Assembly (NCBI GenBank): GCA_017522185.1
Contig: JAFWZZ010000014.1
Coordinates: 21,604 to 85,603 of the forward strand
Source: Bacillota bacterium
Lineage (GTDB): Bacteria; Bacillota; Clostridia; Peptostreptococcales; Anaerovoracaceae
Length of the DNA: 64,000 bases
Direction of reading: 5' to 3'
Part shown: positions 1 through 64,000 of the stretch, piece after piece
Position numbering within the stretch: position 1 is the first letter of the stretch
Layout of the letters: each line of letters begins with the position of its first letter
Program-made: the position numbers and the translations under genes
The notes under the pieces: model-generated
Databases searched by the model: none
What the model was told of the DNA's origin: nothing
What the model saw: the letters and a program-made list of their open reading frames with translations, nothing else

Positions 1-2
1 AA

Positions 3-383
3 CTGGCATGGGGACACAAATTGGTTATTTACGATGCCAACGGCCAGGAGGCCGGCATGGTCCATCAGGAAATCCTGACTTTGCTGCCGAAGTTCAACCT
101 GTATGACAGGGGGCAGCATCTGGGGGCCATCAAGCGGGAATTCACCTTCTTCAAACCGGCTTACAACATCGACTTCAACGGCTGGCGTGTAGAAGGCAAC
201 TGGCTGGAGTGGGACTATGCCATCTTTGATGCCGGCGGACGTACCATCGCCAGCATTTCCAAAGATATCTGGCATCTGACCGACCACTATTTCATAGACG
301 TGAAGGACAAAGAAGACGCGCTCCACGCTTTGATGGTGGTACTGGCCATCGACGCCGACAAGTGTTCACAGAATAACGGATAA
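3..383 (+). CDS. LURP-one-related / YxjI (DUF567, tubby-C-like) family protein, 5'-truncated by the window edge
   Basis: The frame is open from base 3 with no start in the window. It carries W(L)EWDY, LTDxYxIDV and ALMVVLAIDA signatures that are shared with the next ORF. The family name is from memory of YxjI/LOR proteins. Confidence 0.6.
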   Translation: MAWGHKLVIYDANGQEAGMVHQEILTLLPKFNLYDRGQHLGAIKREFTFFKPAYNIDFNGWRVEGNWLEWDYAIFDAGGRTIASISKDIWHLTDHYFIDVKDKEDALHALMVVLAIDADKCSQNNG

Positions 384-401
384 CCGTAAGGAGGTACACC
401 T

Positions 402-941
402 ATGAAACTTATCTTAAAAGAAAAAATCCTGTCCATCCTGGACAGCTTCAACGTTTACGACGAGAACGACGATATCTATTTCAAGGTCAAAGGCAAGGTA
501 GCCCTGACTCACAAAACGGCTATTTACGATGCGAAGGGCCGTGAAGTGGGCATGGTCAAAGAGAAGATCATCGACATCCTGCCGACCTTCAGCCTGTACA
601 AAGACGGGGAAAAGGTTGGAGAATGTAAGAAGAAAATTTCCGTCATCAAGCCGAAGTTCGAGGTCGATTTCAACGACTGGGATATCAAAGGCGACTGGCT
701 GGAATGGGATTACTCCATCGTGGACAAAAACGGCAAGGCCGTGGCAGTCATCTCCAAGAAGCTGCTCCGCCTCACCGACACCTACGTCATCGACGTGAAG
801 AAGGAAGAAGATGCCCTGGACGCCCTCATGGTGGTGCTGGCCATCGATGCAGAAAAATGCCGTCGTGAAACCAATGACAACAAGAAGGAAGCTTCCAAGC
901 TGAAGAAAGAAGCAGCCCGCACGAAAGCCGGAAAAAGATAG
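402..941 (+). CDS. LURP-one-related / YxjI family protein (paralog of the upstream ORF) with a Lys-rich C-terminal tail
   Basis: 179 aa. A GGAGG ribosome-binding site (RBS) sits before the ATG. It aligns by eye with ORF 3..383 (FNDWDIKGDWLEWDYSI, LTDTYVIDV, ALMVVLAIDAEKC). Confidence 0.65.
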   Translation: MKLILKEKILSILDSFNVYDENDDIYFKVKGKVALTHKTAIYDAKGREVGMVKEKIIDILPTFSLYKDGEKVGECKKKISVIKPKFEVDFNDWDIKGDWLEWDYSIVDKNGKAVAVISKKLLRLTDTYVIDVKKEEDALDALMVVLAIDAEKCRRETNDNKKEASKLKKEAARTKAGKR

Positions 942-961
942 GTGAAAGACAGGTGAAAAAC

Positions 962-1462
962 ATGGCAAACATCAGGATAGACTTAGGCGACATCACCAAA
1001 CTGCAGGTTGACGCTATCGTCAATGCGGCCAATAAGAGCCTCCTTGGCGGAGGCGGCGTAGACGGCGCCATCCACAGGGCGGCAGGCCGTCAGCTGCTGG
1101 AAGAATGCCGCGGCCTGCACGGCTGCGAAACCGGTCAGGCAAAGATTACGAAAGGCTATAACCTGCCTGCGAAGCACGTGATCCATACCGTAGGCCCGAT
1201 TTACAGCGGTAGCGCAGAGGATCCGGTAAAGCTGGCAGACTGCTACCGCAACTCTCTGGATCTGGCGGCAGAAAACGACGTCCACAGCATCGCATTCCCG
1301 GCTATTTCCACCGGCGTATACGGCTACCCGAAATCGGCGGCCTGCGAAATCGCGGTGAATACCGTGAAAACATGGCTGGAAGAACACAGCGGTTATGAGA
1401 TGCAGGTGATCTTCTCCTGCTTCGATGCCAGAACCGCAGAGCTGTACAGACAGAATCTATAG
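962..1462 (+). CDS. Macro-domain protein (O-acetyl-ADP-ribose deacetylase / YmdB-like)
   Basis: ITKLQVDAIVNAANxxLLGGGGVDGAIHRAAG and AFPAISTGVYGYP are classic macro-domain motifs. I prefer the ATG at 962 (AGGTGA RBS 5 nt upstream) over the GTG at 953. Confidence 0.8.
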   Translation: MANIRIDLGDITKLQVDAIVNAANKSLLGGGGVDGAIHRAAGRQLLEECRGLHGCETGQAKITKGYNLPAKHVIHTVGPIYSGSAEDPVKLADCYRNSLDLAAENDVHSIAFPAISTGVYGYPKSAACEIAVNTVKTWLEEHSGYEMQVIFSCFDARTAELYRQNL

Positions 1463-1527
1463 AGGTAACCGGCATAATACCACCCCCTCACACATACACT
1501 TGTGTAGTGCGAGAGGGGTGTTTTGTT

Positions 1528-2781
1528 TTGTGGAAAAATAGAAAGAAAAAGAAGGCCGTAATGTTGGCTTTTGGCGCGCTTTTGCTGTGTGGTTTTTGTG
1601 GCAGTATCGGTGCCAGTCAGCTCATCAAAGCCCAGCAGCCTGTGGTATTGGAAACGGTTTCTGACGGGCTCAGCACATCGGCAGCGGCCACACCCAGTCC
1701 TGCGGCCAATCTGGATATCCAGGCCAAGGCAGCGGTTTTGATGGATGCCGATACCGGCACCGTTATCTATCAGCAGGACGGCCACAAGGAGCTGCCGCCC
1801 GCATCGGTCACCAAAATCATGACCATGCTGCTGGCCATGGAAGCGGAAGATTCTGGAAAAGTGAAGCTGACCGATCAGGTGACCATCTCGGAGCGGGCAG
1901 CCTCCATGGGCGGCAGCCAGATGTATATGGAGCCGGGGGAAGTTCATACCCTGGAGGAGCTGATGCAGGGGATTGCCATGGTATCTGCCAATGACGCCTG
2001 TGTGGCGGTCAGCGAATACATTGCCGGCAGTGAAGAGGTCTTCGTGGAGAAGATGAACCAGCGGGCCGAAAAACTGGGCATGCGGGATACCCATTTTGTC
2101 AACACCAACGGGCTTCCTGTGGCAGACCACTACACCAGCGCATATGATATAGCATTGATGTCGAAGGCGCTGCTGCAGCATGAGGAGACAAAGCCCTGGT
2201 TCACCACCTGGCAGGCCACCATCAAAGTGGGACTCCCCGGCAAGGAAAAGGAGTTCGGCCTGACCAACACCAACAAGCTGCTGAAACAGTTCCCGGGGGC
2301 CTGCGGTATCAAAACAGGATTCACCCAGGAGGCGGGCTACTGCCTGTCCGCCGCGGCGGAGCGTGACGGGACCACTTTGATCGCTGTCGTTCTCGGCGCA
2401 GAGACGTCCAAATCACGGACGGCGGAGATTTCCAAACTGCTCAACTACGGCTTCGCATCCTATGCCTCCGTTACCCTGGCGGAAAAAGGGGAGAAAATCA
2501 AAGAAGTACAGATCGACAAAGGCGACCCTTACCGTTTCTACGCCGTCACCGCCGAAAAGGCGACGGCCTTTGTGAAAAAAGGCGAGGAAAAATCGGTGAA
2601 AAAGAAGATCATCCTGGAGAAAAACCTGAAACTGCCTCTGAAAAAAGGGGGAAAGGTGGGCCGCATGGACATCTACAGCGGTAAAGAGAAAATCGGTACC
2701 TGCATCCTGGTCAGCGACCGGGCCATCGGAAAAGCTGATTTCTTCACCTACTACATACGGAAGATAAAGAATCTGTTCTGA
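1528..2781 (+). CDS. Serine-type D-Ala-D-Ala carboxypeptidase (PBP5/DacB-like, S11 family)
   Basis: It has the SVTKIMT (SxxK) motif, SANDA (SxN-like) and KTGFT (KTG), plus an N-terminal signal/anchor. The start is uncertain: TTG 1528 has a GAGAGGGG RBS, with GTG 1507 and ATG 1561 as alternatives. Confidence 0.8.
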   Translation: MWKNRKKKKAVMLAFGALLLCGFCGSIGASQLIKAQQPVVLETVSDGLSTSAAATPSPAANLDIQAKAAVLMDADTGTVIYQQDGHKELPPASVTKIMTMLLAMEAEDSGKVKLTDQVTISERAASMGGSQMYMEPGEVHTLEELMQGIAMVSANDACVAVSEYIAGSEEVFVEKMNQRAEKLGMRDTHFVNTNGLPVADHYTSAYDIALMSKALLQHEETKPWFTTWQATIKVGLPGKEKEFGLTNTNKLLKQFPGACGIKTGFTQEAGYCLSAAAERDGTTLIAVVLGAETSKSRTAEISKLLNYGFASYASVTLAEKGEKIKEVQIDKGDPYRFYAVTAEKATAFVKKGEEKSVKKKIILEKNLKLPLKKGGKVGRMDIYSGKEKIGTCILVSDRAIGKADFFTYYIRKIKNLF

Positions 2782-2809
2782 GAAAAAGAAGGGAAACGAG
2801 GGAGAAAAA

Positions 2810-3079
2810 ATGGAAAAAGAGTATCTTCTCAGCTTTTCGTCCTTCTACAAGGCGGCCTATGCCAGAGACGTATTGGATGAACATGGGCTAGGATCCAGTT
2901 TACGCAGGCTGCCGCCGCAGATTGCCCATTCCTGCAGCACCGGTGTCTATCTGAGAATCGACTCCATAGACCGTGTGCAACAAGTGTTGAGGGACCACGG
3001 GATTGTGACCAAAGGATACTACGAAATCCGTCGGGACGGCGGCGCCAAAACCTATGTCCGCCTGCAAAACCGTACTTGA
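2810..3079 (+). CDS. DUF3343-like small protein (putative Se/S carrier-like)
   Basis: 89 aa. The pattern Y(A)xxA..xL...G......P..I..SC..G is as I remember DUF3343. An RBS is present. Confidence 0.5.
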   Translation: MEKEYLLSFSSFYKAAYARDVLDEHGLGSSLRRLPPQIAHSCSTGVYLRIDSIDRVQQVLRDHGIVTKGYYEIRRDGGAKTYVRLQNRT

Positions 3080-3132
3080 CGGATTGGCCGGGGCGGTGTT
3101 AAATGTTTCTAGTAGGATTAGGAGGAGAAACT

Positions 3133-3657
3133 ATGACATTATTAGAAATCATGAAACACCGCCGTAGTGTTCGCAAATATACAGGCGAAAAAATCGACGA
3201 GGACAAGCTGCAGCAGATCCTGGCGGCAGCACTTCTGGCACCATCCGGGCGTGCCGCACGTCCATGGGAATTCGTCGTGGTGAAAGACCGGGAGATGCTG
3301 GACAGGCTTTCAATTTCCAGAGAGCACGGCGCCGAAATGCTGGCTGGCGCAGATTGTGCCGTTGTCGTCTTTGGTGACGAAAACAAGACCGACGTCTGGA
3401 CGGAAGACTGCTGCAACGCCATGGCCCACATGTATCTGATGGCATCTGCCCTGGGAGTAGGATGCTGCTGGATTCAGGGCAGACTGCGCAAGACTGCCGA
3501 CGGCGCGATGACGGAAGATTACATCCGCGGCCTGCTGGACGTGCCTTCCCATTACCGTCTGGAGGCCATCATGTCCCTGGGCATACCGGCTGAACAGCCG
3601 CAGCCTTATGAGCTGGATCAGCTGCCATGGGAAAAGATTCACAAAGAAACGTTTTAG
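3133..3657 (+). CDS. Nitroreductase family protein
   Basis: The N-terminus LLEIMKHRRSVRKYTGEKIDEDKLQQIL..A..APSG...PWEF is a canonical nitroreductase start. The ATG at 3133 is preceded by GGAGGAG. Confidence 0.8.
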   Translation: MTLLEIMKHRRSVRKYTGEKIDEDKLQQILAAALLAPSGRAARPWEFVVVKDREMLDRLSISREHGAEMLAGADCAVVVFGDENKTDVWTEDCCNAMAHMYLMASALGVGCCWIQGRLRKTADGAMTEDYIRGLLDVPSHYRLEAIMSLGIPAEQPQPYELDQLPWEKIHKETF

Positions 3658-3669
3658 TAGGAGATTGGG

Positions 3670-4437
3670 ATGTTAGACGCAGTAAAATTCTTTTTTATTA
3701 ACAAATACTATATCGAGCAGGAGGGACTGGACATCGGTTTCAGCCTTTGGTCTGCGCCCCATCTGATCTGGCTGGCGCTGATGGTGCTTCTGATTGTGCA
3801 CTTCACACGCAGATACTGCCGCAGCGACGAAGCCGGCCGCGACCGTATGCGTAAGTTTATCGCCATCGCCATGCTGGTCATGGAAATCATCAAGGATACC
3901 GTGGTCGCCGCTGTTGGATGGTGGAACCCGGGCTACCTGCCCTTCCATCTTTGCGGCCTGGCCATCTTCGCCGTGCTTGCAGACGCTTTCTGGCGCAAGC
4001 AGAAGCTGACAGGGCAGATGATTCTCTTTGCTTTCATGCCGGGGGCATTGTCCGCGCTGCTCTTTGCCAACTGGACCATGTACCCCTTCTTCGTGTACAT
4101 GTGTATTCACAGTTTTGTGTATCACACGCTGATCGTGGCATACGCAGTGATGATCTTCGCCAGCCGCGAAGTGATGCCGAGCTACCGTGGCCTGTGGAAG
4201 AGTGTGGCTGCCGTAGTCGTTACTGCCGTACCGGTATACTTCCTGAACCTGCTCTTCGCAGAGCACAACCCGAACTTCATGTTTCTCATGGAAGCATCGC
4301 CGGGTTCCCCGCTGGTGCCCCTTTGGAATATCTTCGGACCGGATTTCTATAACCTGTCCATAGTGGGCCTGGTTATCATCGTGTTCCACGTGCTGTATTT
4401 GATTTACAAAGGCATTGGAAAGCTCATGACACGGTAG
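3670..4437 (+). CDS. YwaF / TIGR02206-like polytopic membrane protein
   Basis: 255 aa with about 7 hydrophobic segments. The FSxxHLIWL and LPFHLCG motifs are as I recall for this family. Confidence 0.5.
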   Translation: MLDAVKFFFINKYYIEQEGLDIGFSLWSAPHLIWLALMVLLIVHFTRRYCRSDEAGRDRMRKFIAIAMLVMEIIKDTVVAAVGWWNPGYLPFHLCGLAIFAVLADAFWRKQKLTGQMILFAFMPGALSALLFANWTMYPFFVYMCIHSFVYHTLIVAYAVMIFASREVMPSYRGLWKSVAAVVVTAVPVYFLNLLFAEHNPNFMFLMEASPGSPLVPLWNIFGPDFYNLSIVGLVIIVFHVLYLIYKGIGKLMTR

Positions 4438-4547
4438 TTTCTGCCATTCTATTGCGAACAGTTACTACTAGAGCCTTGTTTTTCTAAAAAGTGTATACGA
4501 TTTTGAATGACCTATTAGGTTTTGTAAACTGCATATGTAAAAAAGGA

Positions 4548-4587
4548 GGAAAGTGTATATTTTTTTCATAAAATATGTACACTTTCC
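4548..4587. repeat. Inverted repeat GGAAAGTGTAtat-N14-atatGTACACTTTCC (dispersed motif, copy cluster A; a third half-site lies at 4486-4500)
   Basis: Read directly from the sequence. The same half-site recurs at 14513-14617 and 20393-20497. Confidence 0.7.
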
Positions 4588-4708
4588 TTTTAAATTCCGT
4601 CGTGTAGTAACGCCGACGCCTATAATAGTGCCGGTACCTGATTTTACATCCATTATAAAATATGCTATACTAATCTACGAACCTACTTTTTTAGAGGAGG
4701 GGGATAAA

Positions 4709-6505
4709 ATGGGAGAAATATTCGAGAACTTTACAATCGACTTCGCTGAAAACGGCGGCATGTACTTTACAGCCATCGCAAGATGGGTGTTCATTTTCCT
4801 TGCCCTGTTTATTCTGCTGCGGTCGATTTTTTCTTTGCTACGAACAAAGAACCCGTCAGAAGTCTGGGGCTACTGGCATTTCCAGACAGGTGGCGGGCTG
4901 ACAGATGCGTCACAGAGTACCATGAGCATTCCGATTACACATTGGGAAAATGTCATCGGCCGTGCCAAGAGCTGTGACCTGGAAATGGACGATGCAGGTA
5001 TCTCCAGAAGTCATGCGACATTGTCCAGAGACCACGAAGGCATCTGGATTCTGACTGACCTGGGATCCAGCAACGGCACCTTTGTCAACGGACACAAGAT
5101 CCGGCCGTGGAGAAAATTCGAGGTAGAGCCTGGCGATGAGATTCAGCTGGGCAGAACCAGATGCGAACTCTTCCCGGTCAGCCTGGAAGAGCACCGCAAC
5201 AACCTGGAAATGCGTAAGATGGACACCTTGCTGCTGGCACCGGCACCGTCTCTCATCGCACTAACCGTTTTCCAGCTGCTGACTTTGATCCAGCTGCATA
5301 TCGCGCTGGGTGAGGCTTTTGTGCCGTCCATTACCATAGCCTTCGGCGGACTCTGTGCTGTCATGTGGGCATACATTCTGACCTTCCGGGCCCTGAAGAG
5401 AAAAGGTTTCGAGATGGAGTTTATCGCCTTTTTCCTCTGCAGCCTCAGCCTGGCGGTCACCGCGTCCAAATATCCTGACGCCGTGCTGAAGCAGTTCATC
5501 GCCATCGTCCTGGGCATCGCGGTGTTCATTTTCATGTGCACCTTTATGAGAAACCTGGACCGTGCAAAGGCAGTCAAGCCGTTCATGTACGCGGCGGCGA
5601 CGGGCCTGCTCCTCTTTAACCTGGTCTTCGCCACCGTCAAATACGGGGCGGCCAACTGGGTGGAAATTGGCGGATTCAGCTTCCAGCCATCAGAGATGGT
5701 GAAGCTGGCCTTCATCTGGGTCGGTGCTGCATCCCTCAACGAATTATTAGAAAAGAAAAATTCCTTAATTTTCATGATATTTTCCGGCTTCTGCTTCTGC
5801 TGTCTGGCAGTCATGGGAGACTTCGGAACGGCCATCATCTTCTTTGTGACCTTCCTGATTATTTCCTTCCTCAGAAGCGGAGACTTTACCAAGCTGATTC
5901 TGATTGTGGGTGTCGCCTTTGTCGGCGGACTCATGGTCCTGAAATTCTATGCATACATCGCAGAACGTTTCTCGGCGTGGGGCCACGTCTGGGAATTCGC
6001 AGACAGCCTGGGCTACCAGCAGACCAGAACCATGTCGGCTGCAGCTAGTGGCGGCCTGGTAGGCGTCGGTGCCGGAGAGGGCTGGCTCAACCAGGTTGCA
6101 GCGGCAGATACGGACCTGGTATTCGGTATGCTCATCGAAGAATGGGGCCTGATCGTGGCAGTGATGGCGGTGCTGTCCGTTATCACGCTGTCCATCTTCG
6201 CATATCGCTCTATCCTGTCGGGACGTTCCGCCTTCTATACCATTGCGGCATGCTCGGCCATGTCCATGTACCTGTTCCAGACAATCCTCAACGTCTTCGG
6301 GTCCGTGGACCTGTTCCCGCTGACCGGGGTGACCTTCCCATTCGTATCCAACGGCGGTACCAGTATGATCGCTTCCTGGGGTCTGCTGGCTTACCTCAAA
6401 GCAGCTGACACCCGTCAGAACGCGAGCATCGCCATCAGCCTGTCGCCAAAGGGCGTCCACCAGATGGGTAAAGACAAGAGAAAAGGAAGGGGGCGCAAGA
6501 AATGA
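4709..6505 (+). CDS. FHA-domain-fused SEDS protein (FtsW/RodA/SpoVE family glycosyltransferase)
   Basis: N-terminal TM segment, then an FHA core (VIGRAKSCDLEMDDAGISRSHATL...LTDLGSSNGTFVNG), then about 9 TM segments with SEDS-like motifs (SFQPSEMVKLAF, GDFGTAIIF, PFVSNGGTSM). The ATG at 4709 has an AGAGGAGGGGG RBS. The track's 4553 start lies inside the palindromic repeat. Confidence 0.85.
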   Translation: MGEIFENFTIDFAENGGMYFTAIARWVFIFLALFILLRSIFSLLRTKNPSEVWGYWHFQTGGGLTDASQSTMSIPITHWENVIGRAKSCDLEMDDAGISRSHATLSRDHEGIWILTDLGSSNGTFVNGHKIRPWRKFEVEPGDEIQLGRTRCELFPVSLEEHRNNLEMRKMDTLLLAPAPSLIALTVFQLLTLIQLHIALGEAFVPSITIAFGGLCAVMWAYILTFRALKRKGFEMEFIAFFLCSLSLAVTASKYPDAVLKQFIAIVLGIAVFIFMCTFMRNLDRAKAVKPFMYAAATGLLLFNLVFATVKYGAANWVEIGGFSFQPSEMVKLAFIWVGAASLNELLEKKNSLIFMIFSGFCFCCLAVMGDFGTAIIFFVTFLIISFLRSGDFTKLILIVGVAFVGGLMVLKFYAYIAERFSAWGHVWEFADSLGYQQTRTMSAAASGGLVGVGAGEGWLNQVAAADTDLVFGMLIEEWGLIVAVMAVLSVITLSIFAYRSILSGRSAFYTIAACSAMSMYLFQTILNVFGSVDLFPLTGVTFPFVSNGGTSMIASWGLLAYLKAADTRQNASIAISLSPKGVHQMGKDKRKGRGRKK

Positions 6506-7839
6506 AGAAATTAGAAAAGCGGGCCATCCTTTGTCTGATGCTGGCAGCAGTATTGTTTCTGGGGGTCGGATTCTTCTGCTACCGTTTTGTGACCCAGGGG
6601 CCTGACTGGGCCATCTTCTACGCCAACCAGCACATCTACGAAGACGGACACCTTGCCAACGGCAACATCTACGACGTAGATGGAGACATTTTGATCAAAA
6701 GCGACGACGGAGACCTGTCATATAACGAAGACGAATACACACGCCGCGCCACAGTACATGCGGTCGGTGACATGGACGGCAACATCGCCACCGGTGCCAT
6801 CAGCGCATTCCGCAGTGAAATCGCCGGCTACAGCCTGCTGACCGGAACCTACAGCCTGGGCGGCAAGGGCAATGACGTGAAACTGACCATCGACGACCAG
6901 GTAAGCAGGGCTGCCTACGATGCCCTGGGCTGGTACGACGGATGCGTTGGCGTATATAACTACGAGACCGGAGAAATCCTCTGCATGGTCAGCTCCCCTG
7001 GTTTTGACCCTGCAAATCCACCGGCAAGTGCCGAGGAAGAAGAATCCGGCATGTACCTGAACAAATTCCTTTCCTCCCGTCTGATTCCGGGATCCATCTT
7101 CAAGCTGGTAACCTCCGCGGCGGCCATCGAGAACTACGAAGGTCTGGACGACTGGTCCTACGAGTGCGACGGGGAAATGGAAATCAATAACGAGGAAATT
7201 ACCTGTACCCACGCCCACGGCAGTGTGGATTTTGAAGAGGCGCTGGCTGTTTCCTGCAACTGCGGCTTCGGCGACCTGACCATCAAAGTCGGTGCAGAAA
7301 CCATGAAAGACTACGTGAAGAAGCTGGGACTGACCAAGTCCTACAACATAGACGGCATTCACAATTTGGAAGGTTCCTACGAGTTTCCGGATGACGCGGC
7401 ACTGAACCTGGCCTGGGCCGGCATCGGTCAGTACAACGACGAGCTGAACCCTTGCTCCATGCTGGTTTACATGGGTGCCATCGCAGGCGGCGGTGAAGCG
7501 GCAAAACCGAAGCTGAAGCACGCGGCCATCGATGTGACGCCGAAGACCGGCCAGCTTATCGAGCCGGAAACAGCTGACAAGCTGACAAAGATGATGAAAA
7601 AAGCCGTGGAAGACACCTACGGCGAATACAACTTCCCGGGCCTGGACATCTACGCAAAATCCGGTACCGCAGAAGTAGAAGGCCGCGAACCCAACGCCTG
7701 GTTCTCCGGCTTCATCAAAAACGACAACGCCCCATACGCCTTCATCGTCTGTGTGGAAAACGGCGGCTACGGCAGCAGCGTGGCCGGCCCGATCGCCAAC
7801 CAGGTGCTGCAGGCAGTAGTGGAGAGAACAGAGGATTAA
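6502..7839 (+). CDS. Class-B penicillin-binding protein (PbpA-like transpeptidase)
   Basis: It has SIFK (SxxK), SCN (SxN) and KSGT (KTG-type) motifs and an N-terminal TM anchor. It overlaps the SEDS gene by 4 nt (ATGA). Confidence 0.85.
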   Translation: MKKLEKRAILCLMLAAVLFLGVGFFCYRFVTQGPDWAIFYANQHIYEDGHLANGNIYDVDGDILIKSDDGDLSYNEDEYTRRATVHAVGDMDGNIATGAISAFRSEIAGYSLLTGTYSLGGKGNDVKLTIDDQVSRAAYDALGWYDGCVGVYNYETGEILCMVSSPGFDPANPPASAEEEESGMYLNKFLSSRLIPGSIFKLVTSAAAIENYEGLDDWSYECDGEMEINNEEITCTHAHGSVDFEEALAVSCNCGFGDLTIKVGAETMKDYVKKLGLTKSYNIDGIHNLEGSYEFPDDAALNLAWAGIGQYNDELNPCSMLVYMGAIAGGGEAAKPKLKHAAIDVTPKTGQLIEPETADKLTKMMKKAVEDTYGEYNFPGLDIYAKSGTAEVEGREPNAWFSGFIKNDNAPYAFIVCVENGGYGSSVAGPIANQVLQAVVERTED

Positions 7840-7841
7840 CT

Positions 7842-8648
7842 ATGAAACTGACCGTTTTAATGGATAACAACACCTATATCGACCAGTATTACCTGGGGGA
7901 ACCGGCCGTCAGCTACTATATAGAAGATGGTGACGCCCGCATCCTGCTGGACTGCGGCTACTCGGATGCTTTTATCAAAAATGCGTCGGCCATGGACATC
8001 GATCTGTCCAGACTGACCCACATCGTTTTCTCCCACGGACACGACGACCACACCCGCGGCCTGCAGTTCCTGCGCGACGCGGTGGAACTGTCGGACGTCG
8101 AAATCATCGCCCATCCCGACTGCTTCTTCCCTCGTGAAGAGGACGGACTGGGATTCGGTGCACCCTATCTGGCGGAAGAGGTGGCTGATTTTGCAAAGCT
8201 GCATCTAAGCAAAGAGCCGGTCTGGCTGACAGAGAGACTGGTTTACCTGGGTCAGATACCAGACGCCTTCGGGTTCGAGAAGCGCCATCCGATCGGTAAG
8301 CGTGGCATTGAAGAGGGCTGGACCGACGACTATTGCTACGATGATACGGCTCTTGCCTATCAAACCGACGAAGGCCTCTTCATCATCACCGGCTGTTCCC
8401 ACAGCGGCATCTGCAATATCATCCATCAGGCGAAGCACATCTGCGGCGAAGACCGTATCGCCGGCGTACTGGGTGGATTTCATCTCTTTGATGTGGATGA
8501 CCGGTTGATGCAGACCATCGACTACCTGCAGAGCTGTAACATCCGCGATTTCTATCCGTGCCACTGCGTCTCCCTGAAGGCGAAGGCGAAAATGATGGAA
8601 AAACTGGACGTATGCGAAGTGGGGGTTGGACTGCAGATTGAGATGTAG
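7842..8648 (+). CDS. MBL-fold metallo-hydrolase
   Basis: It carries an HGHDDH motif (HxHxDH) and later GCSHSG / GGFH motifs. It starts 2 nt after the PBP stop. Confidence 0.75.
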   Translation: MKLTVLMDNNTYIDQYYLGEPAVSYYIEDGDARILLDCGYSDAFIKNASAMDIDLSRLTHIVFSHGHDDHTRGLQFLRDAVELSDVEIIAHPDCFFPREEDGLGFGAPYLAEEVADFAKLHLSKEPVWLTERLVYLGQIPDAFGFEKRHPIGKRGIEEGWTDDYCYDDTALAYQTDEGLFIITGCSHSGICNIIHQAKHICGEDRIAGVLGGFHLFDVDDRLMQTIDYLQSCNIRDFYPCHCVSLKAKAKMMEKLDVCEVGVGLQIEM

Positions 8649-8672
8649 AAATCTGGAAGAGGAGATAAAGAG

Positions 8673-10295
8673 ATGAATCGTAAACCCGTTCTCGGTATTT
8701 TTACCGCAACGCTTATTGCACTTTCTGTAATCGTCATGTCCGGCTGCGAAGCACAGCAAGAGGAGCTGCAGCCGATGGACTTTACCTATACTTTGACGGA
8801 AGTAGAGGTGGAGGAAACCCTTGCGGCCATTGAAGAATTCGAGTCCTTTGTTGAGGAAGGGCGGAATCTGAAAATTATCTCTGCGGAGAAAAAAGCGGAG
8901 CAGCAAGAGGCTTACATAGAGCAGCAGTATGATGCGGCGCAGATCGCATACTATTCCAATCTGGAAGATGAGGATGCCTACGAGGATTATGTCTTCGCGG
9001 AAGACAGCCACATGCAGGCAGAGGAGAACATGGAGGCTGCTTACCAGAAACTGTACCGGTCTAAACTGCCGGCAAAGCTTTTCGTTTTTGCGGACTGGAC
9101 GGAACAGAAACTTGAGAAGATAGAGGGCGCCAGCAAAGAAGCCAGCGCGCTGGAACAGAAGCAAGCAGAACTGGTTCGGCAGTTTGTGGCATTGGATGAC
9201 CCGGAATCAGACCAATGGTCGGCAGAAGTAGAGAAAATCTATCAAAAGTACGTAACCAGCGCGGGGAAACTTGCCGGACTCTATGGTTACGACAGCTACT
9301 ACGACTATGCAGCATCCGAAATCTTCATGCGGGACTATACGAAGAATCAGAGAGATGCCTTCCGGAAAATCGTGAAGGATCAGATTCTGCCTTTCTGGAA
9401 CGAAGTAGATAAACAATACGGGGAAAAGAAAGATAAACTCACGAAGAAACAAAAGGACCAGCTGGAGAAACTGAAGGATGAAACCTGTAAGGAATCCAAC
9501 GAATACTTTGCCGGATATGTAGACAGTTTTGACGGCGAGCTGAAAACGGTGATGGAGAACCTCTTTGTCCGTAAGGCCATCCGCTACACGAAGGATGAAA
9601 ACGCCCATGTTGTCGCATTCACCGACTATTCTGAACACTTCGATCAGCCTTTCGTTTTCCTTGGAAATGAGGCCCAGGACATGCTGACGCTGGTTCATGA
9701 GCTGGGCCATTATGCGGCGTTCTACCACTGGCCGGACGAAACCCTGCCTTACGATACGTGTGAAGTGCATTCTCAGGGAAACGAATGGCTTCTGCTTCAC
9801 TACCTGGACGGAAAGATGGACGAAGAGGTCTATGAAGCATTCCTGCTTTGGCGGCTGCGGGGTGGTCTTGACACCATCATTATGTGTACAATTGTAGACG
9901 AATATGAAGAGACCGTATATTCTATGAAACAGACGCCTGAGGCAGATAACTTCGAAGGTATCCTGACAGATGTCCTCAAAAACTATGAGGGGATTACGGA
10001 CTACATGTCGGTCGACGATATCTACACCTATATCCAGTATGTAACCATCGAGTCGGCGGTGTACTATCTGAGCTATGCAACCAGCGAGCTGGCGGCCATG
10101 ACATTCTATTCGATGGCATCGGAAGAAGGATATGCTGCGGCACAGGCGGTCTATGCGGATCTCTGCCTGAATACCCCTTCGGATAATGGTTTCTTCGACA
10201 CGCTGATGGACGTAGGACTGCCAGATCCTTTTGAGCCTAAGACCGCCGAAAAAACCATCGAGGCATTCAGAGCGATAGTGAATCCGGCGGCCTAA
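8673..10295 (+). CDS. Lipoprotein with an HExxH zinc-metallopeptidase motif (M3/oligoendopeptidase-like)
   Basis: Signal peptide plus lipobox (LSVIVMSGC), and an HELGH motif. Size and overall look recall M3-family, non-PepF peptidases. The family assignment is tentative. Confidence 0.5.
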   Translation: MNRKPVLGIFTATLIALSVIVMSGCEAQQEELQPMDFTYTLTEVEVEETLAAIEEFESFVEEGRNLKIISAEKKAEQQEAYIEQQYDAAQIAYYSNLEDEDAYEDYVFAEDSHMQAEENMEAAYQKLYRSKLPAKLFVFADWTEQKLEKIEGASKEASALEQKQAELVRQFVALDDPESDQWSAEVEKIYQKYVTSAGKLAGLYGYDSYYDYAASEIFMRDYTKNQRDAFRKIVKDQILPFWNEVDKQYGEKKDKLTKKQKDQLEKLKDETCKESNEYFAGYVDSFDGELKTVMENLFVRKAIRYTKDENAHVVAFTDYSEHFDQPFVFLGNEAQDMLTLVHELGHYAAFYHWPDETLPYDTCEVHSQGNEWLLLHYLDGKMDEEVYEAFLLWRLRGGLDTIIMCTIVDEYEETVYSMKQTPEADNFEGILTDVLKNYEGITDYMSVDDIYTYIQYVTIESAVYYLSYATSELAAMTFYSMASEEGYAAAQAVYADLCLNTPSDNGFFDTLMDVGLPDPFEPKTAEKTIEAFRAIVNPAA

Positions 10296-10450
10296 GTGCA
10301 AGAGAAGATGGACGACAACAAGGTAAAGCAGAAATGCAGGAACGCATAAACCAGTTGTTCAAATTGATGTGTGCAGATTCCAGACTGGACGAATATGCAA
10401 AAGCCACTCAAAGAATATGGGCTGGAATAGTAACAAGTCAATCATATAAA

Positions 10451-10485
10451 CAATAGCACCCGAATGGGTGCTATTGTTGTTTTTG
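10451..10485. terminator. Rho-independent terminator, probably bidirectional (after the peptidase gene on + and yfcC on -)
   Basis: CAATAGCACCC-GAAT-GGGTGCTATTG gives an 11-bp stem followed by TTGTTTTT. Confidence 0.75.
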
Positions 10486-10503
10486 AATATATAAAATTGT
10501 TTT

Positions 10504-11958
10504 TTATGCCCCGTACCCAATCAGCACCGCCGCCAGCAGGAACAGAACCTGCACGCCCAGCATGAACAGCTGCAGCGGAATGGACCACTTGAACCACTTC
10601 GGATAGCTGACTACGGTTACCCCCAGGGTAATCATCAGCAGAGGATTGGTTGGATACAGCATATTGGTGAATCCGTCACCGAAGCAGAATGCCTGCACTG
10701 CCATCTGACGGGTCAGTCCTACCAGGTCGGCCAGAGGCGCGATGATCGGAATCAGCAGGAAGGCTTTTGCGGAACCGGAACCGATGAAGAAGTTCAGGCC
10801 CAGAACCAGCAGGAAGATCATGACGATTGCCCCATAAGGTCCCATGGAAGCCGCCGCTTCGGAGGCATAGTACAGGATGGTATCCATGATGCCGCCGTTT
10901 GCGATAATCAGCTTGACGGACATGGCCATCATGATCAGCAGCGCGGATGGTGCGATGCCGCCCACGCCGGACACGAAATCCTTGAAGATTTTGCCGCCGT
11001 ATCTGGATGCCTTTGCCGCAATCAGGCCGCCGATTAGGAAGACCAGCGCCATCACAGGCAGGGATACAGAGGACAGAGCCGGTACAAAGAAGCCGGCGAT
11101 GATATACACGATAACCAGAACCAGAGCGCCGACGAAGATCTTCACAGTCTTACCCAGGTACTGCTGGTTTGGAAGGTCTTCCATTTCACCGATATTGGAA
11201 TATACGGCACGCTTTGCCAGGTCGTCCTGATACACAGAAGAAGCTTCCGGATTCTTTTCGATTTTCTTCGCGTAGCGCATCAGGAACAGATACAGCACCG
11301 CGTAGGCCGTCAGGAAGAATACGATTCTGAAGCCGATGCCGGAGAACATAGGCAGACCAGCCAGTTCCTGTGCAACACCCAATGTAAACGGGTTCAGCGT
11401 TGCGGAGGAGAATCCGAAACCAGCAGCCAGGGCACTCATACCCAGACCGGTTAGGGAGTCCCAGCCCAGAGCGTAGGACAGCAGAATCACGATTGGAACC
11501 AGGGCAACCAGCTCTTCAAAGATGCCGAATACGGAACCAAACAGCATGAAGAACAGGATGAGTACGCCCATCAGCTTATACTTAGAGTCCTGATAACGTC
11601 TCACCAGGCCGGTCATGATGTACTGCAGCATGCCGCTTTTGTCCAGTACCGCGAAGGTACCGCCGATGATACAGATGAACAGAATGATGGAGATGACCGT
11701 CACCGCATCGGAGCTGACAAAGACTTCAAAAGGAGCCGTGAACCAGCGCCATACCGGATAACCGCCGTCACCCGTAAAGTGGAATGTGCCGGGGATGATG
11801 CTTTCTTTGCCGTCGATGATGGTCTTCTCAAAAGCACCGCCCGGAATGATATAGGTCAGGATCCCTGCCGCCATCATCAGGCAGAACAGGATGATCACTG
11901 AGGAAAAGAAGGCCTTCTTACTAATCTGAATGCCTGCATTGCTATTGTTGTTTTCCAT
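10504..11958 (-). CDS. yfcC: YfcC-family (putative basic amino acid / C4-dicarboxylate-type) membrane transporter
   Basis: 484 aa and polytopic, with the family-typical N-terminus (MENNN..ISKKAFFSSVII). The ATG at 11958 has an AGGAAAGGG RBS. The longer track ORF running to 12168 would overlap the divergent regulator gene. Confidence 0.7.
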   Translation of the reverse strand: MENNNSNAGIQISKKAFFSSVIILFCLMMAAGILTYIIPGGAFEKTIIDGKESIIPGTFHFTGDGGYPVWRWFTAPFEVFVSSDAVTVISIILFICIIGGTFAVLDKSGMLQYIMTGLVRRYQDSKYKLMGVLILFFMLFGSVFGIFEELVALVPIVILLSYALGWDSLTGLGMSALAAGFGFSSATLNPFTLGVAQELAGLPMFSGIGFRIVFFLTAYAVLYLFLMRYAKKIEKNPEASSVYQDDLAKRAVYSNIGEMEDLPNQQYLGKTVKIFVGALVLVIVYIIAGFFVPALSSVSLPVMALVFLIGGLIAAKASRYGGKIFKDFVSGVGGIAPSALLIMMAMSVKLIIANGGIMDTILYYASEAAASMGPYGAIVMIFLLVLGLNFFIGSGSAKAFLLIPIIAPLADLVGLTRQMAVQAFCFGDGFTNMLYPTNPLLMITLGVTVVSYPKWFKWSIPLQLFMLGVQVLFLLAAVLIGYGA

Positions 11959-12001
11959 AATAAAACCCTTTCCTAACAAAATAATAAATGAATACCGCAC
12001 C

Positions 12002-12010
12002 ATTCTACCA
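12002..12010 (-). promoter_or_regulatory. Candidate extended -10 (TGgTAGAAT) for yfcC
   Basis: The motif is read on the minus strand, about 45 nt upstream of the yfcC start. Confidence 0.35.
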
Positions 12011-12026
12011 TAGCCCGCGGAAACTA

Positions 12027-12035
12027 TGCTATACT
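12027..12035 (+). promoter_or_regulatory. Candidate extended -10 (TGcTATACT) for the two-component operon
   Basis: The motif lies about 90 nt upstream of the ATG at 12123. Confidence 0.35.
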
Positions 12036-12122
12036 GAATTAAGAAATTCGTAAGATTTATGTGAGGAACTTTGTAATATTTACGGGGTATGATGATTTTG
12101 TAAACAGGAAAGGAGACCAGGG

Positions 12123-12809
12123 ATGAACATTTTAGTATGCGACGACGACAAGGAAATCGCTGGGGCAATTGAAATCTACTTGCGCAATGAGGGGTATACG
12201 GTGTTTAAGGCCTTTGATGGGGCAGAGGCCTTGGACGTGGTGCGCAGCCAGCCGCTGCATCTGATTATCATGGACGTGATGATGCCGAAGATGGACGGCG
12301 TGCAGGCCACCATGAAGATCCGGGAAGAGAAAAACATTCCGATTATCATGCTGTCCGCAAAATCGGAAGATTACGACAAAATCACGGGCCTCAACGTGGG
12401 TGCCGACGATTATGTCACAAAACCGTTCAATCCGCTGGAGCTGATCGCCCGCGTAAAATCTCAGCTGAGAAGATACGTGAATCTGGGCAGCCTGGAGCAG
12501 AAGCGCGGTGTTTACAAAACAGGGGGATTAGAAGTGGACGACGAAGAAAAGATCGTTCGGGTGGATGGTGAAGAGGTTCTGATGACACCGACCGAATTCG
12601 GCATCCTGAAGTTTCTGACCGAAAACGCGGGGAAGGTCTTCTCCATGGACCAGATTTACGAGCACGTGTGGAACGAGCCGGCCTACAATCCGGAAAACAC
12701 GGTGGCCGTACATATCCGCCGCATCCGTGAGAAAATCGAAATCAACCCGAAGAATCCGAAATATTTAAAGGTGGTGTGGGGAATTGGATACAAAATTGAG
12801 AAATTATGA
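12123..12809 (+). CDS. OmpR/PhoB-family response regulator
   Basis: Receiver domain (VCDDD...DVMMPKMDG...SAK) plus a winged-helix C-terminus (TPTEFGILKFL...VWGIGYK). Confidence 0.9.
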   Translation: MNILVCDDDKEIAGAIEIYLRNEGYTVFKAFDGAEALDVVRSQPLHLIIMDVMMPKMDGVQATMKIREEKNIPIIMLSAKSEDYDKITGLNVGADDYVTKPFNPLELIARVKSQLRRYVNLGSLEQKRGVYKTGGLEVDDEEKIVRVDGEEVLMTPTEFGILKFLTENAGKVFSMDQIYEHVWNEPAYNPENTVAVHIRRIREKIEINPKNPKYLKVVWGIGYKIEKL

Positions 12810-14424
12810 TAGTACAAAGAAAGGGTGTTGCTTTTTCTTTGGAATGCTGTTCATGGCAGCTGGAACATTACTTGCGGAACGGGTCTGCAAAATTATATAT
12901 CTTTATGATTTTCAAAACTTCCTGGGTTGGGCGGCTTATGAGCTCCCGATGAAACAGCCTTCGGCAGAAGAACTGGGCTCCATGAATGTTATGCTGTCAG
13001 AAAGCTGGAAAGGCGCATTGTTCTTTTGCGGCATTGCATTGGTGGCACTCGCTGTGTGCTTTTGGCTGACCGGCAAGTGCCTGAGCTGGTTTGACAAAAT
13101 ATTTGCCGAAATCCAAGTAATCGTCCTGGTGTTGGCCGTTACCGGTATTGTGGGTATAGGCTTTATCTTTTTTGACTGCCTGGAACGCGGCCAATGGTAC
13201 GATAATCTGACCAGTGTCCTAGGGTTTAGCGAAAAAGAACTGCAGACAATCTATGAATATCGTGGAGGAACTACGACCTTTGAACCGCAGTGGCTTGAAA
13301 CATTCTTTTCTTATGCTGCCACGGTGGTCCTCCTGGGCATCTGTCTCCTCATCCTGCTTTCCTGGGTGAAGAAGATCAAAGCCCACTGCTTCTGGCGCTA
13401 CACCGCAGTAGGCTGGCTGGTGCTGGGCATCCGTGACCTGATCCGCGACAGCAAAGGCGTCCAGGGCAAGGTCATCGGCATTTTGATTATCGGCGCAGTT
13501 CTGTCCGCAACCTGGATCGGGCTCATCGCCGTGCTGGTGTTCATCATCTTCTTTGTGCCGAAACAGATCAAAAAATACCTGGCCATCCGTAACGGCGTGG
13601 CAGCGGTCAAAGAGGGTGACCTGGATTACAAAATCCACACTCTGCAGCCAGGGGAAAAACCTGGTGAACTGGACCGCCTGGCCATGGATATCAACGAAAT
13701 CTCCGCGGCGACATCTATCGCTGTTGCCAACGAGCTGAAGAACCAGCGGATGAAAACAGACCTGATTTCCAATGTGTCTCACGACTTGAAGACGCCGCTG
13801 ACTTCCATGGTTTCCTATGTGGACCTGCTGAAGACAGAAGGGCTGGACAGCCCGCAGGCACCGGAGTATTTGGACATTATCGACGAGAAGACAAAGCGTC
13901 TCCAGAAGCTGACGGAAGACCTGTTCGAGGCGGCCAAAGCCTCCAGCGGATCCATCCCGGTAAACATGGACCGCATTGACCTGAATTCCATCGTCAGCCA
14001 GGCGCTGGCTGAAGTTGGCGGCAGACTGGAAGCCGCAGACCTGGATGTCATCTTTGCGGATAAGACCTGCGGCGAAGGCGCATTTGTCATGGCAGACGGA
14101 CAACTGCTGTGGCGCGTCATGGAAAACCTGCTGGTAAACGCAGGCAAATATGCACTGCCGGGCAGCCGTGTCTATATCGATGTCAGCGACCGCGGCGACG
14201 GTTATCTGATGCTGGAAATGAAGAATATGTCTAAAGACCGACTCAACATCGATGCCGACGAACTGATGGAACGTTTCAAGAGAGGCGACGAATCCAGAAA
14301 CACCGAAGGCAGCGGCCTGGGCCTTGCCATCGCAAAAGATTTGACTGCCTTGATGGACGGCGAATTTGGTCTGACCATCGACGGCGACCTGTTCAAGGTC
14401 AGCGTGGCGTTGAAGAGGGCATAA
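12784..14424 (+). CDS. Sensor histidine kinase with a polytopic membrane N-terminal region
   Basis: It has an H-box (SHDLKTPLTSMVSYVDLL), an N-box (NLLVNAGKYA) and a G-box (GSGLGLAIAKDL). The TTG start at 12784 overlaps the regulator gene by 26 nt, so the start is uncertain. Confidence 0.85.
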   Translation: MDTKLRNYDSTKKGCCFFFGMLFMAAGTLLAERVCKIIYLYDFQNFLGWAAYELPMKQPSAEELGSMNVMLSESWKGALFFCGIALVALAVCFWLTGKCLSWFDKIFAEIQVIVLVLAVTGIVGIGFIFFDCLERGQWYDNLTSVLGFSEKELQTIYEYRGGTTTFEPQWLETFFSYAATVVLLGICLLILLSWVKKIKAHCFWRYTAVGWLVLGIRDLIRDSKGVQGKVIGILIIGAVLSATWIGLIAVLVFIIFFVPKQIKKYLAIRNGVAAVKEGDLDYKIHTLQPGEKPGELDRLAMDINEISAATSIAVANELKNQRMKTDLISNVSHDLKTPLTSMVSYVDLLKTEGLDSPQAPEYLDIIDEKTKRLQKLTEDLFEAAKASSGSIPVNMDRIDLNSIVSQALAEVGGRLEAADLDVIFADKTCGEGAFVMADGQLLWRVMENLLVNAGKYALPGSRVYIDVSDRGDGYLMLEMKNMSKDRLNIDADELMERFKRGDESRNTEGSGLGLAIAKDLTALMDGEFGLTIDGDLFKVSVALKRA

Positions 14425-14443
14425 GTTTATATGAAAAAACGTG

Positions 14444-14480
14444 AGAAGCACCTGTTATAGGTGCTTCTGTTTTGTTTTTT
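14444..14480 (+). terminator. Rho-independent terminator after the kinase gene
   Basis: AGAAGCACC-loop-GGTGCTTCT stem followed by GTTTTGTTTTTT. Confidence 0.8.
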
Positions 14481-14575
14481 GATGTGATTGTTACTATATA
14501 GCGTAAAAATATCGAAAAGTGTATACGGATTTTGACTTGATGAGGGAGTTTATTAACAACCAAACAAAAAAACTT

Positions 14576-14617
14576 CGAAAAGTGTATACGAATCGAAGAA
14601 TTCCTATACACTTTCCG
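14576..14617. repeat. Inverted repeat CGAAAAGTGTATAC-N14-CTATACACTTTCCG (dispersed motif, cluster B; an extra direct half-site lies at 14513-14529)
   Basis: Read directly from the sequence. Confidence 0.7.
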
Positions 14618-14715
14618 CAAAAATCCACAGCAAGAATCCAACAAAAAACAACTATACTATTCCCCGAAGCTTTGCTATAATATTTGGATAGGACTAATAA
14701 ATGGAGAGTGAAAGA

Positions 14716-15705
14716 ATGAAACAATACTATGCTGCGGATTTGAAACCACAGACAGAAGTGACAGACTTTTTTATGATAAAAAGCGCCGGCATCAAAGTTG
14801 GCTCCAATAAGAAACAGTATTTCGATGTGCTGCTGGGAGACAAGACCGGTGAGGTCAACTCCAAGAAGTGGGATATCAGCGAAGCCGAAATCCCGATGCT
14901 GCAGAACATGAAGGAAGGGGACATCATCAAGGTGAGAGCCCTGGTAACCGACTGGAACGGGCAGACCCAGCTGAGAATCGGACGCATCAGACCGTCCAAC
15001 GCAGAAGACCAGCTGGACATTGCCGATTTTATCAAGGCGGCACCGGAGCAGTCACCGGATATGTTCGACTTCATCTACCAGACGGCTGACAACATGCAGG
15101 ATCAGGATCTGCGCGCACTCTGCACCAGACTTCTTGCAGATAACCGCGACAGGCTGATGTACTATCCGGCTGCATCCAAGAATCATCACGCAGAGTACGG
15201 CGGACTTTTGTACCACGTGAAGAGAATGCTGATGACGGGCCTTGCGGTTTGTGACATCTATCCGATTCTGAACCGTGACCTGGTAGCGGCAGGGGTCATC
15301 CTCCACGACATCGAGAAACTCAATGAAATCCAGTCAAACGAGTACGGCGTTTCCCCAGGCTATTCCTTCGAAGGCCAGATGCTGGGACACATCATCCAGG
15401 GCATCAAGCTGCTGGACCGCATTACAGAAGAACTGAACTTCCCGAGAGAAAAGGCCCTGATGCTGGAACACATGATTCTGTCCCATCACTATGAACCGGA
15501 ATTCGGAAGTCCGAAGAAGCCACTCTTCCCGGAAGCGGAGGTGCTTCACTATTTGGACGTTTTGGATGCCCGTATGTTCGACATGGAAGACGCCCTCAAT
15601 GGTGTAGAACCGGGCGGTTTCTCAGACAGAATCTGGACCCTGGACAATCGCCGCATCTACAAGGCGACCCCGGACTTTGATGCGGATTTTGACGCAGAAC
15701 TGTAA
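14716..15705 (+). CDS. yhaM: 3'-5' exoribonuclease YhaM (OB-fold plus HD domain)
   Basis: The N-terminal OB region (FFMIKSAGIKVGSNKKQYFDVLLGDKTGEV) and HD-domain motifs (HHAEYGGLLYH, ILHDIEK) are typical of YhaM. Confidence 0.8.
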   Translation: MKQYYAADLKPQTEVTDFFMIKSAGIKVGSNKKQYFDVLLGDKTGEVNSKKWDISEAEIPMLQNMKEGDIIKVRALVTDWNGQTQLRIGRIRPSNAEDQLDIADFIKAAPEQSPDMFDFIYQTADNMQDQDLRALCTRLLADNRDRLMYYPAASKNHHAEYGGLLYHVKRMLMTGLAVCDIYPILNRDLVAAGVILHDIEKLNEIQSNEYGVSPGYSFEGQMLGHIIQGIKLLDRITEELNFPREKALMLEHMILSHHYEPEFGSPKKPLFPEAEVLHYLDVLDARMFDMEDALNGVEPGGFSDRIWTLDNRRIYKATPDFDADFDAEL

Positions 15706-15743
15706 TCAGATCACAACTACCAACAGAAGGAGAAAATACAAAA

Positions 15744-17018
15744 ATGATCAAATTCGACAAAGACGTGCTGCAGGCACTGAAAACTTTAGAAAAGGCAGGA
15801 TTCAAATCCTATGCTGCAGGAGACTGCGTGAGAAACGGCTTAAGTGGAGATGCCGGCTACGACTGGGACATCATCACGCTGGCACAGGCAAATGACTTAG
15901 AAAAGCTGTTCCCACAGGGTACCTTCATCGGCAGCGGCAGAGACACTCTGCGTGTGGACTATACTTTTGAGGTGGAACAGGATGGCGAAATTTACCTGGA
16001 CGGCGCAATCTTAGACATCCACGTGATCGGCAGCGAAACCGGACTGGAAGACTACCTGAGAGCAAAGCCATTCACCATAAATGCCATCGCGGAAAATCCT
16101 GACAGAGGCCTGATTGACCCATGCGGCGGCAGAGAGGACTTCAGAAAGAAGCTGATCAGAACCAACGGCAGCGCAGACATGATCTTCAAGAAGGATCCAA
16201 TCCAGATGATGGAAGCCGTGACACTGGCGACAGAACTGGGTTTTGACCTATCCAAGGCTGTATTCGAAGGCATCCTGGCAAACTGGAGACTGCTGTTAGA
16301 CTCCAATCCTGATCCAATCAGAGAATGCCTGGAAAGACTGATCGTCTCCGAAAACGCAGGCAAGGGACTGCAGACTATGGCAGAGTGCGGTCTGATGGCT
16401 GTTATCTTTGGCGAACACGTTTCCAGAAAAATGTCCCACACAGACATGAAACAGTTCAATGTTCTTTGTGAAAACATCCACAAGACACACCAGAACAGAC
16501 TGAGAAGACTGGGCCTGCTGTACACCATTCTGAACAAGAAGCCGGGTCTGGAAGCTATCGAAAGACTCAACTATCCGGCAGAAGACAAGCAGCATTTGGT
16601 GGATGCTATGAACCACATCATCGAAATCAACTTCCTCAACGAACCGAAGAAGTTCAAGCGTTTCCTGTCCGAACTGGGCAAGGAAAGATATATGTATATC
16701 CATAACCTGGCCAAGGCGCAGCGTATCGTTTTTGATTACACTACACTGAAGGTTGAATCCAGAAACTACGCCCTGCAGGAAATCACCAACGGCAAGGAGC
16801 CTGTTTTCGTGGAAGACCTGGTAATCGACGCCAACGACATCATGGCTGCCGGCATTACCGATGATCCGAAGAGAGCTGAAGAGCTGCTGTTCTCCGTTCT
16901 GGCAATGGTACACAAGAACCCTAGAAACAACAACCGCGAAATCCTGCTGAAGACTGCGAAGAAGTACAGCAAGAGCAAGCTGGCCGAGCAGATGCGTTAC
17001 GTAAGCTGGACGCGTTAA
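15744..17018 (+). CDS. CCA-adding enzyme / poly(A) polymerase-family nucleotidyltransferase
   Basis: GDCVRN...YDWDIIT corresponds to the GGxVRD...DxD head motif of class II nucleotidyltransferases. 424 aa. Confidence 0.65.
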   Translation: MIKFDKDVLQALKTLEKAGFKSYAAGDCVRNGLSGDAGYDWDIITLAQANDLEKLFPQGTFIGSGRDTLRVDYTFEVEQDGEIYLDGAILDIHVIGSETGLEDYLRAKPFTINAIAENPDRGLIDPCGGREDFRKKLIRTNGSADMIFKKDPIQMMEAVTLATELGFDLSKAVFEGILANWRLLLDSNPDPIRECLERLIVSENAGKGLQTMAECGLMAVIFGEHVSRKMSHTDMKQFNVLCENIHKTHQNRLRRLGLLYTILNKKPGLEAIERLNYPAEDKQHLVDAMNHIIEINFLNEPKKFKRFLSELGKERYMYIHNLAKAQRIVFDYTTLKVESRNYALQEITNGKEPVFVEDLVIDANDIMAAGITDDPKRAEELLFSVLAMVHKNPRNNNREILLKTAKKYSKSKLAEQMRYVSWTR

Positions 17019-17039
17019 CCACAGAAACAAAACAAAGAT

Positions 17040-19259
17040 ATGATAGAAGAAAAACAGGGAACTTTAACAGAAATCATATTTCATAACGAAGAAAACGGAT
17101 ACACCATCGCAATCATGGAGACGGAGACCGAGTATTTTACCGTGGTCGGCTGTCTCCCTGCCTGCGCGGCAGGATCCGCTTACAAACTACAGGGAACCTT
17201 CAAAGTGCACCCGACCTATGGCGAGCAGTTTGCTTTCACATCTTTTGAGCAAATGCTGCCGAAAGGCAAGGCTGGCATTGAAGGTTTTTTGGCGTCCGGC
17301 GTCATCAAAGGCGTGGGCCCAAAGATGGCGGCTGCCATTGTCGACGTCTTCGGGGAACAGACCCTGGAAATCATCGAGAAAGAACCGGAAAAACTGACCC
17401 GTGTCGGCGGCATCGGCCCGAAAAAAGCCGAAACCATCGCAGAATCCTTTGCCCTTCACCGGGAATTCGCCAACGTGTCCATGGCTTTTCAGGAGATGGG
17501 CATTTCCGCGGACTACGCCCTGAAGCTGTATAAGATTTATGGGGCAGACGCAGTGGACCTCATCGAGGAGAATCCATACCGCCTGGTGGAGGAAGTCTAC
17601 GGCATTGGTTTCCGCAAGGCCGACGACATCGCGGCCCGCATGGGCATCGAGAAGGACAGCGAGTTTCGCATCAAAAGCGGCATCAAATACGGCCTGTCTT
17701 ACTACAGCGGCGAAGGCAACACCTACATGCCGGAGACTGAGCTCTGCGAGAAAGTGGCAGAGCTGCTGGACGTGCCACGGGACCTGATCCGCGATCATAT
17801 CATCAACCTGGCATTCGAAGGGGACATCATGGTCGACAAGCTGAACGGCCAGACGGTGGTCTACCTCTACGCCTATTATTTCGCCGAGCAGAAGGTGACA
17901 CGCAACCTGTCCAACCTGGCCGGCGCACCGCTCCGCGGCCTGACGCTAGACCCGGATAACATGATCCGCCACACCGAAGACATGACCGGCATCCGGCTGT
18001 CCGACCAGCAGATCGAGGCGGTAAAAAGCTCCCTGACCAGCCCGGTTTCCATCATCACCGGCGGCCCGGGGACAGGAAAAACAACGATTATTAACACGAT
18101 TATCAATATTTTTGAGCAGGACGGCTTCAAAGTCGCCATCGCGGCGCCGACGGGCCGTGCCGCAAAAAGAATTCAGGAAACAAGCGGCCATTATGCGTCC
18201 ACGATTCACCGCCTTCTGGAGTATTATTATGCAGAAGGGGAAGATACGATGCGCTTTGGCAAGACCAGCGAGGATCCGCTGGACTACGACGTGATTGTGG
18301 TGGACGAGGCTTCCATGATCGACCTGCTTTTGATGCAGGGCCTCACCGACGCCATCCGTCCGGGCACCCGCCTCATCATGGTCGGCGACTATGACCAGCT
18401 GCCTTCCGTGGGAGCCGGCAACGTGCTCCGCGACCTCATCGAGAGTGAGTACGTCCACACCTGTATGCTGAAGGAGATTTTCCGTCAGGCAGGGGAAAGC
18501 ATGATCGTCGTCAACGCCCATCGCATCAACAAAGGGGAATACCCGGCGGTCAACGCCAAGGACAAAGACTTTTTCTTCATGGAGCGGGCCTCCGAGAAGC
18601 AGATGACGGACCTGATCACGGAACTGGTCACAAAACGTCTCGCGGCCTACTACGAAGGTATCGTGCCAATCCGGGACATCCAGGTCCTGACGCCGGTGCG
18701 CAAAGGCCCTTTGGGAAGTATGGCGCTCAACGCCCTGTTGCAGGAGGCTTTGAACCCGCCACGGGAAGATCTGACTGAAAAGAAGTTCGGTGAGCGCATC
18801 TTCCGCGAAGGCGACAAGGTCATGCAGATCAAGAACAACTATCAGCTGGGCTGGTGCAGGGCTCGTGACTTTTCTGACGGCCAGGGCATTTTCAACGGCG
18901 ACGTAGGCTTCATCGAAAGCATCGACAAAGATGCCGGCACCATGCTGGTCATCTTTGATGAAGACCGCTACGTGACCTACGATTTCTCCCAGCTGGACGA
19001 ACTGGAGCTGGCCTACGCCGTGACAGTCCACAAGAGCCAGGGTTCCGAGTTCCCAATCGTGGTCATGCCGGTAAGCTGGTTCCCGCCGGTGCTGGCAACC
19101 AGAAACCTGTTATATACAGCCGTGACCCGCGGCAAGCAGGTGGTGGTGCTTGTGGGTTCCGAGAACCGCATGCGTGCCATGGTAGACAACAACCGCATCA
19201 AAATGCGGTACTCCGGACTGAAGTACCGCTTACAAACCCTTATGGAGGTGAATCTGTAA
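17040..19259 (+). CDS. recD2: RecD2-type SF1 ATP-dependent DNA helicase
   Basis: Walker A GGPGTGKTT, the DEASM box and the typical RecD2 N-terminus (EIIFHNEENGYTIA). 739 aa. Confidence 0.9.
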   Translation: MIEEKQGTLTEIIFHNEENGYTIAIMETETEYFTVVGCLPACAAGSAYKLQGTFKVHPTYGEQFAFTSFEQMLPKGKAGIEGFLASGVIKGVGPKMAAAIVDVFGEQTLEIIEKEPEKLTRVGGIGPKKAETIAESFALHREFANVSMAFQEMGISADYALKLYKIYGADAVDLIEENPYRLVEEVYGIGFRKADDIAARMGIEKDSEFRIKSGIKYGLSYYSGEGNTYMPETELCEKVAELLDVPRDLIRDHIINLAFEGDIMVDKLNGQTVVYLYAYYFAEQKVTRNLSNLAGAPLRGLTLDPDNMIRHTEDMTGIRLSDQQIEAVKSSLTSPVSIITGGPGTGKTTIINTIINIFEQDGFKVAIAAPTGRAAKRIQETSGHYASTIHRLLEYYYAEGEDTMRFGKTSEDPLDYDVIVVDEASMIDLLLMQGLTDAIRPGTRLIMVGDYDQLPSVGAGNVLRDLIESEYVHTCMLKEIFRQAGESMIVVNAHRINKGEYPAVNAKDKDFFFMERASEKQMTDLITELVTKRLAAYYEGIVPIRDIQVLTPVRKGPLGSMALNALLQEALNPPREDLTEKKFGERIFREGDKVMQIKNNYQLGWCRARDFSDGQGIFNGDVGFIESIDKDAGTMLVIFDEDRYVTYDFSQLDELELAYAVTVHKSQGSEFPIVVMPVSWFPPVLATRNLLYTAVTRGKQVVVLVGSENRMRAMVDNNRIKMRYSGLKYRLQTLMEVNL

Positions 19260-19260
19260 G

Positions 19261-19938
19261 TTGAAAGAACGCCTGACCCGGCTGGCTGAAGCCGCGCTGG
19301 ATCTATTGTATCCGCCGGCGTTATACTGCAGCTGCTGCGGCAACCTCATCGACGAAAGCCGGGCCTATCATCTTTGCGATCACTGCATCGCCCATTTCAG
19401 GTGGGACGGCGAAGAACCACGGGAAGTCGACGGCATGAAAATGTTGCGCTGCACCCAGTACGGTCTCTACGAAAGGACCCTGATTTTCGATCTGAAGTAC
19501 AACGGGAAGAAATATCTTGCCCGTGACATCGGCGAAATCATGGCAGACCGGCTGGCCCTGGCAGAGCTGGATTTTGATGTCATAGTACCCGTGCCCATGT
19601 ACGAGAGAAAAGAAAGGGAAAGAGGGTTTAATCAGGCGGCACTCATCGGAAAATATCTGGGGAAACGGACGGGCAAACCCTGCTGGGACCACTGTCTGGT
19701 CCGCACCGAGGCCACCCGGCCCATGCGTGGACTTTCACCTACAGAAAGAGAAGAAAATGTAAAAGGAAAGTTTGCACTTTCCGAAAAATATGATACAATG
19801 CTTGAGGGGAAGCGGGTGCTTCTCATCGACGATTTTTATACAACCGGCAGCACGGCGAGAGCCTGTCACGAGGCTTTGCTGTCAGGCACAGGCGGTGCAC
19901 CCGCATCGGTGACATTCCTGGCCTTCGCTGCAAAATAA
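19261..19938 (+). CDS. comFC: ComF family protein (ComFC, phosphoribosyltransferase-like)
   Basis: N-terminal Cys pairs (CSCCG...CDHC) and a PRT motif (VLLIDDFYTTGST). The TTG start is 1 nt after the recD2 stop. Confidence 0.85.
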   Translation: MKERLTRLAEAALDLLYPPALYCSCCGNLIDESRAYHLCDHCIAHFRWDGEEPREVDGMKMLRCTQYGLYERTLIFDLKYNGKKYLARDIGEIMADRLALAELDFDVIVPVPMYERKERERGFNQAALIGKYLGKRTGKPCWDHCLVRTEATRPMRGLSPTEREENVKGKFALSEKYDTMLEGKRVLLIDDFYTTGSTARACHEALLSGTGGAPASVTFLAFAAK

Positions 19939-19981
19939 CCGGTTGGCCCTGCGACCGCAGTGCAAACCAATAAAACTGAAC

Positions 19982-20175
19982 AAAGACGGCATTGCAGTTG
20001 TCTGGGTCTGTGGTTGAAAATCCAAGCCAGTTACGGGCAAAAGGATCCACGTAAGCTGATCCGCAAGGCGGCAGTGATCATGGCGTAGCTTAGAAGTAAG
20101 TCCTCGGGAAAATCCCGGTCAAGGCAAGTGTGGGGGCAAAGACCAGGTCAGCCAGACAACTGCAATGCCGTTTTT
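19982..20175 (+). ncRNA. Structured ncRNA candidate (raiA-motif class suspected from position; 6S-like alternative not excluded)
   Basis: A perfect 20-bp long-range helix pairs 19986-20005 with 20152-20171, and it can be extended imperfectly. It encloses about 145 nt with several internal hairpins (for example CGGGA-AAA-TCCCG). The 3' arm is followed by TTTTT. The element lies immediately downstream of comFC and does not look coding. Confidence 0.5.
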
Positions 20176-20345
20176 CTATGGTTTTGTGATGCGATAGCAA
20201 CACGAAACCATAGCGAGCAAGGCGAGCGTAGAAAAAGGGACAGCGTAGGGACGGAGTCCCGGAGGAACGAGGCTAGAGCCGAGAGTTGCCGTTTTTCTAT
20301 GGTTTTGTGATGCGATAGCAACACGAAACCATAGCGAGCAAGGCG
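20166..20345 (+). repeat. Perfect 59-nt direct repeat (20166-20224 and 20287-20345, period 121 nt), each copy with an internal 9-bp hairpin
   Basis: The two copies were compared base by base. Copy 1 starts inside the 3' arm of the ncRNA candidate. The internal hairpin is CTATGGTTT-N20-AAACCATAG. Confidence 0.85.
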
Positions 20346-20392
20346 GGTAACCGCTTCTACGGCTCCGCGATTACTACTCAGGAGATTTTTCA

Positions 20393-20436
20393 CGGAAAGT
20401 GTATAGTTTTTCCATAAAAAAGTAACACTTTTTCCG
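20393..20436. repeat. Inverted repeat CGGAAAGTGTATAG-N15-GTAACACTTTTTCCG (dispersed motif, cluster C; a further half-site lies at 20482-20497)
   Basis: Read directly. The spacer (TTTTTcCATAAAA) closely resembles that of cluster A. Confidence 0.7.
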
Positions 20437-20607
20437 AAACAGACTTTCTGTAATATACAAACCCTGCAGACCGACCGGATTTCGTATACACTTTTCGAAA
20501 AAAATATCGATATTAGTAATTCCGGGCCGGACTCAGGCGATTCCCAGGCCATACTACAGGCCAAACCCCGGGCCGAACCCGCAAACAACACCCAAGGAGA
20601 AACATTC

Positions 20608-22473
20608 ATGATCCTTTTAACAGCAGAAAACATCAAAAAAAGCTATACAGAAAAGCCGCTTATCACCAACGTGAACCTGTCCATCGATTCCGGCGACAAG
20701 ATCGGACTCATCGGGGTCAACGGTACGGGGAAATCCACCCTGCTGAAGATCATTGCAGGCGCAATGGAAGCGGAAGGCGGCACCATTACCAAATCCAGAG
20801 ATCTGCACATGGCATATCTGCCCCAGAATCCCAAGTACGATCCGGAGAAGACCATCGAAGAGCAGACGGAAGAATACTTAAGAGAGCTGGGCGGCAACAT
20901 CCAGCAGTACGAGTGCAACACCATGCTGACTAAACTTGGCATCTTTGATTTTTATCAGAAGATGGGAGAATTGTCCGGTGGACAGAGAAAGCGCGTTGCC
21001 ATGGCGGCGGTACTGGCATCGGACAGCAATCTTTTAATCCTGGACGAGCCGACCAACCATTTGGACAGTGACATGATTGGCTGGCTGGAAAACTACCTGA
21101 TCAATTTCAAGGGGGCCGTCCTGATGATCACCCACGACCGGTATTTCCTGGACCGCATTGTGAACCGCATCGTGGAAATCGAGAACGGTAAGCTGTACAA
21201 TTACGATGGCAATTACGACTACTATCTGGACACAAAGGCGGCACGCATGGAGATGACCCTGGCCACCGAGCGTAAGCGCCAGGCTATCTACCGCAAGGAG
21301 CTGGCATGGATTCGCCGCGGGGCTCAGGCCCGTACAACCAAGGCAAAAGGCCGCATCCAGCGCTTCCACCAGTTAGAAGAAAGTAAATTGGTAATAGACG
21401 ATACGAAACTGGAGCTGACCACAGCCTCCAGCCGTCTCGGCCGTAAGATTATCGAGATGGAAGGCCTGTCCAAATCCTACGGCGGCCAGACATTCATCCG
21501 GGACTTCAGCTATATCCTGCTCCGCGACGACCGCGTGGGCATCATCGGCGAAAACGGCTGCGGCAAGTCCACCCTGCTGAAGATGATTATGGGGGAAGTG
21601 CAGCCCGACGGCGGTACCATTGAGAAGGGGGACACGGTAAAAATCGGGTACTTCTCACAGGAAAACCAGGTGCTGGAAGAGAAGGAAAGAGTCATCAAAT
21701 TCATCTCCGGCATCGCAGAAAACGTGAAGACCAGCGAGGGCAGTTTTTCGGCGTCACAGATGCTGGAACGTTTCCTGTTTCCGCCCCACATGCACTCCAT
21801 CGAGGTGGGCAGACTGTCCGGCGGTGAGAAGCGCAGGCTCTATCTGCTGAGCATCCTCATGCAGGCACCTAACGTTCTGATCCTGGACGAGCCGACCAAC
21901 GACCTGGACATCGAGACCCTGACCATTCTGGAAGACTACCTGGATGATTTTGCAGGGGCTGTCATCGTGGTTTCCCACGACCGTTACTTCCTGGACCGTG
22001 TGGTGCGCAGAACTTTTGCCTTCGAAGAGGGCGGCAGTATCAGGCATTACAACGGCGGTTACAGCGACTATGCTGCGCGTAGGGCCGAGGAGGAAGCCGA
22101 TGCAAAGGCGGCATCAAAGACCGCATCTTCCGGAGGAAAAACAGGGGAAAACACTTCGGCAGACGGGAAAAACCAGACACAATCTGGTGAAAGAACAGAG
22201 AAACCGAAGAAACTCAAGTTCACATTCAAAGAGGAAAGAGAATACGAAACCATCGAAGACGATATCACAGGTCTGGAGCTGCGCCTGGAAGAAGTGGAGA
22301 ATGCCATGGGAAAATGCGGGGCAGACTTTGTGAAACTAGGGGAACTGGACCGGGAAAAACAGAAACTGGAAGAGACCCTCATGGAGAAAATGGAGCGGTG
22401 GGAATACCTTTCTGACCTGGCGGCCCGTATCGAGGAGCAGAACGAAATTTTCAGAAAACTTCGTAGAAAGTAG
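20608..22473 (+). CDS. ABC-F family ATPase (two ABC domains, no TM; Uup/YfmR-like with a charged coiled-coil C-terminus)
   Basis: Two Walker A motifs (GVNGTGKST, GENGCGKST), two signature motifs (LSGGQRKR, LSGGEKRR) and no hydrophobic segments. Confidence 0.85.
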   Translation: MILLTAENIKKSYTEKPLITNVNLSIDSGDKIGLIGVNGTGKSTLLKIIAGAMEAEGGTITKSRDLHMAYLPQNPKYDPEKTIEEQTEEYLRELGGNIQQYECNTMLTKLGIFDFYQKMGELSGGQRKRVAMAAVLASDSNLLILDEPTNHLDSDMIGWLENYLINFKGAVLMITHDRYFLDRIVNRIVEIENGKLYNYDGNYDYYLDTKAARMEMTLATERKRQAIYRKELAWIRRGAQARTTKAKGRIQRFHQLEESKLVIDDTKLELTTASSRLGRKIIEMEGLSKSYGGQTFIRDFSYILLRDDRVGIIGENGCGKSTLLKMIMGEVQPDGGTIEKGDTVKIGYFSQENQVLEEKERVIKFISGIAENVKTSEGSFSASQMLERFLFPPHMHSIEVGRLSGGEKRRLYLLSILMQAPNVLILDEPTNDLDIETLTILEDYLDDFAGAVIVVSHDRYFLDRVVRRTFAFEEGGSIRHYNGGYSDYAARRAEEEADAKAASKTASSGGKTGENTSADGKNQTQSGERTEKPKKLKFTFKEEREYETIEDDITGLELRLEEVENAMGKCGADFVKLGELDREKQKLEETLMEKMERWEYLSDLAARIEEQNEIFRKLRRK

Positions 22474-22493
22474 TAGGATTTCAAAACAAGATG

Positions 22494-22502
22494 TGGTATA
22501 CT
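22494..22502 (+). promoter_or_regulatory. Candidate extended -10 (TGgTATACT) upstream of hpf
   Basis: The motif lies 58 nt upstream of the ATG at 22560. Confidence 0.35.
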
Positions 22503-22559
22503 CTTTGTAACAAAATTAACTCGTAACTCATGTTATGGGGGTACTAAGGAGGTCATCTT

Positions 22560-23087
22560 ATGAAGATCAATATTACTGGCAAAAACTTTAACACTTATCA
22601 GAAGTTAGAAGACGACATTGAAAAGAAGCTTGATAAGCTGGGTAAGTATTTTTCCGACGATATTTCCGCAAAAGTAGTATTATCTCAGGAGAGAGGCAAG
22701 GATAAGATTGAAATTACAATCAATGCGAAGGGCGCTGTATTCAGAGCTGAAGAAGTTGCACCGGACGTACACGAAGGCATCGACAGAGCTGTAGACAAGC
22801 TGGCAAGTCAGATGGCTAAGTTCAAGGGCAAGCTGCAGAAGAGATACAATGACAACAAGGCATTGAAATTCGAAGTTTTACCTGAAGTAGAAGAAGTAGT
22901 AGAAGAAGTTGAAGTTGTTAAGACCAAGAAGATTCAGTTAGAACCGATGAACATGGAAGAAGCAATCCTGCAGATGGAAATGCTGCAGCACGATTTCTTC
23001 GTATATCTGGATATGGAAACCAACAGCGTCAACGTTGTATATAGCAGAAAGAACGGCGACTACGGCGTAATCGTAACAGAAGAATAA
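22560..23087 (+). CDS. hpf: Ribosome hibernation-promoting factor, long form (RaiA/YvyD family)
   Basis: The N-terminal S30AE-type domain (MKINITGKNF...) and the C-terminal dimerisation region (KPMNMEEAILQMEMLQHDFFVYLD) are typical of long HPF. Confidence 0.9.
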   Translation: MKINITGKNFNTYQKLEDDIEKKLDKLGKYFSDDISAKVVLSQERGKDKIEITINAKGAVFRAEEVAPDVHEGIDRAVDKLASQMAKFKGKLQKRYNDNKALKFEVLPEVEEVVEEVEVVKTKKIQLEPMNMEEAILQMEMLQHDFFVYLDMETNSVNVVYSRKNGDYGVIVTEE

Positions 23088-23101
23088 TAAGAATCCTGAC
23101 A

Positions 23102-23130
23102 GGGGCTGCCCGCAAGGCAGCCCCTTTTTG
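23102..23130 (+). terminator. Rho-independent terminator after hpf
   Basis: GGGGCTGCC-CGCAA-GGCAGCCCC stem followed by TTTTT. Confidence 0.85.
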
Positions 23131-23155
23131 TGTCTCCTTTTATATCCCCAACCCC

Positions 23156-23184
23156 TTGAATTTTTCATGGAATAGGAGTAAAAT
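23156..23184 (+). promoter_or_regulatory. Candidate sigma-A promoter TTGAAT-17-TAAAAT for the cdaA operon
   Basis: Hexamers and spacing were read directly. Confidence 0.4.
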
Positions 23185-23277
23185 AACTACGATTATCAAT
23201 GTACCGTGGTGAGTTGCGGCCTTTTTCAAAAAAGCCGGCGGTCCGCCACAGAAAATTAGCAAAAATGAGGGGGATTT

Positions 23278-24129
23278 ATGGAGAAATTTTTTGACAACAT
23301 TTTGTCGAGTATCGGGCTCAACGATATCCTGGATATCCTGATTGTAGCCTTCATCTTCTACAAGATACTCGAATTCATCAAGGAAACCCGCGCCCAGCAG
23401 CTGATCAAGGGACTGCTGGTATTAGTCGTGGCATTTTTCCTGTCTGACCTGTTCAATCTCTACGCGTTAAACTGGCTGCTCAGGGGGACAATGACAGTAG
23501 GTGCCATCGCACTGGTAGTCGTTTTTCAGCCGGAACTCAGAAGAGCATTGGAATACGTGGGCAGAAGCAAAATCGTAAAAGCACCTTTTGGTCAGCTTGA
23601 CAAGGAAAAGGCAAAGGCCATCACCGACGAGTTCGTCAAGGCGGTCAGCGCCTGCTCCAACACCAAGACCGGCGCTTTGATTATTCTGGAAAGAGAAACC
23701 TCTTTGACGGAAATCGCAGAGTCCGGAACCGAAATCAATGCGGACATCTCCGCACAGCTTCTGATGAACATCTTCTACGAAGGTGCGCCGCTTCACGACG
23801 GTGCGGTTATCATCAGAGGAGATAGGATCTATGCCGCATCCTGCGTACTGCCGCTGACCAACAACAAGGAACTGAATAAGAGTCTGGGAACCAGACACAG
23901 AGCCGGCATCGGGGTCACAGAACATTCCGACGCCATCGCCCTCATCGTCAGCGAAGAAACTGGTATCATTTCCATGGCGGTTGACGGCAAGCTGACAAGA
24001 TTCCTGGACGCAAAGAAAATCGAAAAGACACTGCTGAACCTGTACTTAAGCGAAGAAAAAGACGAAAAGGTCATGATCTTCGGCAGGATTTTTGATAGAA
24101 AGGGGAAGGTGAAAGATGCTGGAAAATAA
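23278..24129 (+). CDS. cdaA: Diadenylate cyclase CdaA (DisA_N domain, membrane-anchored)
   Basis: Three N-terminal TM segments plus DGA(V)II and RHRAGIG motifs. Confidence 0.9.
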   Translation: MEKFFDNILSSIGLNDILDILIVAFIFYKILEFIKETRAQQLIKGLLVLVVAFFLSDLFNLYALNWLLRGTMTVGAIALVVVFQPELRRALEYVGRSKIVKAPFGQLDKEKAKAITDEFVKAVSACSNTKTGALIILERETSLTEIAESGTEINADISAQLLMNIFYEGAPLHDGAVIIRGDRIYAASCVLPLTNNKELNKSLGTRHRAGIGVTEHSDAIALIVSEETGIISMAVDGKLTRFLDAKKIEKTLLNLYLSEEKDEKVMIFGRIFDRKGKVKDAGK

Positions 24130-25396
24130 AAAGCTGAATATGATCATCTCCCTGTTGATTGCCATCGCCCTCTGGGCCTTTGTTATCGGTGAAGTGAATC
24201 CGGAGGCTACCCGCCTTTACCGGGAAGTACCGATTCAGTTCACCAACCAGGAAGCCCTGGAAAACAGCAATATGGCTGTCTACTCCGTCAGCGACCGGAC
24301 CATGAACGTGACGCTCACCGGAACACGAAGCGAAATCAACAAAATCGATATCAAGGATATCTCGGCCACAGTGGACCTGTCCGAAGCAGCTATGGGCGAA
24401 AACCAATTGCGCATCCAGCTGAAGGTATCCAGTAAAGTCGAAATTGAAAGCCAGTCCATCGACAGGGTTACCGTAACCGTCGAAAACAGGGCGGCGAAGG
24501 AAATCCCGGTAGAAATCATCTACGAAGGGGAATTCAACGGTGAAGAGGAACCGATTACTGCAGAACAGAGCCGAAATACGGTTATCGTCTATGGTGCGGA
24601 AACCACAGTCGGTCAGGTTGCTGCAGCAAGAGGCCGCGTAGACGGTGCTTTGGTACAGGCACACTCACAGGAACTGGAATGCAGCCTGTTTGCGGCCAAC
24701 GCGGCAGGACAGCGTGTATATAACGTGACGTTATCACAGGAAAGCATTTTTGTCACCGCAGAACTGGCGAAGCTGAAGACCGTACCGCTCATCGTTCCGA
24801 TTGAAGGCGGCGACGGTGACGGCATCGAGCGCACCGTTACGACGCCGGAAGAAATCATTCTGAAGGGAAGAACCGTAGATTTGGAATCCATCGAATCGAT
24901 AACGACCGAAGAGCTGTTCCTGGACGACGTCTGGTCCAATACCGTGATTCCGCTGGAACCAATCCTGCCGGAAGGTGTGGAGGTATCCGTGGAAAACGAC
25001 AGCCTGGAAGCCGTAGTAGAGGTGGCGAAACGGGGAACAAAGGCTCTGCGCTTTGACCAGTCGAAGATTGAGATGGAAAACCTGGCAGACAGCCTGTCAG
25101 CGGAAATCCAGGACGTAACCATTGATGCAGCCGTTAGCGGCGGTGAGACCCTGCTCAGCGGGATCACCGAAGACAGCGTGAGACTTTTTGTGGACCTTTC
25201 CGGCTTCAAGGTGGGAAAGCACAAGGTAAATCTGCAGGCTGTATGTAACGTGGACGGCACGGCGATCAACGTGACGCCGAAGAAGGTCACCATCCTTATC
25301 AAAAACGACAAAACCGATACGGACCAGCCGGTAGACGGCGGAGACGGTCAGGACAACAAAGATAATAACGACAACAATCACGAAAGTGAAGAATAG
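24116..25396 (+). CDS. cdaR: CdaR (YbbR-domain) regulator of CdaA
   Basis: N-terminal TM segment and repeated YbbR-like beta-rich units. It overlaps cdaA by 14 nt and shows the conserved cdaA-cdaR-glmM synteny. Confidence 0.8.
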   Translation: MLENKKLNMIISLLIAIALWAFVIGEVNPEATRLYREVPIQFTNQEALENSNMAVYSVSDRTMNVTLTGTRSEINKIDIKDISATVDLSEAAMGENQLRIQLKVSSKVEIESQSIDRVTVTVENRAAKEIPVEIIYEGEFNGEEEPITAEQSRNTVIVYGAETTVGQVAAARGRVDGALVQAHSQELECSLFAANAAGQRVYNVTLSQESIFVTAELAKLKTVPLIVPIEGGDGDGIERTVTTPEEIILKGRTVDLESIESITTEELFLDDVWSNTVIPLEPILPEGVEVSVENDSLEAVVEVAKRGTKALRFDQSKIEMENLADSLSAEIQDVTIDAAVSGGETLLSGITEDSVRLFVDLSGFKVGKHKVNLQAVCNVDGTAINVTPKKVTILIKNDKTDTDQPVDGGDGQDNKDNNDNNHESEE

Positions 25397-25404
25397 AGGT
25401 TAAT

Positions 25405-26757
25405 ATGGGCAGATTATTTGGAACAGACGGAGTCAGAGGCATTGCCAACTCCGAACTGACGCCGGAACTGGCTTTCCACCTGGGAAAGGCCGGCGCATAC
25501 GTATTGAGCAAAGACAACGAAAGACCGGTTGTGGTCATCGGTAAGGATACCCGTGTTTCCGGCGACATGCTGGAAAGCGCACTGACAGCAGGCATCCTGG
25601 CCGTTGGCGGCAATGTAATCAAAGTCGGCGTAGTGCCGACACCGGCAGTGGCTTACCTGGTAAGACACTACCAGGCAGATGCAGGCATTGTCATTTCTGC
25701 ATCCCACAATCCATATGAATATAACGGGATCAAGTTCTTCAACAGCGAGGGCTTTAAGCTGGACGATTTGTTAGAAGAAAAGATTGAGGATATCATCTTA
25801 AGAGACATCGACCCGAACAAACACCTGACCGGGGAAGCCCTGGGCAGATGCATCATGGCAGAAGATGACGCAGTAGACTTATATGTGAAGTTCCTGTTGA
25901 CCACTATCGACCAGAGACTGGACGGCATGAAAATCGTCTTAGACTGTGCCAACGGTGCGGCATACAAGACGGCACCGAAGGTATACGAGGCCCTGGGCGC
26001 AGAAGTAATCACCATCGGCTGCGAGCCAAACGGCATCAATATCAACGATCAGATCGGCTCCACCCATCCGGAATTGCTGCAGCAGACCGTGGTAGAGAAC
26101 CAGGCCGACATCGGTATGGCCTATGACGGGGACGCCGACAGACTCATCGTCGTAGACGAAAAGGGCATGATCATCGACGGCGACAAGACCATCTGCATCT
26201 GCGCAAAGATGCTGAAGGACGCAGGCCAGCTGGCAGAAAACAAAGTAACCGCAACCGTGATGAGCAACATCGGCTTCCATAAGTACATCAAGGAGCAGGT
26301 GGGCGCAGTGGTTGACGTGACCGGTGTAGGCGACAGATACGTACTGGAATCCATGCTGGAAACAGGCTGCGTGCTGGGCGGCGAACAGTCCGGCCACATC
26401 ATCTTCCTGAACCATACCACAACAGGCGACGGCACACTGTCCTCCCTGCAGTTCATGAAGGCCGTACTGGCATCCGGTAAGAAACCGTCCGAACTGAGCG
26501 CGGAAATCGAAATCTTTCCGCAGGTTCTGGTCAATGCAAAGGTAGACAACGACAACAAGAAAATCTATATGAAGGACGAAGAAGTGAAGAACGCCATTGA
26601 TGCCATCGAGGCAGAAATGGCAGGCTCCGGCAGAGTCCTGATCAGACCTTCCGGCACAGAACCGCTGGTAAGAGTCATGATCGAAGGCAATGACATCGAA
26701 AAGATCCACGTGCTGGCACAGCAGCTGGCAGATTTGATCGAAAGCAAATTCGCGTAA
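25405..26757 (+). CDS. glmM: Phosphoglucosamine mutase
   Basis: MGRLFGTDGVRG start, the active-site motif SASHNP and the GEQSGH motif. Confidence 0.95.
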   Translation: MGRLFGTDGVRGIANSELTPELAFHLGKAGAYVLSKDNERPVVVIGKDTRVSGDMLESALTAGILAVGGNVIKVGVVPTPAVAYLVRHYQADAGIVISASHNPYEYNGIKFFNSEGFKLDDLLEEKIEDIILRDIDPNKHLTGEALGRCIMAEDDAVDLYVKFLLTTIDQRLDGMKIVLDCANGAAYKTAPKVYEALGAEVITIGCEPNGININDQIGSTHPELLQQTVVENQADIGMAYDGDADRLIVVDEKGMIIDGDKTICICAKMLKDAGQLAENKVTATVMSNIGFHKYIKEQVGAVVDVTGVGDRYVLESMLETGCVLGGEQSGHIIFLNHTTTGDGTLSSLQFMKAVLASGKKPSELSAEIEIFPQVLVNAKVDNDNKKIYMKDEEVKNAIDAIEAEMAGSGRVLIRPSGTEPLVRVMIEGNDIEKIHVLAQQLADLIESKFA

Positions 26758-26772
26758 GAAAGGATTAACATT

Positions 26773-28602
26773 ATGTGTGGAATCGTAGGATACGTCGGTC
26801 ATGGTAACGCCAAAGAGATTATCATCGACGGACTGAAGAAGTTAGAATACAGAGGATATGACTCCGCCGGTATCGCAGTGGTACAGGACGGAAAAATCCT
26901 TCTGAAGAAACACGTTGGCGGTATCGCAAACCTGGAGAATCTGATCGGTGACGATCCGATGACCAGCAGCACCGGTATCGGTCATACCAGATGGGCAACC
27001 CACGGTGCGCCATCTGATATCAACGCCCATCCTCACTGCAACGAGGCAGGCAACATCTCCGTTGTACACAACGGCATCATCGAAAACTACGCAGAGCTGC
27101 GTGAAATGCTGGAAAGAGACCATAACGTTAAGTTCAAGTCCGAAACAGACACGGAAGTCATCGCCCACCTGGTTGGCATCAACTACGAAGGCGACCTGGA
27201 AGACGCCGTTTACAAGACTGTGGGACAGATGCGCGGCGCTTATGCCATCAGCGTTATCGCTGCCAGCGAACCCGGCAAGATTGTTGCCGTTCGTAAGGAC
27301 GCACCGCTGGTAGTGGGTCTCGGCAAAGATGCTCATTTCATCGCATCCGACATTCCGGCTCTGCTGAAGTATGTCAAGGAAATCTACTTCATCGAAAACA
27401 ACGAGTTCGTGGTACTGACACCGGAAAGCGCAAAGATTTACGATGAAGACAGAAACGAAATCCATAGAGAAGTGTTCCACGTAACATGGGACGCAGACGC
27501 AGCCGAAAAAGAAGGCTACGACCACTTCATGCTGAAGGAAATCTACGAACAGCCAAAGGCGCTGTACGAAACCCTGACCAGAAGACTGGACGAAAACGGC
27601 ACCATCAAACTGGACGGCATCAAAATGACCAAAGAAGACATCGAAGGCTTCACCAAGATCTACATCGTAGCCTGCGGTACCGCATACCATGCAGGCCTGG
27701 TCGGCAAGTACATCATCGAAAAGCTGGCCAAGGTTCCGGTAGAAATCGACGTGGCTTCCGAATTCAGATACCGTGATCCGTTCATCGATGACAAGACACT
27801 GTTCATCGCTATCTCCCAGTCCGGAGAAACCTTAGACACGCTGGCAGCCCTGAGAGAAGCAAAGCGCAAGGGCGCGAGAGTACTGAGCGTAGTCAACGTG
27901 GTAGGCTCCTCCGTAGCGAGAGAATCCGACGACGTGTTCTACACATGGGCCGGCCCTGAAATCGCCGTAGCATCCACCAAGGCGTACACAACCCAGCTGA
28001 TGTGCATGTACCTGATCGGCCTTCACATGGGCTACGAAAAGGGTACGATCACCAGAGACTACTACGACAAATTCATCGCAGACCTTGCAGAAATCCCGGA
28101 TCTGCTGAAGATGTGCCTGGGCAACAAAGGCTACATCGAAGGCCTGTCCAAGATGTTATATAACAAGGAGCAGGTATTCTTCATCGGAAGAGGCCTGGAC
28201 TCCGCGGTTTCCTACGAAGGCTCCCTGAAGCTGAAGGAAATCTCCTATATCAACTCCTTCGCCATCGCGGCCGGAGAACTGAAGCACGGCACCATCGCTT
28301 TGATGGAACCGGGCACACTGGTTCTGTCCCTGGCAACCCAGGACTTCCTGTATGAAAAGATGTTATCCAACATCGAAGAAGTCAAGGCGAGAGGCGCACA
28401 CGTCTTCTCCATTGCCAAGGAAGGAAACACATCCATCGAATCCAAGAGCAACGAAGTCATCTACATCCCTGCATGCAGAGACGAGCTGACACCGCTGCTG
28501 TCCGTAGTTCCGCTGCAGATGTTCGCATACTATGTGGCAAAGGAACGCGGATGCAACATCGACAAGCCAAAGAACCTGGCAAAGAGCGTAACAGTAGAAT
28601 AA
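26773..28602 (+). CDS. glmS: Glutamine--fructose-6-phosphate aminotransferase
   Basis: MCGIVGY N-terminal nucleophile, two SIS domains and the C-terminal KSVTVE. Confidence 0.95.
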   Translation: MCGIVGYVGHGNAKEIIIDGLKKLEYRGYDSAGIAVVQDGKILLKKHVGGIANLENLIGDDPMTSSTGIGHTRWATHGAPSDINAHPHCNEAGNISVVHNGIIENYAELREMLERDHNVKFKSETDTEVIAHLVGINYEGDLEDAVYKTVGQMRGAYAISVIAASEPGKIVAVRKDAPLVVGLGKDAHFIASDIPALLKYVKEIYFIENNEFVVLTPESAKIYDEDRNEIHREVFHVTWDADAAEKEGYDHFMLKEIYEQPKALYETLTRRLDENGTIKLDGIKMTKEDIEGFTKIYIVACGTAYHAGLVGKYIIEKLAKVPVEIDVASEFRYRDPFIDDKTLFIAISQSGETLDTLAALREAKRKGARVLSVVNVVGSSVARESDDVFYTWAGPEIAVASTKAYTTQLMCMYLIGLHMGYEKGTITRDYYDKFIADLAEIPDLLKMCLGNKGYIEGLSKMLYNKEQVFFIGRGLDSAVSYEGSLKLKEISYINSFAIAAGELKHGTIALMEPGTLVLSLATQDFLYEKMLSNIEEVKARGAHVFSIAKEGNTSIESKSNEVIYIPACRDELTPLLSVVPLQMFAYYVAKERGCNIDKPKNLAKSVTVE

Positions 28603-28681
28603 TTTAGCAACTTAGCATCACCATAGCGCCCCGCTCCGGCGGGGTGCGTTCACGAAAAGAAAGAAACGAGGTACATACAAA

Positions 28682-29932
28682 ATGCAGAAGTACGAAATCA
28701 GAGACCTGAGCCTGGCACCGTCCGGCCATCAGAAAATCGAGTGGGTTAAGCAGAATATGCCCCTGTTAAACGGACTGGAAAAAGAGTTTTTAGAAACAAA
28801 GCCTTTTGAAGGCATCAAAATCTCCCTGTCTGTACACTTAGAAGCAAAGACTGCTTACCTGTGCAAGGTGCTGGCAGCAGGCGGTGCGCAGATGGCAGTG
28901 ACAGGCTCCAACGTTCTGTCTACACAGGATGACGTTGCGGCAGCGTTAGTAGAAGACGGTTTAGCTGTATATGCATATCACGCTGCAACACCGGAAGAAT
29001 ACGACAGACACATTGAAATGACACTGGAACATAAGCCAAACATCATCATCGATGACGGCGGTGACCTGGTAAGCATGATCTATAAGAAGAGACCAGACCT
29101 GGGCGAAGAAGTTTGGGGCGGTTGTGAAGAAACAACTACAGGTGTAACAAGACTGAAGGCTATGGAAGCAGATGGCGTTCTGAAGTTCCCTATGGTTGCA
29201 GTAAACGATGCTGACTGTAAGCACCTGTTCGATAACAGATACGGTACAGGTCAGTCCGTATGGACCAGCATCATGGACAACACAAACCTGATTATCGCAG
29301 CAAAGACTGTTGTTGTTGCAGGTTATGGCTGGTGCTCCAGAGGTATCGCTATGAGAGCGGCTGCACTGGGTGCAAACGTAATCGTAACAGAAATCAACCC
29401 TGTAAAGGCTATCGAAGCGAGAATGGATGGCTTCCAGGTTATGACTATGGAAAAGGCTGCACCACTGGGTGACATCTTTGTTTCCGCAACAGGCTGCTGC
29501 AAGACCATCGCAGTAAAGCACATGCTGATGATGAAGGACGGTGCAATCCTGACTAACGCAGGTCACTTCAACAGCGAAGTGGATATGGCAGGCCTGGAAG
29601 AAGCTTACGTAGAAAAGAAGGAAATGCGTAAGAACATCATGGGCTACAAGCTGGAAAGCGGCAGATGGGTTAACGTCATCGGCGACGGCAGACTGGTTAA
29701 CATCGCTGCGGCTGACGGTCACCCTGCAGAAATCATGGATATGAGCTTTGCAGTACAGGCATTATCCGCTATGTACATCAAAGACCACTACAAAGAACTG
29801 GGCAACAAGGTCATCGACGTTTCCGGCGAAATCGACGACATCGTTGCAAGAAGAAAACTGGCAGCATGGGGCATCGAAATCGATGAGCTGGATGCGGAAC
29901 AGGCAGAATACATGAAGAGCTGGAACGTATAA
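28682..29932 (+). CDS. ahcY: Adenosylhomocysteinase
   Basis: 416 aa. Typical motifs: EETTTGV, a Rossmann segment (VVAGYGWCSRG) and HFNSE. Confidence 0.9.
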   Translation: MQKYEIRDLSLAPSGHQKIEWVKQNMPLLNGLEKEFLETKPFEGIKISLSVHLEAKTAYLCKVLAAGGAQMAVTGSNVLSTQDDVAAALVEDGLAVYAYHAATPEEYDRHIEMTLEHKPNIIIDDGGDLVSMIYKKRPDLGEEVWGGCEETTTGVTRLKAMEADGVLKFPMVAVNDADCKHLFDNRYGTGQSVWTSIMDNTNLIIAAKTVVVAGYGWCSRGIAMRAAALGANVIVTEINPVKAIEARMDGFQVMTMEKAAPLGDIFVSATGCCKTIAVKHMLMMKDGAILTNAGHFNSEVDMAGLEEAYVEKKEMRKNIMGYKLESGRWVNVIGDGRLVNIAAADGHPAEIMDMSFAVQALSAMYIKDHYKELGNKVIDVSGEIDDIVARRKLAAWGIEIDELDAEQAEYMKSWNV

Positions 29933-29958
29933 GCACCGGCTTTGAAGAGGAGAATCAA

Positions 29959-30528
29959 ATGACATACGAACAGATTAGAGACGACGCAGCAAAGGCCGTA
30001 ACTGAGCTGCTGGAACAGACAAACCTGACTGCAGGTGATATCTTCATCATCGGCTGTTCTTCCAGCGAAATCAAAGGCTCCCGCATCGGCAAAGGCTCCG
30101 ACATCGACGCAGCAAAGGCTGTTTATGATGGCGTTTACCCAATCCTGAAGGAAAAGGGCATCTTCTTGGCTGCACAGTGTTGCGAACACTTAAACAGAGC
30201 GGTAATCGTAGAAAAAGCTGCTTTAGGAAGAGATGCAGAAATCGTAAACGTAGTGCCACAACTGCATGCAGGCGGTTCCTTTGCGGTAACCGTATACAAC
30301 AATGCGGAACATCCTGTTGCCGTAGAAGAAATCAAAGCAGATGCCGGCATGGACATCGGTGATACTTTCATCGGCATGCATTTAAAAAAGGTAGCAGTAC
30401 CGGTAAGAGTTTCCATCAAGCAGATCGGCGAAGCACATCTGACTTGTGCAAGAACCAGACCAAAGTTCATCGGCGGTTCCAGAGCAATGTATGACGATGC
30501 ACTGGCAGGCGGCGAAGTACAGAGATAA
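29959..30528 (+). CDS. UPF0340 / TIGR01440 (YwlG-like, DUF436) protein
   Basis: 189 aa. The IGCSSSEI and AAQCCEHLNRA motifs are as I recall for this family. Confidence 0.6.
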   Translation: MTYEQIRDDAAKAVTELLEQTNLTAGDIFIIGCSSSEIKGSRIGKGSDIDAAKAVYDGVYPILKEKGIFLAAQCCEHLNRAVIVEKAALGRDAEIVNVVPQLHAGGSFAVTVYNNAEHPVAVEEIKADAGMDIGDTFIGMHLKKVAVPVRVSIKQIGEAHLTCARTRPKFIGGSRAMYDDALAGGEVQR

Positions 30529-30549
30529 ATATTAGTAAGAACACATACA

Positions 30550-30576
30550 GGTGCGGGAATTTCCCGCACCTTTTTT
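30550..30576 (+). terminator. Rho-independent terminator
   Basis: GGTGCGGGA-ATT-TCCCGCACC stem followed by TTTTTT. Confidence 0.85.
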
Positions 30577-30627
30577 CGTTCTATAACATATGATAGAGTA
30601 AAATCTTATGAAAGACAGGTGAATCCT

Positions 30628-30735
30628 ATGTCAAATAATTGTGGATTATTCGGCCGCGGTGAAAACGGTGGTGTAGATACCAGCTTATTATTCTTCTTCT
30701 TACTTCTGGTGATTATCTTCTGCAACTGCTGCTAA
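30628..30735 (+). CDS. 35-aa Cys-rich tiny membrane protein (YjcZ/TIGR01732-like?)
   Basis: The sequence is MSNNCGLFGRGENGGVDTSLLFFFLLLVIIFCNCC. An AGGTGA RBS lies 6 nt upstream. The ORF sits between two terminators and is too short for the supplied ORF track. Confidence 0.45.
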   Translation: MSNNCGLFGRGENGGVDTSLLFFFLLLVIIFCNCC

Positions 30736-30752
30736 AAGAAAACCCTATATGT

Positions 30753-30790
30753 AAAGGACAGTCCTCGGGGCTGTCCTTTCTTTTATTTTT
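30753..30790 (+). terminator. Rho-independent terminator after the tiny ORF
   Basis: AAAGGACAG-loop-CTGTCCTTT stem followed by a T-rich run. Confidence 0.7.
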
Positions 30791-30814
30791 CATAGGGAAG
30801 GATCATTGTTTGCC

Positions 30815-30843
30815 TTGTAATTAAAAGGGAATGATAGTATAAT
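30815..30843 (+). promoter_or_regulatory. Candidate promoter TTGTAA-17-TATAAT for giant-protein gene 1
   Basis: Hexamers and spacing were read directly, 43 nt upstream of the ATG. Confidence 0.45.
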
Positions 30844-30885
30844 ACTCTGGTATTCTATTTTAATATTAAGAAGGGAGAAAACAAA

Positions 30886-33468
30886 ATGTTTGCGAAAGTA
30901 AAAAAATCAATCGCTTTGGTGTTAGCATTGGCAGTAGCATTTACATTCATGCCAGTTGCAAGCGATGTAGTTTATGCAGCAACAGATAACTCTAAGACAT
31001 ATTTAGAATTATATACAGATGAGAATGCTACAAAGACTACAACAGAGTTTGTATATAACTCTTGTACTGCAAAAGCCGATGGCACAACTTACGCTACAAC
31101 ACCAGTTTACATTAAGGCAAACTGCGTAGCAACAGGCGAAAATGATCCATGGATCGGCATTTACAGAGGATCCTTTGATGAAAAGGTTTGGGCTGCAAAA
31201 ACAGGCGAAGCATCCAGCTTGATTTGGGCTTATGCTGAAAAGACAGATGGTAAACAGACTAAGGCTTATAACGGCAGCAAGGCTGTAAACATGATGGATG
31301 GAGGCGGTTACCAGAACTGGGGTTTCGGAAGCTGGACATTAGGCCTTGGCGACTATACCGTAATTCTGTTCAAGGATGTAAACTCCTATGAACCTGTTGC
31401 GTTCAAACAGTTCAGCGTTGTGAAAGGCTCTGCGTCAATTCCAACCGTTACTTTATTATCCGATGAACATGCGGCAACACCACTTACAAGAGAACATCTT
31501 CCAGGTGTTGAAATTTATGACTTCTACACACTGGGCAAGGGAATGAAGGTAAAAGTGGACATCCCTGCAGGTTATAAGAATGAAGGTATGTGGCTTGCAG
31601 TGTACTCAGGTACAAACAGTGGTGCAAACAGTACGGTTTATGAAGACGGCTACTTTGCTTACTGCTATGTCAACGAAAGTAAAACTTTCGACTTCCTGGA
31701 AGAGTGTAAAGTCACAGACGGTGCGGAAACATACTTGAAGCAGGTAGCTCCTTTGAAGTTTGTATTATTTGCAAACGAAGATTTTAAAGAATTATATGAA
31801 CTGAGCACTACATTCTTCTTCCTGCGTGAAGACGGATCCGATTCCAAGCTGGAACTGAAATCAACAGAGCTGACTTACACAGGTCAGGCACAGGTTCCTG
31901 CAGGCGGTAACGATACATACAGCGACAGACATTTCACTATCGAACTTGCACCAGGCACAAACGGTACCGATGTAGGTACACACAAGGCATACGCAAAATT
32001 CCATGGCGAAGTTGGTGGTCAGACAGCGGCTGTATCTTATAAAATCGTTGAGAAGAACATTGGTGACAAAGATGTTACGGTAGAAATTGCGGACGTTAAG
32101 GATACAGGTTCTGCAGTTACTGCCAACCCGGTGATTAAGTTCAACGGAATGACATTAGAAGAAGGCAAAGATTTCACAATCAATTATGCCAATAACGTAA
32201 AGGCTGGTAAGGCTTCCGCTACAATCGTAGGTAAAGGAAACTATACCGGAACTCGTGCAGCATCCTTCAACATCGTACATACATGGAAAGATGCAACATG
32301 CTCCGCACCAAAGACTTGCACAGGATGTAAAGAAACCGAAGGTGCAGCTTTAGCACATACATTTATAGCGGCAACATGTACAACACCAAAGACATGTTCC
32401 GTATGTACAGCAACAGAAGGCGCAGCTTTAGGACATAGCTGGACAGCAGCAACATGTACAGCTGCGAAGGCATGCTCCAGATGTACAGCAACAGAAGGCG
32501 CAGCTTTAGGACACAACTGGACAGCAGCAACATGTACAGCTGCGAAGGCATGCTCCAGATGTACAGCAACAGAAGGCGCAGCTTTAGGACATAGCTGGGC
32601 AGCAGCAACATGTACAACTCCAAAGACATGCTCCACATGTACAGCAACAGAAGGCATTGCATTAGGACACGCATGGGCAGCAGCAACTTGCACAACTCCG
32701 ATGACATGTTCTACATGTGCAGCAACCGAAGGTGCAGCTTTAGATCATGCATGGACAGAAGCAACATGTGTAACTCCAAAGACTTGTACCGTATGTACAG
32801 CAACAGAAGGTGAAGCATTAGGACACGCAGTTGCAACAACAACTGTGGAAAAGGCTACAGCTACCAAAGATGGTGCGAAGACAGAGATTTGTGCTTGCGG
32901 AGAAGTTCTGAGCGAAACTGCAATCAAGGCTGCAAAGGTATCCTTATCCAAGGCTGGCGTGAACTTCACAGGAAAGAAGGTTAAGGCACCTACCGTTATC
33001 GTAAAGGACGGCAAAGGCAAGAAGATTCCAGCGAAGTACTATACAGTAGTTCAGCCTAAGAACGTGAAGCAGATGAAGGATATCGGCAGATATACTTACA
33101 CAATCAAGTTCGAGGCTACATGTCCTGAATACATGGGCACTGTAAAGGTGAACTTCGAAATCAAGCCGCTGAAGACTACAATCAAGGCTCCAGCAGCTGC
33201 AAAGAAGGCAATCACTGTGAAGTGGAAGGCAGTTCCAAAGGCAAAGAAGGCACAGGTAACAGGTTACGAAGTGCAGATTGCTACAAACAAGGCATTTACA
33301 AAGGGCGTTAAGAAGGTAAACGTGAAAGGCTTCGCTAAGACATCTGCAAAGGTGAAGGGCCTGAAGTCCAAGACAAAGTACTTTGTAAAGGTTAGAACTT
33401 ACAAGACTGTAAAGGGTGTAAAGATTTACTCCGACTGGTCCAAGGTAAAAAACTGCAAGGCTAAATAA
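30886..33468 (+). CDS. Secreted modular protein P1 (860 aa): 2 WVGLYK-like modules, Ig/MBG-like modules, 7 Cys3-His mini-modules, Lys-rich FN3
   Basis: It has a signal peptide (MFAKVKKSIALVLALAVAFTFMPVASDVVYA). The modules were identified by internal repetition and by similarity to the downstream genes. Confidence 0.85.
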   Translation: MFAKVKKSIALVLALAVAFTFMPVASDVVYAATDNSKTYLELYTDENATKTTTEFVYNSCTAKADGTTYATTPVYIKANCVATGENDPWIGIYRGSFDEKVWAAKTGEASSLIWAYAEKTDGKQTKAYNGSKAVNMMDGGGYQNWGFGSWTLGLGDYTVILFKDVNSYEPVAFKQFSVVKGSASIPTVTLLSDEHAATPLTREHLPGVEIYDFYTLGKGMKVKVDIPAGYKNEGMWLAVYSGTNSGANSTVYEDGYFAYCYVNESKTFDFLEECKVTDGAETYLKQVAPLKFVLFANEDFKELYELSTTFFFLREDGSDSKLELKSTELTYTGQAQVPAGGNDTYSDRHFTIELAPGTNGTDVGTHKAYAKFHGEVGGQTAAVSYKIVEKNIGDKDVTVEIADVKDTGSAVTANPVIKFNGMTLEEGKDFTINYANNVKAGKASATIVGKGNYTGTRAASFNIVHTWKDATCSAPKTCTGCKETEGAALAHTFIAATCTTPKTCSVCTATEGAALGHSWTAATCTAAKACSRCTATEGAALGHNWTAATCTAAKACSRCTATEGAALGHSWAAATCTTPKTCSTCTATEGIALGHAWAAATCTTPMTCSTCAATEGAALDHAWTEATCVTPKTCTVCTATEGEALGHAVATTTVEKATATKDGAKTEICACGEVLSETAIKAAKVSLSKAGVNFTGKKVKAPTVIVKDGKGKKIPAKYYTVVQPKNVKQMKDIGRYTYTIKFEATCPEYMGTVKVNFEIKPLKTTIKAPAAAKKAITVKWKAVPKAKKAQVTGYEVQIATNKAFTKGVKKVNVKGFAKTSAKVKGLKSKTKYFVKVRTYKTVKGVKIYSDWSKVKNCKAK
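32278..32937 (+). repeat. Array of seven 26-aa Cys3-His modules plus a degenerate cap module; includes a near-perfect 78-nt tandem duplication (32440-32517 / 32518-32595)
   Basis: The module consensus is xWxxATCTxPKTCSxCTATEGAALGH. The two 78-nt copies differ at only 3 positions. Confidence 0.9.
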
Positions 33469-33509
33469 ATCATTAAGGATTTATCAAAAACTAAAATGAT
33501 CATAAAAAA

Positions 33510-33543
33510 GGAGATTTGACTTCAGCGTCAGATCTCCTTTTTC
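33510..33543 (+). terminator. Rho-independent terminator after P1
   Basis: GGAGATTTGAC-TTCAGC-GTCAGATCTCC (one mismatch) followed by TTTTT. Confidence 0.75.
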
Positions 33544-33549
33544 TATATC

Positions 33550-33577
33550 TTGTTTTTTAGAAAAAATATGATATAAT
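33550..33577 (+). promoter_or_regulatory. Candidate promoter TTGTTT-16-(TGa)TATAAT for P2
   Basis: The extended -10 TGATATAAT was read directly. The same 9-mer lies upstream of P5. Confidence 0.45.
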
Positions 33578-33683
33578 GTAAGGTGCAAAATTAGACGGCT
33601 TGTCATTTTATTGTTTCGCAAAGAGGCCGAAACGGTGGCAAATCGTTACGAAAAGTGGCAGAACAAGAAGGGAAAGTGTATCT

Positions 33684-36600
33684 ATGAAACGTATGAAACG
33701 ACTAAAGATTCTAATCCCGTTTATCATGGTTTTCCTTATGATAATGGGTGCAGAATCTGTTTCAGCTGCTGTCAGCACAGAGTTTTTGAGCAGCACTGAT
33801 GACATTACGGTTATTAGCTCTACAGCACATGATATCATTTATGGTGTGCGAGAAGGGGAGCTGGTCTTGCAGAAGTCTAACGGCGGCAAGGTAAAAGCTC
33901 ACGTTATCCTGGTAAAACCGTATGCAAAAGCAAAGTTTAAGGCAATTACACCAGGATATTATAAATCAGGAAGTACCAAGGCGACCAGAACTGCCGCAGG
34001 GTACTCCTTTACCTGGGGACTGCGAAGCGTTTCCGGCATGGTATCAGAGTATAACAGTGCGGCTGATACGGGAGCCAATCCGGTATTAGCAGCAGTCAAT
34101 GGAGACTTCTTCGTTGGATCCAGTCCAAGAGGTTCCGTCATCATGGAAGGTAGAGAATATATCGGTCCATATGGCGGTTATTCTTATGAGTATTTTTTTG
34201 CGAAGAAGTCTGACGGCGCCATAGGCATACTGGAACGTACAAGTCCACAGAAGAGCGTTGTCGAAGAAGCAATCTGTGGTCCTATGCACATTCTGTACAA
34301 TGGCCAGCTGAACGGCGTGGATAAGGAAGTAGTTGAAAGACAGAGAACCGGGGTTGCGATTAAGCCGAACGGTGACACTCTTATGATTACCGTAGAATCC
34401 GGTATCAGCGTAAAACATCTTGCGAAGCTCATGCAGGCATCCGGTTGCTGGAACGGATTGAATCTGGACGGCGGTGGTTCCATCACGTTCTTATCAAAGA
34501 GAAACGGCGGAACCCTGACAAAAAGAACGCCATCTCCAGGCTCCGGTTATCCTCTGGAAGGCGGAGAAAGAAAAGTATCTACTGCGCTGATGCTGGTAGC
34601 AGATAACAACGCAGTTGCAAACAATGTAAATACACCGAGCACACCTTCCCTTACAGTAGATAAGACGAAATATACCTGTGGGGAACCGATTAAGGTTACT
34701 GCCAGCACCGACAAAAAAGGCGCATGGGTAGGTCTCTATAAGGAAGGTGACGACATCAATTCCATGCCATCCTACTTCTGGTACTATACTTATGGGGTCA
34801 ATCAGTATCAGGCCTGGAGCTGGGAAAGCGGAAAAACCTATGACATTTTTACCGAGGGACAGTGCAACAATAGAGATGGTGCAGTCTCTGCAGGGACGCT
34901 TCCTGTAGGTAAGTACAAAGTCGTGCTGATCGATGACAGCACAGGCACAAGAAAGGTCCTGGCAAGTAAGTCCATCACTGTAGTGGCCGATACAGCCTCT
35001 TTCTCCATTAAGACGGATAAGGATGTGTATGCGGTAGGCGACCCAATCATGACCACCATGACGGCACCAGTTTCTGCAACGAATGCGTGGGCAGGTATCG
35101 TTGAGCACGGAGCAAAGGTTGATGATACTTATCCTACCTTCTTCTGGTATTACAACAGATTGGAAAACAGCGGCATCCAGCATGAAAACGGGGTTGCATA
35201 TAATATTCTGAAGCAGAGTATGATTGGCGACATCCCGTCAAAAGTCAATGGGGCTTTAATTGATAAAAATCAACGAATATTGAAGGCTGGAAAGTATGAT
35301 ATTTCTGTTTTCCTGACAGAGACAAACTATTCGGCAGTTGCAACAAAGACTATTACCATTGTCGACCCGAATACCTCATACAAAATTACATATAAAGATA
35401 AAGACGGGAAAACCCTGAGCGGACTTACCCCCTCTTCCTATACCTATAATACGGCCAAACTGGGCGCCGTCGCGCTGCCAAAGACAGCCACTAAGACTGG
35501 CTATAATTTTGGCGGATGGTACACTAACTCCGGACTGACGGGTCAATCGGTTACATCGATTCCAAAGGATAGTACGGGAGACAAGGTTTTCTACGCCAAG
35601 TTTGACCCGAAGACCTATGATGTATATTTCGATTCCAAGGGTGGAACCGAAGTTGCGAACCAGGTCGTATCTTACGGAAAGACTGCAACAGCACCAACGA
35701 ATCCGACAAGAGCTGGATATACTTTTGACGGCTGGACAACCTCTAGCAGCGGCAGCGGAACCAGCTTCAATTTCAGCACGACGATTACATCTAATATTAC
35801 GCTGTATGCGAAATGGAAAGCAAACGGCTATTCCATTACATATAAAGATGGATCTACTACCATGACAGGGTTATCCCCTACAAGCTATACCGTAGAAGCA
35901 GCAACCACGCTGCCGACTGCGGCAAAAACGGGCTATACCTTCTTGGGATGGTATGACAATGCAGACGGCACGGGCAGTGCGATTACAGTGCTTCCGAAGG
36001 GAAGTACCGGCAATAAGACTTTCTATGCAAAGTTTAAGGTTAACACTTATACAGTCACTTTTGATACCAAGGGTGGATCCAAAGTGCCATCCGTGAGTAT
36101 TAAATATGACAAGAATCTTGAAGAAGAGGAAAAGATCCCACCCAACCCGACTAAAACAGGTTATACCTTCAAGGGATGGGTGACTGCATCCGGCAGTAAG
36201 TACAATTTCAGTACGAAAGTTACAGGAAACATAACCATTTACGCGAAATGGGAGGAAAACAAATATACTGTAACCTTTAACTCTGAGGGAGGATCTAATG
36301 TAACATCCCAGACGGTTACCTACGGCCAGAAGGCCAGCGTGCCGACGAATCCAACGAGAAAAGGATACAATTTTGGAGGCTGGGTAACCACATCCGGCGG
36401 AACTACGGCATTCAACTTTAACAATGCCATTACGACAAACGTGACAGCCTTTGCGAAATGGAACCCAATCACCTACAAAATTTCCTTTGAATCCAACGGC
36501 GGAACAACCGTTGCTTACAAAGAATACACCATTGAAAGTGCAACGATTACACTTCCGACCATTTCCAAAACTGGATATAACTTTGGAGGATGGTATTCCA

Positions 36601-39600
36601 ATTCTGCCTGCAGCGGTAGTGCCGTAACCAAAGTGGCGAAGGGCAGCACAGGCAATAAGACATTCTATGCGAAATGGACGGCGAAAACCTATACGGTGAC
36701 CTTCGATACCAAGGGCGGATCCCAAGTGGATGCGGTAGAAGTCAGCTATGGAAGCACCGTATCAGAACCGGGAACACCGACAAGAACGGGCTACACCTTT
36801 GAAAAATGGGAAACTTCATCCGGCGGGCTTTTCAATTTCGCGACAGCCATTACGACAGACACAACCATCTATGCAAAGTGGAAGCGAAACACTTATACTG
36901 TTCGCTTCGATACAGACGGCGGTTCTGCTATTGACTCTCAAAGCGTCCTGTACGAAGGAAAGGTCGCACGCCCTGCGAATAATCCTACCAAGTTAGCTTA
37001 TAGCTTTGTGGGATGGGTGACGACTAAAGGCGGAACCGAGACCTTTGACTTCAATCAGGAGATTCTTGGGGATACTATCGTTTACGCGAAATGGAAACTG
37101 AAGGATAAGTATACGGTTTCCTTTGTGACTGGCAGTGAGTCAGTACCTGAGAACCAGGCGGTTCAGGAAGGCAAGATGGCAACGAAGCCTGCAACACCAG
37201 AGAAAAACGGATTTAATTTTGAAAACTGGTATAAAGATGCAGACTTGACGGAAGCGTTCGACTTTAGCGATCCAATTATGGGCAATACCACAATCTATGC
37301 TAAATGGAATCCCGTTTTCTATAACATTACATACAATGCCAACGGCGGTGATCCGGTTCAGGCTGACACTTACACCATCGAAACAGAGACCTTTGTATTG
37401 CCGAGCACGACAAAGAATGGATATCGTTTCTTAGGTTGGAAGGCTGCCGATGGAACACCATATACCAGCATTGAGAAGGGGTCAACCGGTAATTTAAGTC
37501 TGACTGCAAGATGGCAGGAAATTAAGAATATTGCCATCGATAAACCAGAGTACAACTTTGAAGATACAATCCACGTAACCACCAACTATGAGAAGGCTGG
37601 CGCATGGGTCGGCCTGTACAAGGTGGGAGAGACACCGGGAGCAGATAATTACATCCTGAAGTATGATGTGCCTGCAGCCGGTACAACAGAAGACCTGTAT
37701 ACTTCAAGACGTGTAACACGCAACGAAGCACGAAATGAATTTTATAAGGACACCGGAAAACTCAAGTCCGGTGCATACGAAATCTATATTTTTAAGGATA
37801 GCGGAACAGAGATCCTTGAAAAGATGTACTTCTCCATTGCTACGAAAATGGATGGGGAACCGGTTGTAACCCTGGCCAACTGTACCAAGGCTGGCGTTAC
37901 GACGATTTACTACACAGACGGTACAGTTGTCATGAGTGACAGCAAGTCCGCACTGGGTCATGATCTGGTATCGGCAACTTGTGAGGACAAGGGATATTGC
38001 CAGAGAGAAGGTTGTGACTATGAGACCGGTCTTGCTCTGGGACACAAGATGGAACTTGTTACAGAGAAAGCATCCAGCTGTACGGAAGACGGCAATGTCC
38101 GTCATTATGTCTGCGAACAATGCGACGGATACTTTGAGGATGAGGGTGGAACAAAGCCATTGGATAATGTGGTGATTTCTGCACCCGGACATAACATGAC
38201 TCATCATAATCAGGTTAATCCAACCTGTGAAGAGGACGGAACCAAAGGTTATTATTACTGTGACGCATGTCAGGTGCTTTTCGAAGACGAAGACGGTAAG
38301 TTTGTATTAGAGGATATCGTCATCGAGAAGACCGGCCATGTAGAAGGCGAGGCGGCAACCTGTACACAGCCACAGCACTGTGCTGTTTGCGATGAAGAAC
38401 TGCAGCCTGCACTAGGCCATACAGAAGGACCTGCCGCAACCTGCACGACAGATCAGAACTGTACGGTTTGCGGGGAACTCCTTGCAAAGGCCTTTGATCA
38501 TACGGCAGGCGCAGCACCAAGTTGCACAGAGGCACAGAGATGTATCACATGCGAAGAAGTTCTGAATGATGCATTGGGCCACAAGATAAAGGAACGCAGC
38601 TTATGTACAGAAAAGTACCAGTGTTCCGTATGTAATAAAGTATTGGCAGAAGGTAACGACCACGTACCGGGAGCAGCAGCAACCTGTACGACGCCACAGC
38701 GCTGCCTGGAATGCAGTTATGTCATAGAGGCTGTCAAACCGCATGATTTCTCACCGGCAAACTGTCAGTCAGAAAAAACCTGCTGGACCTGCGGTAAGAA
38801 GGAAGGCAGTTTAGGCGGACACGTTGCCGACAAGGATGCTCCAACCTGCACAGAAGGTCAGTACTGTACGATTTGTGATAAGCAGTTATCCAAGGCATTG
38901 GGCCACAAAAAAGGTGCTGCGGCGACTTGTACGACAGACCAGAACTGTACGGCATGCGGCGAGCTGCTTGTGAAAGCATTCGGTCATACGGAAGGTGCAG
39001 CAGCAACCTGCATGACTCCGCAGAAGTGTTTAGTATGTCAGCTTGTCCTGGAAGAACCGGATCCATTGCTGCATGAATCAGATTCTCTGGCAACCTGCAC
39101 GAAAGACCAGATTTGTAAAGTCTGCAAAGAGGTACTGTCAGAGGCACACGGCCATACGGAAAGTGTTGTAAAGGGTCAGGAACCAACCTGTACGGAAACA
39201 GGCTTGACTGATGGCAAAATGTGTTCCGTATGTTTGGTAACCTTACAGGAGAGAGAAATCATTCCTGCAAACGGACATAATCCTGGTGCACCAGCGACAT
39301 GTCTGACAACACAGCGATGCATGACTTGCCAGGCGGTTCTGGAAGGTACCGTAGATCATATCCCTGGTCCTGCAGCTACATGCACCACAGCCCAGAGCTG
39401 TACGGAATGTGGTCATGCACTGGTTCCAGGAACAGGACACAGCGCAGGTGCAAAGGCAACCTGTACGACACCGCAGACCTGCAAAAAGTGCGATACTGTG
39501 CTGAAGAAGGCACTGGGACATGCATGGATTAAGGGCAGCTGCACGGAAGATACTACATGCAGCCGCTGCGATGAAAGAATTGCGGCACCGGGTCATACAT

Positions 39601-40829
39601 TGGTAGAGACGGAAGCTGTGGAAGCAACCTGCAGCAAGACTGGTCTGACTGCTGGAGAAAAATGTAGTACCTGCGGTAAGGTGACGAAGGCACAGGATGT
39701 TATCGAAATGAAAGCCCACACGGAAACCGTGTTAGAAGGAAAAGAGCCAACCTGCACCGAATCCGGTCTGACTGAAGGCAAAATCTGCAGCGTATGCAAC
39801 ACGGTAACACAGCATCAGGACGTTATTGCGAAAAAGAATCATAAGCAGTCCATTGTTTCCGGCAAGGCAGCAACCTGCACGGAACCGGGCCTGACGGATG
39901 GCAGAATCTGTACGGTATGTAATGCGACAACCTTAGCACAGAAGGAAATCCCAATGACGGGCCACAACGAATCTGCGACTTCTGGCAAGGCAGCGACCTG
40001 CACCGAAAACGGCTACACAGATGGTGTGATTTGTCTGACATGTAATGAAGTCCTGGAAGCACAGGATATCGTTGCAGCATTGGGTCACAATGAATCGGTG
40101 ATTTCCGGTAAAGAGGCAACCTGCATGGAAGACGGCATAACCGATGGTGTGGTTTGTCTGACTTGCAACAAGACTCTGAAGAAACAGGAAACCATTGCAG
40201 CACTGGGACACCAGGGCGAGGTTTCTATTACGGCGGCAACCGATAAACAGGATGGTCAGCTTCTGGATACCTGCAACAGATGTAACCTTGTATTGTCCAA
40301 GCAGACTATTACTGCCATTGATAAAATAAAACTGTCCTGCAAGACTTATGCATATAACGGAAAGGTGAAAACACCAACCATTACGGTGAAGGATAAAAAG
40401 GGAAATATCATTTCCGATGCGTTCTATACCGTAGAGGTTCCGGAAGGCAGAAAGAATGTAGGCACTTATACCTATACGATTACCTTCAAAGAACAGTATG
40501 CTGGAACCAGCACACTGAAGATGACCGTGAACCCTGCAAAACCAACTAAACTGACAGTGGCTGGCAAGAAGAATGCGGTAACGGTAAAATGGAAGAAAGT
40601 TTCAAACCAGGCGACTGGCTACGAAGTGATGTACTCCACATCCAAGACTTTCAAGAAGGGCACTGAAACCAAGACTAAGAAGATCAAGAAGATCAAGACG
40701 ACGAACCTGAACATCAATAAACTAAAGGCAAAGAAGACCTATTATGTGAAAATCAGGACATATAAGCTAGTCGGAAAGACTAAATACTATTCTTCCTGGT
40801 CTGCAGTAAAACAGGTAAAGACAAAATAA
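33684..40829 (+). CDS. Secreted giant protein P2 (2381 aa): phosphodiester-glycosidase (NAGPA-like) head, 3 WVGLYK modules, 10 Listeria-Bacteroides repeats, about 24 Cys3-His modules, Ig/MBG-like module, Lys-rich FN3
   Basis: I prefer the ATG at 33684 because it begins a signal peptide (MKRMKRLKILIPFIMVFLMIMGAESVSA). The head carries AAVNGDFF and LNLDGGGS motifs. The repeats were read directly. Confidence 0.85.
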   Translation: MKRMKRLKILIPFIMVFLMIMGAESVSAAVSTEFLSSTDDITVISSTAHDIIYGVREGELVLQKSNGGKVKAHVILVKPYAKAKFKAITPGYYKSGSTKATRTAAGYSFTWGLRSVSGMVSEYNSAADTGANPVLAAVNGDFFVGSSPRGSVIMEGREYIGPYGGYSYEYFFAKKSDGAIGILERTSPQKSVVEEAICGPMHILYNGQLNGVDKEVVERQRTGVAIKPNGDTLMITVESGISVKHLAKLMQASGCWNGLNLDGGGSITFLSKRNGGTLTKRTPSPGSGYPLEGGERKVSTALMLVADNNAVANNVNTPSTPSLTVDKTKYTCGEPIKVTASTDKKGAWVGLYKEGDDINSMPSYFWYYTYGVNQYQAWSWESGKTYDIFTEGQCNNRDGAVSAGTLPVGKYKVVLIDDSTGTRKVLASKSITVVADTASFSIKTDKDVYAVGDPIMTTMTAPVSATNAWAGIVEHGAKVDDTYPTFFWYYNRLENSGIQHENGVAYNILKQSMIGDIPSKVNGALIDKNQRILKAGKYDISVFLTETNYSAVATKTITIVDPNTSYKITYKDKDGKTLSGLTPSSYTYNTAKLGAVALPKTATKTGYNFGGWYTNSGLTGQSVTSIPKDSTGDKVFYAKFDPKTYDVYFDSKGGTEVANQVVSYGKTATAPTNPTRAGYTFDGWTTSSSGSGTSFNFSTTITSNITLYAKWKANGYSITYKDGSTTMTGLSPTSYTVEAATTLPTAAKTGYTFLGWYDNADGTGSAITVLPKGSTGNKTFYAKFKVNTYTVTFDTKGGSKVPSVSIKYDKNLEEEEKIPPNPTKTGYTFKGWVTASGSKYNFSTKVTGNITIYAKWEENKYTVTFNSEGGSNVTSQTVTYGQKASVPTNPTRKGYNFGGWVTTSGGTTAFNFNNAITTNVTAFAKWNPITYKISFESNGGTTVAYKEYTIESATITLPTISKTGYNFGGWYSNSACSGSAVTKVAKGSTGNKTFYAKWTAKTYTVTFDTKGGSQVDAVEVSYGSTVSEPGTPTRTGYTFEKWETSSGGLFNFATAITTDTTIYAKWKRNTYTVRFDTDGGSAIDSQSVLYEGKVARPANNPTKLAYSFVGWVTTKGGTETFDFNQEILGDTIVYAKWKLKDKYTVSFVTGSESVPENQAVQEGKMATKPATPEKNGFNFENWYKDADLTEAFDFSDPIMGNTTIYAKWNPVFYNITYNANGGDPVQADTYTIETETFVLPSTTKNGYRFLGWKAADGTPYTSIEKGSTGNLSLTARWQEIKNIAIDKPEYNFEDTIHVTTNYEKAGAWVGLYKVGETPGADNYILKYDVPAAGTTEDLYTSRRVTRNEARNEFYKDTGKLKSGAYEIYIFKDSGTEILEKMYFSIATKMDGEPVVTLANCTKAGVTTIYYTDGTVVMSDSKSALGHDLVSATCEDKGYCQREGCDYETGLALGHKMELVTEKASSCTEDGNVRHYVCEQCDGYFEDEGGTKPLDNVVISAPGHNMTHHNQVNPTCEEDGTKGYYYCDACQVLFEDEDGKFVLEDIVIEKTGHVEGEAATCTQPQHCAVCDEELQPALGHTEGPAATCTTDQNCTVCGELLAKAFDHTAGAAPSCTEAQRCITCEEVLNDALGHKIKERSLCTEKYQCSVCNKVLAEGNDHVPGAAATCTTPQRCLECSYVIEAVKPHDFSPANCQSEKTCWTCGKKEGSLGGHVADKDAPTCTEGQYCTICDKQLSKALGHKKGAAATCTTDQNCTACGELLVKAFGHTEGAAATCMTPQKCLVCQLVLEEPDPLLHESDSLATCTKDQICKVCKEVLSEAHGHTESVVKGQEPTCTETGLTDGKMCSVCLVTLQEREIIPANGHNPGAPATCLTTQRCMTCQAVLEGTVDHIPGPAATCTTAQSCTECGHALVPGTGHSAGAKATCTTPQTCKKCDTVLKKALGHAWIKGSCTEDTTCSRCDERIAAPGHTLVETEAVEATCSKTGLTAGEKCSTCGKVTKAQDVIEMKAHTETVLEGKEPTCTESGLTEGKICSVCNTVTQHQDVIAKKNHKQSIVSGKAATCTEPGLTDGRICTVCNATTLAQKEIPMTGHNESATSGKAATCTENGYTDGVICLTCNEVLEAQDIVAALGHNESVISGKEATCMEDGITDGVVCLTCNKTLKKQETIAALGHQGEVSITAATDKQDGQLLDTCNRCNLVLSKQTITAIDKIKLSCKTYAYNGKVKTPTITVKDKKGNIISDAFYTVEVPEGRKNVGTYTYTITFKEQYAGTSTLKMTVNPAKPTKLTVAGKKNAVTVKWKKVSNQATGYEVMYSTSKTFKKGTETKTKKIKKIKTTNLNINKLKAKKTYYVKIRTYKLVGKTKYYSSWSAVKQVKTK
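35376..37520 (+). repeat. Ten roughly 70-aa Listeria-Bacteroides (InlB B-repeat / Flg_new-type) repeats in P2
   Basis: The recurrent pattern is Y.VTFD..GGS.V..Q.V.YG..A..P..PTK.GY.F.GW.T......F.F...IT.D.T.YAKW. Confidence 0.85.
37872..40326 (+). repeat. About 24 tandem Cys3-His mini-modules in P2 (26-49 aa each)
   Basis: Each module was enumerated by eye. The pattern is C-x5 or x10-C-x2-C-x9..22-H, mostly ending (A)LGH. Confidence 0.9.
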
Positions 40830-40973
40830 ATGACTTTTCGGCGGGGTGCTGAATGCAAAGTACTCCGCCTGTAAGTAAATAATTTTCTAATTAGAAAAAC
40901 CCCGGCCAGATGTAAACAGGCAGGGTGTAGTCTATGGGAAAACATGGTTTTCCACAAAAGAAGGGAGAAAAAA

Positions 40974-43900
40974 ATGTTTACAGAAAGGAAAAATGGAGCT
41001 CATTGGCTTGCAGTCATACTGCTGGCATTGGTGTTTATCCTCATTCCGGCTCTGACGCCTGACGGCGCTTACGCGGCAAATGGTGTTGACGTAGGAACGG
41101 AGTACGAAGGGTATTTTTATGGCGAAACCATAAAGATTTTCGGCGATACCAGTGGGGATAATGTGGACACCGCAGAATGGGTCGGCTTGTATAAAAAAGG
41201 TGATATACCGGGTGAAGATTCTTCGTTGTATTACTACGATCCAGGTGCACATAGTAACTGGGATAATCAATATGTAACCCTCCAAACCCTATTTAACAAC
41301 AAATCTTGTAGTGATATCGGGGGAACTTATGTGACAAACCAGAGTGCTTTTAAACATCTGGAGCCTGGATATTACACAATCTATTTGTTTAAATCCGAAA
41401 CATTGAATTCCAGCGGTACCTACGACGAATGGGAACACGTAGATTTCTATGTATATGATTTTAACAAAGCAAGTATTAGCGGATGCCAAAGCAGTACATT
41501 TGACTTAGGGCTTGGTACCAACTATCCGGATTCCTGGAAGAACGACTGGATTGCGTTATTCCCATGCGATTCAGATGGTAATGTTAGCAGTTGGACGCCA
41601 GCCTACTGGCAGTACTGCACAACACTGCTGGATGGGGATGATAATGGTTGGGCTACGATAGCATTCTCAAAACTGAACAAAACGACTGACATTAGTACTG
41701 CAAATCGTAATAGCGATTACTTTCTGCTTGCGTATCTGTATGAAAACAATGTCACGGAGTCTGAATACAAGAAAGTTATCTCGAAGAGCTACGTTGTCAA
41801 TGTAAAACACAGCTGGAATGCTGGCACGGTAACAACAGCCGCAACATGTACAGCGACTGGCGTTAAAAGCCATACATGCTCAAGCTGTAATGCTACAAAG
41901 ACATCCACGATTGATAAAATTGCTCACACAGAGACTAGCAGCGTTACTAAAGCGGCAACCTGTACCGCTAGCGGAACCAGAACTTATACATGTTCTGTGT
42001 GTAAGGGCACCCTTAGGACTGAAACAATCAGTGCGACCGGACACAGTTATACGAGTCAAACCACGACTTCAGATTATTTAAAATCGAAGGCAACATGTAC
42101 GGCAAAGGCAGTATATTATTATAAATGTGCAAACTGTACAGCGAAGGATACTTCGAAAACTTATACGTCCGGATCCGTAAACGCAAGCAACCATACAGGA
42201 ACAAAAGTCGATGGTGGTACAGAGACTGCTCACCAGAAATGGAACTGTTGCGATGCGGCTGCCAATGCAGACCACACCTATACCAAGACTACAAAGACGG
42301 AAGCAACCTGTACAACAAAAGGTACCTCAAAGTATACATGTGCATGCGGATATTCTTATACCTCTCAGGATATAGCGAAAATTGCACATACCTATACTAG
42401 TAAGACTACCACTGCTGATTATTTAAAAACAGCAGCAACATGTACTGCAAAAGCAACATATTATTATAAATGTACTGGCTGTACAGCGAAGGATACTTCG
42501 AAGACTTATACTTCAGGAAGCAAAGACGCAAGTAACCATACAGGAACAAAGGTTAATGGTGGAACGGCCGAGGTGCACCAGAAATGGAACTGCTGTGATG
42601 CGACGGACAATGCAAATCACAGTTATACTACTTCCACAGTTGATGCGACTTGTACCAGTGATGGTAAGACAACAAAATCATGTAATTGCGGATATTCTTA
42701 TGATACCGCGATCACAAAATTAGGCCATGATTTTACGGAAAAAAATACTGCGTCTAAATATCGAAAGTCTGTAGCTAACTGCGTTTCCGCAGCCGTGTAT
42801 TACAAAAAGTGTATCAGATGTGAAGAAAAAGGGACTAGTACATTCACTAGTGGAGAAAAGGATTCTAGTAATCACAAAAATCCAACACCTGTTTATGGTG
42901 GAACAAAAGCTGTTCACACAAAATACGAGTGTTGTGATGTAACTGCCAGTGCAAAACACAGCTATACAGAAAAAGTTGAGAAGGAAGCTACTTGTAAAGA
43001 AACAGGAACGAAAAAACATACATGTGCGTGTGGATATTCTTACAGTGAAACCATTGATGTAACTGACCATACTTACGCACAGGAGATAACGGCACCTACT
43101 TGTACAGAGGATGGTTACACCACAAAGACTTGTAGCGTTTGTAAGAAAACGGAGAAGATAAATCCAACGGACAAATTAGGTCACGAATTTGTTAAATACG
43201 TTGTTGATGCAACACCTACATGCTCGGCAGTGGGAAGCGAATCTTCTAAATGTAGCAGATGTACTGCTACGCATACGAGAGAACTCCCAACAATTCCATG
43301 TAGTGCAGGGGATGAGGCAACTTGTACATCTGCACAGGTCTGCATATATAACTGCGGAAAGGTGTTTGTAGGAGCACTGAATCATTATAATACGAAGGAC
43401 CTGCCGGCAGTTGAGCCAACTTGTACAGAAACAGGTTTGACTGCAGGTAAGGTGTGTCAGCTTTGTGGTGTTACTCTTGTGACACAGACAACCGTCAATG
43501 CTACCGGTCATGTAAACTTAGTCAACCTCGAAGCGGTAAAAGTTACATGTACAACTAACGGGCTGACAGCGGGTACGAAATGTAGAGACTGTGGTACGGT
43601 AACCGTTCCTCAGCAGATTATTTTTGCAGAAGGCCATAGCTATGGTGATTCCACCACGGTAAAACCAACCTGTACAACACAGGGTTATTCTGAGAAGATC
43701 TGTGGTGTTTGCGGCGATACACAGAAGAGCAATTTTGTGAATAAACTGGGCCATGATTGGGCAGATGCTACCTGCTTTGCAGCAAAAGAATGTAAGGTGT
43801 GTCATACAACCGAAGGCGGCAAGTTAGCACACTATCCAGTTGTGATTCCTGCAAAGAACCCAACTTGTACGGAAGCAGGAAATTACGAACATTATCAGTG

Positions 43901-46784
43901 CGAATACTGCAAACATTACTTTGAGGATTCAGATTGCACAAAGACCATTAATAAGGCAAATACAGTAAGACCGGCACTTGGACATGAAGGTGAGCTTGTA
44001 AATGCGGTTGCAGCTACCTGTACAAAACCAGGTAATGTGAAACACTATGTATGTATCAATGAGGGCTGCAATAAGAAGTTCTCCGATGAAGAATGTAAAC
44101 ACGAAGTAACAGAGGTTGTTATTGTGAAACCGCACGCGATGACAGCGATTGCGTATAAGGATGCAGACTGTACGGTAGACGGCAACATTGCTTACTATAT
44201 GTGTACATCCTGCGGAAACTTCTACCTGGACGAAGAGGGTAAAACCGGTGAAATCGATCAGGCAGATGTTGTAATCAAAGCGGGACATAAGTATGATTAT
44301 GTACCGGCGACTCCTGCGGACTGTGTAACACCAGGTACGGAACACTATCACTATTGTAATAAATGTAAGTCATATTTTGATGGTGATGACAAAACAAAAG
44401 AAATCCAGAGTCCGGCAATCATAAACCCAGCAGGACACGACATGCATACGTATGATGAAGTGAAACCTGGCTGTGATACAGAAGGTACCCACGCATATTA
44501 CACATGTAAGGTTTGTGATCCGAATGGAACGGTCCTCTACAGGGATAAGTATGGTAAGGAAGTCTGGGAAAATCTGAAGGATATGATTATTAAACCAACT
44601 GGACACACCCCTGAGGATAAGAACTGTACAGTAGATAAAGTCTGCGGCGTATGTGGAAAGACATACGAAGAAGGCGGATCACATACGTTAGAAATCCTTC
44701 CAGCAGTGAAAGCCGATTGCGAAAATGACGGTTTAACGGAAGGTGAATACTGTACCGTTTGTGGTGCAGTCACAAAAGAACAGAACGTTGACCATAAAAC
44801 TGGTCACGACTATGGCGCGCCAACCTGTGAAGAGGCGGCGACTTGTTCCTACTGCGGCCAAGTTGGACCAGAAGAAGAACATCGCGCAAAGGGCCACAAA
44901 AAAGGAATAGGCCATGAAGAAGAAGCAACTTGTACAACGGCAGGCAAGATGATATATAAATGCGAAAATGGTTGTACCAAGACATGGGAAGAGTCAATTC
45001 CGGCATTAGATCATGACTTGGATGAAGGTACGATTACGAAACATCCGACCTGCACAGAAGCAGGTGTGCGTACTTATACATGTAAGCGCAACGGCTGTAA
45101 TCACACAGAGACTGGGATTGTAGCATCAACAGGTCACAGCTGGAATGACTGGTCTACTACAGAAGCTGCTACTTGTACGGCTGCAGGATCCAAAACAAAA
45201 ACCTGTAAGAACACAGGATGTACTGCTTCTAAGACAGCCGCAATTCCGGCAACTGGACATACGGCGGGACAGGTAAAAACATGTACCACTCCACAGCTTT
45301 GTACAGTATGCCAGGAGGTAATAGAAGAAGCACAAGGCCATAGACCAGGCGGTGTTCCGGCAGACTGCACAACCCCACAGTATTGTAAGGAATGTAATGA
45401 AGTCGTATACCCAATGCTTCCACACGATGAAGAAGTTGTTCCTGGTTATGCGGCAACTTGTACGTCCACAGGATTAACAGACGGTAAGAAATGTAAGGTC
45501 TGCGGTGAAGTAACCCAGAAACAGGAAATCATCAATATGTTAGTTCATGTTGAAGTGACCATCCCAGGCATGGACGCGTCCTGCAAAGAAAGCGGATTAA
45601 CAGATGGTATTATGTGTTCTGTATGTCAGACAATCCTTAAGGGACAGGAAGAAATTCCAATGAAGGATACCCACGTGCCAGATGGTATCGCAACATGTAC
45701 AAAAGCACAAACTTGTACAATCTGTAAAAAGGAACTGGCACCTGCGAAGGGGCATACCGAAGAGACGGTAACCGGTATTGCAGCAACCTGCACAGCCAGC
45801 GGATTGAGCGATGGCGTACAGTGTTCTGCATGCGGTGCTACACTGAAAGAGCAGGAAGAAATTCCGGCATTAGGACATAAGCCTGGTAGTGCGGCAACCT
45901 GCACAACTGCACAGACTTGTACAGCATGTCAGACCGTTCTGGCAGCTGCCAAGGGTCATAACAGTAAGGATGCTGCTGCAGCTACATGTACAACTGCACA
46001 GCTTTGCCCAGACTGTCAGACCGTTTTAGCACCTGCCAAGGGACATACCGAAAAGAAGTTAGCTGCTGTAGCGGCAACTTGTACGAAAACCGGTTTAACA
46101 GAAGGCGTAGTCTGTGAAACATGTAATGCCGTTCTGCAGCCACAGAAAGAAATTGCAATGCTGCAGCACAAAGCATCCAAGACAACAACCACGCAGGCAA
46201 CAACTGCTGAAAATGGTGCTATCGTCACAACATGTGAATGTGGTGCTGTAGTTTCTAAGACAACGATTGCTAAGATCGGCAAGATGAAGCTGTCTAAGGC
46301 AAAGGTTGTCTACAATGGTAAGACATATAGTCCGGTACTGACAATCACGGATAGTAATGGCAAGAAGCTAAAGAAGGGTACTGACTATACCGTAAGCATT
46401 CCAAAGTACAGAAGACTTGTAAGAAAGTACAAGTACAAGATTACGTTTAAGGGTAATTACACAGGCGTCAAGTACGTATACCTGACAATTAATCCAAAAG
46501 CGACTTCTGTTAAGAGTGCGAATGGTTCCAAGAAGGCAGTTACCGTAAAATGGAAGAAAGTTTCAAAGCAGAATACAGGCTACCAGATCATGTTCGCAAC
46601 CAACAAAGGGTTCACAAAGAACAAGAAGACCGTAACTGTAAAGAGCTTCAAAACATCTTCCAAGAAGGTAAAAGGCCTGAAGGCAAAGAAGACTTACTAC
46701 GTTAAGGTTAGAACTTACAAGACCGTAAACGGCGTAAAATACTACTCCGCATGGTCTAAAGTAAAGCGTGTAAAGACAAAATAA
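40974..46784 (+). CDS. Secreted giant protein P3 (1936 aa): 2 WVGLYK-like modules, about 35 Cys3-His-type modules, Ig/MBG-like module, Lys-rich FN3
   Basis: The ATG at 40974 has a GAAGGGAG RBS and begins a signal peptide (..HWLAVILLALVFILIPALTPDGAYA). There is no strong terminator between P2 and P3. Confidence 0.85.
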   Translation: MFTERKNGAHWLAVILLALVFILIPALTPDGAYAANGVDVGTEYEGYFYGETIKIFGDTSGDNVDTAEWVGLYKKGDIPGEDSSLYYYDPGAHSNWDNQYVTLQTLFNNKSCSDIGGTYVTNQSAFKHLEPGYYTIYLFKSETLNSSGTYDEWEHVDFYVYDFNKASISGCQSSTFDLGLGTNYPDSWKNDWIALFPCDSDGNVSSWTPAYWQYCTTLLDGDDNGWATIAFSKLNKTTDISTANRNSDYFLLAYLYENNVTESEYKKVISKSYVVNVKHSWNAGTVTTAATCTATGVKSHTCSSCNATKTSTIDKIAHTETSSVTKAATCTASGTRTYTCSVCKGTLRTETISATGHSYTSQTTTSDYLKSKATCTAKAVYYYKCANCTAKDTSKTYTSGSVNASNHTGTKVDGGTETAHQKWNCCDAAANADHTYTKTTKTEATCTTKGTSKYTCACGYSYTSQDIAKIAHTYTSKTTTADYLKTAATCTAKATYYYKCTGCTAKDTSKTYTSGSKDASNHTGTKVNGGTAEVHQKWNCCDATDNANHSYTTSTVDATCTSDGKTTKSCNCGYSYDTAITKLGHDFTEKNTASKYRKSVANCVSAAVYYKKCIRCEEKGTSTFTSGEKDSSNHKNPTPVYGGTKAVHTKYECCDVTASAKHSYTEKVEKEATCKETGTKKHTCACGYSYSETIDVTDHTYAQEITAPTCTEDGYTTKTCSVCKKTEKINPTDKLGHEFVKYVVDATPTCSAVGSESSKCSRCTATHTRELPTIPCSAGDEATCTSAQVCIYNCGKVFVGALNHYNTKDLPAVEPTCTETGLTAGKVCQLCGVTLVTQTTVNATGHVNLVNLEAVKVTCTTNGLTAGTKCRDCGTVTVPQQIIFAEGHSYGDSTTVKPTCTTQGYSEKICGVCGDTQKSNFVNKLGHDWADATCFAAKECKVCHTTEGGKLAHYPVVIPAKNPTCTEAGNYEHYQCEYCKHYFEDSDCTKTINKANTVRPALGHEGELVNAVAATCTKPGNVKHYVCINEGCNKKFSDEECKHEVTEVVIVKPHAMTAIAYKDADCTVDGNIAYYMCTSCGNFYLDEEGKTGEIDQADVVIKAGHKYDYVPATPADCVTPGTEHYHYCNKCKSYFDGDDKTKEIQSPAIINPAGHDMHTYDEVKPGCDTEGTHAYYTCKVCDPNGTVLYRDKYGKEVWENLKDMIIKPTGHTPEDKNCTVDKVCGVCGKTYEEGGSHTLEILPAVKADCENDGLTEGEYCTVCGAVTKEQNVDHKTGHDYGAPTCEEAATCSYCGQVGPEEEHRAKGHKKGIGHEEEATCTTAGKMIYKCENGCTKTWEESIPALDHDLDEGTITKHPTCTEAGVRTYTCKRNGCNHTETGIVASTGHSWNDWSTTEAATCTAAGSKTKTCKNTGCTASKTAAIPATGHTAGQVKTCTTPQLCTVCQEVIEEAQGHRPGGVPADCTTPQYCKECNEVVYPMLPHDEEVVPGYAATCTSTGLTDGKKCKVCGEVTQKQEIINMLVHVEVTIPGMDASCKESGLTDGIMCSVCQTILKGQEEIPMKDTHVPDGIATCTKAQTCTICKKELAPAKGHTEETVTGIAATCTASGLSDGVQCSACGATLKEQEEIPALGHKPGSAATCTTAQTCTACQTVLAAAKGHNSKDAAAATCTTAQLCPDCQTVLAPAKGHTEKKLAAVAATCTKTGLTEGVVCETCNAVLQPQKEIAMLQHKASKTTTTQATTAENGAIVTTCECGAVVSKTTIAKIGKMKLSKAKVVYNGKTYSPVLTITDSNGKKLKKGTDYTVSIPKYRRLVRKYKYKITFKGNYTGVKYVYLTINPKATSVKSANGSKKAVTVKWKKVSKQNTGYQIMFATNKGFTKNKKTVTVKSFKTSSKKVKGLKAKKTYYVKVRTYKTVNGVKYYSAWSKVKRVKTK
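41808..46283 (+). repeat. About 35 tandem Cys-His mini-modules in P3, including three copies of a 114-aa eight-Cys super-module (42045-43070)
   Basis: Enumerated by eye from the translation. Confidence 0.9.
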
Positions 46785-46808
46785 CCCATAAAATAAGTAT
46801 TTACCCAA

Positions 46809-46836
46809 GGGAGTTCCGGCGTCGGAACTCCCTTTT
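46809..46836 (+). terminator. Rho-independent terminator after P3
   Basis: GGGAGTTCCG-GCG-TCGGAACTCCC stem followed by TTTT. Confidence 0.8.
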
Positions 46837-46962
46837 ACAATGGGCAGAATCTAGTTTTTTCTACTCCAAGAATATTCTGGTATATAATTTGTGCAAAATG
46901 TGATACAATGAAACTGGTGTATTAGCGAAATCACCAGAAAAGGAAATGAACGAGAGGGGAAA

Positions 46963-49900
46963 TTGTTCAAGGTGCAAGAAAGTAAGATGTTGCGTGTCTG
47001 TGCTGCTTTGATTGCAGCGGCAATGGTCTTCACTTCCATTATGGTTAGTGTCGCCGATATTTATGCAACGACGAACACTGCAAAACTGATTACGAATAAA
47101 GATGTTTACGGTGCAGATGAACCAATTCTGGTAACCGCGTCCGGAGACTCTACAGATTTGGTTGGGCTGTATAAACGTGGAGAGACCGCTTCAGATGTGC
47201 CAATTTACAGCTACCAAGTTGGAGGAGAAACTGGGGGAATCCAACATCAATCCGGCGTACAGTACGACATCCGCGCATATGGAGTGGCAAGCTCAGCCAG
47301 ACTGGAAGATGCAAAACTTCCTGCCGGAGCGTATACGGTTATCTTAAGCAAAGCAAAAACAGAAGTCCTGAGAAAAGATATTACGATTACAGGGACTTCT
47401 GCTTTTGATGGAAATAAAATCCTTATTACCAATAAGCTGAATTACAATGTTGGCGAAGACATCATTGTTACGGCCAGCGGTACGGGCAAGGACTGGGTAG
47501 GACTCTACAAGAAAGGTACCAAACCCGGACTTGAGGCAAATGGCGGTACATCGTCAGTTTGCTATTACTATGTGAATAGCAATACCCAGGTTTCCGGTAA
47601 ACCATTCATCCTGCAGCAAGGCATAGGGCTCACAGCATCAAACGGTCAGCTGAGCGAGGGCGAGTACTATCTTGTTCTGATGGAAAACGATGGATATAAC
47701 CAACTGGCGAGAGTAGATAACATTGTGATCGAAGCCAGACCGGAATCGGTAACTTATAAATTGGAAAACGAAACAGATGGTTTTGCAAACGGTACCGTTA
47801 CCATTACAAAAGGAGAAGGCGTGGATTTGAATGCATGCATGCTTTACTGGGGCGATGCAGAAGGAAATCTATTAAAGGGTTATGCCACTTTGGGGAAAAC
47901 AAAGCTGACTGGTACGGTAACCCAACAGAAAATGCAGGCGAATACCATCATTCCGCCTGAGGCAAAGACACTGCTTGCTTATGGCTTCAAAAATAATAAT
48001 CAGTCAAAGAGTGCAGCCGTAGCAGAACTGCCTGCAGGTGCAGCATATCAGCTTGAGGATACAAGCAGAGAAAAAACACGTTTTGTGGTAGGCAGTGACC
48101 TGCATCTAGTTAACAAAGGAATGCTTAACGAAGTAAATGCCGATACAAACTACCATTTTGAGTTGGCATTAAGAGATATTGTAAAGAATTTTCCTGGGGC
48201 AACGGGCTTCTTTGCAAACGGAGACATTACAGACGGCGGACTGTCAAGCCAGTTTAATGAAGCGTGGAACATTCTGAATAGTGTAAGCGGTGCACCGAAG
48301 CTTCACATGTCCATTGGGAACCATGACTGGTATACGGGAAATCCTAGCGGCCAGTTCCAGAACTATGTGAGCTTGTTTAACCCTGCGGTCCAAACGAATA
48401 CGGTTTATTATGACGAATGGGTTGGCGGCTATCACTTTATCTTTCTGGGCAGTGAAGTACAAGGCCACTATGCGACCCTGAGCAATACGCAGTTGAATTG
48501 GCTGAATCAGTTGCTGGAAGCAGATACAGAAACGGATCCGACCAAACCAGTGTTTATCTTCCTGCACCAGGGCCTGCTGGGTGCTATGGCGGGGACCTTC
48601 CCAGGTCAGTGGGGGTATGATTCTACCCTTGGCGTCGCACAGGACAAAGAGCTGAGAGGAATTCTGCAGAAGTATGGACAGACGGTCCTGTTTGGCGGTC
48701 ATACCCATTACGTATTAGATGCAGACAATTCTGTTACGCCGGGCAGCGGTGATTTGCCGGTCTGCGTGAATACCTCATCTGTGGGATATCTGTGGGATGA
48801 TACAGATGTCGCAGTGGGAGTATACAAAGAAGGGTCCGAAGGCTACTTTGTACAAGTGTTCGAAGACAAGGTATACATGTTTGGCAGAAACTTTATCACA
48901 GGAGAATACCTGCCATCGGCTATGTATGTGATTGAACCTGCCCAGTTATCCGTGGAACAGACGAAAATCACCATGCGTATTGGAGATGACAGCGTTCCTA
49001 TCAATGCGAAAACCCAAGCTGGCATGCAGCTGACATACAAATCGTCTAACAGCCATGTGGCCACCGTTGACAATAGAGGATACATCAGTGCAGTCGCACT
49101 GGGAACGGCGAAAATATATGTTTCTACAAATAGTTCCAACACGAACACTGTCAATCGTAGGATTATAACTGTAACGGTCACAGACGCGGATGAATCCTAT
49201 TCCATTACCTATAAAGACACGGATGGGAATGTGTTAACGGGTTTCTCACCATCTTCCTATACATATAAAGAGGCGAAACTGGGTGCGATTCCATTGCCGG
49301 ACACTACAGACAAGGACGGATACCAGTTCGGCGGGTGGTACACCAACCAAAACCTTTCCGGCTCTCCGGTTACGGCCATTCCAAAGGGCAGCAGTGGAAA
49401 TAAGGAGTTTTATGGAAAATGGACTCCGATTAGCTATACTATTACCTATCATGATGGTACCGAGGTGCTGACACAGCTGTCCCCTACAAGCTATACCATA
49501 GAGAGTGAGAATATCATACTGCCGACACTGACAAAAGAAGGGTATGTTTTCGAGGGATGGTTTGATAATGCAGAATTCACAGGCGGTGAGATCACGGGAA
49601 TTCCAATGGGAAGTACCGGCGATAAGACTTTCTATGCAAAGTTTCGGAATCATGGTTATACCGTCTACTTTGATACCCGTGGCGGCTCCGAAGTGGCAGA
49701 ACAGAGTGTTGACTATAATGGAACCGCAACCAGACCGACACCCGACCCAACAAAACTAGGATATATCTTCGAGGGATGGGTAACGGAATCTGGCGAAGAC
49801 TATGATTTTAACTGGAAAATCACAGAAGATACGGTTCTTTACGCAAAGTGGTCCGAAAACAAATGCACTGTAACCTTCGACTCCATGGGAGGGTCTACCG

Positions 49901-52900
49901 TGACCTCCCAAGAGGTTACATACGGTCAGAGCGTCAATGCGCCAGACAATCCGGCGCGAGAAGGTTATCATTTCAGCGGCTGGGCAACGTCGGAAGACGG
50001 CACCAACGCCTACAATTTCAGAGATCCGGTTATCAAGGCTTTTACGCTCTATGCGAAATGGAGCCCGATTACCTATAAGATTACCTTTATGTCCAACGAT
50101 GGAACAGCCGTTGCGGACATGGAATACAACATTGAAAGTGAAACAATTGTACTTCCGACTATCAACAAAACCGGCTATAACTTCGACGGATGGTATAGCG
50201 ATGCGGATCTCAGCGGCAGCGCTGTAACCAGTGTATCCAAGGGCACCATGGGCAACAAAATCTTCTATGCGAAATGGACGCCTCTTTCCTATACGGTAAC
50301 CTTTGATACCGATGGAGGATCTGAGATTGAAGCACAGCATGTTGTTTATGGAGACACTGCTGTGGTACCGGAGACGCCTACCAAAACAGGCTATACCTTC
50401 AAACGATGGATAACTGAATCTGGCAAGTCTTTTAGCTTTGGAACGGCCATTACGGAAGATATCACGATTTATGCAAAGTGGTCAAGAAACTCCTATACCG
50501 TCCGCTTCGATACAGACGGTGGTTCTGAGGTTGAATCTCAAACGGTGCTTTACAAGACAAAGGCCACGCGTCCAGAAACAGATCCAACCAAATTAGCATA
50601 TAGCTTTGAAGGATGGGTAACGTCCAAAGATGGAACCGAAGCTTTTAATTTTAATCAGAAGATTACAGAAGATACGACCATCTACGCAAAATGGAAACTG
50701 AAAGACAAGTACACGGTTTCCTTCCAGACGGATGGTGGAACAAAAATCAAAGATCAGGCGATACAGGAGGGACAGCTGGCGACCAAGCCTGCGGCACCGA
50801 AAAGAACCGGATATAACTTTGAAAACTGGTACAAAGATGAAAAACTGAGTGAGGAATTCAACTTTAGCGAACCAATCATGGGGAACACTAGGATTTATGC
50901 AAAGTGGAATCCGATTTCCTATACCATTACGTATGATGCCAACGGAGGAAAACCGGTCGCGGCGGATACCTATACCATCGAAACCGAAACCTTTGTACTG
51001 CCAGCCGCAACAAAGGACGGATACCGCTTCCTGGGATGGAGGGCTGGTGACGGAAGATCGTATACCACGATTGAACAGGGCTCGACCGGCGATTTAACTC
51101 TGGTTGCAGAATGGATGGAACTGGAGGATATTGCCATTGACAAGACTCGGTATGACTTCGCAGATACTATTCACGTAACAACCAACTATGAGAAGGAAGG
51201 TGCGTGGGTCGGTCTCTACAAGGTAGGAGAGACCCCGGGAAAAGACAACTTCATTTTGAAGTACTCTGTGCCTGAGTCGGGAACCACCGTAGATCTCTAC
51301 ACTTCGGAGATTGTAGAGAAAAACCAACAGAAAAACGAGTTTTACAAGGATACAGGAAGACTTAAGTCCGGTGGATATGAAATCTATATTTTCAAAGACG
51401 GCGGAACAGAAATCCTGAACAAGATCTATTTCTCTATTGTGACAGAAATGGATGGAGATCCAGTTGTAATAAAACCAACCTGCACGGAACCCGGCATTAC
51501 GATGACTTACTATACAGATGGTACCGTAGTCAAGAGTGACGCCAAGACTCCGTTGGGCCATGACATGGTCTCTGCGACATGTGAGGAGAAGGGTTACTGC
51601 CAGAGAGAGGGCTGTGACTATGAGACTGAGTCTGCTCTGGGACATAAGACAAACCTTGTTACGGAAACAGAAGTCAGCTGTACCAAAGACGGAAATCTCC
51701 GCCATTATGCTTGTAAACAGTGCGGCGGATACTTTGAGGACGAGGGTGGAACGAAGCCATTGGATAATGTAGTGGTTTCTGCACCTGGCCACAACATGAC
51801 CCATCATGATCAGGTGAATCCAACCTGTGAAGAAGATGGAACCAAAGCATATTATTACTGCGCTGCATGCAAGCAGTATTTCAAAGATGAAGACGGTAAG
51901 TCGGTACTGGATGACATCGTTATCGAGAAGACCGGACATACAGACGGGTCTGCGGCAACCTGCACCCAGCCGCAGTGTTGCACTGTTTGCGGTGATGAAC
52001 TGCAGCCTGCATTGGGTCATACGGAAGGGCCTGCGGCAACTTGCACGACGGACCAGAATTGTACAGTGTGTGGAGAACTGCTGGTGAAAGCATTCAAACA
52101 TAAAGCGGATGCGGGACCAACTTGTACCACACCACAGAGATGCATCACGTGCGGAATCGATTTAGCGGCCCCATTAGGGCACAAACCAAAGGAACATATT
52201 TTATGTACAGATGATTACCAATGCAGGGTATGCAACGAAGTATTGGGAAAAGGTGAAGACCATAAGCCGGGTGCGGCAGCAACCTGCACGTCGCCACAGC
52301 AGTGTCTAAAATGCAGCTATGTCATAGAGAGTGTCAGACCTCATGATTTCTTACCGGCAACTTGCCAGGTGCCAAAAACCTGCAGGGACTGTGGTAAGAC
52401 AGAAGGCGGCTTAGACGGACACCATCCTGACAAGACCGCGCCAACCTGTACCGAAGGCCAGCATTGTACAATTTGTAAAAAGTCGTTGTCCAAGGCAGCG
52501 GGCCATGTAAAGGGAGCGTCTGCAACCTGTACGACAGCACAGATTTGTCTGGTATGCAAGATAGAACTGGTATCACCACTGGGGCATGTACCGGGAAGAG
52601 ACGCAACCTGTTCCGAACCGCAGAAGTGCTTAGAGTGCCAGGCTGTTTTGACAGAACCAGATCCAAAGCTGCATAAACCAGGAAAGGCAGCAACCTGTAC
52701 GACAGCACAGATCTGTCAGGTATGTAAGACAGAACTGCAGCCTGCACTGGGGCATAAACCGGGAACACCTGCAACCTGCAAGGAACCGCAGAAGTGCTTA
52801 ACGTGCCAAACTGTTTTGGTAGAACCAAGTTCAAAGCTGCATAAACCGGGAGCGTCTGCAACCTGTACGGAAAACCAGATTTGTACAGTCTGCAACGCTG

Positions 52901-54237
52901 TACTGGAAGAAGCCTATGGACACACGGAGCGTGTTGTAAAGGGAAAGGAACCAACCTGTACGGAAACTGGCTTGTCGGATGGCAAGGAATGTGCGGAATG
53001 TTCGACAACCTTGCAGCGAAGAGAAGTCATTGCCGCCAAAGGCCATACACCTGGTCCAGCGGCAACCTGCCAGACACCACAAAGATGTACAGAGTGTCAG
53101 ACGATTATAAAAGACATCCTTGACCATAAACCTGGATCCGCGGCAACCTGCCTAACCTCTCAGAACTGTACAGAATGCGACGAAGTAATCGTCGCCGCAA
53201 AGGGACACACCCCTGGTGCAGAAGCAACCTGTACCACAGACCAAGTTTGCCAAGACTGCAATGTGGTGCTTGCGGCGAAGTTAGAACACATATGGATCAA
53301 GGGAAGCTGCACGGTCGACACTACTTGCAGACGCTGCGATGACAGGATCGCAGCACCGGGACATGCACTCGTAGAACTGGAAGCGGTAGAATCAACCTGC
53401 ACCAAGACCGGCCTGACTGCTGGAAAAAAATGCAGCACCTGTGGTGAAATTACCGTAGTGCAGAACGTTACCAAAAAGAAGGCGCATAAAGAATCGGCGA
53501 TTCCTGGCAAGGTTCCAACCTGCACGGAATCTGGTATGACAGACGGTGCGGCATGCACAACCTGTAATGGAATCTTGTGGAGTCAGCAAGTCATTCCGGC
53601 ACTGGGACACTTTGGAGAGACTTCTGTTACGGCGGCTACCTATAAAAAGGACGGCGAAGTGCGGGATACCTGCGGCAGATGCGGCACGATCTTATCCAGT
53701 CGGACCATTTCTGCCATTGACAAAGTGAAGCTATCCTGCAGTACCTATACTTATAACGGAAAGGCGAAGAACCCAACCATCATGGTGAAAGACAAAGACG
53801 GAAGAATCATTTCCAACGCGTTCTACGCTGTGAATGTTCCGAAAGGCAGAAAGAATGTAGGTACCTATACTTACACCATTACCTTCAAAGAACAGTATGC
53901 TGGAAGCAGCAAGCTGAAGATCGTTGTGAAACCTGCTAAGCCGACCTGGCTGAAGGTTTCCGCAAAGAAGAATACGGTAACGGTAAAGTGGAAGAAAGTT
54001 TCGAAGCAGGCAACTGGTTACGAAGTGATGTACTCTACGTCCAAATCTTTCAAGAAAGGTACGGCAACCAAAACCAAGAAGATTACGAAGAGCAAGACAA
54101 CGACCCTGAAACTTACAAAACTGAAGGCAAAGAAGACCTACTATGTAAAAATCAGGACATACAAGGTAGTTGGAAAGACCAAGTATTATTCTTCCTGGTC
54201 TGCAGTAAAACGGATAAAGACAAAAGAGCCTTTGTAA
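46963..54237 (+). CDS. Secreted giant protein P4 (2424 aa): 2 WVGLYK modules, metallophosphoesterase domain, Big_2-like Ig, 9 Listeria-Bacteroides repeats, WVGLYK module, about 22 Cys3-His modules, Ig/MBG-like module, Lys-rich FN3
   Basis: The TTG start at 46963 is supported by N-terminal alignment with P5 (MFKVQESKMLRVCA vs MEKVRESKMLRLCA) and a GAGAGGGG RBS. The MPE motifs are GSDLH, GDITD, GNHD, FLHQ and GGHTH. Confidence 0.85.
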   Translation: MFKVQESKMLRVCAALIAAAMVFTSIMVSVADIYATTNTAKLITNKDVYGADEPILVTASGDSTDLVGLYKRGETASDVPIYSYQVGGETGGIQHQSGVQYDIRAYGVASSARLEDAKLPAGAYTVILSKAKTEVLRKDITITGTSAFDGNKILITNKLNYNVGEDIIVTASGTGKDWVGLYKKGTKPGLEANGGTSSVCYYYVNSNTQVSGKPFILQQGIGLTASNGQLSEGEYYLVLMENDGYNQLARVDNIVIEARPESVTYKLENETDGFANGTVTITKGEGVDLNACMLYWGDAEGNLLKGYATLGKTKLTGTVTQQKMQANTIIPPEAKTLLAYGFKNNNQSKSAAVAELPAGAAYQLEDTSREKTRFVVGSDLHLVNKGMLNEVNADTNYHFELALRDIVKNFPGATGFFANGDITDGGLSSQFNEAWNILNSVSGAPKLHMSIGNHDWYTGNPSGQFQNYVSLFNPAVQTNTVYYDEWVGGYHFIFLGSEVQGHYATLSNTQLNWLNQLLEADTETDPTKPVFIFLHQGLLGAMAGTFPGQWGYDSTLGVAQDKELRGILQKYGQTVLFGGHTHYVLDADNSVTPGSGDLPVCVNTSSVGYLWDDTDVAVGVYKEGSEGYFVQVFEDKVYMFGRNFITGEYLPSAMYVIEPAQLSVEQTKITMRIGDDSVPINAKTQAGMQLTYKSSNSHVATVDNRGYISAVALGTAKIYVSTNSSNTNTVNRRIITVTVTDADESYSITYKDTDGNVLTGFSPSSYTYKEAKLGAIPLPDTTDKDGYQFGGWYTNQNLSGSPVTAIPKGSSGNKEFYGKWTPISYTITYHDGTEVLTQLSPTSYTIESENIILPTLTKEGYVFEGWFDNAEFTGGEITGIPMGSTGDKTFYAKFRNHGYTVYFDTRGGSEVAEQSVDYNGTATRPTPDPTKLGYIFEGWVTESGEDYDFNWKITEDTVLYAKWSENKCTVTFDSMGGSTVTSQEVTYGQSVNAPDNPAREGYHFSGWATSEDGTNAYNFRDPVIKAFTLYAKWSPITYKITFMSNDGTAVADMEYNIESETIVLPTINKTGYNFDGWYSDADLSGSAVTSVSKGTMGNKIFYAKWTPLSYTVTFDTDGGSEIEAQHVVYGDTAVVPETPTKTGYTFKRWITESGKSFSFGTAITEDITIYAKWSRNSYTVRFDTDGGSEVESQTVLYKTKATRPETDPTKLAYSFEGWVTSKDGTEAFNFNQKITEDTTIYAKWKLKDKYTVSFQTDGGTKIKDQAIQEGQLATKPAAPKRTGYNFENWYKDEKLSEEFNFSEPIMGNTRIYAKWNPISYTITYDANGGKPVAADTYTIETETFVLPAATKDGYRFLGWRAGDGRSYTTIEQGSTGDLTLVAEWMELEDIAIDKTRYDFADTIHVTTNYEKEGAWVGLYKVGETPGKDNFILKYSVPESGTTVDLYTSEIVEKNQQKNEFYKDTGRLKSGGYEIYIFKDGGTEILNKIYFSIVTEMDGDPVVIKPTCTEPGITMTYYTDGTVVKSDAKTPLGHDMVSATCEEKGYCQREGCDYETESALGHKTNLVTETEVSCTKDGNLRHYACKQCGGYFEDEGGTKPLDNVVVSAPGHNMTHHDQVNPTCEEDGTKAYYYCAACKQYFKDEDGKSVLDDIVIEKTGHTDGSAATCTQPQCCTVCGDELQPALGHTEGPAATCTTDQNCTVCGELLVKAFKHKADAGPTCTTPQRCITCGIDLAAPLGHKPKEHILCTDDYQCRVCNEVLGKGEDHKPGAAATCTSPQQCLKCSYVIESVRPHDFLPATCQVPKTCRDCGKTEGGLDGHHPDKTAPTCTEGQHCTICKKSLSKAAGHVKGASATCTTAQICLVCKIELVSPLGHVPGRDATCSEPQKCLECQAVLTEPDPKLHKPGKAATCTTAQICQVCKTELQPALGHKPGTPATCKEPQKCLTCQTVLVEPSSKLHKPGASATCTENQICTVCNAVLEEAYGHTERVVKGKEPTCTETGLSDGKECAECSTTLQRREVIAAKGHTPGPAATCQTPQRCTECQTIIKDILDHKPGSAATCLTSQNCTECDEVIVAAKGHTPGAEATCTTDQVCQDCNVVLAAKLEHIWIKGSCTVDTTCRRCDDRIAAPGHALVELEAVESTCTKTGLTAGKKCSTCGEITVVQNVTKKKAHKESAIPGKVPTCTESGMTDGAACTTCNGILWSQQVIPALGHFGETSVTAATYKKDGEVRDTCGRCGTILSSRTISAIDKVKLSCSTYTYNGKAKNPTIMVKDKDGRIISNAFYAVNVPKGRKNVGTYTYTITFKEQYAGSSKLKIVVKPAKPTWLKVSAKKNTVTVKWKKVSKQATGYEVMYSTSKSFKKGTATKTKKITKSKTTTLKLTKLKAKKTYYVKIRTYKVVGKTKYYSSWSAVKRIKTKEPL
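49195..51120 (+). repeat. Nine Listeria-Bacteroides repeats in P4
   Basis: Same pattern as the P2 array, and paralogous to 35376-37520. Confidence 0.85.
51472..53725 (+). repeat. About 22 tandem Cys3-His mini-modules in P4
   Basis: Enumerated by eye. The array is module-for-module colinear with much of the P2 array. Confidence 0.9.
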
Positions 54238-54251
54238 AAAGGCTCTTTTTT
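54223..54251 (+). terminator. Rho-independent terminator overlapping the P4 stop codon
   Basis: AAAGAGCC-loop-GGCTCTTT stem followed by TTTTT. Confidence 0.7.
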
Positions 54252-54286
54252 GTATGGAGAATATGGAATTTATTCTATGGCATAAC

Positions 54287-54314
54287 TTGAATTTCAGATG
54301 AGAGATGATATAAT
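54287..54314 (+). promoter_or_regulatory. Candidate promoter TTGAAT-16-(TGa)TATAAT for the P5-P6-P7 operon
   Basis: Hexamers, TG extension and spacing were read directly. Confidence 0.5.
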
Positions 54315-54367
54315 AAGATTGGTGCTTTGTCGAAAGTACCAAAATAGAAAGTAAACAGGAGGGAATT

Positions 54368-57300
54368 ATGGAAAAAGTGCGAGAAAGCAAAATGTTGCGG
54401 CTTTGTGCTATCCTGATTGCAGTGGCAGTAGCGATTACGTCAATTGCAGTCAGCGTAGACGATATTTATGCTGCAACAGCACCAGCCAAGGTGAAAAACC
54501 TGAAGATGGTAAGCAAGACCAAGACTTCTTTCGACATTAAATGGTCAAAAGTGAAGAAAGCGAAGTCTTATCAGATTGCCTACAAAAAAGTGGGTGCAAA
54601 GAAATATACATACAAAAAGACAAGTAACGTACAGTATTCTATAAAGAAACTGCAGTCCGGCACCAAATACAAGGTGAAGGTACGTGCACTAAATGGCAAG
54701 AAATATGGTGCGTGGAGTGCAGAAAAAACCTTGAAGACCAAAACTGCTAAGCAGCCTGCAAAAGTGCAGAATCTGCGGTTGGATGATAAAACAGCATCTT
54801 CCATCAAGGTTAGATGGGACAAGGTGAAGTATGCGGAAAAATATCAGGTTGGATATAAGAAAGTTGGTGCGAAGAATTACACCATCGTTTCTACCAAGAA
54901 CCTTTATCGCACAATCTCTAAGCTGAAGACAGATACGGCGTATTATGTCAAAGTCCGTGCAGTCAACGGCAGCAAGTATAGTGGATGGACCACGGCGAAA
55001 AAAATCACAACACAGATTGATTATACCAAGGCAGAAACGGAAACGGATATCGTTATTAGTGCCACTTCGGATAAAATCAAGATTGATATCAAATCCCTTG
55101 GTCTTAATGGAACTGGAACGCTGTACAGAGTCAGTCCAAACAGCTATCTGAAGGCTGACAAAAATAGCGGTCTTGTCGAAGAAGATGTGAATGGTTCCAA
55201 GATTGGCACGTTCAAAATGAATAAGAAGGCTACCTTTAGCATTTCTAGAACAACCAATTCCGGATACGATAAGATTTACGATAAGTTCTATGTTGTATCC
55301 AATGGCAACATCATCAAGGGCCCAATCTATGTAACAGAGATTGAAGCCTTAAGAGGAAGTGTAACCCTGGACGTTCCATCCAAGAAAGGTCTGGCAGACG
55401 AATTGGACGAAAAGTCTTTTGAAGTCGCTGAAGATGTTGGCTCCAACTGGGCTGTGCTGAATATCGACTTTACGCAGCTGCTGCTGGCCAACGAGGATAA
55501 AAACGGAAATCCGATTGATAACTCCGATGGCAATGTGGACACTATTGATGTTAATGGCAAAACTTACTATATCAATAAAAATTATGTTAGTACTCTGGAC
55601 TATAGAATATCCAGATACAGCAAGATGGATATGAACATTGTTGGTATTGTGGTATCTTTCGTTGAGAGCCCGGGAACTAGCACTTATCCAAGTGCCCTGA
55701 AGTATATTGATGATGCAAGATGGACCAACGGTTTTAATACCTCTACTGAGGTGGGCCGTGACTACTTTATCGCAGGCATGGAATACATTGCAAACAGATA
55801 TTCCAAGGGAAACAGGGGATGCATCTGTAATTACATTATTGGTAACGAAATCGACTACAGTTACGACTGGTATGAAATCATGCCAAACGACAGTGAGAGC
55901 GGTAAGAAACTTCCACCTAGAGGGTCCAAATACTTAAGAGACGGAGAAATCGAAACAAGAGCACCTTTTGATACATTTATGGAAGAATATTCAAGAACCC
56001 TGCGTATTGCAAATACGGCAGTAAAGCAGTATTCCGATGATATCACTGTAGGTGTCAGCTTATCCAAAGAATGGATAAAGAGCAAAGGTGAACAGCAAGG
56101 TGCACAGCCTACTACCAATAAGAGATATGACTCCTACAGACCGAGAGAAGTTCTTGACTGGTTAAACTACTACACCAAGAAGAGCGGTGACTTTGACTGG
56201 TCTGTGACCCAGCATAACTATCCGGTAGCAAATGGTAACACTTCTGCAGTGGAAACAGGCTTAACCGGAAAGAAGGCGGTTATTACCGGTGATCCGGATA
56301 CGACTACAATGATTACCCAGAACAATTTGGAAGTCCTGCAGTTATATCTGGACAGATCTTACAGTCTGCATGACGGCAAGGCAAGAGACATATACCTGAC
56401 TGAAAACGGATCCAGTACCGGCTCAGAAGTTGGTACGCCTAGCATTGAGATGCAGAAAGAGCAGGCAGCTGCAATAGCACAACACTATTACAGAGCTGCA
56501 TCCCTTCCATCTGTAAAGGCGATTATTTATTTTAAGATTAATGATAGAGAGGTAGAAGGGTCCACTTCCTTCAAGCTGGGTCTTTTTGACACGACTGGCA
56601 AAAAGAAACTGTCCTATGATTTATGGAAGTACATCGATACGTCTCGGTCTTTCGACATTTCCGAGAAGTATTTAGGCAGCCTTACTTTCCTAAAAGATGG
56701 AAAAGAATATAGCGCTGCAAAGGGAAATATCAACTCCTACCTTGACATTTTGAATATGGTAAACAGTGACTATGATTGGGAAAAGGTGTGGGATGAAGAC
56801 GCATTGACACCGGTGAAACTTGTTGAAACAGTCGATACGACAGGCTTGATTACAGACAAGGATGTTTACGGTGCAGATGACCCAATTCTGGTAACTGCGT
56901 CCGGTTCTTCTACGGATGTAGTCGGCTTGTATAAGCGTGGAGAAACCGTTGCTAATTCACCAATTTACAGTTACGAAGTTGGCGGGGAAAAGAACGGAAT
57001 CCAATTTAAATCCGGAACACAGTATGACATTAGAGCATATGGCGATGTAAATCTGGACAGACTTGAAGACGCGAAACTTCCTGCTGGTGAATATACCATT
57101 ATCTTGAGCTCTATAAAAGACGAAGAACTGCTGAGAAAGGATATCACCATCACAGGCACTTCTGCTTTTGACGGAAAGAAGACCGTTAGCACAGATAAGA
57201 AGAACTATGTCGTTGGCGAAAACATTATTATTACAGCCAGCGGCAGCGACAAGGACTGGGTAGGTGTTTACAAGAAGGGTGACCATCCTGGTCTTCCAGA

Positions 57301-58963
57301 AAATGGCGGATCATCCTCCATCGATTGGTACTATGTAGCAAGTGAAACCCAGATTTCAGGTAAACCATATATTATGAAGACTGGTGAAAAGGCCGGCAGC
57401 GCTTCATCTGGAGTTCTGCCTGCAGGTGAGTACTATATCGTCCTAATGGAAAACGACACCTATACGGAGCTGGCAAGAGTCGATGACATTGTTGTTTCTC
57501 CAAAAGAAGCAGAAAATCTAGTTTCTATCTCTTATGAACTGGAAAACGAAACCGATGGTTTTGCAAACGGTGTCGTGACCATCACCAAGAGAGAAGGCGC
57601 AGATACGAAGGCATGCCTGCTTTATTGGGCGGACGAAAACGGAACCCCATTAGAGGGCTATACTGCTTTAGGAAAGACGAAGCTGACTGGCACAGTAACC
57701 AAGGAAAAGATGCAGGCAAATACCATCATTCCGCCAGGAGCTAAGACACTGGTTGCTTATGCATTAAGCAATGACGTGAAATCTTCAGAGGCAGTCGTAA
57801 CCAAGCTGCCAGAAGGTGCAGCATATCAGTTTGAAGACGAAAGCAAGGAAACAGCACGTTTCGTTATCGGTAGTGACTTGCATCTGGTTGAAAGAGGAAA
57901 ACTCAACGAAATCGATGTTGATTCAAACGGACATTTCAAAACGGCATTAGAAGATGCAGCCAAGAACTTACCTGGCGCGTCCGGTTTCTTTGTAAACGGC
58001 GATATTACCGATGCTGGTAAGGCAAGTCAGTACAAAGAAGCCATGAACATTTTGATGGGCGTGGAAGGCGCACCGGATTTACATCTGGCGATCGGTAACC
58101 ACGACTGGTACGAAGGTAACCCAGATGGTCAGTTCCAGAAATATGCCAACTGGTTTAACCCTGCAATCGAAACGGAAACCGTTTACTACGACGAATGGGT
58201 AGACGGATACCACTTCATCTACCTGGGCGGCGAAGAGTTCCAGCACTATGCTGTAATGAGCGATGAGCAGTTGAACTGGCTGGATGAGTTACTGGCGGCG
58301 GATGAAGAAGCCGGTCACAACAAACCGACCTTTGTCTTCCTGCACCAGGGTCTGCAGGACTCCATGGCAGGTAACTTCCTTGGCCAGTGGGGTTATGACT
58401 CCAAATACGGTGTAGGAAAGGATCAGCAGCTGAGAAACATTCTGTCTAAGTACGGACAGGTTATCTTATTTGGCGGTCACACCCATTATGCATTAGATTC
58501 AGACAACTCTATCACACCAGGAAGCGAAGATTTACCTGTATGTGTGAATACATCATCTGTTTCTTACCTGTGGGATGCTTTCAATATCGATACAGGTGAA
58601 TACAGAGAAGGTTCTGAAAGCTACCATGTAAGAGCGTTCGAAGACAAATTATACATGTTCGGCAGAAACCATCTTACAGGCGAATACGTGTCATCCGCAC
58701 TCTATGTACTCGAGTATGCCGATTTATCTGTGGAACACACAGAAATCAGTATGCATGTTGGAGACGACAGCATCCAGATTGATGCAAAAGCAGAAGAAGG
58801 TATGCAGCTGTCATACAGATCTTCTAACAACAAGGTTGTAGCGGTTGACTACAGAGGACATATTAGACCGGTTGCACCAGGAACTGCGAAAATCTATGTT
58901 TCCACAGAAAGTTCCAACACAAAAACAATAAACCGTAGGACCATTACGGTAACGGTAGAATAA
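54368..58963 (+). CDS. Secreted giant protein P5 (1531 aa): 2 N-terminal Lys-rich FN3 domains, unknown beta region, clan-GH-A-like TIM-barrel domain, 2 WVGLYK modules, metallophosphoesterase domain, Big_2-like Ig
   Basis: Signal peptide present. The FN3 pattern is (S)xxIKWxKV...YQ(I/V)xYKK...YxVKVRA. The GH-like motifs are IIGNEIDY and YLTENGSS. The MPE motifs are GSDLH, GDITD, GNHD, FLHQ and GGHTH. The C-terminal 700 aa are paralogous to the P4 N-terminus. Confidence 0.85.
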   Translation: MEKVRESKMLRLCAILIAVAVAITSIAVSVDDIYAATAPAKVKNLKMVSKTKTSFDIKWSKVKKAKSYQIAYKKVGAKKYTYKKTSNVQYSIKKLQSGTKYKVKVRALNGKKYGAWSAEKTLKTKTAKQPAKVQNLRLDDKTASSIKVRWDKVKYAEKYQVGYKKVGAKNYTIVSTKNLYRTISKLKTDTAYYVKVRAVNGSKYSGWTTAKKITTQIDYTKAETETDIVISATSDKIKIDIKSLGLNGTGTLYRVSPNSYLKADKNSGLVEEDVNGSKIGTFKMNKKATFSISRTTNSGYDKIYDKFYVVSNGNIIKGPIYVTEIEALRGSVTLDVPSKKGLADELDEKSFEVAEDVGSNWAVLNIDFTQLLLANEDKNGNPIDNSDGNVDTIDVNGKTYYINKNYVSTLDYRISRYSKMDMNIVGIVVSFVESPGTSTYPSALKYIDDARWTNGFNTSTEVGRDYFIAGMEYIANRYSKGNRGCICNYIIGNEIDYSYDWYEIMPNDSESGKKLPPRGSKYLRDGEIETRAPFDTFMEEYSRTLRIANTAVKQYSDDITVGVSLSKEWIKSKGEQQGAQPTTNKRYDSYRPREVLDWLNYYTKKSGDFDWSVTQHNYPVANGNTSAVETGLTGKKAVITGDPDTTTMITQNNLEVLQLYLDRSYSLHDGKARDIYLTENGSSTGSEVGTPSIEMQKEQAAAIAQHYYRAASLPSVKAIIYFKINDREVEGSTSFKLGLFDTTGKKKLSYDLWKYIDTSRSFDISEKYLGSLTFLKDGKEYSAAKGNINSYLDILNMVNSDYDWEKVWDEDALTPVKLVETVDTTGLITDKDVYGADDPILVTASGSSTDVVGLYKRGETVANSPIYSYEVGGEKNGIQFKSGTQYDIRAYGDVNLDRLEDAKLPAGEYTIILSSIKDEELLRKDITITGTSAFDGKKTVSTDKKNYVVGENIIITASGSDKDWVGVYKKGDHPGLPENGGSSSIDWYYVASETQISGKPYIMKTGEKAGSASSGVLPAGEYYIVLMENDTYTELARVDDIVVSPKEAENLVSISYELENETDGFANGVVTITKREGADTKACLLYWADENGTPLEGYTALGKTKLTGTVTKEKMQANTIIPPGAKTLVAYALSNDVKSSEAVVTKLPEGAAYQFEDESKETARFVIGSDLHLVERGKLNEIDVDSNGHFKTALEDAAKNLPGASGFFVNGDITDAGKASQYKEAMNILMGVEGAPDLHLAIGNHDWYEGNPDGQFQKYANWFNPAIETETVYYDEWVDGYHFIYLGGEEFQHYAVMSDEQLNWLDELLAADEEAGHNKPTFVFLHQGLQDSMAGNFLGQWGYDSKYGVGKDQQLRNILSKYGQVILFGGHTHYALDSDNSITPGSEDLPVCVNTSSVSYLWDAFNIDTGEYREGSESYHVRAFEDKLYMFGRNHLTGEYVSSALYVLEYADLSVEHTEISMHVGDDSIQIDAKAEEGMQLSYRSSNNKVVAVDYRGHIRPVAPGTAKIYVSTESSNTKTINRRTITVTVE

Positions 58964-58977
58964 AGGAGGAGAAAGCG

Positions 58978-60921
58978 ATGAAAAACATTCATACACAGAT
59001 GAGAAGATTCCTTTCTCTGATGCTGGCATTGGTTATGGTTACAGCATGCATGTCGCCATTTACCATGGAAACATACGCTGAAGCCAGCGATGCCTTGAGT
59101 CTGACACTGTCAGATCCAAGTAAGACAACTTATATGCAAAAAGAACCGATTCATATCAAAGCCACAGGCACTGCATCTGGTGCCTGGGTCGGCTTATATG
59201 AAAAGGATGATCTCGACAAGTTAGGAACTGTTCCGGTATATCGTTGGTATTACATCGCAGACTATAACGGCAAGGAAGTCGATATTACTGCACAAGAATT
59301 CCTGGATGGACCGAATAGAGGCAATATTGACGTAGGCGAGTATGTTATCGTACTTTTTGGAGATGGCGGTTACGAAAAGATTGTAAAGAAAATCGAAATC
59401 AGCGTGGTCAAAAATCCAAATTATGTGCCAGGTCAGGATATGTCCATGAAGCTGGTCAATGAAACAAAGACTACCTACAAGCTGGGTGAACCGATTCTGG
59501 TCAAAGCCTCTGGCACTGATGCAGGCGCCTGGGTTGGTTTATACGGAAAAGATGAAATAGAGGACGTTGGAGCTGTTTCATCCTACCGTTGGTACTATGT
59601 TTGGGAATACAATGACAAAGAGGTCGATTTAACAAGAGTGAATCTAGACCAAAGCCTTAGACAGCGTTTAGAAGAGGGCGAGTATGCCATCATGCTTTTT
59701 GCTGATGAAGGATACGGACAAGTTGTGAAAACGATTCCGATTACGATTTCCGGAACCATCGATATCAGCCCAAGTCAATTTGAGCTTGAAGTAGAAAAGA
59801 CAGAGTACAAATATGGTGAAAACGTTATGGTAAGAGCAACCGGCACAGGCATTTTTGACGGTGCATGGGTTGGGCTTTATCCTGCAAACACTGAAAACTA
59901 TGAAGGTACATATTTGCGTTACTACTACGTGAAGAACAAAGAAAACCAGTTTGTAGCGATACAGGGACAGGCTGCAGGGAAGATAGAGACCACAAAACTA
60001 GACGAAGGAAAGTACAAACTCGTCCTGTTTGCCGATGATAGTTACAAATACCCGGTAAAATCCGTGGAATTTACGGTAACAAGAGACAGAGCATCTACCA
60101 AGGTGCTTCGTGAACCGGGCTGTGTTACATTCGGTAAGGAATCCGTTGTATATCAGGATGGTTACACCGAAATCAGAGAAATCCAACCATTGGGCGGACA
60201 CATTTGGGGTGAAAACATCCACGTGGAAGGCACAACGAAGCATCAGCAGGCTTGTCAGCGTCCAGGATGCGAAAGAACAAAAACAACGGCATGCGTTATG
60301 GACGCAGGCGTTGTAACCAAGGCTGCCAAGGTATCCAAAACAGGGGAAAGAACCTTTACCTGTGAGAGCTGCGGCCATGTTGTGACTGCATCCATTGCAG
60401 CCATCGAGAAGGCACCGAAACTTTCTGCTACCAGTCTCACCTACAATGGAAAAGACAGAAAGCCGGCAGTAAAGGCACTTTACGATACAAACGGAGAGCT
60501 GATTGCAAAGAAATTTTATACCGTTCAGTACGAATCCTCCTGCAAAAAGGTGGGTGCGTATAAGGCAACGGTGACTTTCAAGGGTGATTATGCGGGTACG
60601 TATACTTTATCCTATAAGATTAACCCAAAAGCAGTTACACTCAAGAGTTTGACTGCCGGAAAGAAGTCCATTAAAGTGAAATGGAACAAAGCTACAGCTG
60701 AAACAAGCGGATACCGAATCGCATATTCGACGAACAAGAATTTTAAGAACGTCAAGTATGTAAAGGTTACGAAAAAGAGCCAGGCTGTAAAGACGATTAA
60801 GAATCTGAAGGCTGGCAAGAAGTATTATGTGAAGATTCGTGCATATAAGACTTCTGGAGGAAAGACTTACTATTCCGCATGGAGTAAGGTAAAATCTGTT
60901 ACTACCAAAAAGAAGGGATGA
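58978..60921 (+). CDS. Secreted protein P6 (647 aa): 3 WVGLYK modules, degenerate Cys modules, Ig/MBG-like module, Lys-rich FN3
   Basis: An AAAGGAGGAG RBS sits in the 14-nt gap after P5. A signal peptide is present. The signature AWVGLY occurs three times. Confidence 0.85.
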   Translation: MKNIHTQMRRFLSLMLALVMVTACMSPFTMETYAEASDALSLTLSDPSKTTYMQKEPIHIKATGTASGAWVGLYEKDDLDKLGTVPVYRWYYIADYNGKEVDITAQEFLDGPNRGNIDVGEYVIVLFGDGGYEKIVKKIEISVVKNPNYVPGQDMSMKLVNETKTTYKLGEPILVKASGTDAGAWVGLYGKDEIEDVGAVSSYRWYYVWEYNDKEVDLTRVNLDQSLRQRLEEGEYAIMLFADEGYGQVVKTIPITISGTIDISPSQFELEVEKTEYKYGENVMVRATGTGIFDGAWVGLYPANTENYEGTYLRYYYVKNKENQFVAIQGQAAGKIETTKLDEGKYKLVLFADDSYKYPVKSVEFTVTRDRASTKVLREPGCVTFGKESVVYQDGYTEIREIQPLGGHIWGENIHVEGTTKHQQACQRPGCERTKTTACVMDAGVVTKAAKVSKTGERTFTCESCGHVVTASIAAIEKAPKLSATSLTYNGKDRKPAVKALYDTNGELIAKKFYTVQYESSCKKVGAYKATVTFKGDYAGTYTLSYKINPKAVTLKSLTAGKKSIKVKWNKATAETSGYRIAYSTNKNFKNVKYVKVTKKSQAVKTIKNLKAGKKYYVKIRAYKTSGGKTYYSAWSKVKSVTTKKKG

Positions 60922-60935
60922 GAAGGAGTAGATAA

Positions 60936-63900
60936 ATGAAGTATAAAAAACCATTGAAAATACTGCTTTCTTTGATACTAGTCTGTACGATGATTATGGA
61001 CGTTACACTGGTATCGGCTGCGGCAACCACATCCACCAACTTATTATCCAGTGAGTCTGAATATTCACTTACTACAGATAAGACGGAGTATTTAGTGGGT
61101 GAGCCAATCAATGTTACTGCGCATGCGCCATCTGGACGTAATGCGTGGGTGGGCATTGTAAAGAGCGGAAGAACATTCACTGCAGCAGACGGTCCGTCCT
61201 ATTATTGGGCTTACGTGCCAAGCGGCGGCGATGAATTTAATCTTATGGCACCCCAAAACGAGGTGTACGATGAGCATTATGCCAATCTGCCTGCCGATGA
61301 ACAGGCACTGATCGACCTGAAAAAACACCAGTTAATGCCAGGGGAATATGATGTTGTTCTGTTCCGTGACGGAGGTTATTCCGTTGTTGAGAGAAAGACG
61401 ATCACCATAGATGCAGAATACGACATTACTTATATGCATGGTGATGAGCCTTTAACTGGCTTGACTCCTACTGTATATCGTCATTCGAAAGCAAAGAATG
61501 CAGCGATTACGCTTCCGAAAAACGTAGCAAAAGAAGGGTATACTTTTGTTGCGTGGTACGAGACAGCTGAATTGAAGGGAAATCCGGTGACTTCCATTGC
61601 AAAGGGAAGCTCTGGTGACAAAACTTACTATGCAAAATTTAACACATTTTCCTATGAAGTAACATTCGATACAGACGGTGGAAACGTTGTTGAGAAGCAG
61701 ACCGTGTCTCACGATCAATATGTGACTCGTCCGGCAGATCCAGAGAAGGACGGCTTTGTTTTCCTTGACTGGGTTACTGCAAAGAATGGAACTACGCCGT
61801 TTGACTTCAGCAAGCCGATTACAGGCAATGTAACCGTGTATGCTGCATGGGTGGCAGAAGGTGCAAAGCTTGTTCAGTTTGAAACTGGTGGAGGCAGTGC
61901 GGTTCTGACACAGAGTGTGATGCCTGGAAATAAGGCAGTGAAGCCGGAAAATCCAAAACGCCAGCATTACACTTTTGACAAATGGGTAACGGCGAAAGAC
62001 GGTGATCAGGAATTCAATTTTAATACAGTAATCGAGGCTGATACCACCATCTACGCAAAATGGAAACCTGTAAACTATCAGATTACCTTCGATGCAAACG
62101 GCGGAAGTGCTGTTTCCAAGAAGACCTATACCATTGAAACAAGCAGTTTTACACTTCCAACGTCTACAAGAGAGGGTTATGCTTTCAAAGGATGGAAGGA
62201 TGCAAACGGAAAGTCCTATACAACCATTGAAAAAGGAACTGCAGGTAATCTATCTCTGACTGCACAGTGGGAGAGACAGACCTCTCTCTTAGTCAGTGGT
62301 ACAACCCATTACGCAGGGGATCCGATTTATGTTGATGCATATTGTGAATCCGATGGTGCATGGGTCGGCTTGTACGGAAAAAATGATACACCAGGGGTTG
62401 CAGAAGCAATTAACTGGTACTATGTAGATGAATATCTTGGAGAAAAAGTAAATCTTGCCAAGATGAACAGTATCGACAGAGCAATCACACCTGGAGAGTA
62501 CAAGATTATTCTTTACGGAGATCCAAGCTATAATGTGATTCTGAAGACTGTAAACATTACGATGCAGAAACACCCAAACCCTACAAAGGGGGATTTGAAG
62601 ATCTCCGGGTATTCCAGATCTGATAAGGCATATAACGGTGTTGCTGAATCAGAAAGACAGAGAACCCTGTACGACTACTTCTATGGTGATGCGATTACGG
62701 TAGAAGCGACGTTAAGCGGCAGCAATACGGAAGGTGCATGGATTGGCATCCTGGGAGATGTCGATTACAGCATTGGAAGAACAAGCGGCTTTATTGGAAC
62801 AAACTGGTTCTATGTTGAAGATTTTGCAGGACAGAAAGTCAATCTGAACTATGTAACAGAAAGTGTACTTTCTGCGGATGCGACGCCAATTGCATTTGCG
62901 TTGAATTATTGGATTGTTCTGGTAAGTGGTAACGGAACCATTTTAGATGCAGAACCAATCAATTACCGTACCTTCAATATGGACTGGTCCGGTAAAACCT
63001 GGGGTCCTGCAGTTAGCTCCAGACTATTAGTGGAAACAGAATGGTCCAGCAAGAATGCCAATGGCGAAAACCAGATGCCTGGAGTGACCATTAGACAGAT
63101 TAATGGCCATTTTGGTCTGAAAAAAGACAACACTGGCAAGCTGGTGGAAATTACAGAAGAACTTCTGGCAGAAGGCAAAGATTATACTTTAGAATACCCT
63201 GCACAAGCAAAAAATCCGGGAACCTATAACATTAAAGTGAATTTCCCAAGCTCTGGAGGAACCTACAACTATCTGAGCACGGATCCATCCACTTATGGAT
63301 TGAAAGATGGAATTCCATTCTACCTGACATCCAGCGCCAATGAATATGCAATTACATATCATCTCAATGGCGGTGTAAACCATGATGACAATCCATCTTT
63401 CTATAAGACCGGATCTGAAATTGTTTTGAAGTCACCAACTAGAAGTGATTATGTATTTGCCGGCTGGTATACGACCCATGATTTCAAAGAAGGAACCCAA
63501 ATCGAAAAGATTTCCGCAAATTCTGCATCCGATATTGCGCTCTATGCAAAGTGGATCAATGAAACAGAAGCAACCTACAAAATTGCATATGTACTCAATG
63601 GCGGCGAAAATAATCTAAACAACCCTACTGGTTATACAGGTGTTGTTGATGTAAACCTTAAGGCAGCAAGAAAAGCCGGATACACCTTTGACGGATGGTT
63701 CCTGGATGCAGCATTCACAAAAGCGGCAAACGTACTGCCAAAAGGCATGACTGGGGACGTTACTCTGTATGCGAAGTTTACAAAAGGAGAAACAAAGGAT
63801 AAGGTAAGAGTAGATACTTCTGTCAAAGGCGGAAGCATTACTGGAGACGTATACGGCAATGCCGGGGACACTGTGACTATCACATATAAGCCAAGCAATG

Positions 63901-64000
63901 ATTATAAGCTTGACAGCGTGGTAGTAGACGGCGTAAACATGGACATTACCAAGTATCCATCTTCCTATACCTTTGAAAATGTGACTGGCGACCACCATAT
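60936..64000 (+). CDS. Secreted giant protein P7, 3'-truncated by the window edge (more than 1021 aa): WVGLYK-like modules interleaved with at least 6 Listeria-Bacteroides repeats
   Basis: This ORF is absent from the supplied track because it has no stop in the window. I translated it by hand from the ATG at 60936 (GAAGGAG RBS, 14 nt after the P6 stop) and it stays open to base 64000. It begins with a signal peptide (MKYKKPLKILLSLILVCTMIMDVTLVSAAA). Confidence 0.8.
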   Translation, partial: MKYKKPLKILLSLILVCTMIMDVTLVSAAATTSTNLLSSESEYSLTTDKTEYLVGEPINVTAHAPSGRNAWVGIVKSGRTFTAADGPSYYWAYVPSGGDEFNLMAPQNEVYDEHYANLPADEQALIDLKKHQLMPGEYDVVLFRDGGYSVVERKTITIDAEYDITYMHGDEPLTGLTPTVYRHSKAKNAAITLPKNVAKEGYTFVAWYETAELKGNPVTSIAKGSSGDKTYYAKFNTFSYEVTFDTDGGNVVEKQTVSHDQYVTRPADPEKDGFVFLDWVTAKNGTTPFDFSKPITGNVTVYAAWVAEGAKLVQFETGGGSAVLTQSVMPGNKAVKPENPKRQHYTFDKWVTAKDGDQEFNFNTVIEADTTIYAKWKPVNYQITFDANGGSAVSKKTYTIETSSFTLPTSTREGYAFKGWKDANGKSYTTIEKGTAGNLSLTAQWERQTSLLVSGTTHYAGDPIYVDAYCESDGAWVGLYGKNDTPGVAEAINWYYVDEYLGEKVNLAKMNSIDRAITPGEYKIILYGDPSYNVILKTVNITMQKHPNPTKGDLKISGYSRSDKAYNGVAESERQRTLYDYFYGDAITVEATLSGSNTEGAWIGILGDVDYSIGRTSGFIGTNWFYVEDFAGQKVNLNYVTESVLSADATPIAFALNYWIVLVSGNGTILDAEPINYRTFNMDWSGKTWGPAVSSRLLVETEWSSKNANGENQMPGVTIRQINGHFGLKKDNTGKLVEITEELLAEGKDYTLEYPAQAKNPGTYNIKVNFPSSGGTYNYLSTDPSTYGLKDGIPFYLTSSANEYAITYHLNGGVNHDDNPSFYKTGSEIVLKSPTRSDYVFAGWYTTHDFKEGTQIEKISANSASDIALYAKWINETEATYKIAYVLNGGENNLNNPTGYTGVVDVNLKAARKAGYTFDGWFLDAAFTKAANVLPKGMTGDVTLYAKFTKGETKDKVRVDTSVKGGSITGDVYGNAGDTVTITYKPSNDYKLDSVVVDGVNMDITKYPSSYTFENVTGDHH

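Follow-up and report, generated by a model that had tools for sequence, protein, structure and literature searches.

The Cwp family of Clostridioides difficile, together with its cwp cluster, consists of surface proteins that are anchored by CWB2 modules and bind the anionic polymer PSII. Other non-covalent wall-targeting modules of Gram-positive bacteria include GW, WxL, SLH and CBM37, the last from Ruminococcus albus, and the WxL and CBM37 proteins occur in multi-gene sets. The array described here lies in a stretch of 64,000 nucleotides (the window) from an uncultured gut-type Clostridia bacterium. Like the cwp cluster, it is a tandem run of paralogous genes whose Sec-exported products have one presumed retention module in common but different functional domains. 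Unlike the Cwp proteins, none of those in the window carries CWB2; the shared module is instead a polycationic FN3 domain, a candidate anchor, preceded by an MBG-like Ig domain. The seven proteins (P1–P7) are also much larger, with long putative spacers of Listeria-Bacteroides (Flg_new) repeats and Cys3-His units, and an S-layer protein gene is absent.

Individual domains have relatives in other systems. Updegrove et al. (2024; PMC11488536) described how cell-surface calcineurin-like phosphoesterases have radiated, with fusions to FN3, Ig and NAGPA domains, and predicted that these proteins cleave phosphoesters of teichoic acid or eDNA. ShfP (YvnB) of Bacillus subtilis resembles the array proteins in its signal peptide, its Ig/FN3-type chains and a calcineurin-like domain that has the full set of five motifs, and fusions to FN3 and NAGPA, with matrix phosphoesters at the cell surface as predicted substrates, were already noted for its radiation (PMC11488536). 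ShfP is, however, a single sporulation gene rather than a tandem family; its lamin-tail domain was not detected here, where DUF5722 and WVGLY modules accompany the phosphoesterase. P2 shares its catalytic fold family and an invariant DGGGS motif with human NAGPA, the uncovering enzyme (PMC13474241). In both, the catalytic core is borne on a cysteine-rich stalk, which keeps it off the anchoring surface in the human enzyme and would do so in P2. The human stalk, an EGF-like structure with disulfide bonds, leads into a transmembrane helix; P2 instead has Flg_new repeats and Cys3-His units, with a basic FN3 domain at its end. The Flg_new repeats match the B-repeat region of Listeria internalins, but the LRR internalin domain is absent and the score of 198 bits falls far below the curated cutoff of 1600, so that an internalin identity was rejected.

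Seven consecutive genes and their layout

Positions 30886-64000 are filled by seven consecutive + strand ORFs comprising 10,803 codons within the window, in agreement with the seven genes and roughly 10,800 codons of the first-pass annotation, a model's reading of the same DNA. Its statement that nothing else interrupts the array also held, since the remaining ORFs are antisense, at most 335 aa long and embedded in the large genes.

30549-30571 and 30753-30779, terminator-like hairpins after the DUF436 gene and before the P1 promoter-like site (consensus match only)
30815-30843, + strand, promoter-like site TTGTAA-17-TATAAT ahead of P1 (consensus match only)
30886-33468, + strand, P1, 860 aa
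33505-33542, + strand, terminator-like hairpin 3' of P1 (consensus match only)
33684-40829, + strand, P2, 2381 aa; ATG at 33684 with RBS, ORF open from 33600
40944-46784, + strand, P3, 1946 aa; likely start ATG 40974, which has the better RBS
46963-54237, + strand, P4, ~2420 aa; alternative start 46987
54287-54314, + strand, promoter-like site with extended -10 ahead of P5, after a hairpin at 54222-54249
54368-58963, + strand, P5, 1531 aa
58978-60921, + strand, P6, 647 aa
60936-64000, + strand, P7, truncated at the window edge; complete on contig L001, with 1291 aa

From P1 to P7, the intergenic gaps are 215, 114, 199, 130, 14 and 14 bp. Because a promoter-like site lies before P5, with a hairpin ahead of it, and the following gaps are only 14 bp, P5, P6 and P7 probably form a single operon. 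Upstream of the array are housekeeping genes (cdaA, glmM, glmS and AdoHcy hydrolase). The Sec-type signal peptides assigned in the earlier annotation were found on all seven proteins, each combining a basic n-region and hydrophobic core with an AxA-type cleavage site (in order VYA/A, VSA/A, AYA/A, IYA/T, IYA/A, YAEA and VSA/A).

Enzyme heads, stalks and mosaic architecture

The proteins are assembled from a small shared set of modules, as had been proposed: WVGLY, Flg_new, Cys3-His, MBG-like Ig (seven in total) and Lys-rich FN3 (ten in total). Heads and stalks were located as follows.

34083-34595, + strand, NAGPA (phosphodiester glycosidase) domain of P2 (Pfam, 80.3 bits, cutoff 25)
34467-34481, + strand, DGGGS motif of the P2 NAGPA domain (P2 residues 262-266)
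48079-48711, + strand, calcineurin-like phosphoesterase (Metallophos) of P4 (Pfam, 41 bits, cutoff 21.5)
55085-56737, + strand, DUF5722 of P5 (Pfam, 214 bits, cutoff 30.5; E = 3.5e-63)
57857-58489, + strand, calcineurin-like phosphoesterase of P5 (Pfam, 41 bits, cutoff 21.5; five of five motifs intact)
31060-31434, 34641-35375, 37521-37853 and 41082-41423, + strand, WVGLY modules of P1 to P3 (iterated HMM)
47077-47745, 51121-51453 and 56837-57511, + strand, WVGLY modules of P4 and P5 (iterated HMM)
59104-60093, + strand, three WVGLY modules of P6 (iterated HMM; beta sandwich in AF2 model)
61059-61424 and 62277-62978, + strand, WVGLY modules of P7 (iterated HMM)
35379-37511, + strand, ten Flg_new repeats of P2 (Pfam)
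49198-51111, + strand, nine Flg_new repeats of P4 (Pfam)
61419-62267 (four) and 63345-63776 (two), + strand, Flg_new repeats of P7 (Pfam)
41811-46253, + strand, the window's longest Cys3-His array, in P3 (pattern counts)
32275-32835, 38079-40211 and 51679-53610, + strand, Cys3-His arrays of P1, P2 and P4 (pattern counts)

Following its signal peptide, P1 contains a WVGLY module, an unassigned beta-rich region, an MBG-like Ig domain, 7 Cys3-His units, a second MBG-like Ig domain and a polycationic FN3 domain. The order in P2 is NAGPA, two WVGLY, ten Flg_new, WVGLY, at least 22 Cys3-His, MBG-like Ig and polycationic FN3. P3 has a WVGLY and a WVGLY-like module before ~30–40 Cys3-His units (120 Cys), MBG-like Ig and polycationic FN3, while P4 consists of two WVGLY, Metallophos, Big_2, nine Flg_new, WVGLY, 21 Cys3-His, MBG-like Ig and polycationic FN3. 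P5 begins with two polycationic FN3 domains, followed by DUF5722, two WVGLY, Metallophos and a Big_2-like domain. Three WVGLY modules, two atypical Cys/His units, MBG-like Ig and polycationic FN3 make up P6, and P7 is composed of WVGLY, four Flg_new, two WVGLY, MBG-like Ig, two Flg_new and Ig, with three polycationic FN3 domains past the window end. The mutual mosaicism claimed previously is borne out by long matches between P2 541-2107 and P4 646-2265 (57% identity) and between P4 29-732 and P5 821-1530 (66% identity).

Pfam placed all of the anticipated heads above cutoff, as NAGPA, two Metallophos domains and, for the one called GH-A-like, DUF5722. The P4 phosphoesterase retains all five metal-binding motifs (SDLH, GDITD, GNHD, LHQ and GHTH), and the NE (GNEIDY) and TENG motifs of DUF5722 were invariant among 10 homologues. 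DUF5722 is a putative TIM-barrel glycosidase; sequence searches found no PDB relative, and the literature search returned no paper naming the family and no characterized member. The DGGGS motif is both invariant and catalytic in NAGPA (PMC13474241). With the five calcineurin motifs, DGGGS, NE and TENG all present, the heads of P2, P4 and P5 look catalytically competent. The earlier picture of heads held out on stalks fits P2 and P4, which have a head-stalk-tail order, but not P5, which is stalkless with an N-terminal FN3 pair, nor P1, P3, P6 and P7, in which Pfam and family profile searches found no catalytic domain.

At least one WVGLY beta-sandwich module occurs in each protein (16 in all), and the module had no Pfam family match even at E = 10. 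Flg_new repeats number 25 (10 in P2, 9 in P4 and 6 in P7). The Cys3-His units (26–42 residues), which are probably zinc knuckles, were counted by pattern search as 7 in P1, 22 in P2, at least 30 in P3 and 21 in P4; P5, P6 and P7 contained none under the strict pattern. The 26-residue unit had no match in Pfam, NCBIfam or the PDB, and relatives were found in 6,953 protein cluster representatives (~7,000). AlphaFold (AF2) predicted the small units confidently, in a model that is uninformative on inter-unit stiffness, which leaves the rigidity of the stalks in the first-pass annotation a conjecture. The Cys3-His stalk is uncharacterized; together with the Flg_new chains, it may serve as a spacer between anchor and head. 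The WVGLY sandwiches adjoin a head or occupy the distal tip, and are probably ligand-binding modules.

A conserved operon and its putative substrate

A synteny survey of related Clostridia revealed that the order of a P5-like gene, a P6-like gene and a NAGPA/Flg_new gene is kept in six diverged lineages, whose P6 orthologues share 40–55% identity. The 14-bp spacing between P5 and P6 recurs in other lineages, and of the operon's genes P6 is the best-conserved marker (~30 full-length orthologues, 40–68% identity). In those six lineages it is the third gene, orthologous to P7, that bears the NAGPA head found on P2 in this genome, and a 1702-aa gene at locus L089 equals P2 1-858 (39% identity) fused to P7 43-1290 (55% identity). 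P5-P6-P7 would represent the core, to which P1–P4 were added by duplication and module shuffling, the P4 head probably having been duplicated from the C-terminal half of P5.

Neighboring genes in the six lineages encode Glyphos_transf (TagF-like), GDPD, and two GT4 enzymes with an acetyltransferase and a Sulfatase/LtaS-like protein, as well as extra FN3-DUF5722 proteins and a giant protein in which GH25 is borne by this stalk type. The TagF-like, GDPD and LtaS-like neighbors, alongside the linked DUF5722-Metallophos, P6-like and NAGPA genes, strengthen the earlier suggestion that phosphodiester-containing glycans are the target. In the proposed scheme, NAGPA of P2 would take the sugar off a sugar-1-phosphodiester, the phosphoesterases of P4 and P5 would cut the remaining phosphoester links, and DUF5722 of P5 would cut a glycosidic bond. 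Acting jointly, they could process phosphodiester-linked glycopolymers, e.g., teichoic-acid-like wall polymers, of the cell itself or of its neighbors. The teichoic-acid-type neighbors vary by lineage.

The polycationic FN3 domain as candidate wall anchor

The Lys-rich FN3 domains of P1–P7 contain 18–29% Lys, with net charges of +13 to +29 and pI values of 10.1–10.7, and the remainder of each protein has a pI of 4.8–6.4. Within the C-terminal cassette, the FN3 domain reaches 27–28% Lys, +26 to +29 and a pI of ~10.5.

32914-33465, + strand, C-terminal cassette (MBG-like Ig and polycationic FN3) of P1
40302-40826, + strand, same cassette of P2
46260-46781, + strand, same cassette of P3
53701-54234, + strand, same cassette of P4
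60388-60918, + strand, same cassette of P6
54482-55009, + strand, N-terminal FN3 pair of P5 (net +24 and +15)

The proteins had been described as lacking a recognizable anchor. For catalogued families this is correct: no SLH, CWB2, choline-binding, GW/SH3 or LysM match was found in P1–P7, no LPXTG lies near any C-terminus, and TM-like segments are absent beyond the signal peptides. The FN3 domain itself is nevertheless an anchor candidate. Its assignment as FN3 was confirmed by Pfam, but it is more than an ordinary module: it was the last domain in 96 of 99 evaluable occurrences at 80 Clostridia loci, and 98 homologous terminal FN3 domains had medians of 23% Lys and +24 net charge (minimum +14). 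The 66 FN3-terminated ORFs carry heads as different as BspA-type LRR (18), GH25 (3), phage lysozyme (2), CHAP, transglutaminase, GH26, M64 and GDSL, and their top 25 families include no known anchor. Furthermore, P5 homologues of ~40% identity, colinear with P5 236-1530, lack the FN3 pair and bear three CWB2 repeats at the C-terminus; as in the Cwp family, they lie within CWB2 protein arrays inside wall-polysaccharide biosynthesis loci. Being polycationic, nearly always last, present on unrelated secreted Clostridia proteins and replaced by CWB2, the FN3 domain is the obvious candidate for the missing non-covalent anchor, and would hold each protein on the anionic wall from the C-terminus in six cases and from the N-terminus in P5. 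The N-terminal pair of P5 indicates that C-terminal placement is not absolutely obligate.

In its size (~100 residues), its usually C-terminal position and its sharing among many unrelated secreted proteins of one organism, the domain resembles GW, WxL, SLH and CBM37. It differs in its FN3 fold, its extreme lysine content and the putative nature of its binding, and no sequence similarity to these or other proven wall-binding domains was detected. A domain so strongly positive could just as well have DNA, mucin or the substrate as its ligand. With moderate confidence, we read the region as a tandem family of seven genes whose Sec-exported products are wall-associated, a functional counterpart of the CWB2 "Cwp" clusters of other Clostridia with a different retention module.

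Alternatively, with appreciably lower probability, the proteins leave the cell and act freely in the medium as enzymes and binders. Their anionic substrates would then be external, namely eDNA, the capsules or teichoic acids of other bacteria, phosphoglycans from yeast or the diet, or host mucin, and FN3 would target the substrate in the manner of a carbohydrate-binding module rather than the cell's own wall. The same charge data fit this, WVGLY modules lie at distal tips, GH88 and BNR genes adjoin some related loci, eDNA is among the possible substrates named in the ShfP paper (PMC11488536), and no wall-polymer locus adjoins the array within the window. Yet the colinear homologues exchange FN3 for CWB2, an accepted self-wall anchor; the cassette also occurs on peptidoglycan hydrolases (GH25 and CHAP), enzymes that would be expected to have a wall-binding module; and its strict end position on unrelated heads better fits a generic retention tag.

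A mainly structural role, as adhesins or matrix fibers of beta-sandwich and Flg_new repeats for cell-cell or host attachment with accessory enzymes, appears unlikely. The four headless proteins, the AF2 model of P6 (pLDDT 85.9), in which beta sandwiches form an Ig-like chain reminiscent of adhesion molecules, the occurrence of Flg_new in internalins and the rank of BspA-type LRR as the most frequent head on the FN3 cassette are consistent with it, but the core of the locus is an enzyme-bearing trio whose catalytic motifs are all kept over deep divergence, and P1–P7 lack LRR and all other known adhesin heads. Membership of a multi-protein scaffold, cohesin-dockerin (cellulosome-like) or otherwise, with the Cys3-His arrays as linkers, is highly improbable: such arrays are fused in other genomes to cohesin, dockerin and DUF11, but also to many unrelated domains, as befits generic spacers, and neither cohesin nor dockerin was detected in the seven proteins. 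Finally, an assembly artefact or decaying pseudogenes, as might be suspected from a metagenome-assembled source, contigs that end in a repeat directly after P7 and a fall in G+C from ~0.52 to ~0.44 where the array begins, is effectively refuted by uninterrupted frames of up to 2,424 codons, independent assemblies with identical genes behind the same DUF436 gene, conserved orthologues and synteny, and a DNA identity of only 60–85% between paralogous segments, which indicates old duplications.

The wall-associated family favored here is not unique, as FN3-terminated tandem sets, such as five genes within 15 kb in Dorea hominis NSJ-36 (L045), and CWB2-anchored equivalents occur elsewhere. Most likely, the array is a Cwp-like surface-protein cluster, familiar in kind, whose unusual part is its uncharacterized candidate FN3 anchor and stalk.

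A seven-gene array of mosaic secreted proteins

Seven plus-strand open reading frames (ORFs), P1 to P7, occupy 30886-64000 of the window. P1 to P6 encode proteins of 860, 2381, 1946, ~2420, 1531 and 647 amino acids, while P7 is open-ended in the window and is complete (1291 amino acids) on L001, a metagenomic contig that carries an identical P6. All seven N-termini have Sec-like signal peptides with AxA-type cleavage sites, most starts are preceded by good ribosome-binding sites, and the successive spacers measure 215, 114, 199, 130, 14 and 14 bp. Consensus scans, which give pattern matches only, place promoter-like sites 5' of P1 and P5 and terminator-like hairpins 3' of P1, P4 and the upstream DUF436 gene. 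Because P5, P6 and P7 are separated by 14-bp gaps and preceded by a promoter-like site, they probably constitute a single operon. No RNA element was found in the array with Rfam. The first-pass annotation had described an array free of regulator or dedicated secretion genes, and this holds within the array itself. The 5' flank consists of Bacillota housekeeping genes (RecD2, ComF, ABC-F, HPF, CdaA, a YbbR-domain protein, GlmM, GlmS, AdoHcy hydrolase and DUF436), and the DUF436-P1-P2 junction recurs in independent assemblies. Other features of the window are as follows.

4553-7839, + strand: 650-amino-acid fusion of FHA with FtsW/RodA/SpoVE (SEDS), followed by an overlapping gene for a class B penicillin-binding protein
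8673-10295, + strand: 540-amino-acid ORF with zero Pfam matches
10504-12168, - strand: 554-amino-acid ORF adjoining the preceding one
19997-20160, + strand: complete raiA RNA motif (Rfam RF03072; 141 bits, gathering score 101), between ComF-like and ABC-F genes and ~2.4 kb upstream of the HPF/RaiA gene

The G+C content falls from ~0.50-0.55 in the housekeeping genes to ~0.41-0.50 in the array (window ~30000-64000), which could be due to Lys/Thr-rich composition or to foreign origin. All three contigs that contain P7 end no more than ~300 bp past it. On L001, directly beyond the P7 stop and outside the window, the contig ends in a perfect tandem duplication of 131 bp (15864-16127), with three CCAAAAT-N3-TTTGGGG hairpin-like motifs in every unit. 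It marks the right-hand limit of the array and is a repeat element or, alternatively, a k-mer loop of the assembly.

The seven proteins are built from one module set, as had been proposed, and this is borne out by Pfam, by profile counts and by matches between the proteins. Pfam detects FN3 in all seven, NAGPA in P2, Metallophos in P4 and P5, DUF5722 in P5 and Flg_new (Listeria-Bacteroides repeats) in P2, P4 and P7. Iterated HMMs trained on the window's own sequences count 25 Flg_new, 7 MBG-like Ig and 10 Lys-rich FN3 modules, along with 16 WVGLY modules, of which every protein has one or more. P2 541-2107 is 57% identical to P4 646-2265, and P4 29-732 is 66% identical to P5 821-1530. The paralogous segments are 60-85% identical in DNA; the duplications are therefore old, and recent duplication or an assembly artefact was rejected.

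WVGLY, Cys3-His and the MBG-like Ig have no significant sequence match in Pfam, NCBIfam or the PDB. Even at E values up to 10, Pfam offered no meaningful family for WVGLY, Cys3-His or unassigned segments searched in isolation, and SKICH, A2M_BRD and C1_1 were rejected as identities for them, their scores being far under cutoff. When P3, P5, P6, the head of P2 and a profile of DUF5722 were searched against PDB sequences, the only matches were generic FN3 ones and a single DUF2233 match, a weak one between the P2 head and 3ohg. The predicted structure of P6 (31 homologues, mean pLDDT 85.9) is a chain of beta sandwiches, in which the WVGLY module forms one sandwich of ~110 residues. That of P3 1440-1946 (96 homologues, mean pLDDT 82.8) ends in two beta sandwiches within the final 200 residues (pLDDT >90). 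Foldseek retrieved only generic Ig/FN3 chains with these whole multi-domain models, which are too coarse a query for small modules.

Enzyme heads and a conserved core operon

The NAGPA-like head and the two metallophosphoesterase heads recognized at first reading were upheld, with Pfam scores above cutoff and complete motifs. P2 134-304 matches NAGPA (PF09992) with 80.3 bits against a cutoff of 25 and contains, at 262-266, the DGGGS motif that is the invariant catalytic/substrate motif of NAGPA (PMC13474241); this head is predicted to be a sugar-1-phosphodiester glycosidase. The Metallophos domains of P4 and P5 score 41 bits (cutoff 21.5), and both present SDLH, GDITD, GNHD, LHQ and GHTH, corresponding to the five metal-binding motifs that define calcineurin-like enzymes (DxH, GDxxD, GNH[DE], H and GHxH). 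These phosphoesterases carry signal peptides and are joined to FN3, Big_2, Flg_new and WVGLY modules, and secreted fusions of phosphoesterases with adhesion or carbohydrate-binding domains are a described architecture class (PMC11488536). Cell-surface fusions of phosphoesterases and NAGPA had been described before as a class, to which these enzymes belong. Pfam scans found no LTD (lamin-tail) domain. DUF5722 (PF18989), a putative TIM-barrel glycosidase, is matched in P5 with 214.3 bits (cutoff 30.5; E = 3.5e-63). It has no known structure or characterised member, and a literature search found no description. In clan GH-A, the catalytic pair consists of the acid/base Glu of an NE motif and another Glu that acts as nucleophile; an NE (in GNEIDY) and a TENG motif, invariant in 10 DUF5722 homologues, are candidates for these roles.

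Six lineages with P6 orthologues at 40-55% identity share one gene order, corresponding to P5-P6-P7.

Table. Core operon shared by six lineages.
Gene 1: FN3, DUF5722, two WVGLY modules, Metallophos
Gene 2: P6-like, ~14 bp after gene 1
Gene 3: NAGPA and Flg_new

In one related locus (L089), the third gene encodes a 1702-amino-acid protein in which P2 1-858 (39% identity) is joined to P7 43-1290 (55% identity). Since this gene unites the P2 head with P7, the NAGPA head belongs at the P7 position in relatives; by this comparison, P7 has lost its NAGPA head here and P2 bears NAGPA on another stalk. This rearrangement is direct evidence that heads and stalks have been shuffled between family members. 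Genes neighbouring the related loci include a TagF-like Glyphos_transf gene, a GDPD gene, GH88 proteins, a pair of GT4 genes accompanied by an acetyltransferase and a Sulfatase/LtaS-like gene, additional FN3-DUF5722 genes, and a GH25 giant whose stalk has the same WVGLY/Cys3-His/MBG/FN3 make-up.

The best explanation for the lasting linkage of these three enzyme types is that a sugar-phosphate glycopolymer, own or foreign, is broken down or remodelled step by step, with the phosphoesterase acting alongside a sugar-1-phosphodiester glycosidase and a barrel of glycosidase-like type. A prediction to this effect exists for the wider radiation of calcineurin-like phosphoesterases at the cell surface, which includes ShfP (PMC11488536). 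The phosphodiester-containing glycan originally suggested as target thus gains from the linkage of NAGPA, phosphoesterase and DUF5722 and from the TagF-like, GDPD and LtaS-like neighbours. The linkage also yields a concrete hypothesis for the function of DUF5722.

The Cys3-His unit

The short form of the Cys3-His unit is C-x6-C-x2-C-x8-H, repeated in P1 with a period of 26 residues (78 nt), and the long form is C-x10-C-x2-C-x14-H. Pattern counts give 7 units in P1, 22 in P2, at least 30 in P3 and 21 in P4. The seven-unit segment of P1 was used to query a library clustered at 50% identity and matched, in proteins of up to 6,716 residues, 6,953 cluster representatives with E <= 1e-3, of which 4,132 reached E <= 1e-10. 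The few matches named by source come from uncultured Clostridia, Oscillospiraceae, Ruminococcaceae and Eubacteriales and are mostly annotated "hypothetical protein." The family consensus is HxWxxATCTxPKTCxxCGxTEGxALGH, and the three Cys and the His are kept in at least 90% of 97 sequences. There was no significant match to described zinc-finger families in Pfam, NCBIfam or the PDB, the nearest being C1_1 (E = 0.3) and RYYR-CCHC (E = 0.14), and no description was found in the literature on cysteine-rich extracellular repeats in Clostridia.

As in zinc knuckles and zinc ribbons, the unit has four conserved candidate ligands, including a CxxCG knuckle; together with the odd number of cysteines and the invariant His, these features point to putative Zn(Cys3His) sites rather than disulfides. 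Were the family confined to strict anaerobes, this would be compatible with extracellular free thiols as ligands. The units in the P3 1440-1946 model are short beta hairpins (pLDDT 55-88). Domains adjoining the arrays include cohesin, dockerin, DUF11, polysaccharide deacetylase, transglutaminase, SH3, trypsin, M23, PPIase, kinase, SLH, LRR and Flg_new. With partners so many and so different, the arrays behave as a generic spacer would. The 26-residue unit may form extracellular zinc-knuckle stalks resembling beads on a string, which, if real, would be feasible in strict anaerobes only.

Polycationic FN3 as a candidate cell-wall anchor

The absence of a recognizable anchor, remarked on in the first-pass annotation, stands for the catalogued families; the polycationic FN3 module is a straightforward candidate for the missing function. 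An LPXTG-like motif near the C-terminus is absent from all seven proteins, Pfam gives no Gram_pos_anchor match, and there is no hydrophobic segment beyond residue 40. Searches of Pfam and NCBIfam found no CWB2, SLH, choline-binding, GW/SH3 or LysM domain in P1-P7 at E <= 0.01; CWB2 occurs only in P5 homologues of other genomes. A T9SS C-terminal sorting domain was rejected, with no CTD match in NCBIfam or Pfam, and the context is that of Bacillota (cdaA-cdaR-glmM arrangement, raiA RNA, Clostridia relatives) rather than the Bacteroidota expected of T9SS hosts. Class 1 internalins were likewise rejected: internalin_A scored 198 bits against a cutoff of 1600 and InlH 172 against 1050, the similarity being limited to the B-repeat region. 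NCBIfam added nothing beyond these sub-cutoff matches, and Pfam found no LRR family in P1-P7. A lipobox-like VTAC is confined to the P6 signal peptide (58978-59080), the other six proteins having no lipobox; the Cys is missing in nearly all P6 orthologues, so that P6 was rejected as a lipoprotein and the motif is probably a chance match. With each defining feature tested and absent from the sequence, the locus lies outside the CWB2, SLH, LPXTG, choline-binding, internalin and T9SS families.

The FN3 modules of the window contain 18-29% Lys, with a net charge of +13 to +29 and a pI of 10.1-10.7, whereas P1-P7 outside FN3 are acidic (pI 4.8-6.4). A cassette of MBG-like Ig and polycationic FN3, C-terminal in P1, P2, P3, P4 and P6, was found at >=526 loci at 40-50% identity in a scan of one genome per species, which matched the C-terminal cassette alone and no full P6 orthologue. 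Carriers include Eubacterium, Lachnospiraceae, Acutalibacteraceae, Oscillospiraceae, Roseburia, Blautia, Dorea hominis NSJ-36, Maccoyibacter intestinihominis and Anaerovorax odorimutans. The FN3 ends no more than 3 codons from the protein end in 96 of 99 evaluable occurrences (80 loci kept), and two of the three exceptions precede another, terminal FN3. All homologous copies are polycationic (median 23% Lys, median net charge +24, minimum +14), and nearly all inspected parent ORFs have a signal peptide. Among 66 FN3-terminated ORFs, the heads are BspA-type LRR (18), GH25 (3), phage lysozyme (2) and, in single or few cases each, CHAP, transglutaminase, Metallophos, GH26, M64 peptidase, GDSL lipase and C-type lectin; their 25 commonest families include no known anchor. 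In Dorea hominis NSJ-36 (L045, 1688-15435), five consecutive same-strand genes each end in a polycationic FN3.

The strongest evidence for an anchoring role, by comparative inference, is an exchange of FN3 for CWB2 in the P5 family. Homologues with 36-41% identity to P5 align colinearly with its residues 236-1530 but lack its N-terminal FN3 pair and end in three CWB2 repeats, and one is annotated "cell wall-binding repeat-containing protein." Their genes form part of arrays that each encode four or five CWB2 proteins and are surrounded by genes for wall polysaccharides (glycosyltransferases, UDP-sugar dehydrogenase, flippase, Bac_transf, MurJ). Two such arrays, L096 and L097, lie within wall-polysaccharide biosynthesis loci, and that of L096 is broken by IS elements (rve and ISL3 transposases). 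The swap suggests that the P5 family is wall-associated elsewhere and that FN3 stands in the anchor's place here. The N-terminal location of the P5 pair means that the module is not C-terminal without exception. Its charge, its usual terminal position and the CWB2 swap make the polycationic FN3 a candidate retention module that would bind a wall polymer, and the terminal cassette may represent a non-covalent type of cell-wall anchor that is new and can be exchanged for CWB2. No description of a lysine-rich FN3 anchor was found in the literature.

Comparable arrays are common in Clostridia. Like a Cwp-type cluster, this one comprises tandem exported paralogues with one shared retention module, putative here, and varied functional domains, in the form of seven adjacent genes that all encode polycationic FN3 and have differing heads. 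What is new is the proposed role of this FN3, the scale of the unmodelled Cys3-His family and the conserved DUF5722/phosphoesterase/NAGPA operon. If the anchor and zinc-knuckle readings hold, the DUF5722-phosphoesterase/P6/NAGPA operon would be a dedicated machine for turnover of sugar-phosphate wall polymers; the combination of a new FN3 anchor class, Cys3-His zinc-knuckle stalks and a wall-polymer turnover operon is offered tentatively, with rather limited confidence in all three together. The Cys3-His unit, present in ~7,000 protein clusters yet without a family model, represents a closable gap in annotation and is perhaps a rare example of zinc-thiolate domains outside the cell. Many gut and rumen Clostridia encode numerous giant secreted proteins without a recognized means of retention at the cell. 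Those bearing the FN3 cassette include lysozymes, LRR adhesins and an IgA-protease-type enzyme, some from cultured species, and Dorea hominis NSJ-36, a cultured isolate, offers an experimental handle on the anchor hypothesis. A Lys-rich terminal FN3 that serves as an anchor would, if confirmed, place hundreds of these giant secreted proteins.
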